Shown: positions 1 to 42,498, numbered from the stretch's first letter. The stretch is DNA of 42,498 nt from Verrucomicrobiota bacterium (GCA_038214755.1 JBBQRQ010000041.1:1-42498); one strand, 5' to 3'. Made by a program: numbers and translations. The notes: generated from the letters alone by a model not told the origin.

Positions 1-94
1 GCTCTTGTCGATGCTGGAGATGCTCGAGCACTACGAGCTGAGCCGCCTGCGCCAACTGGCGAAAACCTTTTTCAACCCTCATGGCCAAAAATGA
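1..94 (+). CDS. 3' end of an upstream gene (partial, unknown product)
   Basis: Open frame from nt 2 (LLSMLEMLEHYELSRLRQLAKTFFNPHGQK) ending in TGA at 92-94. Confidence 0.5.
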   Translation, partial: LLSMLEMLEHYELSRLRQLAKTFFNPHGQK

Positions 95-100
95 TTTCAA

Positions 101-213
101 CTTGTGTAGATACCAATGGCTGAAGCCGGGTGCTAATGAGACCCGTAACACCCGGCTGAAGCCGGGCGCTAATGAGAATCGGAACGAACATTGCCAGAAA
201 CTAAGATGCGCCC
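101..213. repeat. REP/MITE remnant (CACCCGGCTGAAGCCGGGTGCTAATGAG family)
   Basis: Two tandem GGCTGAAGCCGGG(T/C)GCTAATGAG units followed by GGAACGAACA...GAAACTAAGATGCG, matching the right end of the element at 28789-28970. Confidence 0.8.
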
Positions 214-277
214 TTTCGTGAACATCTACTCTTTTGGAAATTTGCACGATGGACTTTTTCGATTATATCCAGAGCAA

Positions 278-844
278 GTGAACCGCGGACGAAAGCTCCG
301 TTTGCCTGTGTTGATTATCATGATCGGCGCGGTGCTTTATCTTTTCTGGAGCAACCGGCGCGAACATCGACAGGACAAAGTCATCCTCGCCGCAGCCAAA
401 AGTTACGATGTCGATCCCGCGCTCATCAAAGCGGTCGTCTGGCGCGAATCGCGATTCGATGCGAACGCGCGCGGGCGGGCGGGAGAAATCGGCTTGATGC
501 AAATCATGGAATCCGCCGCGTTGGATTGGGCCTCGGCCGAAAAAATTTATCCCTTCGAGCATGAACAACTATTCAATCCGGCGACGAACGTTCTGGCGGG
601 CGCGTGGTATTTGCAAAAACTTTTGCGGCGCTACAGCCAAACCGACGATCCGCTGCCCTACGCGCTGGCTGATTACAATGCGGGTCGCGGCAATGTTTTG
701 AAATGGAATAAAGGAGCGGCCGCCACGAACAGTGAAATTTTCATTCTGCAAATCGGTTTTCCCGGAACGAGCAATTACGTGCGGACGGTGATGCGAAAGC
801 TGGGGAAATATCACGCTGACTTTCCCGCGCAGGGCAAAGACTAA
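278..844 (+). CDS. lytic transglycosylase (SLT domain) with N-terminal membrane anchor
   Basis: Motifs AVVWRES, GEIGLMQ and ALADYNAG; N-terminal hydrophobic helix; GTG at 278 preferred over the TTG at 191, which lies inside the repeat. Confidence 0.88.
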   Translation: MNRGRKLRLPVLIIMIGAVLYLFWSNRREHRQDKVILAAAKSYDVDPALIKAVVWRESRFDANARGRAGEIGLMQIMESAALDWASAEKIYPFEHEQLFNPATNVLAGAWYLQKLLRRYSQTDDPLPYALADYNAGRGNVLKWNKGAAATNSEIFILQIGFPGTSNYVRTVMRKLGKYHADFPAQGKD

Positions 845-885
845 CTGGGGAAGCATCTGCCTCCGGCGGGTGCGAATTCACTCTT

Positions 886-973
886 TCGATGTTCAGCGTT
901 CGATGTTGGATGTTCGATGTTGGATGTTCGATGTTGGATGTTCGATGTTGGAAAATTAAACCAACATCGAAAT
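886..973. repeat. heptamer tandem repeat (GATGTTC/GATGTTG)n with short inverted arm
   Basis: About 9 heptamer units at 886-951, then CCAACATCGA at 961-970; lies between convergent genes. Confidence 0.9.
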
Positions 974-1006
974 CAGAAACGTTTTCGCACCCGCCGGAGG
1001 CAGATG

Positions 1007-1711
1007 CTACCCGCCTTCTTTACATTCATCCATCGCGGCGGCGAGTTGCGCGCGAAGTTTTTCCTTTTCATCTTCAGAAATTTCACGCGGGACAAAAATC
1101 GCCTTCCCGAAATGCAACTCGCATTTCGCGAAGGGCAACGGGACTTGAAATCGGTCCCAACTGCGCAACAAAACTTTTCCGCGAATCGTGGCTGAAACGG
1201 GAACGATGGGAATGCCCGTGAGTTGAGCCAAAGCAATCACTCCATCTTGAACTTCATAGCGCGGGCCGCGCGGACCATCGGGCGTGATGGCAATATTATA
1301 ATTTTTTTCCAGCCAGGTGGTTAATTCCAACAAGGCTTGTCGTCCCCGGCGACTGGTCGAGCCGCGCACCGGTTGCACGCCGAATTTTTCGAGAACATTC
1401 GCGAGCAGACCGCCGTCTTTGCTGGCGCTGATCATCGCAGCGAAACCGGGCGCGGGAAAAATTTTTTGCGCGAACCGAAAATAGGCCACCATCGAAATGG
1501 CGAGGCAATTGTGCCAGACACAAAAGATTACCGGCCCGCTTTTTTGCGAGAGGGAATTGTCCGAGGAGGAGCGACAGCGCCACGTTGCCATCAACATTTT
1601 TGCGAAGAAGTAAATGACCGAGGCAGCAATTCTTTTTGACCAGGTGAGTTCATCCGGAACGACGACTCCCGATTTGGGGCTCGGGCGGGGGTTTGATTTT
1701 TCCAACGACAT
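1007..1711 (-). CDS. DUF374 / lysophospholipid acyltransferase family protein
   Basis: Motifs WH, ISASKDG, VRGS, ITPDGPRGP and SWDRFQVPLPF; ATG overlaps the ruvA stop (TGATG). Confidence 0.88.
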   Translation of the reverse strand: MSLEKSNPRPSPKSGVVVPDELTWSKRIAASVIYFFAKMLMATWRCRSSSDNSLSQKSGPVIFCVWHNCLAISMVAYFRFAQKIFPAPGFAAMISASKDGGLLANVLEKFGVQPVRGSTSRRGRQALLELTTWLEKNYNIAITPDGPRGPRYEVQDGVIALAQLTGIPIVPVSATIRGKVLLRSWDRFQVPLPFAKCELHFGKAIFVPREISEDEKEKLRAQLAAAMDECKEGG

Positions 1712-2316
1712 CACGCCCCTTTTTTCAAACTGGCCCGCACCAAATCTTCCACGCTCGCCTTCAGTCCAAGCACCGCCTGCGCGCCACGCACCGATTCGTG
1801 GGCATCGGGTTGTTTGAAGCCGAGCGCCATGAGCGCGAGAACGGCGTCGTTGATTTTTTGGTCCGGCTCCGAAAGCGCGCGACCGGCGCTGCTGGCTTCT
1901 AGTGCGCCAGCCTGGCCGATTTTATCTTTGAGTTCCACGACGATGCGCTCGGCGGTTTTTTTTCCCACGCCAGAAATCGATGAGAGCGCTTTGACATCCG
2001 CGCTGGCCACCGCTCCGCGAAATGCTGTGACGTTGATTCCGCTTAAAATATTGAGCGCGATTTTTGGGCCGATGCCGCTGACGTTATTGATGAGCAGCCG
2101 AAAAAGTTCGCGCTCGGTCGCGCTCATAAAACCGTAAAGCACGTGGGCGTCGTCGCGAATCTGCAAATGCGTCAGCAATTTTATCTCGCTGCCGGGCGAC
2201 GGCAATTTGTCGAACGAGGAAAGCGGAATGAGCACATCGTAACCGACACCGTTGACCTCCACCGTGATTTGCGTCGGAAGCGCCTCAACCAGTTTGCCGT
2301 GGAGAAAAGTAATCAT
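1711..2316 (-). CDS. ruvA: Holliday junction branch migration protein RuvA
   Basis: MITFLHGKL, VNGVGY, LYGF, VSGIGPKIAL, GVGKKTAERIVVELKDK, ALMALGF. Confidence 0.97.
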   Translation of the reverse strand: MITFLHGKLVEALPTQITVEVNGVGYDVLIPLSSFDKLPSPGSEIKLLTHLQIRDDAHVLYGFMSATERELFRLLINNVSGIGPKIALNILSGINVTAFRGAVASADVKALSSISGVGKKTAERIVVELKDKIGQAGALEASSAGRALSEPDQKINDAVLALMALGFKQPDAHESVRGAQAVLGLKASVEDLVRASLKKGA

Positions 2317-2488
2317 CGAGCGGCGGCATGATAAATGGCGACAATGGGGTTGGAAATATTTTCCTGAAAAACGTTTTGCAAATTTCGCCGCACGGAGACG
2401 AGAAAGAGAATGGCGGAGAATCGTTTCGAGAAAGTTGTTGGGTGGCTTTGCGCTTTGAAAAGTTGCCAATCGCGGTTAAACGAATCGC

Positions 2489-3241
2489 GTGAACTTCGCC
2501 GTGCTCCAAAAAAGTTTGGACATCCCGCGGGTTGAAAAAAGTGAACAGGCCTTGCTTTCAGTCCCGGGATTTACACGGGTTGACGCGCAGATTTTCGCGA
2601 ATGACGCCTATGGGATTCTCGTAAGAAATATTTCGGCAGAACGGGCAAACGCATTTTCACAGGCGTTGCTCGGCCAGGGAATCGAAACGGAAGTCGTGGC
2701 GGAAAAGGAATTGGTTGCACTGCCGCCGACAAAATTTGTGCACCGGCTGGATTGCAACCTGGAGGCGTTATTGATTTACGATCCGCTGGGCCGCAGTTTT
2801 CCGCTCGAATGGAAATATGTGATGCTGATCGCGGCAGGTTGCGTTCGGGTGATGGATTTCAAGCGCGTGGAAAAACCATCGTGGAGCACGGTCAGTAGTG
2901 AAGGCGGCGCTTACGAAACGACTTCAATTTACAATGTGGAGGAGCGCCATGACCAGTTGCTCCTGGAGATCGTGGTGACGGGCGCGGTGTTGCGTTACAG
3001 CGTAAACGCGGAGAATTTTCGATTTGATTATTTAGGAGGGGAACGCACAAAAAGTTCTCAGGAAAACTTCGCGCGGCTCGTCCAGGATATCGTTGCTTTC
3101 GCGCCTCACGCCGCGCTGAATCGCGGCGCATTCTCAGTTAAACAGAACCAAACGCTGTTTTTCTATCCGAGCAAGAATGCGTTTTTTGAGGAAATTACCT
3201 GGCTGCTTTGGCGCACGAAAGGCGGAACGTCCGGCAAATAA
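2489..3241 (+). CDS. hypothetical protein (250 aa)
   Basis: Long ORF divergent from ruvA; no family recognised. Confidence 0.75.
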   Translation: MNFAVLQKSLDIPRVEKSEQALLSVPGFTRVDAQIFANDAYGILVRNISAERANAFSQALLGQGIETEVVAEKELVALPPTKFVHRLDCNLEALLIYDPLGRSFPLEWKYVMLIAAGCVRVMDFKRVEKPSWSTVSSEGGAYETTSIYNVEERHDQLLLEIVVTGAVLRYSVNAENFRFDYLGGERTKSSQENFARLVQDIVAFAPHAALNRGAFSVKQNQTLFFYPSKNAFFEEITWLLWRTKGGTSGK

Positions 3242-3369
3242 AGTCCTCTCGCCATGCGCCGGAGCAGCCCGGCTCGCGAGGCCCCGAACGCGCGGACGAA
3301 TGGAACATCATTTAATTTTTTAGCGCACAATTGCATTGCAATCTTCACCGAGTTCTTCAAATAGAATTT

Positions 3370-4713
3370 ATGCGCATTCACTTCCTTCTTTTCTCGGTGT
3401 CATTTTTTCTTTTCCATTTTTCGACTCAACATGCGGAGGCACAACGTCGCCCTAATCTTATTCTGATTTTGGCGGATGACCTCGGCTGGCACGATGTTGG
3501 TTTCAATGGCCGCACCGAATGGCGCACGCCGAATATCGATCGGCTCGCCCAACAAGGAACCATTTTCAAACGCTGGTATGTCGGCGGAGTGGTTTGCGCG
3601 CCGAGCCGTGCCGTCTTGATGACCGGCAAATACACCATTCACAACGGCGTGATCGCGAACAACGGTGATTTGCCCTCGGCGGAAACAACCATCGCCGAAG
3701 CGCTCAAGCCACGGGGTTACGCCACCGCGCTTTTTGGAAAATGGCATGGAGGAAAACCGCGCGACGGAAACAAAACGTCCGTGCATCCGATGGATCATGG
3801 CTTCGATGAATTTTTTGGATTCACCAGCGCGGTTCATGCGTGGGAACATTTTCCGAAAGAACTTTGGTTTGGTCGCGAGAAAAAACCTCTTCCGAGTAAC
3901 GGCTACACTGCGACTCTTTTCGCCGACCGCGCCGTTGACTTCGTTGAGCGAAATAAACAAAAGCCTTTTTTTCTCTATCTCGCTTTTACCGAACCGCATT
4001 TGCTCATCGAAGCGCCGGAGAAGGATGTCGCGGAATTCAAAGGAAAATTCGCGGAAAAAAATCCCGCGCATCCGGTCAACGCAAATTACGCGGCGATGAT
4101 TTCGCGGATGGACAAAGAGGTTGGCCGGTTGCTCGAAAAGCTGGATGAACTCGGTCTCGCGGAAAATACGCTGATCGTTTTTTCCAGCGATCACGGGGCG
4201 ACATTTGAAAAGGGAAATGAAGGCGCGGCCAATTTTCATGACAGCAACGCGCCTTTTCGCGGACAGAAAAGAACGTTGTGGGAAGGAGGGATTCGTGTTC
4301 CGGCGGCGGCGCGTTGGCCGGGAAAAATTCCCGCTGGAAAGAGTTCTCAGGAGATCATTCACAACATTGATTTGTTTCCGAGTTTCATGGCGGCGGCAGG
4401 CGGGAAGCCGGACGCGAGTTGGAAAATCGATGGCGTCAATCTTTTGCCAGTTTGGATGGGCCAAGAAAAAAGTCCCGACCGCACGCTGTTTTGGGAATGG
4501 CGTTCCGAGGGAAATCAGCAACTCGCCGCGATGCGGGGCGATTTAAAACTGGTCAGCACCGGAGGGAACAAGCCGGAACTTTTCAATGTGGAAAAAGATC
4601 CGGGCGAGCGTCGCTCCGTCGTTGCCGAACAGGAAGAGGCGGCAAAAAATTTGGAGCAGGAATTAAAACGCTGGCTTGCCACCGAAAAATACAAAGACTC
4701 ATCGACGGAATGA
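3370..4713 (+). CDS. secreted sulfatase (arylsulfatase A-like)
   Basis: Signal peptide; PNLILILADDLG, CAPSRAVLMTG (formylglycine motif), GKWH, SDHG. Confidence 0.95.
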   Translation: MRIHFLLFSVSFFLFHFSTQHAEAQRRPNLILILADDLGWHDVGFNGRTEWRTPNIDRLAQQGTIFKRWYVGGVVCAPSRAVLMTGKYTIHNGVIANNGDLPSAETTIAEALKPRGYATALFGKWHGGKPRDGNKTSVHPMDHGFDEFFGFTSAVHAWEHFPKELWFGREKKPLPSNGYTATLFADRAVDFVERNKQKPFFLYLAFTEPHLLIEAPEKDVAEFKGKFAEKNPAHPVNANYAAMISRMDKEVGRLLEKLDELGLAENTLIVFSSDHGATFEKGNEGAANFHDSNAPFRGQKRTLWEGGIRVPAAARWPGKIPAGKSSQEIIHNIDLFPSFMAAAGGKPDASWKIDGVNLLPVWMGQEKSPDRTLFWEWRSEGNQQLAAMRGDLKLVSTGGNKPELFNVEKDPGERRSVVAEQEEAAKNLEQELKRWLATEKYKDSSTE

Positions 4714-6461
4714 AAAAAACTTTTCCAATACTGGCCCAGCCAAATTTTGACACGACCAGCAAAGTAGTGGGGCAGACATCCTGTCTGCCAGACCGGGCTT
4801 CCAGCCCGTGTTCATCAATCCTCGGGCAGGATGCCGGGAAGACAGGCTGGAAGCCTGCCCCACTATTTCGGCTCGGATTTATTGCCCTGTCGAGGGGGCG
4901 TTGCCCAAAGGAAGAGGAGCGCGGACGTTCTCGTCCGCGTGTTGCGAGATCAATCCAAACTCGGATATTTTCACCACTTCGGATTCGCGCGGACGAGAAC
5001 GTCCGCGCTCCGTTCCATTTGGACAACACGCCCTCGAAATGCGCCCGTCACGGCGCGCTCCTTCTGGTTGCATTTTTCGCGTCGTTAACTTTTTCCACAG
5101 CGCAAACCAACGCGCCCCCAAGCAGGCCAAATATTATTTTCGTTTTGGTCGATGATTTGCGCTGGGATGAAATTGATTATCCTTTTGTCAAAGCGCCCAA
5201 CATCCAACGTCTCGCGCGTGAAGGCGTGAAATTCAAAAACGCATTTGTCACCACGCCGCTTTGTTCTCCAAGTCGAGCGAGTTTTCTGACCGGCCAATAC
5301 GCCCATAAGCACGGCATCACCGACAACACCGCTCGCGATAAACAGAGCCATGAACTCATCACGTTTCCGAAATTGTTGCACGACACCGGGTACGAAACCG
5401 CATTCGTCGGCAAGTGGCACATGGGTTTGGACGACCACGCTCGGCCCGGCATCGATTACTGGGTCAGCGTCAAAGGGCAAGGGACCTACATCGACCCGGA
5501 CATCAATGTGAACGGCGAGCGAAAAAAAATTCCGGGTTATGTCACCGATATTTTCAACCGTTACGCCAATGAATTTTTAGAGCGAGACCACGCGAAACCA
5601 TTTCTGCTTTACGTGTCGCACAAAGCGGTTCACCCGGATTTGATTCAAAATGCGGACGGCAGTTTGTCCGACCCCAGCGCGGGAAAATTCATTCCGGCGG
5701 ATCGGCACAAAAATCTTTACGCCGATGCGAAAATTCCCCATCGCCCCAACACAAAAACTTTCGCCGCAGACAAACCGGCGTTGCAGCGAAGGATCGAAGG
5801 CGTTCCGCCGCTGAGCGCAACCACCGGAACCGATGACGAGACCATCCGCAATCGTCTGCGGATGCTGGCGTCCGTCGATGAAGGGCTGGGCAGTCTGTTG
5901 CAGGTATTGGAAAAAAAAGGGCAACTCGACAACACGCTAATTATTTTTACGAGCGATGAAGGATATTTTTACGGCGAACATGGCTTGAGTGTGGAACGCC
6001 GTTTGGCCTACGAAGAATCCGCGCGAATCCCGTTGATCATGCGTTATCCAAAATTAATCAAGGCAGGAAGTTCTGTTGAACAATTGGCTTTGAGCATCGA
6101 CCTCGCTCCGACGCTGCTGGAAATCGGCGGCGCGGAAATTCCGAAAAGCATTCACGGCCATTCATTGCTGCCGCTGCTGCGCGGAGAAAAAGTTTCATGG
6201 CGCAAATCGATTCTCGTCGAATATTTTTCCGACAAAGTTTTTCCGCGCATGTCGAAAATGGGTTATCAAGCTGTGCGTAACGAACGGTGGAAATATATTC
6301 ATTACGTTGACCTCGACGGCATGGAAGAACTTTACGATTTGAAAACGGACCCATACGAAATGAGAAATCTCCTCGCGGTCGCGCCGGAAAAATCCTCCAC
6401 GCAAAAAGCATTGAGCAAAATGAAAATTGAGCTACAGCGTTTGTTGAAGGAATCTCAATGA
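4710..6461 (+). CDS. sulfatase (N-acetylglucosamine-6-sulfatase-like); N-terminus contains repeat-derived sequence
   Basis: PNIIFVLVDD, CSPSRASFLTG, GKWH, ELYDLKTDPYE; ATG at 4710 overlaps the previous stop (ATGA); alternative TTG start at 5019. Confidence 0.9.
   Translation: MKKTFPILAQPNFDTTSKVVGQTSCLPDRASSPCSSILGQDAGKTGWKPAPLFRLGFIALSRGRCPKEEERGRSRPRVARSIQTRIFSPLRIRADENVRAPFHLDNTPSKCARHGALLLVAFFASLTFSTAQTNAPPSRPNIIFVLVDDLRWDEIDYPFVKAPNIQRLAREGVKFKNAFVTTPLCSPSRASFLTGQYAHKHGITDNTARDKQSHELITFPKLLHDTGYETAFVGKWHMGLDDHARPGIDYWVSVKGQGTYIDPDINVNGERKKIPGYVTDIFNRYANEFLERDHAKPFLLYVSHKAVHPDLIQNADGSLSDPSAGKFIPADRHKNLYADAKIPHRPNTKTFAADKPALQRRIEGVPPLSATTGTDDETIRNRLRMLASVDEGLGSLLQVLEKKGQLDNTLIIFTSDEGYFYGEHGLSVERRLAYEESARIPLIMRYPKLIKAGSSVEQLALSIDLAPTLLEIGGAEIPKSIHGHSLLPLLRGEKVSWRKSILVEYFSDKVFPRMSKMGYQAVRNERWKYIHYVDLDGMEELYDLKTDPYEMRNLLAVAPEKSSTQKALSKMKIELQRLLKESQ
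4728..4882. mobile_element. MITE-like element with internal REP doublet
   Basis: Imperfect terminal IRs (CCCAGCCAAATTT / ATTTCGGCTCGGA) around GTAGTGGGGCAGACATCCTGTCTG...CAGGCTGGAAGCCTGCCCCACTA; the core family recurs at 24817-24935. Confidence 0.7.
4890..5037. mobile_element. MITE-like element with internal REP doublet
   Basis: Terminal IRs TCGAGGGGGCGTTGCCCAAA / TTTGGACAACACGCCCTCGA; internal IR GGAGCGCGGACGTTCTCGTCCGCG / CGCGGACGAGAACGTCCGCGCTCC. Confidence 0.78.
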
Positions 6462-6499
6462 AGAATTTCTTCTGTCCCAATGAAACTTCGTCCACCTAA

Positions 6500-6683
6500 G
6501 CCGGAACGATTCAGTTGGACAGATTGCTCGCCCTCACCCTAACCCTCTCCCCCGAGGAGAGGGAACCTGCCATCAGGCACTCAACGGTGAACCTTTTCCA
6601 GCGCTGCATAATATTCTCCCTCTCCTCGGAGGAAAGGGCCGGGGTGAGGTCGAACATTTCTCTCTCTACTGAATGGTTCCAGT
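6500..6683. mobile_element. MITE with 16-bp terminal IRs, flanking TAA duplication and CCCTCACCCTAACCCTCTCC core
   Basis: GCCGGAACGATTCAGT...ACTGAATGGTTCCAGT, with TAA at 6497-6499 and 6684-6686; second copy at 39868-40062. Confidence 0.82.
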
Positions 6684-6767
6684 TAAGTCGCCTCAAAAAA
6701 TCGAAATAAAACTTGCGCTCCCCACGAAGATTGCTAGCGTCACCGCTCCTTAAATCGAAAAATTTTT

Positions 6768-7058
6768 ATGGCAAGAATTTGTGAATTAACCGGCACCGGC
6801 CCTATCAAAGGCAGCCACATTTGGCGCAGTGGCAAAGCGAAGAAAAAAGGCGGCATAGGCACCCACGTCACCGCCATTACCAAGCGCCGTTTTCTGCCGA
6901 ACTTGCAGCGCGTCAAAGCGGTGGTGAATGGCGAAGTGCGCTACATTCGCGTCACGGCCAGCGCGATCAAAAAAGGTCTGGTCATCAAAGCGCCGAAGCG
7001 CACCTGGAAAAAAGGCGACGAGAAAAAAGTCCGCGCCAGGAAAACTAAGTCCGCCTAA
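6768..7058 (+). CDS. rpmB: 50S ribosomal protein L28
   Basis: MARICELTG...KKKGGIG.H...KRRFLPNLQ, the PVC-type L28. Confidence 0.97.
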   Translation: MARICELTGTGPIKGSHIWRSGKAKKKGGIGTHVTAITKRRFLPNLQRVKAVVNGEVRYIRVTASAIKKGLVIKAPKRTWKKGDEKKVRARKTKSA

Positions 7059-7103
7059 TTCAATGGAACGGTCGGCGTTCGACCCGGACGCCATTTTTCA
7101 AAA

Positions 7104-7559
7104 TCATTTTCCTTTAAACCGCTGCATGGTGGCGCGTTTCATTTCCCGATCCGAATCCCGTTTCTTGATGTCTTCGCGTTTATCGAATTGCAATTTTCCT
7201 TTTCCAACGCCGAGCGCGATTTTGACCTTGCCATTTTTCCAGTAGAACGAGAGCGGGAAAATGGCGTTGCCTTTGACCGAGGCTAATCCGAAGAGTTTGC
7301 GAATTTCGCTTTTGTGCAGGAGAAGTTTTCGGGGCGCTTTGGGCTGGTGATTTTCGCGGTTGCCAAAGGAGTATTCATCGATGTGCGCGTTGTAGAGCCA
7401 GACTTCATCTTTTTCCACGCGGGCAAAAGCATCGCTGATCTGTCCTTTGCCGGCGCGCAACGCTTTGACCTCTGTGCCGTGCAAAACGATTCCGGCCTCG
7501 AAGGTTTCGATGATGTGATAATCGCGCCGCGCTTTTGGGTTGTGCAAAATGTCGGCCAT
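7104..7559 (-). CDS. smpB: SsrA-binding protein
   Basis: NPKARRDY, EAGIVLHGTEVKALR, RKLLLHKSEI, GKGKLQFDKR. Confidence 0.97.
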   Translation of the reverse strand: MADILHNPKARRDYHIIETFEAGIVLHGTEVKALRAGKGQISDAFARVEKDEVWLYNAHIDEYSFGNRENHQPKAPRKLLLHKSEIRKLFGLASVKGNAIFPLSFYWKNGKVKIALGVGKGKLQFDKREDIKKRDSDREMKRATMQRFKGK

Positions 7560-7612
7560 AAAGAAAAAGCCAGAAGGGAAAACTTCTGGCCCGCGCTCGG
7601 AGGTGAAAAGAG

Positions 7613-7864
7613 TCAACCGCGCTTGCGCTTCTTCGGAGCGGCGGGAGATTCCTCCGGATTTTCCAAAAGCTGAAAATCCATTTTGTCCTCGATGATCTCC
7701 AGCAGAGCAATATCGCCGGCGCCCAGGCCGGCCGTGTCGGCGAGCAAGGGGCGGCCCTGCTGACCGCCGGTGGTCAATTGCCTGACGCGTCGCGAAACCA
7801 AATTCACCAGAACATTGGGGTTGCCAACTTTCGCCAATGCTTGTTTTACAAATTCACTATTCAA
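7613..7864 (-). CDS. rpoZ: DNA-directed RNA polymerase subunit omega
   Basis: ALAKVGNPNVLVNLVSRRVRQL...DIALLEIIEDK pattern; located upstream of smpB. Confidence 0.8.
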   Translation of the reverse strand: MNSEFVKQALAKVGNPNVLVNLVSRRVRQLTTGGQQGRPLLADTAGLGAGDIALLEIIEDKMDFQLLENPEESPAAPKKRKRG

Positions 7865-7950
7865 AGTTCCCTCGGGTTAATTTTTCAGAGCCGGTAAAGT
7901 TATCGGCTGAAATTTTTAACGCAATAGAAAATTCCGAGAATTTTCCAAGA

Positions 7951-8052
7951 GGAGCGCATCTCAACTTCCCGCAAAATAACGGAACGCCGATCTCCTGATC
8001 GGCTCGCGGAAAACATGGAGAGCTCCAAGGCCGATCAGGAGATCGGCGTTCC
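7951..8052. repeat. REP doublet (GGAACGCCGATCTCCTGATCGGC family) with upstream IR remnant GAGCGCATCTCAACTTC
   Basis: Perfect IR between 7981-8003 and 8030-8052; related copies at 15021-15094, 25420-25494 and 25661-25735. Confidence 0.85.
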
Positions 8053-8115
8053 CGCGCCGACGAGACCTACTTTGCGCTCAGTTGGAGGCGGCGAGTTTGC
8101 AGGTATATTTTCCCC

Positions 8116-8535
8116 GTGCGTTATCTGATAAAAGCGCGAGTGAAGTGGGGTCAGGAGGAAGCGCTGCGGCGCGCGATTGCTGAAAAAACTCTTGGTCGAA
8201 GCTCCGTGGCGGGCGACGAATATTTGCGCAACATGGAGCACGCACACCTCAACGACGACGGAACCGCCCATTGGGTTGAAGTTTGCTTTTGCGCCAAACC
8301 GCTGGAGGAAGAGCGTCCTTACTGGGAAAAATATTTTGAACTGATCCGCATTCAGGACGCGCATTCGCGGAAAAATTGTCGGGACGAAAACGGCGCGGAG
8401 CCGTGGGCTTGTTGCGATTGCGATTGCACGAAACGGCTTGAAGAAAAACTCCAAGAGAAGGGAAAATCTTTTTTAAGTGAGTTGAAGAACTCGATCGGAA
8501 GTAATCGGAAATCGCTCAAGCGATTGCCAAAATAA
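8116..8535 (+). CDS. cysteine-rich hypothetical protein
   Basis: 139-aa ORF with EVCFC and NC...WACCDCDC; TATATT-N6-GTG upstream. Confidence 0.8.
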   Translation: MRYLIKARVKWGQEEALRRAIAEKTLGRSSVAGDEYLRNMEHAHLNDDGTAHWVEVCFCAKPLEEERPYWEKYFELIRIQDAHSRKNCRDENGAEPWACCDCDCTKRLEEKLQEKGKSFLSELKNSIGSNRKSLKRLPK

Positions 8536-8658
8536 TTTCTGAAGGGCGCACGCATCCCGTCGGAGCGCAGAGCATTGCTCTGCGCGTCGAGCTATCCATT
8601 CCGAACGGAGCAATGCTCCGCGCTCCGTTCGATTCCGAAATTTATTTTCGCAAACCAT
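8521..8658. mobile_element. MITE-like element with internal REP doublet
   Basis: Terminal IRs TTGCCAAAATAATTTC / GAAATTTATTTTCGCAA; core CGGAGCGCAGAGCATTGCTC...GAGCAATGCTCCGCGCTCCG; same termini family as 14981-15118. Confidence 0.72.
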
Positions 8659-8699
8659 TTTTTCCCCGCTACGTTCAACTCGTCGCGAGACAAAATTAA

Positions 8700-10634
8700 A
8701 TGACGACCAAACTTTTTTCTGAACTCGGCCTCTCTCCGGAAATCCTTAAAGCCATCGACAAATTAGGCTTCGAGCAAGCCGCGCCTATTCAAGCGGAAGC
8801 GATCCCAGTCTTGATGGCCGGACGCGATGTCGTTGGTCAGTCGCAGACCGGTTCCGGCAAGACCGCCGCCTTCGCCATCCCCGCCATCGAAAAAGTCGAT
8901 CCGCAAAAACGGGTCGTGCAAATCTTGATTCTTTGTCCGACGCGCGAACTCGCCGTCCAGGTTTCCGAAGAAGTTCACAAGCTCGCCCTTTTCAAACGCG
9001 GCATCAATGCGTTGCCGATTTACGGCGGGCAATCCTACGAGCGGCAATTTTTTGGGTTGAGGCAAGGCGCGCAAATCGTCATCGGCACGCCGGGGCGCGT
9101 GATGGACCACATGCGCCGCGGCACGTTGCGACTCGAAACGGTGAAGATGGTGATTCTCGATGAGGTCGATGTGATGTTGAACATGGGTTTTCGCGATGAC
9201 ATCGAAGTGATTCTTCAAGCGGTTCCCAAGGAGCGGCAAACGGTTTTCTTTTCTGCGACCATTCCCCGGCCGATTCAGGATTTGATTTCAAAATACGCGC
9301 GCGATCCGCAACAGATTCGCATGGAGCAAAAGGCGATGACGGTTCCGACCGTGGAGCAGGTTTATTACGAGGTGGATCGCCGTTTCAAAATCGAATTGCT
9401 TACGCGGCTGATTGATATACACGACTACAAACTTGGAATTATTTTCTGCAACACCAAACGGATGGTGGACGATCTGGTCGATCACTTGAATGCACAGGGT
9501 TATTCCGCCGACCGTTTGCATGGCGACATGAGCCAGGGAATGCGCGATCGCGTCATGGGAAAATTTCGCAAATCCGGTTTGGAATTTCTGGTCGCGACCG
9601 ACGTGGCGGCGCGCGGGATCGACGTCGATGATGTGCAGGTGGTTTTCAATTACGACTTGCCGTATGACCCGGAAGATTATGTGCATCGCATCGGCCGCAC
9701 CGGACGCGCGGGTCGCAGTGGGCGCGCTATTTCTTTCGTCGCGGGTCGCGAACTTTTTCAAATCCAAACTATCGAGCGCTTCACGAAGACCAAAATTCAA
9801 CGCGGCAAAGCGCCGACGGCCGGTGAAGTGGTGGAAGCGCGTGCGAATGTTTTTATGGAGAAACTTCGGGCGACATTGCAAAGCGGAGAGTTCAAACGGC
9901 AGGACCATGTGATCGAGCGTTTGCTCGAAGAAGGTTTCGCCTCGACAGATATTGCCTCGGCGTTGATTCATCATTTGCAAAGTGGAGAAGCGAATGCGCC
10001 CGCCAAGGCAACTTACGAGGAAGAACGCCGCCCTGCTGACCGCCCGCCTTTCCGTAATGAGCGCTCCTCCCGCGATGAACGAAGCGGTGAGCGACGCTCT
10101 GGAAATGAAACGCGTTTTCAACAACGCGACACTTCTCTTCGCGAGAAGATTGGCCCGAAACATTTGTCCGAAGTTTCGCGCAAGCCGTGGGTCACCGCCG
10201 ACGCGCCGGTCGAAACGCCGTTGAAATCTTCCGCGCCACCGACTCCAAAGCTGTCCGTTAACGTCGAAAAATTTTCACCTGCTCCAATGGCTGCTGCCTC
10301 TCGGCGCGGCCCCTTTGCGCGACCTGCTTCTGCGCCGCCGCGTCGTGTGATTTCCCAGCCTGTTCCAGTGACTGCGCCCAAAATCAGTCGCCGCACGCCG
10401 GACGATCAAACCCGTCTTTACATCAACGTCGGTGACGAAATGGGAGTGAAACCCGGCGATGTGGTTGGAGCGATTTTAGGGGAAACGGGATTGCCCAATC
10501 ACGTCGTCGGTTCCGTCGATATTCGCGAGCGTCATCTATTCGTGGATGTTTCCGCTGAACACGCTAATGCGATTATCGCGAAGCTCAATCGTGCTCGTTT
10601 CAAAGGGCAAAAATTGAAAGTGAAAGTGGCTTGA
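8700..10634 (+). CDS. deaD: DEAD-box RNA helicase (DeaD/CsdA-like) with C-terminal DbpA RNA-binding domain
   Basis: Q motif, QTGSGKT, PTRELA, GTPGR, DEVD, SAT, ARGID, HRIGRTGRAG; C-terminal LYINVG...GDVVGAI. Confidence 0.92.
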   Translation: MTTKLFSELGLSPEILKAIDKLGFEQAAPIQAEAIPVLMAGRDVVGQSQTGSGKTAAFAIPAIEKVDPQKRVVQILILCPTRELAVQVSEEVHKLALFKRGINALPIYGGQSYERQFFGLRQGAQIVIGTPGRVMDHMRRGTLRLETVKMVILDEVDVMLNMGFRDDIEVILQAVPKERQTVFFSATIPRPIQDLISKYARDPQQIRMEQKAMTVPTVEQVYYEVDRRFKIELLTRLIDIHDYKLGIIFCNTKRMVDDLVDHLNAQGYSADRLHGDMSQGMRDRVMGKFRKSGLEFLVATDVAARGIDVDDVQVVFNYDLPYDPEDYVHRIGRTGRAGRSGRAISFVAGRELFQIQTIERFTKTKIQRGKAPTAGEVVEARANVFMEKLRATLQSGEFKRQDHVIERLLEEGFASTDIASALIHHLQSGEANAPAKATYEEERRPADRPPFRNERSSRDERSGERRSGNETRFQQRDTSLREKIGPKHLSEVSRKPWVTADAPVETPLKSSAPPTPKLSVNVEKFSPAPMAAASRRGPFARPASAPPRRVISQPVPVTAPKISRRTPDDQTRLYINVGDEMGVKPGDVVGAILGETGLPNHVVGSVDIRERHLFVDVSAEHANAIIAKLNRARFKGQKLKVKVA

Positions 10635-10660
10635 TGGTTCCTGCGAAGAGCGCGGCGTTT

Positions 10661-10860
10661 AAGAGCGTGTGTAAAAAAATAAATCGGTAGCACAGGCCAC
10701 TAACCTGTGCCGTTCGGCGACCCGCCGGACGGAATGAGTGAAGCGCAATGTGTTAATTCCCTCCGGTGATACATTTCGCGTCGCCTCTCTTCCGGTCGGC
10801 GGGGGTCGCCGACCGGAACGGGCGAGTCGCCCGTTCCACCCAATTTTTCGCACCGGCTCT
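10661..10860. mobile_element. MITE-like element with internal REP palindromes
   Basis: Terminal IRs AGAGCGTGTGTAAAAA / TTTTTCGCACCGGCTCT; internal GTAGCACAGGCCACTAACCTGTG and ACGGGCGAGTCGCCCGT hairpins. Confidence 0.72.
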
Positions 10861-10941
10861 TTCCCGCCGCGCTCCTCTCCTGCTGCATGGCGCTCGCGAC
10901 CTGCCGCGCCGTCTGTTACGCCACCCGAACGAGGAGCAAAG

Positions 10942-12243
10942 TTAGGCGTGAATCGTGTCTGTTTTCAAATACGGCTGGAGCGGCACGGGAATTTTCACGC
11001 TACCATCCGCCTGCTGATGCGTCTCAATTAACGCCACAAATAATCGCGCCAGCGCCGTCCCGCTGCCGTTTAAGATGTGCGGAAATTTATTTTCGCCGGA
11101 ATCAGTTTTGAAACGCGTCCCCATTCGTCGCGATTGAAAATCTTCGCAGTTCGAGCAACTCGAAACTTCGAGATAACTTCCCTGTCCCGGCGCCCAAACT
11201 TCGATGTCATACGTTTTCGCGCTGGCAAAACCCATGTCGCTGGTGCAAAGCAAAATCACTTGGTAATGAAGGTTGAGCAGTTGCAAAACCTTCTCCGCGT
11301 GCGCGACCATTTTCTCCAATTCATCGTAGCTGTTTTCCGGCTTCACGATTTTAATCAACTCCACTTTGTCGAATTGATGGACACGAATCATCCCGCGCGT
11401 GCCGAGACCCGCCGCGCCCGCCTCGCCGCGAAAGCACGGGCTGTAAGCGCAATATTTTATCGGCAACTCTTTCTCGGATAAAATTTCTTCGCGGTGAATG
11501 TTGGCGACCGGCGTTTCCGCGGTAGGAATCAAATAAAGTTTTCCGAGTTCGTTTCGATCATCGCCGACCGCCACGCCGTAATATTGGTCTTTGAATTTCG
11601 GAAATTGCCCGACGCCTTCCAGGCACTGCGGCCCGACGACGAATGGTGGTGAAACTTCGGTGTAGCCATGCTCGGTCGTGTGAAGATCGAGGAGAAATTG
11701 AATCAAAGCCCGTTCCAATCGCGCGCCCCAATTGGTGTAGAGCAGAAAACCGCTGCCGGAAAGTTTCACCGCGCGCGAGAAATCAATCAGCTTCAACTGC
11801 TCGCTAATTTCGACATGCGACTTCGGCTGGAACGCGAAATTGGGTTTCTCTCCATGACTGCGAACGAACGGATTTTCCTCCGCCGATTTGCCAACCGGAA
11901 CACTTTCATGCGGCAGGTTCGGCAACTTCAGCATGTAGGACTTTAGAACCGATTCAACCTCCGCAACTTGCTGATCGAGTTCCACAATGCGATCTCCGAT
12001 TTCGTGCGTCTCCTTTTTTTTCGCCTCGGCTTCGTCGATTTTTTTCTGCCCCATCAATGCGCCGATTTCTTTGGAAACTTTATTGCGCAACGCCTTCAAC
12101 TGCTCCACTGCGGTCAGCCATTTGCGTCGCTGTTCATCGAGCGAAAGAATTTCGTCCACGAATTTCTCATCACCGCCGTGACGCGAGGCGAGGCGTTGGC
12201 GCACCAGATCGGTTTGTTCGCGAATCAACTTCATGTCGAGCAT
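10942..12243 (-). CDS. serS: serine--tRNA ligase
   Basis: MLDMKLIRE, LPNLP, LIPTAE, CFRGEAG, GMIRVHQFDKVE, EVSSCSNC, LNGSG. Confidence 0.98.
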   Translation of the reverse strand: MLDMKLIREQTDLVRQRLASRHGGDEKFVDEILSLDEQRRKWLTAVEQLKALRNKVSKEIGALMGQKKIDEAEAKKKETHEIGDRIVELDQQVAEVESVLKSYMLKLPNLPHESVPVGKSAEENPFVRSHGEKPNFAFQPKSHVEISEQLKLIDFSRAVKLSGSGFLLYTNWGARLERALIQFLLDLHTTEHGYTEVSPPFVVGPQCLEGVGQFPKFKDQYYGVAVGDDRNELGKLYLIPTAETPVANIHREEILSEKELPIKYCAYSPCFRGEAGAAGLGTRGMIRVHQFDKVELIKIVKPENSYDELEKMVAHAEKVLQLLNLHYQVILLCTSDMGFASAKTYDIEVWAPGQGSYLEVSSCSNCEDFQSRRMGTRFKTDSGENKFPHILNGSGTALARLFVALIETHQQADGSVKIPVPLQPYLKTDTIHA

Positions 12244-12301
12244 CGACGGATTATAGGAATGCGACTTTGCGCGGCAACGACTTTAAGAAAAGAGTTTCCA
12301 A
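12118..12301. repeat. serS 5' end plus promoter, native copy of a three-copy direct repeat
   Basis: 12118-12284 matches 14097-14263 (2 mismatches in 167 nt by eye); 12210-12301 matches 13050-13141. Confidence 0.95.
12250..12277 (-). promoter_or_regulatory. putative sigma70 promoter of serS, leaderless arrangement
   Basis: TTGCCG-N16-TATAAT-N6-ATG on the minus strand. Confidence 0.7.
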
Positions 12302-12446
12302 ATACGGCACGCGTGGGAAATCAGCAAATCGTTTGGCTGCACGAGCATTATCCCCGCGAATTGCCCAATAGTTGGCTGGAATTTTAAGAAGGTTTTGCCG
12401 AAGCTTTATCGTTGCGCGACGCCCTTTGCATTCCTACTTTTTCAAT

Positions 12447-12677
12447 ATGAGTAATGTTACAGTTTCCCTCCCTGACGCTTTGGATGCGCAGATTGAAAAC
12501 CGATTCAAAGTGGGCGGCTTTCGCTCGAAGGAAGAATATTTGCTGGCGTTGGCGCGCGCGGATTGCGAACAGTCCGAACTCGAAATGGTCTTGGAAGAAC
12601 GACTCCAAGGCCCGTTCTCGCCGCTTGAGCCTGATTGGAAAGAACGCGTCCGTAAAGCAGCCAAAGATCGTGACTGA
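12447..12677 (+). CDS. ribbon-helix-helix antitoxin (ParD-like)
   Basis: VTVSLPDALDAQIE...GGFRSKEEYL; overlaps the downstream toxin. Confidence 0.8.
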   Translation: MSNVTVSLPDALDAQIENRFKVGGFRSKEEYLLALARADCEQSELEMVLEERLQGPFSPLEPDWKERVRKAAKDRD

Positions 12678-13002
12678 AAAACGAATCGAACGTCATTTGT
12701 CCGTCATGGAGGATGATCTTCCGGGAATCTATGCATTCATCGCAAAAGACAATCCCGCCGCGGCCGAACGAGTCCTCGACGCAGTGGAAGAAACATTTCT
12801 GCAAATTGCGCGGCATCCCGAGTGCGGAATGTTTTTCCGAACGCGCAAGGCAAAGCAGCAAGGACTGAGAATGTTTCCCGTGAGCCGGTTTCAAAACTAT
12901 CTCGTGTTTTACCGCGATGAAAAAGAAAGTGTGCGCGTTCTCTATGTGGTCCACGGCGCGAGGCATTTGCTCCGTTTATTTCAACACGAGCCGCGCACAT
13001 AA
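12670..13002 (+). CDS. ParE/RelE family toxin
   Basis: DLPGIYAFIAKDNPAAAER, HPECG, NYLVFYR, VRVLYVVHGAR. Confidence 0.88.
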   Translation: MTEKRIERHLSVMEDDLPGIYAFIAKDNPAAAERVLDAVEETFLQIARHPECGMFFRTRKAKQQGLRMFPVSRFQNYLVFYRDEKESVRVLYVVHGARHLLRLFQHEPRT

Positions 13003-13049
13003 GAAATAGAAAAAATTTTAAAGCAAAAGCACGTCGATTTTGTTATCTG

Positions 13050-13141
13050 CGGTTTGTTCGCGGATCAACTTTATGTCGAGCATCGGCGCAGTATAGGAAT
13101 GAGCTTTGGCGGGGCAACGAATTTAAGGATAGAGTTTCCAA
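13050..13141. repeat. diverged copy of serS 5' end plus promoter
   Basis: Offset 840 from 12210-12301, about 13 mismatches in 90 nt; keeps TTGCCC-N16-TATACT-N6-ATG. Confidence 0.9.
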
Positions 13142-13236
13142 CTACTCCCGCTGGAAATTCGCTGCGAATGAGTATTGAACTTCGCGCTGAAAAGCGGTTG
13201 CTTGCCTGAAACAGTTCTCAATGCATAATTAGTCCC

Positions 13237-13434
13237 GTGAGCGCACAGCAATTCATTGCAGGGTTCAAAGAACTATCGCCAACCCAACGCGCACAAGTCG
13301 CCAAGTTCATTGTGGAAAACGATGACTCCTGGATTCCTGATGAATTTAAGGACGCCATGAAAGATTTGGACGCCGGGCGGTTGGTCGATATGGAAACCGC
13401 TTTATTTGAAACGCCGCCGCCACGTCTGCGATGA
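13237..13434 (+). CDS. putative antitoxin
   Basis: 65-aa acidic protein with ATGA overlap to a RelE-like toxin. Confidence 0.75.
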   Translation: MSAQQFIAGFKELSPTQRAQVAKFIVENDDSWIPDEFKDAMKDLDAGRLVDMETALFETPPPRLR

Positions 13435-13706
13435 AATATCGCTACCGCGCCGTTGAACGATTCTGGACCAGCTTCTATCGTCTTTCTTCCGCTCAAAAAG
13501 AATCCGCGCGCAAAGCCTGGAAAATTTTCAAGGAAAACCCTTTTGATCCTCGTTTGCGGTCGCATAAAATCGAACGTCTTTCCGCCAGCTATGGGCGCAC
13601 GATTTACGCCGTCGAAATTGAAGGCGATTTGCGTTCGACGTTTTGTTTGGACGGCGACACCGTGGTTTCGTTGATTATCGGCACGCATGATATTTACAAG
13701 GGTTGA
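13431..13706 (+). CDS. RelE/StbE-like mRNA interferase toxin
   Basis: FWTSFYRL...FKENPFDPRLRSHKI...DLR...IGTHDIY. Confidence 0.85.
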   Translation: MKYRYRAVERFWTSFYRLSSAQKESARKAWKIFKENPFDPRLRSHKIERLSASYGRTIYAVEIEGDLRSTFCLDGDTVVSLIIGTHDIYKG

Positions 13707-13759
13707 CTTTCTGGGGCCGAACACGTTCTTGGCGCAACTGAAGAAACGAACAGATTCCC

Positions 13760-13951
13760 CGGCATCCCGAGTGCGGAATGATTTATTGCACACGCAACTC
13801 GATGCGGCAAAGGTTGAAAATGTTGCCCGTGAGTGGGTTTCGCAACTACCTCGTATTTTAGCGCGATGACGAAGAAAGTATCCGCGTTCTTTATGTTGTT
13901 CATGGCGCCAGGCATCTGCTCCGTTTGTTCCGACACGAGCCGCGCACGTAA
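13760..13951 (+). pseudogene. degenerate copy of the 3' two-thirds of the ParE toxin at 12670-13002
   Basis: Collinear with 12811-13002; in-frame TAG in place of TAC; no 5' part. Confidence 0.88.
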
Positions 13952-14093
13952 TCTGGCAACGCAGGGCTGAAGCGGGCTGAAATTTCGAGCGACTTTCAAT
14001 CTGTCATTGCGACTTTCAACCAAGCCGTGATTGCTTCACGGTCCTTTACCGCAAAGACGTCGAAAGCTTCTCCGCATTCTTTTTCCAGTTTCT

Positions 14094-14263
14094 TTACCAT
14101 TTGCGTCGCTGTTCATCGAGCGAAAGAATTTCGTCCACGAATTTCTCATCACCGCCGTGACGCGAGGCGAGGCGCTGGCGCACCAGATCGGTTTGTTCGC
14201 GAATCAACTTCATGTCGAGCATCGACGGATTATAGGAATGCGACTTTGTGCGGCAACGACTTT
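14094..14263 (-). pseudogene. duplicated serS 5' fragment (42 codons then TAA) with promoter
   Basis: ATG at 14222 gives MLDMKLIREQ...RRKW then stop; near-identical to 12118-12284. Confidence 0.93.
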
Positions 14264-14456
14264 CACCGTCGAAGTTTTAGTCTGGGGAGAAAAGCAGCGC
14301 CGAGAGGAAAGCTTTGCAAGCACGGGTGTTTTAGGAAAGGCAAGACCTGAAATGTATTTCTGGATTTTCGAACGTTCCTGGTTCGGTTCAGATTCCTTTC
14401 GGATTTCGGGTCAACTAGATATTGAAATTGATTTTCTCACCACGCACTCTTTCTTC

Positions 14457-14978
14457 ATGAAATTTCGCGCAGTTTGCGCCGCGATCTTCGCTGGATTCTT
14501 CCTTGCTGGATGTGGGAAGCCCGACGCGGCTTCGGCCCCTTTAACCGCTTCCGCTCCGCCATTGCCGACGCAAGCCCAACCGAAATTGCGCACGACAAAA
14601 CTTTGGATTGGCCCGGAGGAACTGGTCGTCGAGGTCGCGGAAACCGCAATTCAACAACAAACCGGCATGATGTTCCGCACCAACATCCCGGAAGACGTGG
14701 GAATGATTTTCATTCTGCCGTCTCCGCAACGCGCCGCGTTCTGGATGAAGAATTGTCCCGAATCGCTTTCCGCCGCCTACATCAGCCCGGATGGAGTGAT
14801 CCAGGAAATCCACCATTTGGAAAAGCACGACACCAATTCCGTCGTCGCCGCCAGTGACAACATTCAATTCGTTTTGGAAACAAAAGAGGGCTGGTTCCAG
14901 CGGCACAACATCAGCACCGGCGTCGTCGTGCGCACGGAGTTTGGCTCGTTGGAAAAAACATTTTTGCAAAGAAGATAG
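14457..14978 (+). CDS. DUF192 domain lipoprotein
   Basis: Lipobox FLAGC; VEVAET...GMMFR, GMIF, FWMKN, FVLE. Confidence 0.9.
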   Translation: MKFRAVCAAIFAGFFLAGCGKPDAASAPLTASAPPLPTQAQPKLRTTKLWIGPEELVVEVAETAIQQQTGMMFRTNIPEDVGMIFILPSPQRAAFWMKNCPESLSAAYISPDGVIQEIHHLEKHDTNSVVAASDNIQFVLETKEGWFQRHNISTGVVVRTEFGSLEKTFLQRR

Positions 14979-14980
14979 AA

Positions 14981-15118
14981 TGACGGCCAAAATAAATTTC
15001 CGAAAAGGCGGCTCGCCCACGGGACGCCGAACTCCGGCTCGGCTCGCGGCCGCCCAGCGTTCGGCCGGCTGCCGATTCGGAAATCGGCGTTCCCACCGGG
15101 AAATTTATTTGGGCAACC
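14981..15118. mobile_element. MITE-like element with REP core
   Basis: Terminal IRs GGCCAAAATAAATTTCC / GGAAATTTATTTGGGC; core GGGACGCCGA...TCGGCGTTCCC. Confidence 0.7.
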
Positions 15119-15137
15119 GATGGAACCCAATGGCCCG

Positions 15138-16775
15138 ATGAAAATTGCTCTCGCGCAAATCAACACGACGGTGGGTGACCTCGGCGGGAACGAATCGAAA
15201 ATTTTGGCGTCCTATCAACGTGGGGTCGATGCCGGCGCAGAAATAGTGGTCATGCCCGAACTCACCACCACGGGTTACCCACCGCGCGATCTGCTCCTGA
15301 AAAAAGAATTCGTTGCGCAAAATCTCGCGGCGCTAAATCGACTTGCCGCGGCCACTGGAAAAACTGCGTTGCTCGTCGGGCACGTTGGAGAAAATAATTC
15401 TCGCCCTGGCCGCAGCCTCACCAACAACGCCGCGCTTCTGCGCCATGGAAAAATTATCGCGACTCGCACCAAAACTCTTTTGCCCACTTACGATGTGTTT
15501 GATGAAGACCGTTATTTCCAACCGGCGGAGAAAAATTCGCCCGTCGATTTTGACGGAAAAAAACTCGGCCTGACCGTTTGCGAAGACATTTGGAATGACG
15601 AAGATTTCTGGCCGGAACGCCGTTATCGCAGTAATCCGCCGATGGAATTGAGCAACGAGGGAGCCAAAATACTTTTCAACATTTCGGCGTCCCCGTGGGC
15701 AGCCGGCAAAGAAAAAGTTCGACACGAGATGTTGTCGAGCCTCGCGCGAAAAGCCGGAACACCGATCGTCTTTTGCAATTTGATCGGAGGAAATGACGAA
15801 TTGATTTTCGACGGCAACAGCTTGGTTTTTAATTCCACCGGCCAACTCATCGCGCAGGCAGAATTGTTTGCCGAAGATTTTTTAGTGGTCGATACCGAGT
15901 CGTCCACAGCCGTGTCGCCGGACACGACTTCCGACGTGGAGAAAGTTTACCGCGCGCTCGTGCTGGGCTTGCGCGACTACTTGCAAAAATGCGGATTCAA
16001 ATCGGCGGTGCTCGGCGTGAGCGGCGGAATTGATTCTGCCGTGGTCGCTTGCCTGGCGGCTGACGCATTGGGAAAACAAAATGTGCGCGGCGTCTCGCTG
16101 CCGTCGGAATTTTCTTCGCAACACAGTTTGGATGACGCACGAATTTTAGCGGAGCGGCTTGGGATTGAGTACAACGTCATCCCCATTCAATCCGTTTTCG
16201 CCGCGACCAAACAGGCACTGAAACCGATCTTTGCGGGGCGCGCCGATGATACGACTGAGGAAAATATTCAAGCGCGACTGCGCGGCGTTTTGCTCATGGC
16301 GCTTTCGAATAAATTCGGTTCGCTGCTCCTCACCACGGGAAACAAAAGCGAACTGGGCGTCGGCTATTGCACACTTTACGGCGACATGTGCGGCGGGCTG
16401 GCCGTCATCAGCGACGTTCCAAAAACGATGGTTTATCAACTGGCAAAATGGATCAATCGCGAGCAGGAAATTATTCCCGTTTCATCCATCACCAAGGCGC
16501 CGTCGGCTGAATTGCGACGGGACCAGCGCGATCAGGATTTGTTGCCGCCGTATGAAATTCTCGATGCGATTTTGGATCAATATGTCGTCCACGGTCGTTC
16601 CGCCGGCGAAATAATTGAAAGGGGTTTTGAGGAAACTGTCGTGAAAAAAATTATTCGCTTGATCGATTTGAGCGAATACAAACGTCGTCAGGCCGCCCCC
16701 GGTTTGAAGGTCACGAGCAAAGCTTTTGGGGTGGGAAGGAGATTTCCGGTGGCGCAAAAATATCGCGACGCGTAA
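15138..16775 (+). CDS. nadE: glutamine-dependent NAD+ synthetase
   Basis: Nitrilase-type domain (ALAQIN, PEL, CEDIW) plus SGGIDS, ENIQAR, GNKSE, YGD, PSAEL, EYKRRQ. Confidence 0.97.
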   Translation: MKIALAQINTTVGDLGGNESKILASYQRGVDAGAEIVVMPELTTTGYPPRDLLLKKEFVAQNLAALNRLAAATGKTALLVGHVGENNSRPGRSLTNNAALLRHGKIIATRTKTLLPTYDVFDEDRYFQPAEKNSPVDFDGKKLGLTVCEDIWNDEDFWPERRYRSNPPMELSNEGAKILFNISASPWAAGKEKVRHEMLSSLARKAGTPIVFCNLIGGNDELIFDGNSLVFNSTGQLIAQAELFAEDFLVVDTESSTAVSPDTTSDVEKVYRALVLGLRDYLQKCGFKSAVLGVSGGIDSAVVACLAADALGKQNVRGVSLPSEFSSQHSLDDARILAERLGIEYNVIPIQSVFAATKQALKPIFAGRADDTTEENIQARLRGVLLMALSNKFGSLLLTTGNKSELGVGYCTLYGDMCGGLAVISDVPKTMVYQLAKWINREQEIIPVSSITKAPSAELRRDQRDQDLLPPYEILDAILDQYVVHGRSAGEIIERGFEETVVKKIIRLIDLSEYKRRQAAPGLKVTSKAFGVGRRFPVAQKYRDA

Positions 16776-16807
16776 ACGGACTTTAATTTTTTTGAAAAGG
16801 CTGTTTA

Positions 16808-17386
16808 ATGGCATCTATGATTGTCGAGGCTTTGCCTGAAACACCTGCGAAACGTCTTTGGACTTACGATGAAATGGTCGCCGAGTTGCCGGAGACCAAC
16901 CAACCCATTGAACTGTGGGACGGAGAACTTGTTATGTCGCCAACACCCACACCCAATCATCAAAGAATTGTTTTGCGTCTCACCGAAGAGTTAAACGCCT
17001 TTGTCCGCCGCGACCGTTTGGGCGAAGTTTTTATTAGTCCGCTGGACGTGATTTTATCGCCACATCGCGTCATCCAACCTGATGTTTTTTTCATTTCGAA
17101 CGCTAACAAGACTATCGTGCGAGATAGAGTGCGCGGTGTGCCCGATCTTGCGGTCGAAGTCATCTCGCCGGGGACGTGGAGGCGCGATCGGGTTGAAAAA
17201 AAGGCGCTCTACGAACAAGTTGGCGTAGCCGAATATTGGATTATCGATTCAGAGGCGCGCACGATTGAAGTGTTCGCACTGACGAAAGGGAGCTATCAGC
17301 TTCACTCTCGCGCAGAAGGAGCCGAGCTTGCGCAATCAAAACTTCTTGAGGGATTTTCCGTCGCATTCAGCCAGCTCGAAGTTTAA
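16808..17386 (+). CDS. Uma2 family putative endonuclease
   Basis: IELWDGELVM, HQ, QPDVFF, PDLAVEVISP, KKALY...GVAEYWIID. Confidence 0.92.
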   Translation: MASMIVEALPETPAKRLWTYDEMVAELPETNQPIELWDGELVMSPTPTPNHQRIVLRLTEELNAFVRRDRLGEVFISPLDVILSPHRVIQPDVFFISNANKTIVRDRVRGVPDLAVEVISPGTWRRDRVEKKALYEQVGVAEYWIIDSEARTIEVFALTKGSYQLHSRAEGAELAQSKLLEGFSVAFSQLEV

Positions 17387-17401
17387 GAAAGGACGCGGAA
17401 T

Positions 17402-17968
17402 TTATTTTTGGAAAATTTGCGCGGCGCGCAGGCGCAGGCCGGGAAGCAGTGGCGATTTAAAAACCGATTTCGAGTCGTGAGTCGCCGCAGGTGTTTCGCC
17501 ATCGCGAGCTAAATCATAGACCTGAATATTTTTCGCGTCAGGATCCACCACCCATAACTCCTTCACGCCGGTGCGCGCATAAATTTTTCGCTTGGAACCT
17601 TTGTCATATCGCGCTGTGCTCGGTGAAAGAATTTCCACCACGAGATCGGGCGGGCCTTCCGTGCCTTGATCAGTTAGAATTGATTTGTTCTCGTTTGAGA
17701 CGAAAACCACATCCGGTTGGTAAACGTTCACTTCGCTTAAATAAACATCGAGCGGAGAATAATAGATTTCTCCAATCGGATGTTTTTCCAAATAACTTCC
17801 GACCAGCAGAACGATGTTCCGCGAGATAACCTGGTGATACCGCAATGGCGATGGTGACATGACGAGGTCTCCTTCAATAAGTTGATAGTGCGGCGGGCCT
17901 TCCGGCAATTCGCGATAATCGTGAACGGTGATGAGCGGCAGAACGGTGGTTGATGTGGCTCGCGACAT
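17402..17968 (-). CDS. Uma2 family putative endonuclease
   Basis: QLIEGDLVM, HQ, QPDVVF, PDLVVEILSP, KRKIY...GVKELWVVD. Confidence 0.92.
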   Translation of the reverse strand: MSRATSTTVLPLITVHDYRELPEGPPHYQLIEGDLVMSPSPLRYHQVISRNIVLLVGSYLEKHPIGEIYYSPLDVYLSEVNVYQPDVVFVSNENKSILTDQGTEGPPDLVVEILSPSTARYDKGSKRKIYARTGVKELWVVDPDAKNIQVYDLARDGETPAATHDSKSVFKSPLLPGLRLRAAQIFQK

Positions 17969-18055
17969 GCACTGACGCTAAACCGTTGAGAAAACACAGT
18001 CAAACTTCACAGACGAACTTTGCATTTCATTCTTCAGGATGGTTAATCTCCCGCG

Positions 18056-19459
18056 ATGATTTCGCACGCCAAATCCGAGCAGCTTTTTGCCGAAGCGCTG
18101 AAATATATTCCCGGCGGAGTCAACTCGCCGGTGCGCGCTTTTCGCGCCGTGGGCGGACAGCCTTTCTTCGTCAACAAAGCGAAAGGCGCAAAAGTTTTTG
18201 ATGTCGATGGGAACGAATACCTTGATTACGTCGGCACGTGGGGACCCGCGATTCTTGGCCATGCGCATCCGAAAATTATTTCTGCCATTCGGCAAGCAGC
18301 AGAGCAGGGGACGAGTTTCGGAATTCCCAATCCGCTCGAAGTCAAAATGGCGAAGCTCATTTGCGAAGCCGTTCCCAGCGTTCAAAAAGTTCGCATGTGC
18401 AATTCCGGCACCGAAGCCTGCATGTCGGCCATTCGTCTCGCGCGCGGATTCACGAAGCGCGACAAAATTATTAAATTCGACGGCTGCTATCACGGCCACG
18501 CCGATTCGCTTCTAGTCAAAGCCGGTTCCGGTGCGCTGACGTTTGGGAATCCTGACAGCGCTGGAGTTCCCGCCGCCTTCACGCAACACACGATTGTTCT
18601 CCCATTCAACGATGTCGAAGCGGTGAAAGCCGCTTTCGCCGCGAACAAAAATCAAATCGCCGGAATTATTCTCGAGCCTGTTCCCGGCAACGCCGGTTTG
18701 TATTTGCCGAAACCGGGCTATCTCGAATTTCTCCGCGAAATCACTTCCGCGCACGAATCACTTTTGATCTTCGACGAAGTGATGACTGGCTTTCGTTTGT
18801 CCTTTGGCGGCGCGCAAAAACTTTTCGGCATCACGCCGGACTTAACTTGCTTCGGAAAAATCATCGGCGGCGGTTTGCCGGTGGGCGCATTTGGCGGTCG
18901 CGCGGAAATCATGGATTTGCTCGCGCCGCTCGGTCCCGTTTATCAAGCTGGCACACTCAGCGGAAATCCACTCGCGATGGCAGCGGGCATCGCCAACCTC
19001 GAAGAACTACGTAGGAGACGACGTGAGGAGACTCATTACAAACCATCCGAACTTGATCAAAGTCTCCTCACGTCGTCTCCTACAAAAGATGGAGATACCT
19101 ACGCGCATCTTGAAGAACTCGCCGAACAACTCGCCGCCGGAATGCGCGACGCTGCAAAGTCCGCGAACATTCCGGTTCAATTCAACCACATCGGCTCGAT
19201 GTTTTGCGGCTATTTCACCGACAAACCCGTTCACAATCTTGCCGACGCCAGGCACAGCGACCGCGACCGTTTCAAAAAATATTTCCACGGCATGTTGAAT
19301 GAAGGAATTTATTTTGCGCCGTCGCAATTTGAAGCGGGATTTATTTCTGCGGCTCACCGCGAAGCGGATATTGAGAAAACTGTGAATGCTGCATCGAGAG
19401 TTTTAAAATTACTTTGGCAAATGCCCACTTGTTCCAAGCAAATCGTAATGGCAAGGTGA
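18056..19459 (+). CDS. hemL: glutamate-1-semialdehyde 2,1-aminomutase, with an in-frame REP insertion
   Basis: PGGVNSPVRAF, NSGTEA, GCYHGH, FDEVMTGFR, GKIIGGG, YQAGTLSGNP, PSQFEA. Confidence 0.97.
   Translation: MISHAKSEQLFAEALKYIPGGVNSPVRAFRAVGGQPFFVNKAKGAKVFDVDGNEYLDYVGTWGPAILGHAHPKIISAIRQAAEQGTSFGIPNPLEVKMAKLICEAVPSVQKVRMCNSGTEACMSAIRLARGFTKRDKIIKFDGCYHGHADSLLVKAGSGALTFGNPDSAGVPAAFTQHTIVLPFNDVEAVKAAFAANKNQIAGIILEPVPGNAGLYLPKPGYLEFLREITSAHESLLIFDEVMTGFRLSFGGAQKLFGITPDLTCFGKIIGGGLPVGAFGGRAEIMDLLAPLGPVYQAGTLSGNPLAMAAGIANLEELRRRRREETHYKPSELDQSLLTSSPTKDGDTYAHLEELAEQLAAGMRDAAKSANIPVQFNHIGSMFCGYFTDKPVHNLADARHSDRDRFKKYFHGMLNEGIYFAPSQFEAGFISAAHREADIEKTVNAASRVLKLLWQMPTCSKQIVMAR
19011..19083. repeat. 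GTAG-type REP doublet inside the hemL coding sequence
   Basis: Perfect 23-bp IR GTAGGAGACGACGTGAGGAGACT / AGTCTCCTCACGTCGTCTCCTAC; related to intergenic 20159-20226. Confidence 0.92.
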
Positions 19460-19466
19460 AACGCAA

Positions 19467-19697
19467 ATGAACGCCGAACTTCTCAAACGCATCACGATTG
19501 AACCCGGCAAATGTGGCGGTCGCCCGTGTCTCCGTGGAATGCGGATGCGGGTGACGGATATTTTGCAGCTTTTGAGCGCAGGCGCACTTTACGAAGAAAT
19601 TTTGGAAGATTATCCCGATCTCGAACGCGAGGATATTCTGGCCGCAATTGAATACGCGGCCCATCAAACCGACCATGTCGTATTGCAGACGACGTGA
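19467..19697 (+). CDS. DUF433 family protein (putative antitoxin)
   Basis: RITIEPGKCGGRPCLRGMRMRV...EEILEDYPDLEREDILAAIEYA. Confidence 0.92.
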   Translation: MNAELLKRITIEPGKCGGRPCLRGMRMRVTDILQLLSAGALYEEILEDYPDLEREDILAAIEYAAHQTDHVVLQTT

Positions 19698-19709
19698 AGT
19701 TTCCCATTC

Positions 19710-20138
19710 GTGCGCATTCTCGCTCTTGACCACGGCACCAAACGCATCGGCGTCGCGATCAGCGATGAGTTGCAAATGATTGCCCAACCCTTGGAATTTA
19801 TTTTGGCCGAACCATTCGCAAATTTTTTAACGCGGCTGAAAGACATCATTCGCGAAAAAGAGGTGGAACAGATTCTGATCGGCCTGCCGCGCAATATGGA
19901 CGGCAGCTACGGCCCGGCGGCAGCTAGAGTTCAGGAGTTTGTCGCCGTGCTGAAAGAGACGACTGCAATTCCAATCAAGTTGTGGGACGAGCGATTGACC
20001 TCGGCACAGGCGAATCGGTTTTTGATTCAAGCCGAGGTTCGTCGCGACAAGCGAAAGGAAAAAGTGGACAAGACCGCAGCGGCGATTTTGTTGCAAAGTT
20101 ATCTCGATAGTTTTTCAACCACAAGTGGACCCGGATAA
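19710..20138 (+). CDS. ruvX: Holliday junction resolvase-like protein RuvX/YqgF
   Basis: ILALDHGTKRIGVAISD, IGLP, WDERLTS, VDKTAAAILLQSYLD. Confidence 0.95.
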   Translation: MRILALDHGTKRIGVAISDELQMIAQPLEFILAEPFANFLTRLKDIIREKEVEQILIGLPRNMDGSYGPAAARVQEFVAVLKETTAIPIKLWDERLTSAQANRFLIQAEVRRDKRKEKVDKTAAAILLQSYLDSFSTTSGPG

Positions 20139-20158
20139 ACACCAATTAAAACGGGACC

Positions 20159-20226
20159 GTAGCCGCCGACGTGAGGAGGCGGATTTCCGCTGAAAAGAGG
20201 ATCCGCCTCCTCACGTCGTCGGCTAC
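20159..20226. repeat. GTAG REP doublet
   Basis: GTAGCCGCCGACGTGAGGAGGCGGAT...ATCCGCCTCCTCACGTCGTCGGCTAC. Confidence 0.9.
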
Positions 20227-20255
20227 AACCTTTCGCATTCCTGGTTAAAGTCCCT

Positions 20256-20999
20256 GTGAAATTTAAACTCACCATCGCTTATGACGGCACGAACTACTCC
20301 GGCTGGCAGGTGCAGAAAACGGGTCTGGGCGTTCAACAACTTGTGGAGGAATCGCTCGCGAAAATTTTCCCCAGCGTAAAAAGAATTCACAGTTCCAGCC
20401 GCACCGATACCGGCGTTCACGCTCTCGGACTGGTCGCTCACGTCGAAATTTCAAAAGCCGAATTTAAAATGCCTGTGAACAAACTCGCTCTCGCCATCAA
20501 CGCGCATTTGCCGCCGGACATTCGCGTGATGATGGCAAAACGTTGCGCGAAAAACTTCCACGCCCGCTTTGATGCGCGAGGAAAACAGTACCGCTATTTT
20601 GTCTGGAACTATCCCGTAATGAACCCGCTTTTGTGTCACCGCGCCTGGCATGTGAGACAAAAATTGAATTTGGCCGCCATGCGTTCCGCCGCAAACTATT
20701 TCCTCGGCAAACACGATTTCAAATCGCTGGCTGCAACGCGAAGTTACGAAATGGAATCGACCGTCCGCACGTTGACGCGTTGCGAAATAAAACGGAGCGG
20801 CCCGCAACTCTCCTTCATCATCCAAGGCGACGGCTTCCTCTACAAAATGTGCCGCGGGATTGTGGGAACGCTCGTGCAAGTCGGGCAGGGTAAAATTGCA
20901 GCGAGCGAGATGGAAAAAATTCTGGCGACTAAAGATCGGCGCGTCGCGGGAATGACCGCGCCGGCGCACGGTTTGGTTTTGTGGAAAGTTTTTTATTAA
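20256..20999 (+). CDS. truA: tRNA pseudouridine(38-40) synthase
   Basis: IAYDGTNYSGWQ, SRTDTGVHA, FHARF, GKHDF, FLYKMCR, TAPAHGL. Confidence 0.96.
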   Translation: MKFKLTIAYDGTNYSGWQVQKTGLGVQQLVEESLAKIFPSVKRIHSSSRTDTGVHALGLVAHVEISKAEFKMPVNKLALAINAHLPPDIRVMMAKRCAKNFHARFDARGKQYRYFVWNYPVMNPLLCHRAWHVRQKLNLAAMRSAANYFLGKHDFKSLAATRSYEMESTVRTLTRCEIKRSGPQLSFIIQGDGFLYKMCRGIVGTLVQVGQGKIAASEMEKILATKDRRVAGMTAPAHGLVLWKVFY

Positions 21000-21000
21000 A

Positions 21001-21073
21001 TTGTAGCGGCGTGTCTGCGACCGCCGGTGAAATGCCACGGAAATTTGCGGCGGTCACAGACGCGCCGCTACAA
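21001..21073. repeat. GTAG REP doublet
   Basis: TTGTAGCGGCGTGTCTGCGACCGCCG...CGGCGGTCACAGACGCGCCGCTACAA; half copy at 32641-32667. Confidence 0.85.
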
Positions 21074-21080
21074 ATAAATT

Positions 21081-21548
21081 GTGAACATCGTTTTAGTTGA
21101 ACCAGAAATTCCGCCGAACACGGGAAACATCGCGCGACTTTGCGCGGCGACCAATTCCTGCCTGCACCTCATCGAACCGCTCGGTTTCACGCTCGATGAC
21201 AAACAACTCAAACGCGCCGGTATGGATTATTGGGAACAAGTCGAGTGGCACCGCTGGGCGAGCTGGAATGATTTCCAAAGGCAGATTCCCCTCGGCGCGC
21301 GACTTTGGTTCGTCGAATCTGTCGGAACAAAAAATTACGCTGATGTAAAATATTTGACCGAAGATTATTTGGTCTTTGGCCGAGAAACCGCCGGCTTGCC
21401 AAAGAGTTTGTTGCAACAGTTTCCTGAGAGTTGGTTGCGCATCCCGATGTTCAACGCCAAATCGCGCTCGCTCAATTTATCGAACTGTGTCGCGCTCGTT
21501 CTCTACGAAGCTCTCCGCCAACAGGGTTTCACGGATGAGATTCATTAA
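21081..21548 (+). CDS. trmL: tRNA (cytidine(34)-2'-O)-methyltransferase
   Basis: PEIPPNTGNIARLCA, KRAGMDYW, FGRETAGLP, RIPM, RSLNLSN. Confidence 0.95.
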   Translation: MNIVLVEPEIPPNTGNIARLCAATNSCLHLIEPLGFTLDDKQLKRAGMDYWEQVEWHRWASWNDFQRQIPLGARLWFVESVGTKNYADVKYLTEDYLVFGRETAGLPKSLLQQFPESWLRIPMFNAKSRSLNLSNCVALVLYEALRQQGFTDEIH

Positions 21549-21619
21549 CTCGTTATGCTCGCGGTGCATCTGATTTAACGATTGAACGAATTACGTTTCA
21601 CCGCTTAACTTCCTCGGTC

Positions 21620-21694
21620 GGGCGATTGGCGCAGTGGTAGCGCAACTCCTTTACACGGAGTGGGTCGGGGGTTCGAATCCCTCATCGCCCACCA
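21620..21694 (+). tRNA. tRNA-Val (anticodon TAC)
   Basis: Cloverleaf: acceptor GGGCGAT/ATCGCCC, D arm GCGC, anticodon arm ACTCC-TTTACAC-GGAGT, TTCGAAT T loop, encoded CCA. Confidence 0.96.
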
Positions 21695-21749
21695 TTTTCA
21701 AAAACATTCGTACCATGGCGGTGCATTGAACCCGTCAGTTGAAGAACCC

Positions 21750-21948
21750 ACCGCGAATCACACGAAATATGCGAAAAGGGAAAAGGGGGAAAAACTTTTC
21801 AGTTTTATTCCTCGTTCGTTTATTTCGTGTTTTTCGCGGTTGAGAATTTCCGCGGTAGCGGGATTTTTAGCGGCGAGCCAAGCGAAATAGACGAAACAAA
21901 ATATTGAGAAAAAAAACTTCCGTGTATTTGCCGTATTCCGAGGTTTCG
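21750..21948. repeat. two degenerate inverted elements built from 9-mer units (CGAAATA-like)
   Basis: CCGCGAATCACACGAAATATGCGAAA...TTCGTTTATTTCGTGTTTTTCGCGG, and a weaker second pair at about 21882-21946. Confidence 0.6.
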
Positions 21949-21949
21949 T

Positions 21950-23047
21950 TCACAACGCATTCTCAAACTTCATTCCATGCGCTTCCGCCACCGCTTTATG
22001 TGTCACTTTTCCCTCCATCACGTTGATGCCGCCGATGAGCGCGGGTTGACGCTGGCAGGCTTCTTTCAATCCTAAATCAGCGAGCATTTCGATGTAGCGA
22101 TACGTCACGTTGGTCAATGCCTGGGTCGCAGTGCGGGCGTAAGCGCCGGGCATGTTCGCGACGCAATAATGGGTCACGCCTTCTTCGACAAAAACGGGAT
22201 CGTCGTGCGTGGTCGGTCGCGAAGTTTCTGCGCAACCGCCTTGATCAATCGCGATATCGACGAGCACGCTGCCGGGTTTCATCTGCCCCAACATCTCGCG
22301 GTTAATTAATTTCGGAGCCTTCGCGCCCGGCACGAGAACCGCGCCGATGAGCAAATCCACCGTAGGCAAAAGTTCCATCAAATGCGCTTCACTGGAAAAA
22401 AGGGTGTGTGCGGTGTGCAACGTAATGTCGAGAAAACGCATTCGTTCCAAATCCACTTCGAGAATCGTGACGTCCGCGCCCAGTCCTTGCGCCATGCGCG
22501 CTGCGTTGATGCCCGACGCGCCGCCGCCGAGCACGACCACTTTTCCGGGCAAAACTCCTGGAACGCCGCCGAGCAAAACGCCACTGCCGCCGTGGTGTTT
22601 CGCCAAAAAGTAACCACCCACCAGGATCGACATGCGCCCGGCGATTTCGCTCATCGGTTCCAGCAAAGGCAAACGGCGATTCACTTCAATGGTTTCGTAA
22701 GCGATGGCGGTGACGCCGGATCGCAAAAGTCCATCGGTCAAACTTTTGTCCGCCGCCAGATGCAGATAGGTAAAAAGAATTTGCCCCGGTCGCAGCAAAG
22801 AAATTTCCGAGGGCTGCGGCTCTTTGACTTTGACGATCATTTCCGCCTGTTGAAAGACGGCGGCGTGCTCCTTCTCGATCGTTGCACCAGCGCTTTCGTA
22901 ATCCGCGTCTGCGTAGCCGATGCCCGCGCCAGCGTTATGTTCGACCACAACTTGGTGTCCGTGCTTGATGAGTTGATACGCAGCGGAGGGAAGCAGAGCC
23001 ACGCGGTATTCCTGTCCTTTTATTTCTTTGGGAACTCCGATGATCAT
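21950..23047 (-). CDS. ald: alanine dehydrogenase
   Basis: [51 protein letters not shown]. Confidence 0.97.
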
Positions 23048-23167
23048 GTTTCGCGTCGAAGGTTGAGAGTCGAAGGTGGAGAGTCAAGAAACAACAACTT
23101 GGAGGTTTGCATTTGCGCCGCGCGATCCGGGTGTGATTCCAAGTGGTGGTCACTACCAGTGCCGTTA

Positions 23168-23267
23168 AAAGCGGCGGAGGGCCGCCGCACTCCAAGACGC
23201 TCGCGCGAATTTCGATGGCGCATGAATGCCGCGAAGCGTCTTGGAGTGCGCCAGTCCTCTGGCACTC
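23168..23267. repeat. REP doublet (GCACTCCAAGACGC family)
   Basis: AAAGCGGCGGAGGGCCGCCGCACTCCAAGACGC...GCGTCTTGGAGTGCGCCAGTCCTCTGGC; the family also occurs at 34314-34405. Confidence 0.82.
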
Positions 23268-23302
23268 TTGTTCTGACCGCCAGTTTAAATCACAGCTGCG
23301 CG

Positions 23303-24700
23303 TTACCCGACATTTTCTTCAACCAGCGTCTGCAAAGTAATTTCGTCGGCCACTTTTTTTTCGGCTTCGAGAATTTGATCGAACTTTCCTCGAACCAGTG
23401 CGCGAGACGGTTCATCCCGTGTCTCCAGTTCCTGGCCTTGCCCGGCGCGCACTGCATCCAAAATATCCTGGTAGGAAATTTGGTCGAGCGGCCGCGCGGG
23501 AGCGTAGGCTTTTTCATTCGGCACAGCGGAGGCGGCTTCCAGAATCAACTGCATCTTCAGGAGCGGGGCCATGACTTTGCTCACGAGTTGGCTGGGCACA
23601 CATAACCTCTCGGCGATTTCGCAACTCGTCGGCGGCTGCTCGCCCCGATGATATTTTTGCGCGATAAAAGTCATCAGCCGCAGCGCGACAAATTCCCGTC
23701 CGCGCTCGTTGATATTTTCCGTCTGCCGCTCTTGAATATAGGCGCGGCGATTTTGATAGGCGTAGGCGACCTGCGCGCCGAACAGCACGATCAACCACGA
23801 AAAATAAATCCCCACCAAAAACACCGGCACGATGGCGAGCTTGCCGTAAATCTGGCTGTTGCGAACGACTTGCCCAAAATAAACGAAGCTAAAAATATTA
23901 TTCAAATGCCAAAGACCTCCGCCAACCATCCCGCCCACCAACGCCGCGCGCCAATTGACTTTGGTGTTAGGCATCAATTGATAAAAACCGGCGAAAGCCA
24001 TCACGAGCATGAGCAATGGCAAAATTTTGTAAGTCACTTTTCCAATCAATGACGATTGGGCTACCAGCCCTTGACTCCATTGAAGCTGGGGACCGACGTT
24101 CAACCCCATAATGAGGAGCAGAAGAATTGGCCCCAACGTAATCACCGCCCAATATTGCACGATGCGCGTAAACCAGCTTCGCCCTCGCGTCACTCCCCAG
24201 ATGTCGTTGATCGTCGCTTCGATGGTGCTCAAAAGTGAAATGCCCACGAAGACCAGCGCGATGATCGCCGTCGCGCCGAGTGTGCCGCTGCTGACATTGT
24301 TGACGTAGGCGCTGATGCTCTCCACCACTTTTTGCCGGCCGCTTTCTCCGGAGTCGGCTTTCGAAACCAAGTCCAATTGCGGAGCAATTTTTGCGACAAA
24401 CGTATTGATCAAATCTTCGATTTGTTGTTTGCCGCCCTGGCGTTTGAGCAGGCCGGTGGAAATGCTGATCGCGACGGCCAGCAGCGGGACGAGCGCGAGC
24501 AACGTGGTGTAGGCCAGCGCGGAGGCGCGCACGGCGCAGCGATTGCGCCAGAAACTTTTCCCGACCAGGACCCAGAAGTGCGCGAATTTTTCCCACCGCG
24601 ACATTGACTCGTCGCCATGCGTTCCAATTCGTTTTTCCCCCAGGATGGCTTGTGCTCCCTCCTGGATTTTGCTGAGTCTGGAAATGGATTCTTCTGCCAT
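23303..24700 (-). CDS. YihY/virulence factor BrkB family membrane protein with C-terminal HTH-like domain
   Basis: ASALAYTTLLALVPL, IE.TINDIWG, PNTKV, IYG, YFSWLIVLFGA. Confidence 0.92.
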   Translation of the reverse strand: MAEESISRLSKIQEGAQAILGEKRIGTHGDESMSRWEKFAHFWVLVGKSFWRNRCAVRASALAYTTLLALVPLLAVAISISTGLLKRQGGKQQIEDLINTFVAKIAPQLDLVSKADSGESGRQKVVESISAYVNNVSSGTLGATAIIALVFVGISLLSTIEATINDIWGVTRGRSWFTRIVQYWAVITLGPILLLLIMGLNVGPQLQWSQGLVAQSSLIGKVTYKILPLLMLVMAFAGFYQLMPNTKVNWRAALVGGMVGGGLWHLNNIFSFVYFGQVVRNSQIYGKLAIVPVFLVGIYFSWLIVLFGAQVAYAYQNRRAYIQERQTENINERGREFVALRLMTFIAQKYHRGEQPPTSCEIAERLCVPSQLVSKVMAPLLKMQLILEAASAVPNEKAYAPARPLDQISYQDILDAVRAGQGQELETRDEPSRALVRGKFDQILEAEKKVADEITLQTLVEENVG

Positions 24701-24816
24701 ACGCGCGAGACAAATCTAATGTTCCAGGAAAGAAGTTCAATGCGGAATGCGGCTGGCCATTAACTTACGCAGGAAATCGGCGGTCGCAATCTTTGGGAAG
24801 GGTGATCGGTCCCGAA

Positions 24817-24935
24817 GTAGTGGCGCAGGCATCTTGCCTGCGTCAGCGGGCTTCCAGCCCGCGAAATTTTAAAAAGTGAAGGAGGCTTCGCGGGCAAGAT
24901 GCCCGCCGTGACAGGCTGGAAGCCTGCCCCACTAT
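24817..24935. repeat. GTAG REP cluster
   Basis: GTAGTGGCGCAGGCATCTTGCCTGCG...CAGGCTGGAAGCCTGCCCCACTA; same family as 4764-4865. Confidence 0.85.
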
Positions 24936-24949
24936 TCCGCGAGGACAAT

Positions 24950-25075
24950 AATTACAGCGATGAGTGAACGGCGTTTTGCAGAAACTTTTTTGTAAGCAGC
25001 GCGGGCTGCATCCTTGATCGCTGCGGGAATTGCATAATAAGCTTTCCAGAAATCTGAAGTTCCAAACGATTTCAC
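24950..25075 (-). pseudogene. truncated and frameshifted ParE/RelE-like toxin
   Basis: GTG overlaps the antitoxin stop; VKSFGTSDFWKAYYAIPAAIKDAARAAYKK, then a shift in an A-run to FLQNAVHSSL*; the remainder is replaced by a REP. Confidence 0.72.
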
Positions 25076-25320
25076 GAGCGTTGAGCAAAATCGCTTTCTT
25101 TGATTTTAGAAAAGCAGTTTGGACCCGCTTTCGGTTGCGCTTCGATTTCGTTGCCAGGCGCCGTGAGCGCGGGACGCGGGTTCGGGTTGGCGATGATGCG
25201 TTCCCACACCGCGTCGCCATTCAACTCCGGCAGGATATCGGGCAAATCTTCCACCAACTTTTCTCTTTCTCGCGGAGGCAGCGCGACTATCGCGGCTTCG
25301 ATTTCTTGAACGGTGCTCAT
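25072..25320 (-). CDS. putative antitoxin (MSTVQEIEAAI family)
   Basis: Similar to the 29458 protein (MSVQELE..., W-E/D-R); GTGA coupling to the toxin remnant. Confidence 0.75.
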   Translation of the reverse strand: MSTVQEIEAAIVALPPREREKLVEDLPDILPELNGDAVWERIIANPNPRPALTAPGNEIEAQPKAGPNCFSKIKESDFAQRS

Positions 25321-25740
25321 GGTGGAGAATGTTATATAACCCGATTGCCGAAGACAAACGTCTTGGCCGCGACTGGGCGAAACCGATTGCCTCTCACAAT
25401 CTTCGGAAAGAGATGGCGACGGAACGCCGATCTCCCGATCGGCATCGGGAACGCTCCCTATTTTCCGCGAGCCGATCAGGAGATCGGCGTTCCGTAAATT
25501 TTTCTCTTTCTCGCGGAGGCAGCGCGACTATCGCGGCTTCGATTTCTTGAACGGTGCTCATGGTGGAGAATGTTATATAACCCGATTGCCGAAAACAAAC
25601 GTCTTTGCCGCGACTGGGCGAGACCGATTGCATCTCACAATCTTCGGAAAGAGATGGCGACGGAACGCCGATCTCCCAATCGGCATCGGGAACGCTCCCT
25701 ATTTTCCGCGAGCCGATCAGGAGATCGGCGTTCCGTAAAT
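25259..25740. repeat. 241-bp tandem direct duplication (antitoxin 5' end, upstream region and REP)
   Basis: Units 25259-25499 and 25500-25740 differ at about 5 positions. Confidence 0.95.
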
Positions 25741-25817
25741 TTGGAGAAATTGAAATGCACCAGCGCAAATCCACTTTGAACTTTGAACTCAAACTCGACT
25801 GCCCTAATCTCCCGCGC

Positions 25818-28466
25818 ATGGCTCGAAAAGCAGCACCTCCGTCGCCCGCGCCGCATGGTTTCAACGACACCATTGGCATCGCGCTCATCGCCGCGGCGCT
25901 GTTGTTGATGGTCGCGCTCCTCACGCACGACCGGCGCGATCTCTCGGTCAATTCCGTTCCGCCCAACGAAGCGACCCACAATCTCGGCGGCCCGATCGGC
26001 GCGTGGGCTGCGAACAAAATGTTTTTCGTGTTTGGCGCGGGTGCATTTATTTTGCCGTTGCTCATGCTGGCGTTTGGCGTCGGTCATATTTTTCAATTTC
26101 TTTCTTATCTCCGACAGCGCTGGTTTTGGGCGGCCATTTTATTTTTCACCTGCCTCGGTCTGCTCGGATTTTATTCGTCGTGGTTTCCAGTCTTGACCCA
26201 AAATTTAAATGCGCCCGGCGCGGGTGGTCTCGTTGGTTTGATGGCGGACAAATATATTCGCCAATTGTTCGGACTGACTGGCGCGACCATTATTTTTCTG
26301 ACGTTTTATCTGCTCGCGCTGTTGAACCTGACCAATTTTCAACTGGGCGAATGGCTGCGCGCGAAGTGGTCGCCCGCTTTGAAGATCGATCCGAACGCGA
26401 CGCCGGACGAGAGAGAATTGGGAAAACGCGCGCGCGAGTTGGAAAAACAAGCCCGCAAATTACAGGAGCAAGAAACGGCCAGACTCGAGAAAGTCGCGGC
26501 CAGTTCTGAAAAGGAAAAATCTTCCGGCCTCGGCGCGGACTTGAAACCAGTCCCCACTCCGACCGTGCGCGATTTAAGTTTTCCCCAAACCAAACCGGAG
26601 CGTGGCGGAATATCCAAAACAGCAGAGCCGGAAAAGCGGAATGAGAAACCCGAAGTCGTTTTGGAAGAAGTTATTTCCGCGAAGGAAATTATCGCAGCGA
26701 CCACCGCTGACATTCTCGGAAAATCCGCCGGTAAAAATTCCGAGAGCGAGGAAATATCTTCCGCCGAATCCGCCGCCAGAAATGAAAATGGTTTGCCGGA
26801 GCCAATCATCACTTTGCCGGAAGCTTCGGGCAATGCCTTGAGAATTAAATCCGCCCCGCGCAAACCGAAGCCGATCACCGTCGCCTCCACGCCCATCATC
26901 GGAAATTATCAACTGCCCCCGCTCGATTTATTGCGCCATCCCGATATGACGGTGAAGGCGACCGAATCGAAGGAGGAATTGATGGCCAACGCGCGGCTCA
27001 TGCAGCAGACCCTCGCGCAATTCGACATCGAAGTTTCTCTCGGCGACATCACCAAAGGCCCGACCATCACGCGTTACGAATTGCATCCCGCGCCCGGCGT
27101 GCGCATGGAAAAAATTACCGCGCTCAACAACAACATTGCCGCGGTGTTGAAAGCGGAACGGATCAATATTCTCGCGCCGGTTCCCGGAAAAAGTTCGGTC
27201 GGAGTGGAGGTTCCGAACCTGATCAAAACGAAAGTCATCATTCGCGATCTGCTCGAATCCGAAGAATGGCAAAACACGAAGGCGCGCATTCCGCTCGCGC
27301 TGGGCAAAGATGTCTATGGCCACCCGATTATCGCCGATCTCGCGGAGATGCCGCACTTGCTCATCGCGGGCAGCACCGGTTCGGGAAAATCCGTTTGCAT
27401 CAATTCGATCATCGCCTCGTTGCTTTACAAATTTTCTCCAGACCAACTCCGCTTCGTCATGATCGATCCGAAGGTGGTCGAGTTGCAGCAATACAACGCG
27501 CTGCCGCATCTCGTCGTCCCCGTTGTCAACGATCCGAAAAAAGTCATTCTCGCTCTGCGCTGGGTCGTCAACGAAATGGAAAAGCGTTACCAGATTTTCG
27601 CGAAAGTCGGCGTGCGCAACGTGAAATCTTTCAACGAACGACCGAAGAACAAACCCATTCCGCAAGCAGAACCGGAACTTCCGCTGATGGCGAAAAAAGA
27701 AAAAGTGGAAGCTGGTTCGGAAGGTTTCGCCGTGGAACTCGACGAGGAAATCGTCGTGCCGCGCGACGACGATATTGTCATTCCGGAAAAACTTTCCTAC
27801 ATCGTCGTCATCATCGACGAGCTTGCGGACTTGATGCTCGTCGCTCCCGCCGATGTCGAAATGGCGATTGCGCGCATCACGCAAATGGCGCGCGCGGCGG
27901 GGATTCATTGCATCGTCGCGACGCAACGTCCGAGCGTCGATGTCATCACCGGCGTGATCAAGGCGAACATCCCGGCGCGCATCGCGTTTCAAGTTGCGGC
28001 ACGGGTGGACTCGCGCACGATTCTCGATGCGATGGGCGCGGACAAATTGTTGGGCAAAGGCGACATGCTTTATTTGCCGCCCGGCTCCGCCAGATTGATT
28101 CGCGCGCAAGGCGCATTGATCACCGATCAGGAAATTCAGGACATCGTCGATTTCATCGCGAAACAGGGCAAGCCGAGTTACGAAATTGAAATTCACAAGC
28201 AGTTGCAGAAGCCATTGATGATCGATAACGAAGGCGGTTGTGACGAAGACGAATCGCTCATCGAGCAATGCATCGAGGTGATTCGCAGCGAACAAAAAGC
28301 GAGCGTCTCGCTCATGCAACGCCGCCTGCGCCTGGGCTACACGCGCGCCGCCCGCATCATGGATGAACTGGAAAATCGCGGCGTCGTCGGCCCCAGCAAA
28401 GGCGCGGAGCCGCGGGATATTTTAATTGATCTGGATGGCGGGGGGGCGGATGGGGCGGGGCAATAG
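25818..28466 (+). CDS. ftsK: DNA translocase FtsK/SpoIIIE
   Basis: N-terminal TM segments, PHLLIAGSTGSGKS, IDPK, IIDELADLM, ATQRPS, LLGKGDML, gamma domain QRRLRLGYTRAAR. Confidence 0.97.
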   Translation: MARKAAPPSPAPHGFNDTIGIALIAAALLLMVALLTHDRRDLSVNSVPPNEATHNLGGPIGAWAANKMFFVFGAGAFILPLLMLAFGVGHIFQFLSYLRQRWFWAAILFFTCLGLLGFYSSWFPVLTQNLNAPGAGGLVGLMADKYIRQLFGLTGATIIFLTFYLLALLNLTNFQLGEWLRAKWSPALKIDPNATPDERELGKRARELEKQARKLQEQETARLEKVAASSEKEKSSGLGADLKPVPTPTVRDLSFPQTKPERGGISKTAEPEKRNEKPEVVLEEVISAKEIIAATTADILGKSAGKNSESEEISSAESAARNENGLPEPIITLPEASGNALRIKSAPRKPKPITVASTPIIGNYQLPPLDLLRHPDMTVKATESKEELMANARLMQQTLAQFDIEVSLGDITKGPTITRYELHPAPGVRMEKITALNNNIAAVLKAERINILAPVPGKSSVGVEVPNLIKTKVIIRDLLESEEWQNTKARIPLALGKDVYGHPIIADLAEMPHLLIAGSTGSGKSVCINSIIASLLYKFSPDQLRFVMIDPKVVELQQYNALPHLVVPVVNDPKKVILALRWVVNEMEKRYQIFAKVGVRNVKSFNERPKNKPIPQAEPELPLMAKKEKVEAGSEGFAVELDEEIVVPRDDDIVIPEKLSYIVVIIDELADLMLVAPADVEMAIARITQMARAAGIHCIVATQRPSVDVITGVIKANIPARIAFQVAARVDSRTILDAMGADKLLGKGDMLYLPPGSARLIRAQGALITDQEIQDIVDFIAKQGKPSYEIEIHKQLQKPLMIDNEGGCDEDESLIEQCIEVIRSEQKASVSLMQRRLRLGYTRAARIMDELENRGVVGPSKGAEPRDILIDLDGGGADGAGQ

Positions 28467-28506
28467 AAAGTGGCGAAGAAATTGCCGGAGAGCGGGCACA
28501 ACGCGG

Positions 28507-28710
28507 CTATCGCCCAAAGACTTCGACGATGCTGTCGGTATCAATGAGCACTGCTTCCTTCTCGCCGAAATAAATGATGAGATGATAGTCCCTGGTTGCC
28601 CCGACATCTCTGGGTTCCTTGAACGTATATTGCGCGCCGTTGTTGAGGCGAACGCCAAAGGAGCGAAACGGTTGGCGTTCCACCACGCCCTTGATGTCTT
28701 TGACTTTCAT
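28507..28710 (-). CDS. small hypothetical protein (PFxxF family), copy A
   Basis: 67 aa, QPFRSFGVRLNNG; TTGCCG-N16-TATTTT-N6-ATG; near-identical paralog at 29925. Confidence 0.82.
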   Translation of the reverse strand: MKVKDIKGVVERQPFRSFGVRLNNGAQYTFKEPRDVGATRDYHLIIYFGEKEAVLIDTDSIVEVFGR

Positions 28711-28758
28711 GAAGTAAAAATAGCGTCAGGAGCGGGCGCGGCAAGGCTGGATTTGCGT

Positions 28759-28787
28759 GATGAGTTGGAAAATCGCGGCGTCGTCGG
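28759..28787 (+). repeat. short duplicated ftsK 3' fragment (DELENRGVVG)
   Basis: 27 of 29 nt match 28362-28390; truncated by the adjacent REP element. Confidence 0.85.
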
Positions 28788-28788
28788 T

Positions 28789-28970
28789 CTCTCATTAGCA
28801 CCCGGCTTCAGCCGGGTGAACAGGAACCGATTGCAACCCTTAACCGCTTTAGCGGTTTCCCGCATGAGGAAAACCGCTGAAGCGGTTGAACTCCCCCCAT
28901 CACTTCAACACCCGGCTCAAGCCGGGTGCTAATGAGATTCGGAACGAACATTTCGAGAAACTGAGATGCG
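28789..28970. mobile_element. REP/MITE element with nested inverted repeats
   Basis: CTCATTAGCACCCGGCTTCAGCCGGGTG...CACCCGGCTCAAGCCGGGTGCTAATGAG outer pair, inner AACCGC...GCGGTT pair, right terminus GAAACTGAGATGCG. Confidence 0.85.
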
Positions 28971-29022
28971 GACGGCGCAGGGCAAGAATTGTAGAGCAAA
29001 TAATTGGTGCTACGATTCAGGC

Positions 29023-29344
29023 GTGAAAAAAACTCCACTGCCGTCCACGTTCCGAAGACTTTTTTTTGTTGCGTCCATCATCAGCGGCCTCGCTGTTCCA
29101 GCGCAAACGGTGAGGATCGCGGTTTCGGGAAATAATGGTTACGGCGAGGCGTGGGTGCCAGCCGATTTACCCAACGTCAAAACAGCCATTATCGAAGCGA
29201 ACAGCGGGTTGGCTCTTTTATCGAATGGACGGCTCGCGGCGTGGGGACGCAATTTTGACGAACCCGCCTGTGATGGGCGCCAGCGATTTCAGTGTGCCCG
29301 CGACAAATCAGCTTCGGTTTTTTCGGGTTTCTGAAGGGGAGTAA
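29023..29344 (+). pseudogene. internally deleted remnant of a secreted RCC1-repeat-like protein
   Basis: Signal peptide and LALLSNGRLAAWGRN, joined out of frame to a C-terminus ending TNQLRFFRVSEGE*. Confidence 0.6.
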
Positions 29345-29457
29345 AAACGTTGTTACCCTGCGCAAACTTCTCGGCGAACGTCGAGAGATGCAATTCGAGG
29401 TGAACCACCCAAAAATGTTTTCTTTTCCAGCCGAGATGTCGGACATATTCTTTGACC

Positions 29458-29655
29458 ATGAGCGTGCAAGAACTTGAATCAATTGTGACCAAGCTCCCGG
29501 CTGACGAACTGGCTCGTTTCTCCGAGTGGTTCGAGGAATTCATGGCTGACCAATGGGATCGGCAAATCGAACAGGACATGCTCGCAGGCCGCCTCGACGC
29601 CGCAATTAAACGCGCCGACGAAAATTACGAAGCAGGCCATTGCAAACCGCTTTGA
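29458..29655 (+). CDS. putative antitoxin
   Basis: MSVQELE...LARFSEWFEEF..DQWDRQIEQD..AGRLD; TTGA coupling to the toxin. Confidence 0.85.
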   Translation: MSVQELESIVTKLPADELARFSEWFEEFMADQWDRQIEQDMLAGRLDAAIKRADENYEAGHCKPL

Positions 29656-29911
29656 ACCATCTCGCCGATCCAGATTTCTGGTTTCACTACCGCCAACTTC
29701 CAGACGGCATTCGCGCTCTTGCGGACAAAATTTCCAACTGCTTAAAGCGAATCCGAGGCATCCGTCCATTCAATTGAAAAAGATCGGTGTTCTTTATTCA
29801 GCGCGAGTTGGACTTCACTATCGCGCCCTCGCGAGAGAACGTCCCGATGGTCTTCAGTGGTTTTGGATTGGACATCATTCGGCTTACGATCAGTTGCTCC
29901 GTCTGCGGTAA
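29652..29911 (+). pseudogene. ParE-like toxin with a 1-nt deletion
   Basis: Restoring one A at 29727-29730 gives an intact frame: NHLADPDFW...DKNFQLLKANPRHPSIQLKKIG..SARVGLHYRALA...WFWIGHHSAYD. Confidence 0.85.
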
Positions 29912-29924
29912 GGAATTTTAGTTA

Positions 29925-30125
29925 TCACCTAAAGACTTCGATGATGCTGTCGGTCTCAATGAGCACTGCTTCTTTTTCGCCGAAATAAATGATGAGATGA
30001 TAGTCCCTGGTTGCCCCGACATCTCTGGGTTCCTTGAACGTATATTGCGCGCCGTTGTTCAGGCGAATGCCAAAGGAGCGAAACGGTTGACGTTCCACCA
30101 AGCCTTTGATGTCTTCAACTTTCAT
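29925..30125 (-). CDS. small hypothetical protein (PFxxF family), copy B
   Basis: 66 aa, near-identical to 28507-28710 including its upstream promoter region. Confidence 0.82.
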   Translation of the reverse strand: MKVEDIKGLVERQPFRSFGIRLNNGAQYTFKEPRDVGATRDYHLIIYFGEKEAVLIETDSIIEVFR

Positions 30126-30175
30126 GGCGTAAAAATAGCGTCAGGAGCGGGCACGGCAAGGCGGGATACGTGCAC

Positions 30176-30279
30176 TGAATTGGAGAATCGCGGCGTTGTG
30201 AGCGCGAGTAAAGGCTGAGGCACGGGAGATTTTAAATTGATCTGGACGGCGGCGGAGCCGATGGAGCGGGGCAATAGAA
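30176..30279 (+). pseudogene. degenerate duplicate of the last ~35 codons of ftsK
   Basis: Collinear with 28364-28468 (ELENRGVV.ASKG...IDLDGGGADGAGQ*), with indels and a stop. Confidence 0.88.
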
Positions 30280-30283
30280 CAGC

Positions 30284-30343
30284 AGACTTCCACAATGCTG
30301 TCGTTCTGAATGGACACTGCTTCCTTCTCGCCGAAATAAATAT
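30284..30343 (-). pseudogene. 3' remnant of a third PFxxF-family gene copy
   Basis: AGACTTCCACAATGCTGTCG...CACTGCTTCCTTCTCGCCGAAATAAA matches 28518-28574. Confidence 0.82.
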
Positions 30344-30365
30344 CAACGATAGTCCACAGTTGAAA

Positions 30366-31016
30366 CTAGTTTTCTTTGATGCCGCTGACTTCAGCGCGCA
30401 CCGCTTTTGGATCGGTCACCAACGCTTTAAATCTCCACTCTTTTCGCGGCTCAATGATGGGCGTGTAATCCGACGCGGAACCGATTTTGGTTTCGTTGGC
30501 GTCGAACAAATCCAAATCCACTTTCACGGCGAAACGCTGGCGATCGGATTCGTTGCGAATCGTTCCCACTGCATACAACAAGCGGCTGCCGGATTTCTCG
30601 AGGACGACTTCGCCCGGCGGCAAACCATTCCAATCGGCGTCGTCGGGTGAAATTTTCTTAACAGGCGGAACGATTTTTTTACGATGCCTGATGGGAGGAG
30701 AGGTTTCGTCCGCCGGTGCGGGTTTGACGGCGGAAACTTCGTTGACGCGTGGTAATGGAGTCCCGGAGTGTTTTCTCGCGGCCAAAATTCCAATGGCGGT
30801 CGCGCCAGCTAAGGAACAAAAAACCAGCGCGATAACGAGAATTGATTTACTGCGTCGAGGACTCGGAGGCTCCCACCGCGAAGTGGTGCGAACCAATTGA
30901 GTCTCTTCTCTACAGTGCGGGCAGCGGATGGATCGACCAATTCCTTCCTCAGGAAATTCGATATTGCCACCGCAATTTTTGCACGCGCATTTTAAAAAAG
31001 TTTCAGATGGCATCAC
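30366..31016 (-). CDS. zinc-ribbon, transmembrane and FxLYD-domain protein
   Basis: CKNC...CPHC N-terminus, one TM helix, C-terminal GTIRNES...VDLDLFDANETKIG. Confidence 0.8.
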   Translation of the reverse strand: MMPSETFLKCACKNCGGNIEFPEEGIGRSIRCPHCREETQLVRTTSRWEPPSPRRSKSILVIALVFCSLAGATAIGILAARKHSGTPLPRVNEVSAVKPAPADETSPPIRHRKKIVPPVKKISPDDADWNGLPPGEVVLEKSGSRLLYAVGTIRNESDRQRFAVKVDLDLFDANETKIGSASDYTPIIEPRKEWRFKALVTDPKAVRAEVSGIKEN

Positions 31017-31139
31017 GTTAACATTTCAGGCCCGTCATCCTAGACGCCTAGAGTTGGCAAACAGAAACAAAAAAAATCCGGGCGCTCTTTTGCGGCCAGA
31101 CCGATGGAACGAGTTGTCGAAAATACGCCCAACCGCGAA

Positions 31140-31247
31140 CGGAGCGCGGCGTCCACGCGGCTTCAACGTCCGGTCGTCAGAGCGGCATGGAAATTCATTG
31201 GAATTTTCTACGCTCGCAATCCGAAGCGGCGTAAAACGCCGCGCTCC
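31140..31247. repeat. REP doublet
   Basis: GGAGCGCGGCGTCCACGCGGCTTC...GAAGCGGCGTAAAACGCCGCGCTCC. Confidence 0.78.
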
Positions 31248-31350
31248 TTTTCGCGTCAGGCTTCGGGCAACACGCCCGGAAGTTGCGCCCACCAGCGGTC
31301 GTGGCGATTCTGCGATTGCAAATTTTGTCATCGCATCTTACAACCTCCCC

Positions 31351-32310
31351 ATGAATCGCATTGCACTAAGCCTGCTCGGCCTGAGCGCGCTCCTCGCCAC
31401 CTCGATGTTTGCCGCAGAGATTAAATATTCCAACGAACCTGATTTCTTTGAGGCTAATCCCGACGGAAAACAACTCGGCCCTTGTCACGGGGGCGTCGTC
31501 ATCGACAAGGCGGGGAAAATTTATGTCACCACGGACACCGAGCGCGGCATTGTCGTTTTCACACCGAAAGGAAAATTCCTCCGCGCTTTTGGTCCGACTC
31601 GAATTCACGGGTTGGAGTTTCGTGAGGAGAAGGGCGTTGAATACATTTATGGAGCGCGCCCTTCCGAGCACGAAGTCATCAAGCTCAAGCTCGACGGCAC
31701 GATTGAGTGGACGATTCATTCTCCGAACGAATCGGATATTTATAAGGATGAAAAAAAATTCAATCCATGCGCCGTCACTGTCGCGCCCGACGGCTCGATC
31801 TTTATCGCCGACGGTTACGGAGCGAACTACGTGTTGAAGTACGACAAGGACCGAAACTTCATCAAAGCCTTTGGCGGGCCGGGGACGGAGGAGGGAAAAT
31901 TCAAGACCTGTCACGGAATCGCATTGGACAAGCGACAGGGAAAGCCACTGCTCCTGGTTTGCAATCGCAACAACAACCGCGTGGAGTATTGGGATCTCGA
32001 TGGCAACTTCGTTCGCGTCATCCAGAAAGACCTGCGCTTGCCCGCCGCTGTTCACATACGAGGCGACTACGCAGTCATTCCCGAATTACAAGGCCGCGTT
32101 ACCGTGCTGGACAAGGCGGGGAATATCGTTGCGCAAGTCGGCGATAATCCAGACCCGAAACAGCGCGCGAATTTTGGGTTGCCCCAGGACCAATGGAAGG
32201 AAGGCATCTGCAATTCTCCGCACGGAGCGTCCATCGACAAAAAGGGCAACTTGATTGTGGCGGAATGGAGTGCGTTTGGTCATCTGCACAAATTTAAGAA
32301 GGAGAAATAG
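31351..32310 (+). CDS. secreted NHL-repeat beta-propeller protein (peptidylglycine lyase-like)
   Basis: Signal peptide; HG motifs, IFIADGYG, GKFKTCHGI, CNRNNNRV, PHG..ID..GNLIVAEW. Confidence 0.85.
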   Translation: MNRIALSLLGLSALLATSMFAAEIKYSNEPDFFEANPDGKQLGPCHGGVVIDKAGKIYVTTDTERGIVVFTPKGKFLRAFGPTRIHGLEFREEKGVEYIYGARPSEHEVIKLKLDGTIEWTIHSPNESDIYKDEKKFNPCAVTVAPDGSIFIADGYGANYVLKYDKDRNFIKAFGGPGTEEGKFKTCHGIALDKRQGKPLLLVCNRNNNRVEYWDLDGNFVRVIQKDLRLPAAVHIRGDYAVIPELQGRVTVLDKAGNIVAQVGDNPDPKQRANFGLPQDQWKEGICNSPHGASIDKKGNLIVAEWSAFGHLHKFKKEK

Positions 32311-32318
32311 GTTTCTCC

Positions 32319-32600
32319 AAATCCGAAATCCGAAGCCCGAAATCCGAAAGAAATCCGAAGCCCGAAGGCCCGAAGATCTTGCGGAACTTTCCCAGCCGCA
32401 AATAATTTTTTTTGACCAAGGTCCAATGATAATCGGTGGAATTTGTCGGTGGCTGGTAGGCGCGTCACTCCGTGCGCGCCCTACCTTCAAAATACCGATC
32501 TTCATGGGTAAATGATGCGTCAACCGAGAGCCGCTTTCGGCATTCGGATTTCGGTCTTCTTTCAGATTTCGGGGGATTCGGATTTCGGATTTCGGATTTC
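32319..32600. repeat. inverted heptamer-repeat element (AATCCGA)n...(TTCGGAT)n enclosing a collapsed RAYT-type REP
   Basis: Left arm about 32319-32374, right arm about 32536-32600; GGTAGGCGCGTCACTCCGTGCGCGCCCTACC at 32455-32485. Confidence 0.85.
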
Positions 32601-32678
32601 AGAGTTGGGTTAATTGAGTTCTCCCCCGAACAAAAAATTAGCGGCGCTCACAGAGACGCCGCTACAATTCAAAATTTT

Positions 32679-34169
32679 TTACCCGATCAATTCGTGAACG
32701 ATCCGGGCCTGCTCCACTCCGGTTAGTCGTTGGTCAAGACCTTGATAACGAAACGTAAAACGTTCGTGATTCATGCCGAGCAACCGCAGCACCGTCGCGT
32801 GGAAATCGTGGATATGCACCGGGTCTTTCACGATGTTGTAGGAAAAATCATCCGTCTCACCAAAAACCGTTCCAGCCTTCGCGCCGCCGCCCGCCATCCA
32901 CATGGTGAAGCAACGCGGATGATGATCGCGCCCGTAATTTTCTTTGGTCAGTCCGCCTTGCGAATAAATCGTGCGACCGAATTCCCCGCCCCAAATCACC
33001 AGGGTCGATTCAAGCAAGCCGCGTTGTTTCAAATCCTGGATCAATCCGTAACACGCTTGATCGACGTCTTTGCATTGCATCGGCAAACGACCGGAGACGT
33101 TGGAATGCGTGTCCCAATTGTTGTGATAAATCTGCACGAAACGAACGCCGCGCTCGACCATGCGCCGCGCCAGCAACGCGCTTTGCGCGAACGTCCCCGG
33201 CTTCTTCGCCTCGTCGCCGTACAGTTGATAAGTAGAGTCCGGTTCGTTCGAAACGTTGGTCAAGTCGGGCACGCTGGACTGCATTCGAAACGCTAACTCA
33301 AATTGTTCGATGCGGGTGTGAGTCTCAGGATCGCCGACCTGGCGGAAATTTAATTCGTTCAACGCTTTCAATCCGTCCAACGTTTTGCGGCGCACATCAG
33401 AAGAAACGCCCGGTGGATTATTGATGAACAAAATCGGGTCGCCCGCGGAACGGAAAGAAACTCCCGCGTGTTGCCCCGGCAAAAATCCCGACGACCAGAG
33501 ACGCCCGGAAATGGCTTGCACCTGTTCGGTGTTCGACGGCTTGGCGATGAGCACAACAAAGGTCGGCAAATCTTTGTTCATCGAGCCGAGCCCATAAGAA
33601 ACCCACGAACCCATGCAGGGGCGACCGGTGATTTGATTCCCGGTCTGCATGTAACAGATTGCCGGTTCATGGTTGATCGCTTCGGTGTGCATCGAGCGCA
33701 CGAAGCACATGTCGTCCACCATTTTTCCAGTCCACGGAAGTAATTCGCTGACCCACATTTCACTCTTGCCGGGCTGGGTGAATTTATATTTCGACGGCGC
33801 GACCGGAAACCGAGCCTGACCGGAAGTCATGGTCGTGAGTCTTTGGCCTTTGCGAATCGATTCCGGCAAATCCTTGTCGTAAAAGTCCTGCATCATCGGC
33901 TTGTAATCATACAAATCCATTTGTGGCGGGCCTCCGACCATGTGCAGATAAATAATTTGTTTCGCCTTCGGCGCAAAATGCGGCGCGACAAATTTGTCAG
34001 CACTGGTTGCGATGCCGGATTTTTTCTGAGCAGCGGACAAAATATTTGGCGCGAGCATTCCGAGCGCGGCGGCGCCCATAAAACTTGCGCCGCGCCGGAA
34101 AAATTGTCGGCGCGTTTCGTAACGGACGTAATCTTTTATCAGCGGATGGAGTTCAAATTGCGGGTTCAT
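32679..34169 (-). CDS. DUF1501 domain protein (sulfatase-like, twin-arginine N-terminus)
   Basis: TRRQFFRR, HFAPKAK..IYL.M.GGP.QMD..DYKP, ERGVRFVQ, WDTH, WGGEFGRT, GRDHHP. Confidence 0.92.
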   Translation of the reverse strand: MNPQFELHPLIKDYVRYETRRQFFRRGASFMGAAALGMLAPNILSAAQKKSGIATSADKFVAPHFAPKAKQIIYLHMVGGPPQMDLYDYKPMMQDFYDKDLPESIRKGQRLTTMTSGQARFPVAPSKYKFTQPGKSEMWVSELLPWTGKMVDDMCFVRSMHTEAINHEPAICYMQTGNQITGRPCMGSWVSYGLGSMNKDLPTFVVLIAKPSNTEQVQAISGRLWSSGFLPGQHAGVSFRSAGDPILFINNPPGVSSDVRRKTLDGLKALNELNFRQVGDPETHTRIEQFELAFRMQSSVPDLTNVSNEPDSTYQLYGDEAKKPGTFAQSALLARRMVERGVRFVQIYHNNWDTHSNVSGRLPMQCKDVDQACYGLIQDLKQRGLLESTLVIWGGEFGRTIYSQGGLTKENYGRDHHPRCFTMWMAGGGAKAGTVFGETDDFSYNIVKDPVHIHDFHATVLRLLGMNHERFTFRYQGLDQRLTGVEQARIVHELIG

Positions 34170-34313
34170 ACGGTCTTTTCTTATCGCGAACGATATCCCA
34201 AAAAAACCGTTCTCGAAAGTTTTTCCTGAGGTTTAATTTTGAATCCGGCGCGTCTCAGTTTCTTGAAAGCGCACGGTTTTATCGCATCAGCCGCCGCGAT
34301 GCTCTGGCGCGAT

Positions 34314-34405
34314 AGCGTCTTGGACTGCGCCAGCCCTCTGGCGCTTTTGGAGCGGTAGCAATTCATCGAAAGCGCCTGAGGGCTGGCGCAGTCCAAAACC
34401 TGGCG
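34314..34405. repeat. REP doublet
   Basis: GCGTCTTGGACTGCGCCAGCCCTCTGGCGCTTT...AAAGCGCCTGAGGGCTGGCGCAGTCCAA; IR remnant GGCGCGTCTCAGTTTC at about 34247. Confidence 0.82.
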
Positions 34406-34454
34406 GGCTGTTGCGCCCATTTTCATCCATCAGCCTAAATGCTGGATTTGAATT

Positions 34455-34925
34455 TCAAGCGCCGCTCAAGGTAATTTCCGCCTGGGCCAAAATTCTGTCT
34501 CCGAGAGACGCGACTCCCTTGGCTTGAATTAAATTCCCGAGTCGCGCGGAAATCTCGGCGCCCAGTTGAATGACTTCTCGCGGCCTGGCGCTGCCGAAAA
34601 TTTTTACGCCGCGAATGGCCGTGAGTTTCAATCCTTTCAGCGGCGCAATTTGCGGATCGGTTTGCGCGATGACACCCGCCAGTTGCGCAATGGCTTCGAG
34701 CAACAACACGCCGGGAAAAAGCGGCTCGCCCGGAAAATGGCCACGCAAAAATTCTTCCGTGCCCCGAATGGTGTATTTCCCGGAACCGCTTTTTCCAGGA
34801 TTAAGAGAGAGGATCTCATCGACAAATCGAAACTCCGGCCCGTGCGGCAATCGAGCCAACGCCATTCGCAGGGCGTCATTCGATGTTGAGTGTTCGATGT
34901 TCGATGTTCGATGTTCCGCCTTCAA
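34455..34925 (-). CDS. 3-hydroxyacyl-ACP dehydratase, FabA/FabZ family
   Basis: LPHGPEFRFVD, FLRGHFPGEPLFPGVLLLEAIAQ; start is either TTG 34925 (includes heptamer-derived residues) or ATG 34865. Confidence 0.88.
   Translation of the reverse strand: MKAEHRTSNIEHSTSNDALRMALARLPHGPEFRFVDEILSLNPGKSGSGKYTIRGTEEFLRGHFPGEPLFPGVLLLEAIAQLAGVIAQTDPQIAPLKGLKLTAIRGVKIFGSARPREVIQLGAEISARLGNLIQAKGVASLGDRILAQAEITLSGA
34880..34916. repeat. heptamer repeat (CGATGTT)n
   Basis: About 5 units; same unit as 886-951. Confidence 0.85.
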
Positions 34926-34945
34926 AACATTCCGTCCCGCCCGAT

Positions 34946-35992
34946 TTATTTCGTTCCCCCAGCCGTTCCACCGCCTGCGATGCTGTCGCGCATTCCCGTG
35001 TCCGCCTGAACATTTTTCATTTTGTAATAATCCATCACGCCAAGATTGCCCGAACGAAACGCTTCGGCCATGGCGAGCGGGACTTGCGCCTCGGCTTCGA
35101 CCACACGCGCGCGCATCTCCTGAACTCGCGCCAACATTTCCTGCTCGACGGCCACAGCGGCGGCGCGGCGAACTTCCGCGTGAGCCTGCGCGATCAATTT
35201 ATTCGCCTCGGCTTGTTCGGCCTGCAATTTCGCGCCGATGTTTTCGCCGACATCCACGTCTGCGATGTCGATGGACAAAATTTCAAAAGCGGTGTTGCTG
35301 TCGAGCGCTTTGTCTAAAACGGTTTTGGAGATACGGTCGGGATTTTCCAAAACATCTTTGTAACTCTTCGATGAACCGATGGTCGTGACAATGCCTTCGC
35401 CGACGCGGGCGATAATTGTTTCTTCCGTCGCGCCGCCGACGAAGCGGTCGAGATTCGTGCGAACGGTTACGCGAGCTTTCGCCTTCACCACGATGCCGTC
35501 CTGCGCGACGCCATCAATCGTCACGCGGCCCGAAGCGGGATTTGGACAATCAATCACTTTTGGATTTACAGAAGTTTTGACGGCTTCGAGAACGGTGCGT
35601 CCCGTGCCTTTGGTCGCGAGGTCAATCGCGCAGGCGCGATCATATTCCAAATGGATTCCCGCTTTTTTCGCGGCGATGAGCGCGAGCACGACCATTTCGA
35701 CATTGCCGCCAGCGAGATAATGGGTTGAAAGATCGTCGATGGTGATGGGCAAACCGGATTTCACAGCGGTGATGCGGGCGTCCACCACCATGCCGACAGG
35801 AACTTTGCGCAGCTTGAGCGCAATCAATTCAAAGAAACCGACGGGCGCTCCTGAAAAAGCGGCGCGAATAAAAATGCTGAGAAAACTGAACGCCCAAATC
35901 AGCAGCACCAATCCGAAAACTAAAATGATCCCCCAGATCACGAGGCTGCCGGAGAATTGCGTCACGGCGAACAAGACAGAATATTTATCCAT
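34946..35992 (-). CDS. floA: flotillin-like protein FloA (YqfA family)
   Basis: [67 protein letters not shown]. Confidence 0.95.
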
Positions 35993-36020
35993 AAATTTTT
36001 TTGGGTGATTGTTGTTTGTT

Positions 36021-36476
36021 TTAAAGGGACCGCACGACGACCCGCAAGCCTTCGAGGCCGACGACTTTAATGGCCGTGCCTTTTTCAATCAAGGCTCCTT
36101 CTGTCACCACGTCGATTCGTTTTCCCTCGATGAGAGCGATGCCCGACGGACGCAAATTGGTGCAGGCCGTTCCCGTTTGATTGAGTAATTCCGGTCGCGC
36201 CGCGCCGGTGTCGCCAGACGCGCTTCTGGAAATCAATGGTCGGGCCAGACGGCTATTGGGAAAATATTTCAGCCAGCAAATAATTCCGATTAGAAGTCCA
36301 ATGGCGACTCCCATCAAAACCCAATTGCCGGTGGTTGGGCCAAGACGGTCGTAAGCAAAATAAATTCCCGCGATAAGACAACACAGTCCGACAATGCCAG
36401 CGACAAGGCCGGGCAAAATCGTTTCAAGGATGAGAAGAATCGCGCCGACGACAATCAGCGTGATGACAAGTTCCAT
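36021..36476 (-). CDS. NfeD family membrane protein
   Basis: TM helices plus LRPSG...[13 protein letters not shown]; directly upstream of floA. Confidence 0.92.
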
Positions 36477-36552
36477 GCGGTGATATTAAAACGCGCAGGA
36501 GATGCCGCAAGGGTGAAGTGGGGATGTGAATCGTTGAATCATCTCACCGGTT

Positions 36553-36656
36553 TTAGTCCGCCGCAGCGAGCAGAAATATATCGCGGATCGTGGCACGGAT
36601 CGCCCGCCGCCTTTGTTGGGGAAATTGAAACGCCAGACCTCAAATTGGTCTTTCAT
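36553..36656 (-). pseudogene. internally deleted toxin remnant (PemK/MazF-like)
   Basis: ATGA coupling to the antitoxin; MKDQFEVWRFNFPTK joined out of frame to RRAIRATIRDIFLLAAAD*. Confidence 0.55.
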
Positions 36657-36880
36657 GGCCTGGCCAGCACGCAGTTTTTCAAGATGGAAAGCTGCTCCTT
36701 GTCCCGATCTGCTGTCAGATACTTCTTTAGGCTGCCGGACGGGAAGCGTTCCTGAACTTCAGTCTTTACTTGCGTGAGGGTGAGGGTGCCGTCGCCGTTG
36801 TTTTCATAGGCGAAGAGTTGGCGCGGCTTTGCGTCCGGGATCCGGATTCGCTTGCGGGCGTCCACGGTCAGGGTTTTCAC
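36653..36880 (-). CDS. AbrB/MazE-like DNA-binding antitoxin
   Basis: VKTLTVDARKRIRIP...GDGTLTL swapped-hairpin pattern. Confidence 0.72.
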   Translation of the reverse strand: MKTLTVDARKRIRIPDAKPRQLFAYENNGDGTLTLTQVKTEVQERFPSGSLKKYLTADRDKEQLSILKNCVLARP

Positions 36881-37018
36881 GGTGGGAATTTCCCAGATGA
36901 AAACATCGAAATCAACTTCAATCGCGGAAAGCAAAAAGTTGGAAGCAAAGGGGGAACCGTTTGGTTTGTTGAATTGATGCTCACGTTTCACGTTTCACGT
37001 TTCAACGATTCGGCAAAA

Positions 37019-38833
37019 TCATCTCAAACGCTCAAACGGTTTTTTTCTTAGCTCCATCAATTCCTGTTTCTTTTTCCACAGAGCGATTTGGTCGGCTTCT
37101 TTCAAATCGGGATTGGCCATCTGCTGATTGAGCGCCGCCAGTTGCCGCTCGATAAATTTGTCGCGCAGAAATTCCACGACACCTTGTTTGGCCAGAAATC
37201 CCTTCAAAATTTTTTCCGGCTCGGCGATGGGACGTTCCTCCAGCAGAGCCTGCGTGACCAGGCTGCGGCCCTCGGCAGTTTCCAATTGCGTGAGAAACCC
37301 GGCGGGGTTGATCCATTCGCCGGAGTGATGGAACTCGAAACGTCGGGAAATAATTCCACGAATTCCCGCGTGCGAAATCCATTCCAGATTTAAAATATCC
37401 ACCGCCCAATGGACGTGTTCGTCGGTGTGCAAAAGCAATTTTAGCAGCGTGATTTCCTGCATGGGTGGCGGCGTCGTTTCCAGTTCTTCCTCGGAATCAA
37501 AATCGTCGTCGCCCACAGTGGGTTGAGCGCGGGATCGTTTTTTAAATTCGTTGCGAACGGAATCCGCCGCGACGCCGAGGCGCATGGAAGTTTTCTGCGC
37601 ATATTTGTCGATCAAAACTTCGTTGCCGGTTTTGCGAACTGCTTCGGACATGCTTTGCAAAATCGCCACTCGGCCTTTGTCGGTCGCAGCGTCATTGGTC
37701 GCGCACAAACGATGCAAATAATAATCGAAAAATCCCTCGGCGTTGTCGGTTAGTTTTCGAAAGGCGTCTCCGCCAAATTCTTTGATAAAACTATCGGGAT
37801 CGTGCGGAGCGGGAACGGTCGCAACGCGCACGGCCAAACCGGATGCGAGCAAACTGTCGAGGGAACGAACCGCCGCATTTTGCCCGGCGTTGTCGGAATC
37901 AAAACAGAGGACCACTTCATCGACGTAACGTTTCAAAATGCGGGCGTGATCGGAAGTGAGCGCGGTCCCCTGCGGCGCGACCACATTTTGCACGCCGGCC
38001 ATGTAACAGGCGATGAGGTCGAGTTGCCCTTCACACACGATGGCGCAATGCGCGTCGAGCAATGGACGTTTGGATTTATCGAGGCCGAAAAAAACTTTTC
38101 CTTTCGTGAAGATCGGCGTCTCCGGTGAGTTGACATACTTCGCGGTTTTCTCGTCGCCACTTAAAATGCGTCCGCTGAAACCGATGATTCGTCCTTGCTC
38201 ATCACAAATTGGAAAAATCAATCGTCCCCGAAATCGGTCGTAAAATTTGTCGCTTCCTTCCTTGCGAATAATCAATCCGCCTTGTTCTACCGCGACCATT
38301 TCAAAATTTTTGCTCTTCGCCCAATTCACCGTGTCGTCCCAGTCATCCGGCGCGTAGCCGAGACGAAAAAGTTTTGTCGCTTCGTCGGACACGCCGCGTT
38401 TGGCGAGATAATCGCGCGCGATTTGTCCGCCCGGATCATTGGCCAGCGTGGCCTGCCAGCGTTGCGTGATCTGCTCGTGAATTTGCAGCAACGTGTCTTT
38501 GATGTGACGCGCTTGTTGCGCGCCGGGATTTTTATCCGTCTCGAGAGAGATGTGGGCGCGCTCGGCCAGTCGGCGCACGGCATCGGTAAAGCCAATATTT
38601 TCGTACTCCTTGACGAAGGTAAAAACGTCGCCGCCTTTGTGGCAACCGAAGCAATAAAAAATTTGTTTGTGCGGATTGACGTTGAAGCTGGGCGTTCGCT
38701 CTTTGTGGAACGGACAGAGCGCGGTGAAGTTCGCGCCGTTACGTTTGAGCGGAATGTAACCGCCGATGATGTCCACAATGTCACTGGCGTCCCGGACTTG
38801 TTCGAGAGTTGCGGGCGAAAACAGACCGGCCAT
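37019..38833 (-). CDS. dnaG: DNA primase
   Basis: CPFHKERTPSF, CFGC, DRFRGRLIFPI, KYVNSPET, EGQLD, DSDNAG, DPD. Confidence 0.98.
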   Translation of the reverse strand: MAGLFSPATLEQVRDASDIVDIIGGYIPLKRNGANFTALCPFHKERTPSFNVNPHKQIFYCFGCHKGGDVFTFVKEYENIGFTDAVRRLAERAHISLETDKNPGAQQARHIKDTLLQIHEQITQRWQATLANDPGGQIARDYLAKRGVSDEATKLFRLGYAPDDWDDTVNWAKSKNFEMVAVEQGGLIIRKEGSDKFYDRFRGRLIFPICDEQGRIIGFSGRILSGDEKTAKYVNSPETPIFTKGKVFFGLDKSKRPLLDAHCAIVCEGQLDLIACYMAGVQNVVAPQGTALTSDHARILKRYVDEVVLCFDSDNAGQNAAVRSLDSLLASGLAVRVATVPAPHDPDSFIKEFGGDAFRKLTDNAEGFFDYYLHRLCATNDAATDKGRVAILQSMSEAVRKTGNEVLIDKYAQKTSMRLGVAADSVRNEFKKRSRAQPTVGDDDFDSEEELETTPPPMQEITLLKLLLHTDEHVHWAVDILNLEWISHAGIRGIISRRFEFHHSGEWINPAGFLTQLETAEGRSLVTQALLEERPIAEPEKILKGFLAKQGVVEFLRDKFIERQLAALNQQMANPDLKEADQIALWKKKQELMELRKKPFERLR

Positions 38834-38838
38834 GGCAA

Positions 38839-39471
38839 TTACTTTTTCACTGGGCCAAGCACCTCGTTGAAGGCGCGCCCTTCACCGCGAGGCAAGGCAA
38901 TGTTGTGTCCCTCGGTCGATTGGATCAGCACAAAGGGCAAATGTTCTTTGACGTTTTTTCCGACGAACGATTCGTAGAGCACCGCCTGTTGGATCGAACC
39001 AAAAGTCGGGAAGGAGATTCCTTCAAAATTTTTGCTTTGCATCCTGGCCGTCGCCGCGAGTTCCCGCTGTGTGATCAGCCGCGCGTTGATCAAAGCCATT
39101 CCCATCAAAATCATGCAGGCGAAACGAATCATCCCGGCCAGCATACCCAAATAATATTCGGTCGCGCCAAAAAAATTGCTGCCCAAAAGTTTCTCCCCAA
39201 CCGCCCGTTGAATTTGCAGAAATAAAATTTTCGTCAGGATGGCGAACCCGACATAAACCGTCACAAAACAGGTCAGCAGACTGAAAGGAACCTGCGCTGA
39301 AAGCATGGAACCGAGAGGTTCGTAAATTCTGGCGCCGACAAAAACAATCATCAGCCATTGCAGAAAGTTCAGCAACTCTTCGGACATTCCGCGCTTGCGT
39401 CCGCGGAAAATGCCGATGGCCAAGAGCACCAGGACGATGCCGTCCACGTAATTGAAGTGCAAATCTTTCAT
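38839..39471 (-). CDS. CvpA family membrane protein
   Basis: VDGIVL...GRKRGMSEE, LGMLAGMIR, multiple TM helices. Confidence 0.85.
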   Translation of the reverse strand: MKDLHFNYVDGIVLVLLAIGIFRGRKRGMSEELLNFLQWLMIVFVGARIYEPLGSMLSAQVPFSLLTCFVTVYVGFAILTKILFLQIQRAVGEKLLGSNFFGATEYYLGMLAGMIRFACMILMGMALINARLITQRELAATARMQSKNFEGISFPTFGSIQQAVLYESFVGKNVKEHLPFVLIQSTEGHNIALPRGEGRAFNEVLGPVKK

Positions 39472-39627
39472 AGCTCGCCGCGTCTTCCAAGCAGGAACGC
39501 TACCAAAAGCAGCACCGCTTACGAGCAGATACTAGCCCGCGCGATTTTTAACTCGAATTTCATCCTTCACGCTTTTTAAAGGCGAGCATTCTTGCTTGGA
39601 AAAATCCATTGGACTAAACTCCGCCGC

Positions 39628-39867
39628 GTGAAAAGCTATCAGGAATTTGAGATCAACTATTTCCAGGACGAGGATGGGATGTTCACTGCCGCAGTGCCGG
39701 CCATCCGTGGTTGTGTGGCTTGGGGAAAAACGCTGCTGGAAACCTACCACAACGCGGTGGATGCGATTGAAAGTTGCCTCGAAGCACGGGCAATGGTGGC
39801 GGCCAAAAAACCTCGCAAGCCTCGCTACGCCGGCGTGAATATTTACCGCCGTCCGATTCATGCCTAA
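39628..39867 (+). CDS. HicB family antitoxin
   Basis: DEDGMFTAAVPAIRGCVAWGKTLLE..NAVDAIESCLE. Confidence 0.88.
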   Translation: MKSYQEFEINYFQDEDGMFTAAVPAIRGCVAWGKTLLETYHNAVDAIESCLEARAMVAAKKPRKPRYAGVNIYRRPIHA

Positions 39868-40230
39868 ACTGGACCGATTCAGTTGGACAGATTATTCGCC
39901 CTCACCCTAACCCTCTCCCCCGAGGGGAGGGAACCTGCCAGCAGGGTCCGCAATCAGGCATTAAACGGTGAATATTTTCCAACGCTGAATAATATTCTCC
40001 CTCTCCTCGGAGGAGAGGGCCGGGGTGAGGTCGAGCGTTTCTCTTCACTGAATAGTTCCGGCTAAACTGGTGCCGATCTCGCACCGCGACCTGGCGCGAA
40101 AACTTCGGCGCGCGGGTTTCGTGGAAATCCGCACCCGCCGCCATCCGGTTTATTATTCGGCGGAAAAAGACCTCACTGTTCCAATTCCAATGCATCCCGG
40201 CGACGTGCCCAAGGGAACTTTGCGGAGCAC
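39860..40230 (+). pseudogene. HicA toxin split by a MITE and truncated at the 3' end
   Basis: Removing 198 nt restores MPKLVPISHRDLARKLRRAGF...H...VPIPMHPGDVPKGTLRS; the last helix is missing. Confidence 0.85.
39868..40062. mobile_element. MITE (same family as 6500-6683) inserted in hicA
   Basis: IRs ACTGGACCGATTCAGT / ACTGAATAGTTCCGGC; TAA at 39865-39867 and 40063-40065. Confidence 0.85.
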
Positions 40231-40287
40231 GCCAAGTCCGCCGTCGTTCTGGTTGGGACGCATGACTGATACAGGCCGTCGTTTATG

Positions 40288-40359
40288 GTAGGGCGCGTCA
40301 CCCCGTGCGCGCCGCTGCTCGCATGCACAAGCGGCGCGCAAAGAACTGACGCGTCCTAC
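40288..40359. repeat. GTAG REP doublet upstream of RAYT
   Basis: GTAGGGCGCGTCACCCCGTGCGCGCCGC...GCGGCGCGCA...TGACGCGTCCTAC. Confidence 0.88.
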
Positions 40360-40416
40360 CTCTTACCATGCTATTCGCGTTTGCCTCTATTGCGCCGTCG
40401 TCGTTAGGCTCCATGC

Positions 40417-40885
40417 ATGGAATTACCCGTCCGCAAAAAGATTCCGCATTACGATTCCACAATGGGTTGCCGAAGGCAGTTGGTTTTTCATCACTATCAA
40501 ATGCGTGCCTCCGGGAAAAAATCAATTGTGCCGCGCCGACACTGGCGACGCCGCTCTTGCGGCAATGAAACACAACCATGAAAAACTCGCCTGGCACTGC
40601 CGCCTCTGTTTGCTTATGCCCGATCATTTGCACGCGATCCTCGCGTTCCCGCGCGAACCGGGAATCGCGACGGCAATTAAAAACTGGAAGAAATATGTGG
40701 CCGGAAAATACGCCGTGGAATGGCAACGCGACTTCTTCGATCATCGCTTGCGCGATCATCACGAATGGGAAGAGAAGATCAGCTACATCCTGATGAATCC
40801 CGTTCGTAAAGGTTTCTGCGAACGGGCCGAAGATTGGGTATGGATCTATCGTCCAAACGACCGACCAACGCCGCATCTTGGGTAG
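40417..40885 (+). pseudogene. REP-associated tyrosine transposase (RAYT, Y1 HUH) with an apparent +1 frameshift near 40450
   Basis: FFIT, MPDHLH (HUH), WQRDFFDHRLR, YILMNPV; ATG 40417 (MELPVRKKIPH) is one base out of frame with TIPQWVAEGSWFFIT. Confidence 0.85.
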
Positions 40886-40957
40886 GGCGCGTCACTCCGT
40901 GCGCGCCGTTCGTTTGGCATATACAGCCACGGCGCGCACGGAGTGACGCGCCCTACC
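40881..40957. repeat. GTAG REP doublet downstream of RAYT (supplies its TAG stop)
   Basis: Perfect 29-bp IR GGTAGGGCGCGTCACTCCGTGCGCGCCGT. Confidence 0.92.
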
Positions 40958-40959
40958 AA

Positions 40960-41221
40960 TCGTGTCCAATGATTTGTACGCTACCGGAATTTTGAAATCG
41001 GAAGCGCCAAAAAATCCGAAAAAACCATTCCGGAAATCCATCGCCACCATAAGAAACTCGCGCGCGCGTGCGACTGCGACGTGAAGAAGCTGATGAATCA
41101 TTATCGCCAACGCGAAAGTGAGCGCGACGACAAAGGCCGCCAACTGGTTTCACTCGTTGAATTTGCTCGCGCGACTGAAACTTCTAAATTAAGCGCAGCG
41201 AAGGCGCATTCCACATACTGA
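40960..41221 (+). pseudogene. decayed TA remnant (PIN-toxin C-terminus and small partner gene)
   Basis: CPMICTLPE resembles the PxICTPEE end of PIN toxins; followed by EIHRHHKKLARACDCDVKKLMNHYRQRE without a clear start. Confidence 0.45.
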
Positions 41222-41236
41222 ACTAAAGGCCAATAA

Positions 41237-41320
41237 AGCAAATGATACAGGCTTGCTCCAGACGTGTTGCCCGGCTCCGGCGAGGCTGACGGGATGAAGG
41301 ATCGCGCCAGCTTTCACGCC
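41237..41320 (-). pseudogene. diverged duplicate of a gltX 3' segment
   Basis: AGCAAATGATACAGGCT...GGCGAGGC.GACGGGATG...CTTTCACGCC is collinear with 41668-41750. Confidence 0.85.
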
Positions 41321-41553
41321 GCCTTTGAAGTCGGAATATCTTCAATGCTGGCAATGTGGAGAATGGAGCAGCGTCGAGTATTCAAAGCAATGCCTTCCGC
41401 GTTCGGATCAAGCCCAATCTCAACCGCGTTTTGAAGTATCCACGCCGCGTCATGATGTGGAACATCATAGGTTTCGCCGTTTGACATTTTGATTCGAAAC
41501 GGACGGAAGGGTTCTTCATCCAGCCGCTCTTTGAGTTGGTTTGCCGTAAACAT
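41314..41553 (-). CDS. small hypothetical protein (PFxxF family)
   Basis: 79 aa, EPFRPFRIKMSNGETYDVPH; distant relative of the 28507 and 29925 proteins. Confidence 0.82.
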   Translation of the reverse strand: MFTANQLKERLDEEPFRPFRIKMSNGETYDVPHHDAAWILQNAVEIGLDPNAEGIALNTRRCSILHIASIEDIPTSKAA

Positions 41554-41603
41554 ATTTTGCCTTTGCTAGTAGCTTTTGTCGGAGCGGTTTGTCCTGTCAA
41601 ATT

Positions 41604-42498
41604 TTATTCGCCCTGACTCAACGCCCGCTCAATCCGCGCCATCACCTTCTCTTTCCCCAACACTTCCAGCAAATGATACAGGCTCGGTCCAGAAGTGTTG
41701 CCGGTGCAGGCGAGGCGGACGGGATGGACGAGCACGCCGGCTTTCACGCCGAGTTCGGCGGCGGTGGCTTTCAACGCGGCTTCGAGATTCGCGGCGTTGA
41801 ACGGATCGACGTTCGCAAAGGCGTCTCGGAGTTTTTGCAGGCGCGGTTTGTTTTCCGGCGTGAAATCTTTCGCGGCGGCTTCGGGAGAGATTTTTATTTC
41901 TTCGGCGAAATAAAATCCGGCATACGGACCGAGTTCGGAAAATTTTTTTACTTTGCCGCGACAGGTGTCGAGCCCGGCGTTGACGTATTCGGTGGAAAAC
42001 TTTTCAAGAGGAAAATTCGCGCGGCGCAACGCGTCTATGCTGAGTTCGCGGAATCGTTCGGGCGGCAGTTCGCGGATGTATTCGCCGTCGAGCCAGTGCA
42101 ATTTTTCCAGATCGAACCGCGCGTTGTGCCGGAGAATTTGCGGGAGGTCGAAGAGCGCGATGATGTCGGCGAGAGGCATTTTCTCGCGGTTATTTTTCGG
42201 CGACCAGCCGAGCAGACACAAATAATTCACGACCGCTTCAGGCACATAACCTTCGTCCATATAAAATTTCAACGACGCGCCCTGATCGCGTTTGCTCATT
42301 TTCGTGCCGTCGAGATTCAGGATGAGCGGGATGTGCGCATACTTCGGCGGCTCGACGCCAAACGCGCGGAAGAGCGCGATGTGTTTGGCGGTGTTGGAAA
42401 GATGATCTTCGCCGCGAATGACGTGGGTGATTTTCATTTCCAAATCGTCCACGACATTGACGAAATGGAAAACCGGCTGGCCATCGGAGCGCACGATC
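41604..42498 (-). CDS. gltX: glutamate--tRNA ligase (partial; 5' end outside the window)
   Basis: VVDD, ITHVIRGEDHLSNT, HIPLI, KMSKR, LLGW, PVRLACTG..SGP. Confidence 0.97.
   Translation of the reverse strand, partial: IVRSDGQPVFHFVNVVDDLEMKITHVIRGEDHLSNTAKHIALFRAFGVEPPKYAHIPLILNLDGTKMSKRDQGASLKFYMDEGYVPEAVVNYLCLLGWSPKNNREKMPLADIIALFDLPQILRHNARFDLEKLHWLDGEYIRELPPERFRELSIDALRRANFPLEKFSTEYVNAGLDTCRGKVKKFSELGPYAGFYFAEEIKISPEAAAKDFTPENKPRLQKLRDAFANVDPFNAANLEAALKATAAELGVKAGVLVHPVRLACTGNTSGPSLYHLLEVLGKEKVMARIERALSQGE

Follow-up and report, generated by a model that had tools for sequence, protein, structure and literature searches.

Local copies of core-gene ends accompany small accessory genes in a Verrucomicrobiota genome

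Duplicated ends of serS, ftsK and gltX

The stretch of DNA analysed here (the window, 42,498 nt) comes from an uncultured Verrucomicrobiota bacterium and carries three core genes, serS, ftsK and gltX, whose ends recur nearby. Self-BLAST and inspection of the sequence confirmed the extra copies listed in a preliminary description of the window: two of the serS 5' end, two of the ftsK 3' end and one of a gltX 3' segment. A Pfam scan of 55 window ORFs likewise turned up neither a tyrosine nor a serine recombinase, as that description had stated. The serS locus is arranged as follows.

10942..12243, minus strand: serS, intact anchor gene, 433 aa (Pfam Seryl_tRNA_N, tRNA-synt_2b)
12210..12305, minus strand: working serS start with promoter-like TTGCCG-16-TATAAT at 12277-12250 (self-BLAST, sequence)
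12447..13002, plus strand: ParD-like antitoxin (12447-12677) and ParE toxin (12670-13002; PF05016, E 8e-13)
13050..13145, minus strand: serS start copy 1, promoter and 11 codons (alignment, translation)
13237..13706, plus strand: two-gene pair, likely antitoxin (65 aa) and likely RelE/YoeB-like toxin (91 aa)
13715..13951, plus strand: parE remnant, broken and lacking a start, 77% like 12762-13002 (self-BLAST, sequence)
14097..14263, minus strand: serS start copy 2, promoter and 42 codons, then a stop; 98.8% identical to the working start

The promoter-like element ends six bases upstream of the serS ATG and is included in the copies. In the self-BLAST, 12118-12284 matched 14097-14263 over 167 nt (98.8%, E 8e-80), and 12210-12305 matched 13050-13145 over 96 nt (85%). 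The ParD-family match of the first antitoxin is weak (E 0.006); the 65/91-aa pair gave no Pfam or NCBIfam match and only a weak YoeB match (E 0.24), and has paralogues at 71% on contig C117 of the same genome. This contig also holds a fourth serS start copy and a cassette train containing a DNA methylase, the latter outside any repeat pair. Copy 1 is 85% identical to its own gene and 93% identical to those of the congeners G001 and G003 over 75 nt; being closer to two congeners than to its own gene, it is not a mere decayed self-duplication. Both copy 1 and the C117 copy contain congener-type bases missing from the working gene, and both share with the working start 21 nt of cassette-side sequence. 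Copy 2 adjoins a DUF192 gene.

Separately assembled contigs were identical to 12240-13454, 13532-14126 and 14219-15200 at a depth of 21-24, comparable to 22-26 over serS itself in the one run used, which may itself be the assembly source; the left joint of copy 2 had just 29 nt of coverage on one side. A joint from 13706 to 12190, first taken for a second strain, turned out to be contig C117 and hence lends no support to a co-occurring allele. Neither a circle joint nor an empty-allele joint was found in the contigs of one run.

The ftsK locus contains the following features.

25755..28466, plus strand: ftsK, intact anchor gene, start approximate (Pfam FtsK domains, gene call)
28507..28710, minus strand: small PFxxF-motif gene, copy A, 67 aa, without a Pfam or NCBIfam match
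28759..28787, plus strand: 29-nt ftsK fragment, ended by a REP-like inverted repeat (28790-28937)
29458..29911, plus strand: likely antitoxin (29458-29655) and ParE-like toxin in two reading frames
29925..30125, minus strand: second PFxxF gene (copy A'), 66 aa, its DNA 91% identical to that of A
30176..30279, plus strand: ftsK tail copy including the stop codon, frameshifted (self-BLAST, sequence)
30284..30355, minus strand: third PFxxF fragment, decayed, directly 3' of the tail copy (self-BLAST)

The tail copy corresponds to 28364-28468 (106 nt, 81%, E 4e-20) and the 29-nt fragment to 28362-28390 (93%, E 7e-5); the fragment ends 76 nt before the stop codon position, and the two share an identical cargo-side junction. 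The longest repeat of the region is that of the cargo gene (28508-28784 and 29923-30199, 91%). The second piece of the split toxin matches PF24732 (E 5e-5), and a tandem duplication of 241 bp without spacer lies immediately upstream of ftsK.

At gltX, the arrangement is simpler.

41604..42498, minus strand: 3' part of gltX, anchor gene, truncated by the contig end (Pfam tRNA-synt_1c, Anticodon_2)
41314..41553, minus strand: PFxxF gene, 79 aa, found behind gltX also in G002, G005, G006 and G007
41237..41321, minus strand: copy of a gltX 3' segment, spanning 148 to 64 nt before the stop

The copy matches 41668-41751 (85 nt, 85%, E 5e-19), and the PFxxF gene takes its stop codon from the first bases of this copy. 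No other gene lies between the gltX copies; HicB, HicA and a REP-associated transposase (40505-40885) lie outside. Many REP-like hairpins occur in the window. The PFxxF proteins belong to no Pfam or NCBIfam family and fall into Atlas clusters without a name.

Genome-wide pattern and cargo

When the whole genome (175 contigs) was compared with itself, the pattern proved to be genome-wide: about 66 gene ends have 75 local direct copies, counted after removal of multi-copy repeats (median 103 nt and 86% identity, with 25% of the copies <67 nt; median spacer 777 nt). Identity ranges from 75 to 100% across sites, the majority being 75-95% identical with frameshifts; at least 95% was reached in 7/75, some of these with a spacer <1 kb. 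The copies are polar, start copies lying upstream and tail copies downstream of the parent gene in 53/56. A correctly placed local direct copy was found for 53 of 4584 terminal 120-nt segments versus 10 of 6876 interior ones (odds ratio 8.0, p 1e-12). The signature affects roughly 2% of the genes tested. The inner boundary of 3' copies varies from 36 to 609 nt into the gene, the outer one lies between -12 and +5 nt relative to the stop codon in 33/55 copies, and homology mostly terminates at the stop codon. The proposed excess beside accessory genes held for 3' copies, which occur more often if a small gene follows (27/625 vs 9/1667, p 3e-9), and did not hold for 5' copies (7/625 vs 10/1667, p 0.27).

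The cargo (130 ORFs) consists mostly of small genes, often toxin-antitoxin genes. None of these ORFs matched an integrase or transposase family at E 1e-4, a methylase or a named restriction family, none recurred as a close copy at another place in the genome, and one encodes a Uma2 putative nuclease. Most of the recognised toxins presumably belong to RNase or gyrase-inhibitor families and are not DNases. Sites with copies of at least 95% identity contain no integrase relic. Since the GC content of the cargo (52.4%) is close to that of the genome (52.7%), a foreign origin is not visible from composition.

The suggestion of an integrase-free arrangement is upheld for the cargo and needs qualification for the genome, which encodes a full-length integron integrase on contig C31 (446 bits vs a cut-off of 265) and a fragment on C135. 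Contig C31, the only one with a full IntI, has none of the duplicated-end sites, and nothing connects the integron integrase to them. In total, five tyrosine and one serine recombinase matches were found against about 66 targets; the nearest tyrosine recombinases lie 11.6 and 14.7 kb from a site, and one site on contig C7 lies 1.8 kb from the serine recombinase. The junctions have no common motif, their 5-mers being only the GC-rich words expected of coding DNA; GTTR/YAAC was present at 15/75 junctions vs 12.1 expected (p 0.22), and junction hairpin energy was near background. Crude scans for attC-like sites, run without a validated positive control, gave 0/74 spacers in the strict and 4/74 in the loose version, with none in the spacers of the window. 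Homologues of recA, comEC and dprA are present in the genome.

Gene ends in congeners and metagenomes

Congeners have their own end copies at ftsK, gltX, purB, deoC and mqnE with different cargo, in stacks of up to three copies; the preliminary description had anticipated both such variable cassette content and repeated events over time. At purB of G005, a Wadjet-type block of four genes, the pair MazE/PemK and additional genes are set apart by three tail copies. No integrase was found between gene and copy in the annotated congener loci, in the part of the ORFs that was scanned.

Comparison of individual loci indicated that the far copy lies in the old context. The G000 copy and its downstream DNA match the working gene end and its downstream DNA of G001 at purB, and those of G007 at mqnE. 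At nadA, the gene in G001 and G003 directly adjoins the neighbour found beyond the copy in G000, and the deoC site of G003 is empty; apparent empty sites were seen between species at these two genes, and none retaining the window's far neighbour was found in congeners at serS, ftsK or gltX. The lineage comparisons rest on alignments of 60-100 nt, so the assignments are weak. The deoC cargo DNA of G000 is 94-95% identical to that of G005 or G007, deoC itself 85-88%. G005 and G007 share one deoC junction with different DNA past the copy, and the junction in G000 is different. Copies of ftsK measure 106, 128, 200 and 1609 nt in four species, those of deoC 142 vs about 60 nt between species, and those of serS 11, 18 and 42 codons. 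The gltX junction, on the other hand, is common to four species; each of the five gltX copies is of its own gene's tail type at 5-7 of 7 diagnostic sites, and the cargo is 71-84% identical between species. With cargo this diverged, old vertical inheritance with gene conversion would also be compatible with the gltX pattern.

Copies at purC, aroF, galK and nadA were present at 0/5, 0/4, 0/5 and 0/4 congener loci, respectively (1.5-kb flanks). Similarly, serS end copies were seen at 0/57 (5') and 0/58 (3') testable metagenome loci out of 80 fetched, none of them conspecific. Tail copies of gltX occurred in 5/77 testable loci, of which three repeat known congener loci and two are new (L235 and L299), the cargo of L299 being a Y1 transposase. 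A search with the ftsK tail in 121 genomes of the order returned an adjacent second match in two, G005 and G110, the latter as part of a T5orf172-FtsK-gamma fusion ORF; this search overlooked the window's own frameshifted copy and is therefore an undercount.

Origin of the duplicated ends and relation to known systems

The observations are best explained by RecA-type, homology-anchored insertion of relatives' DNA with displacement of the old gene end, a reading that we consider moderately probable. DNA of a relative carrying a gene end and the adjoining cargo would be taken up, host homologous recombination would join it at the gene end, and its far side would be joined without sequence dependence; the gene would be rebuilt by the incoming end and the old end moved outward. 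The incoming piece may have been trimmed, circularised and integrated through a single crossover, a route that gave variable gene-end duplications of 109-950 bp (PMC3240628), or a linear piece may have integrated, the illegitimate joint falling within the gene end. Against the model count the deletions that the linear route is reported generally to yield, the great rarity of the events in E. coli (about 6e-9; PMC3240628) and the fact that many copies are short for a RecA crossover (a quarter <67 nt). Repeated events would stack cassettes, the newest adjoining the gene, and toxin-antitoxin addiction would keep them. Moreover, the far-side copy could act as a second homology arm, by which a cassette would move between species with differing neighbours. 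It is conceivable, albeit doubtful, that gene-end copies work in this way throughout the genus, as a network that exchanges cassettes without a recombinase and has ordered arrays like those of integrons; it would be a main route by which these Verrucomicrobiota acquire and swap toxin-antitoxin and defence genes even though their gene order is scrambled.

Alternatively, an enzyme acting in trans (the integron integrase, a Xer-type recombinase, the REP-associated HUH transposase or a cargo nuclease) might initiate the events, with break repair making the long duplication. The integrase on C31 and its fragment on C135, the window's transposase and REP-like hairpins, the Y1 transposase in L299, and the double-strand breakage proposed for restriction-modification cargo by Furuta et al. 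(PMC2853133) speak for this option, which the lack of a junction motif, the near-expected GTTR/YAAC count, the background hairpin energy and the scarcity of attC-like sites in crude scans render rather unlikely. Most recognised toxins of the cargo, as we assume, are not DNases either.

Remnants of integrase-bearing islands that entered protein-coding genes, brought a replacement end and were deleted down to their toxin-antitoxin genes would have the same geometry as elements splitting a gene end, such as e14 and phage 21, which insert in icd. One site lies close to a serine recombinase, and toxin-antitoxin islets left after the loss of mobility genes were proposed for Photorhabdus (PMC13617665). 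Six recombinase matches for so many different targets, near-identical copies with short spacers and no integrase relic, species-specific junction positions at ftsK and deoC, and the congener loci scanned all argue against this origin, already named as a possible objection in the preliminary description, and make it improbable.

We find it equally improbable that local tandem duplication of the gene end came first, with cargo entering later and gene conversion homogenising the copies. The spacer-free duplication upstream of ftsK, the PFxxF-ftsK unit repeated at 91% and the gltX copies that match their own gene's type are in line with such a course; the congener-type bases in serS copy 1 and the C117 copy, the seldom-copied interior segments, the arrest of homology at the stop codon and the absence of close second copies of cargo ORFs are not. 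Finally, chimeric assembly of co-occurring strains, a concern given the 175 contigs, the position of gltX at a contig end, a run that may be the source of the assembly and the narrow joint of serS copy 2, is most improbable in view of the identical separate contigs at even depth, the diverged and frameshifted state of most copies and the recurrence of this structure at these genes in independent congener genomes.

It is still debated how toxin-antitoxin islets reach chromosomes without mobile elements. For stand-alone islets, a 2026 study invokes transposase loss followed by recombination at the core genes on either flank (PMC13617665). The present sites suggest a one-anchor route, workable also with a far neighbour that is not conserved. 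They offer a countable genomic signature together with dated stacks. Island finders that require an integrase or attC would overlook them.

The pattern, initially thought to belong to no named system, corresponds to what has been published as "insertion with long target duplication", known up to now from restriction-modification genes, and represents a variant of it. As defined by Furuta, Abe and Kobayashi (2010, PMC2853133), cargo of <20 kb lies between direct repeats of >30 bp found nowhere else in the genome, mobile-element genes are missing, and a relative has the empty site; the repeats often cover a translation start or stop while the target stays intact, and many hosts are naturally competent. 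The repeats here are likewise >30 bp by their median (one window copy has 29 nt), and the inserts, by their median spacer, are <20 kb and lack a mobile-element gene. Apparent empty sites came to light between species at nadA (G001, G003) and deoC (G003), and none with the window's far neighbour at serS, ftsK or gltX. The published repeats are near-identical (44-47 of 45-47 nt among the rows listed in Table 2 of PMC2853133), whereas ours are 75-100% identical and form serial stacks at genus-wide hotspots with foreign-type copies; the cargo there is restriction-modification in few cases per genome, here mostly toxin-antitoxin and small genes at about 66 sites. A published case with toxin-antitoxin cargo or in Verrucomicrobia was not found in a search that covered little of the subscription literature, and the "long target duplication" literature contained no toxin-antitoxin cargo by title among the matches listed; a toxin-antitoxin review among these carries the term solely in its reference list.

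Homology-facilitated illegitimate recombination and circle integration have one-sided homology and the lack of a dedicated recombinase in common with the proposed route, but are very rare laboratory events (PMC3240628). In orphan arrays of type VI effector-immunity, Rhs and CDI loci, new modules also adjoin a conserved anchor with older ones outward, members come from other strains and the same kind of recombination was proposed; those arrays are found only at toxin-delivery loci, and the variable end of the anchor is replaced (PMC5361080). Here, by contrast, the anchors are unrelated housekeeping genes of unchanged function, and the cargo consists of separate genes. Integrons resemble the present sites in that small accessory cassettes, many with toxin-antitoxin genes, are lined up in an ordered array, and integrase-bearing islands do so in rebuilding a gene end and displacing the old one, but here there is no linked integrase and no common recombination site, the repeats are locus-specific and the junctions variable. 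Minimal mobile elements of Neisseria exchange cassettes beside conserved genes by homologous recombination, also without an integrase; they depend on a conserved gene at either flank and do not duplicate a gene end, whereas in the sites described here the far neighbour varies between congeners.

The serS, ftsK and gltX loci

Gene-end copies enclosing cargo genes are a real feature of this bacterium, genome-wide and genus-wide. The preliminary description had claimed five extra copies of gene ends (two of serS, two of ftsK and one of gltX), and each was confirmed at its claimed position by self-BLAST and in the sequence. The serS gene lies on the minus strand, and its surroundings, read outward from the gene, are:

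working serS start with promoter-like TTGCCG-16-TATAAT
ParD-like/ParE pair, on the strand opposite to serS
copy 1: promoter and 11 codons, 85% identity
65/91-aa pair
start-less parE remnant
copy 2: promoter and 42 codons, 98.8% identity
DUF192 gene, beyond copy 2

The -10 box (12250-12243) is placed six bases ahead of the ATG and is kept in six congeners; its position suggests that the serS transcript may be leaderless. The ftsK locus is composed of:

ftsK tail
PFxxF gene A
29-nt ftsK fragment, interrupted by a REP-like repeat
decayed ORF; toxin-antitoxin-like pair whose toxin is split
PFxxF gene A' (91%)
106-nt tail copy
third PFxxF fragment

At gltX, a single PFxxF gene separates the gene from its 85-nt copy, whose first bases are the stop codon of that cargo gene. 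A motif search found 11 PFxxF genes in the genome; the proteins (66-90 aa) gave no match in Pfam and NCBIfam searches, and their Atlas clusters are unnamed, with members in Verrucomicrobiota and Planctomycetota. The PFxxF genes and other features of the window are:

16808-17968, between nadE and an aminotransferase gene: two convergent Uma2 putative nuclease genes, no gene-end copy detected
19467-19697: lone DUF433 gene, no gene-end copy detected
25249-25742, directly upstream of ftsK: 241-bp tandem duplication without spacer (96-97%), within which an antitoxin-like gene (82 aa) begins and a REP-like hairpin lies
28507-28710, 29925-30125 and 41314-41553: PFxxF genes
39628-40291: HicB/HicA in reversed order, the REP-like element between them recurring at 6495-6663
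40286-40958: REP-associated tyrosine transposase (40505-40885) with its own inverted repeats on either side

Copies and cargo across the genome

The genome (5.1 Mb in 175 contigs, completeness 97%), of which the window is contig C41, yielded 4630 genes from a codon-model script, with approximate start positions. By gltX, its closest named relatives are for the most part assigned to Verrucomicrobiota subdivision 3 or Limisphaerales, which suggests that it belongs there. For the 2292 genes of at least 600 nt, five 120-nt segments each were searched within 8 kb, using a filter that removed paralogues and segments with any distant match; the filter excludes serS and ftsK, and gltX was excluded by contig distance. 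First segments gave 17 upstream direct copies and no other kind. For last segments, direct copies lay downstream in 36 cases and upstream in 3, with one further copy inverted; the three interior segments gave 2, 1 and 8 copies (one inverted). Terminal segments were thus hit in 53/4584 cases versus 10/6876 for interior ones (p 1e-12), and the expected polarity, start copies upstream and tail copies downstream, was seen in 53/56.

Two screens pooled gave 66 regions with 73 gene ends. Sixty regions were re-aligned (two window regions, three repeat-protein-like and two further ones omitted, one added), which together with the three window loci comprised 75 copies of about 66 ends. Median copy length was 103 nt and median spacer 777 nt; identity ranged from 75 to 100%, reaching at least 95% in 7/75 and falling below 80% in 14/75. 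The anchors, that is, the genes with a copy, include gatA, nuoF, purB, deoC, pyc, galK, accC, tkt, pheT, glyA, purD, recF, ilvD, acs, nadA, purC, murG, aroF, pilB, lysS and lipA; 19/64 had no NCBIfam match at E 1e-20. Genes followed by a small gene had 3' copies more often than other genes (27/625 vs 9/1667); no such enrichment was found for 5' copies.

Among 130 cargo ORFs, 90 are of 150 aa or less (genome-wide share 35%). An integrase or transposase match was obtained for none of them. By manual count, toxin-antitoxin-type families (ParE, HigB, YafQ/RelB, PemK, PIN, HicB, HEPN/MNT, AbiEii, Fic, DUF433/DUF5615 and others among the cargo) occur at 26 of about 66 sites, where DUF families such as DUF433/DUF5615 are presumed to be of this type.

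Hotspots and far copies in relatives

Among congeners with the locus, an ftsK tail copy was present in 3/5 and a gltX copy in 4/6, and serS start copies in 0/6 (one contig stops 160 nt upstream). The ftsK cargo is a ParE-like pair in congener G007 and a PIN pair in G005; no family was recognised in G002. In a genome from a different family, an 81-nt copy of the serS tail encloses a nucleotidyltransferase pair. Of seven more anchors compared in five congeners (1.5-kb flanks), purB had copies in 4/4 loci, deoC in 2/4 and mqnE in G005 and G007, and purC, galK, aroF and nadA had none. The purB cargo in G005 is divided by three tail copies: a Wadjet-type block of four genes lies between purB and the first copy (L315:678-7218), and a MazE/PemK pair and further genes are set apart by the others. 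In wider metagenome loci, serS end copies numbered 0/57 and 0/58 and gltX copies 5/77, two of them new; a protein search of genomes of the order gave 2/119 for ftsK by a method that undercounts. Because of these counts, we regard some gene ends as genus hotspots, with a per-gene rate elsewhere of about 2%, as across the genome studied.

Congener gene order is strongly scrambled (L031-L036, L041-L051); the gene after serS is the same conserved one in 6/6 congeners and a DEAD-box helicase gene in the window. The mqnE product varies from 390 to 498 aa through an internal multi-copy segment (L088, L138, L139). In another genome of the order, an ORF that joins a T5orf172 nuclease-like part to FtsK gamma domains (L312:1982-3088) terminates in a 230-nt ftsK-tail copy (97%), possibly a new gene created by duplication.

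As judged by sequence comparison, the far copy is the one that retains the old neighbourhood, because at purB and mqnE the copy and its flank resemble a congener's working gene end and flank, and at nadA and deoC congeners have empty sites. At serS, copy 1 is 93% identical to G001 and G003 but 85% to its own gene, to which copy 2 is 99% identical. The simplest history would have two steps, their order resting on 75 nt: a congener-type start would have arrived with the 65/91-aa pair, displacing the native start (copy 2), and a conspecific start with parDE would then have displaced the congener-type one (copy 1). A fourth, congener-type serS start (promoter and 18 codons), unlinked to serS, lies within a train of toxin-antitoxin-type modules, at least five in number, that also includes a DNA methylase gene (C117:11956-14705; L307:6957-9706), so it appears that gene-end pieces with cassettes can end up apart from their gene. 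The end of contig C117 overlaps the ends of C80, C95 and C109.

The deoC cargo is 94-95% identical across species and deoC itself 85-88%; two species share a junction beyond which their DNA differs, and the genome studied has its own. The gltX junction is common to four species, every copy having the tail type of its own gene, a pattern that would fit re-use of the copy as a second homology arm and also old inheritance followed by gene conversion.

Mechanism and known counterparts

The inner edge of copies varies in position and has no motif; the outer edge mostly coincides with the promoter or the stop codon, the point at which similarity between donor and recipient would be expected to end. 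The genome has recA, comEC and dprA. We infer that homology-anchored insertion by host recombination is the probable mechanism, favoured with some reserve; no circle joint or conspecific empty allele was observed. In E. coli given DNA with one-sided homology, 56/60 recombinants had a duplicated lacZ end, ascribed to trimming, circularisation and a single crossover; such events were very rare, and the linear route led mostly to deletions (available part of PMC3240628). Transformation can create duplications via repeats (available part of PMC3784515).

Insertion by a trans-acting enzyme is less likely but conceivable. Five tyrosine and one serine recombinase matches are encoded in the genome, a full integron integrase on C31 among them; all are unlinked to the sites except the serine recombinase, 1.8 kb from a C7 site, and the window was negative in crude attC scans that had no positive control. 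Next to the full-length C31 integrase there is a single divergent cassette-like gene, located where the contig ends (C31:46598-48622). That assembly made the repeats as a strain chimera is scarcely credible, since contigs of one public run, possibly the assembly's own source data, match 12240-13454, 13532-14126 and 14219-15200 with zero differences at a depth (21-24) similar to that of serS, although they span the left joint of copy 2 by 29 nt only.

In the available part of Furuta et al. 2010 (PMC2853133), insertion with long target duplication features long variable repeats, commonly spanning a start or stop, and no mobile element. The present sites agree with it structurally, whereas their cargo is not restriction-modification genes and empty sites were seen only between species, at loci outside the window. 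Our literature search, with most subscription papers outside reach, found no genome-scale report of the pattern with toxin-antitoxin cargo. Type VI secretion arrays, with their sequential displacement, are the closest array analogue in the available text of PMC5361080. New beyond the known pattern are the scale, the toxin-antitoxin cargo, the stacking, the shared hotspots and the evidence for between-species exchange.
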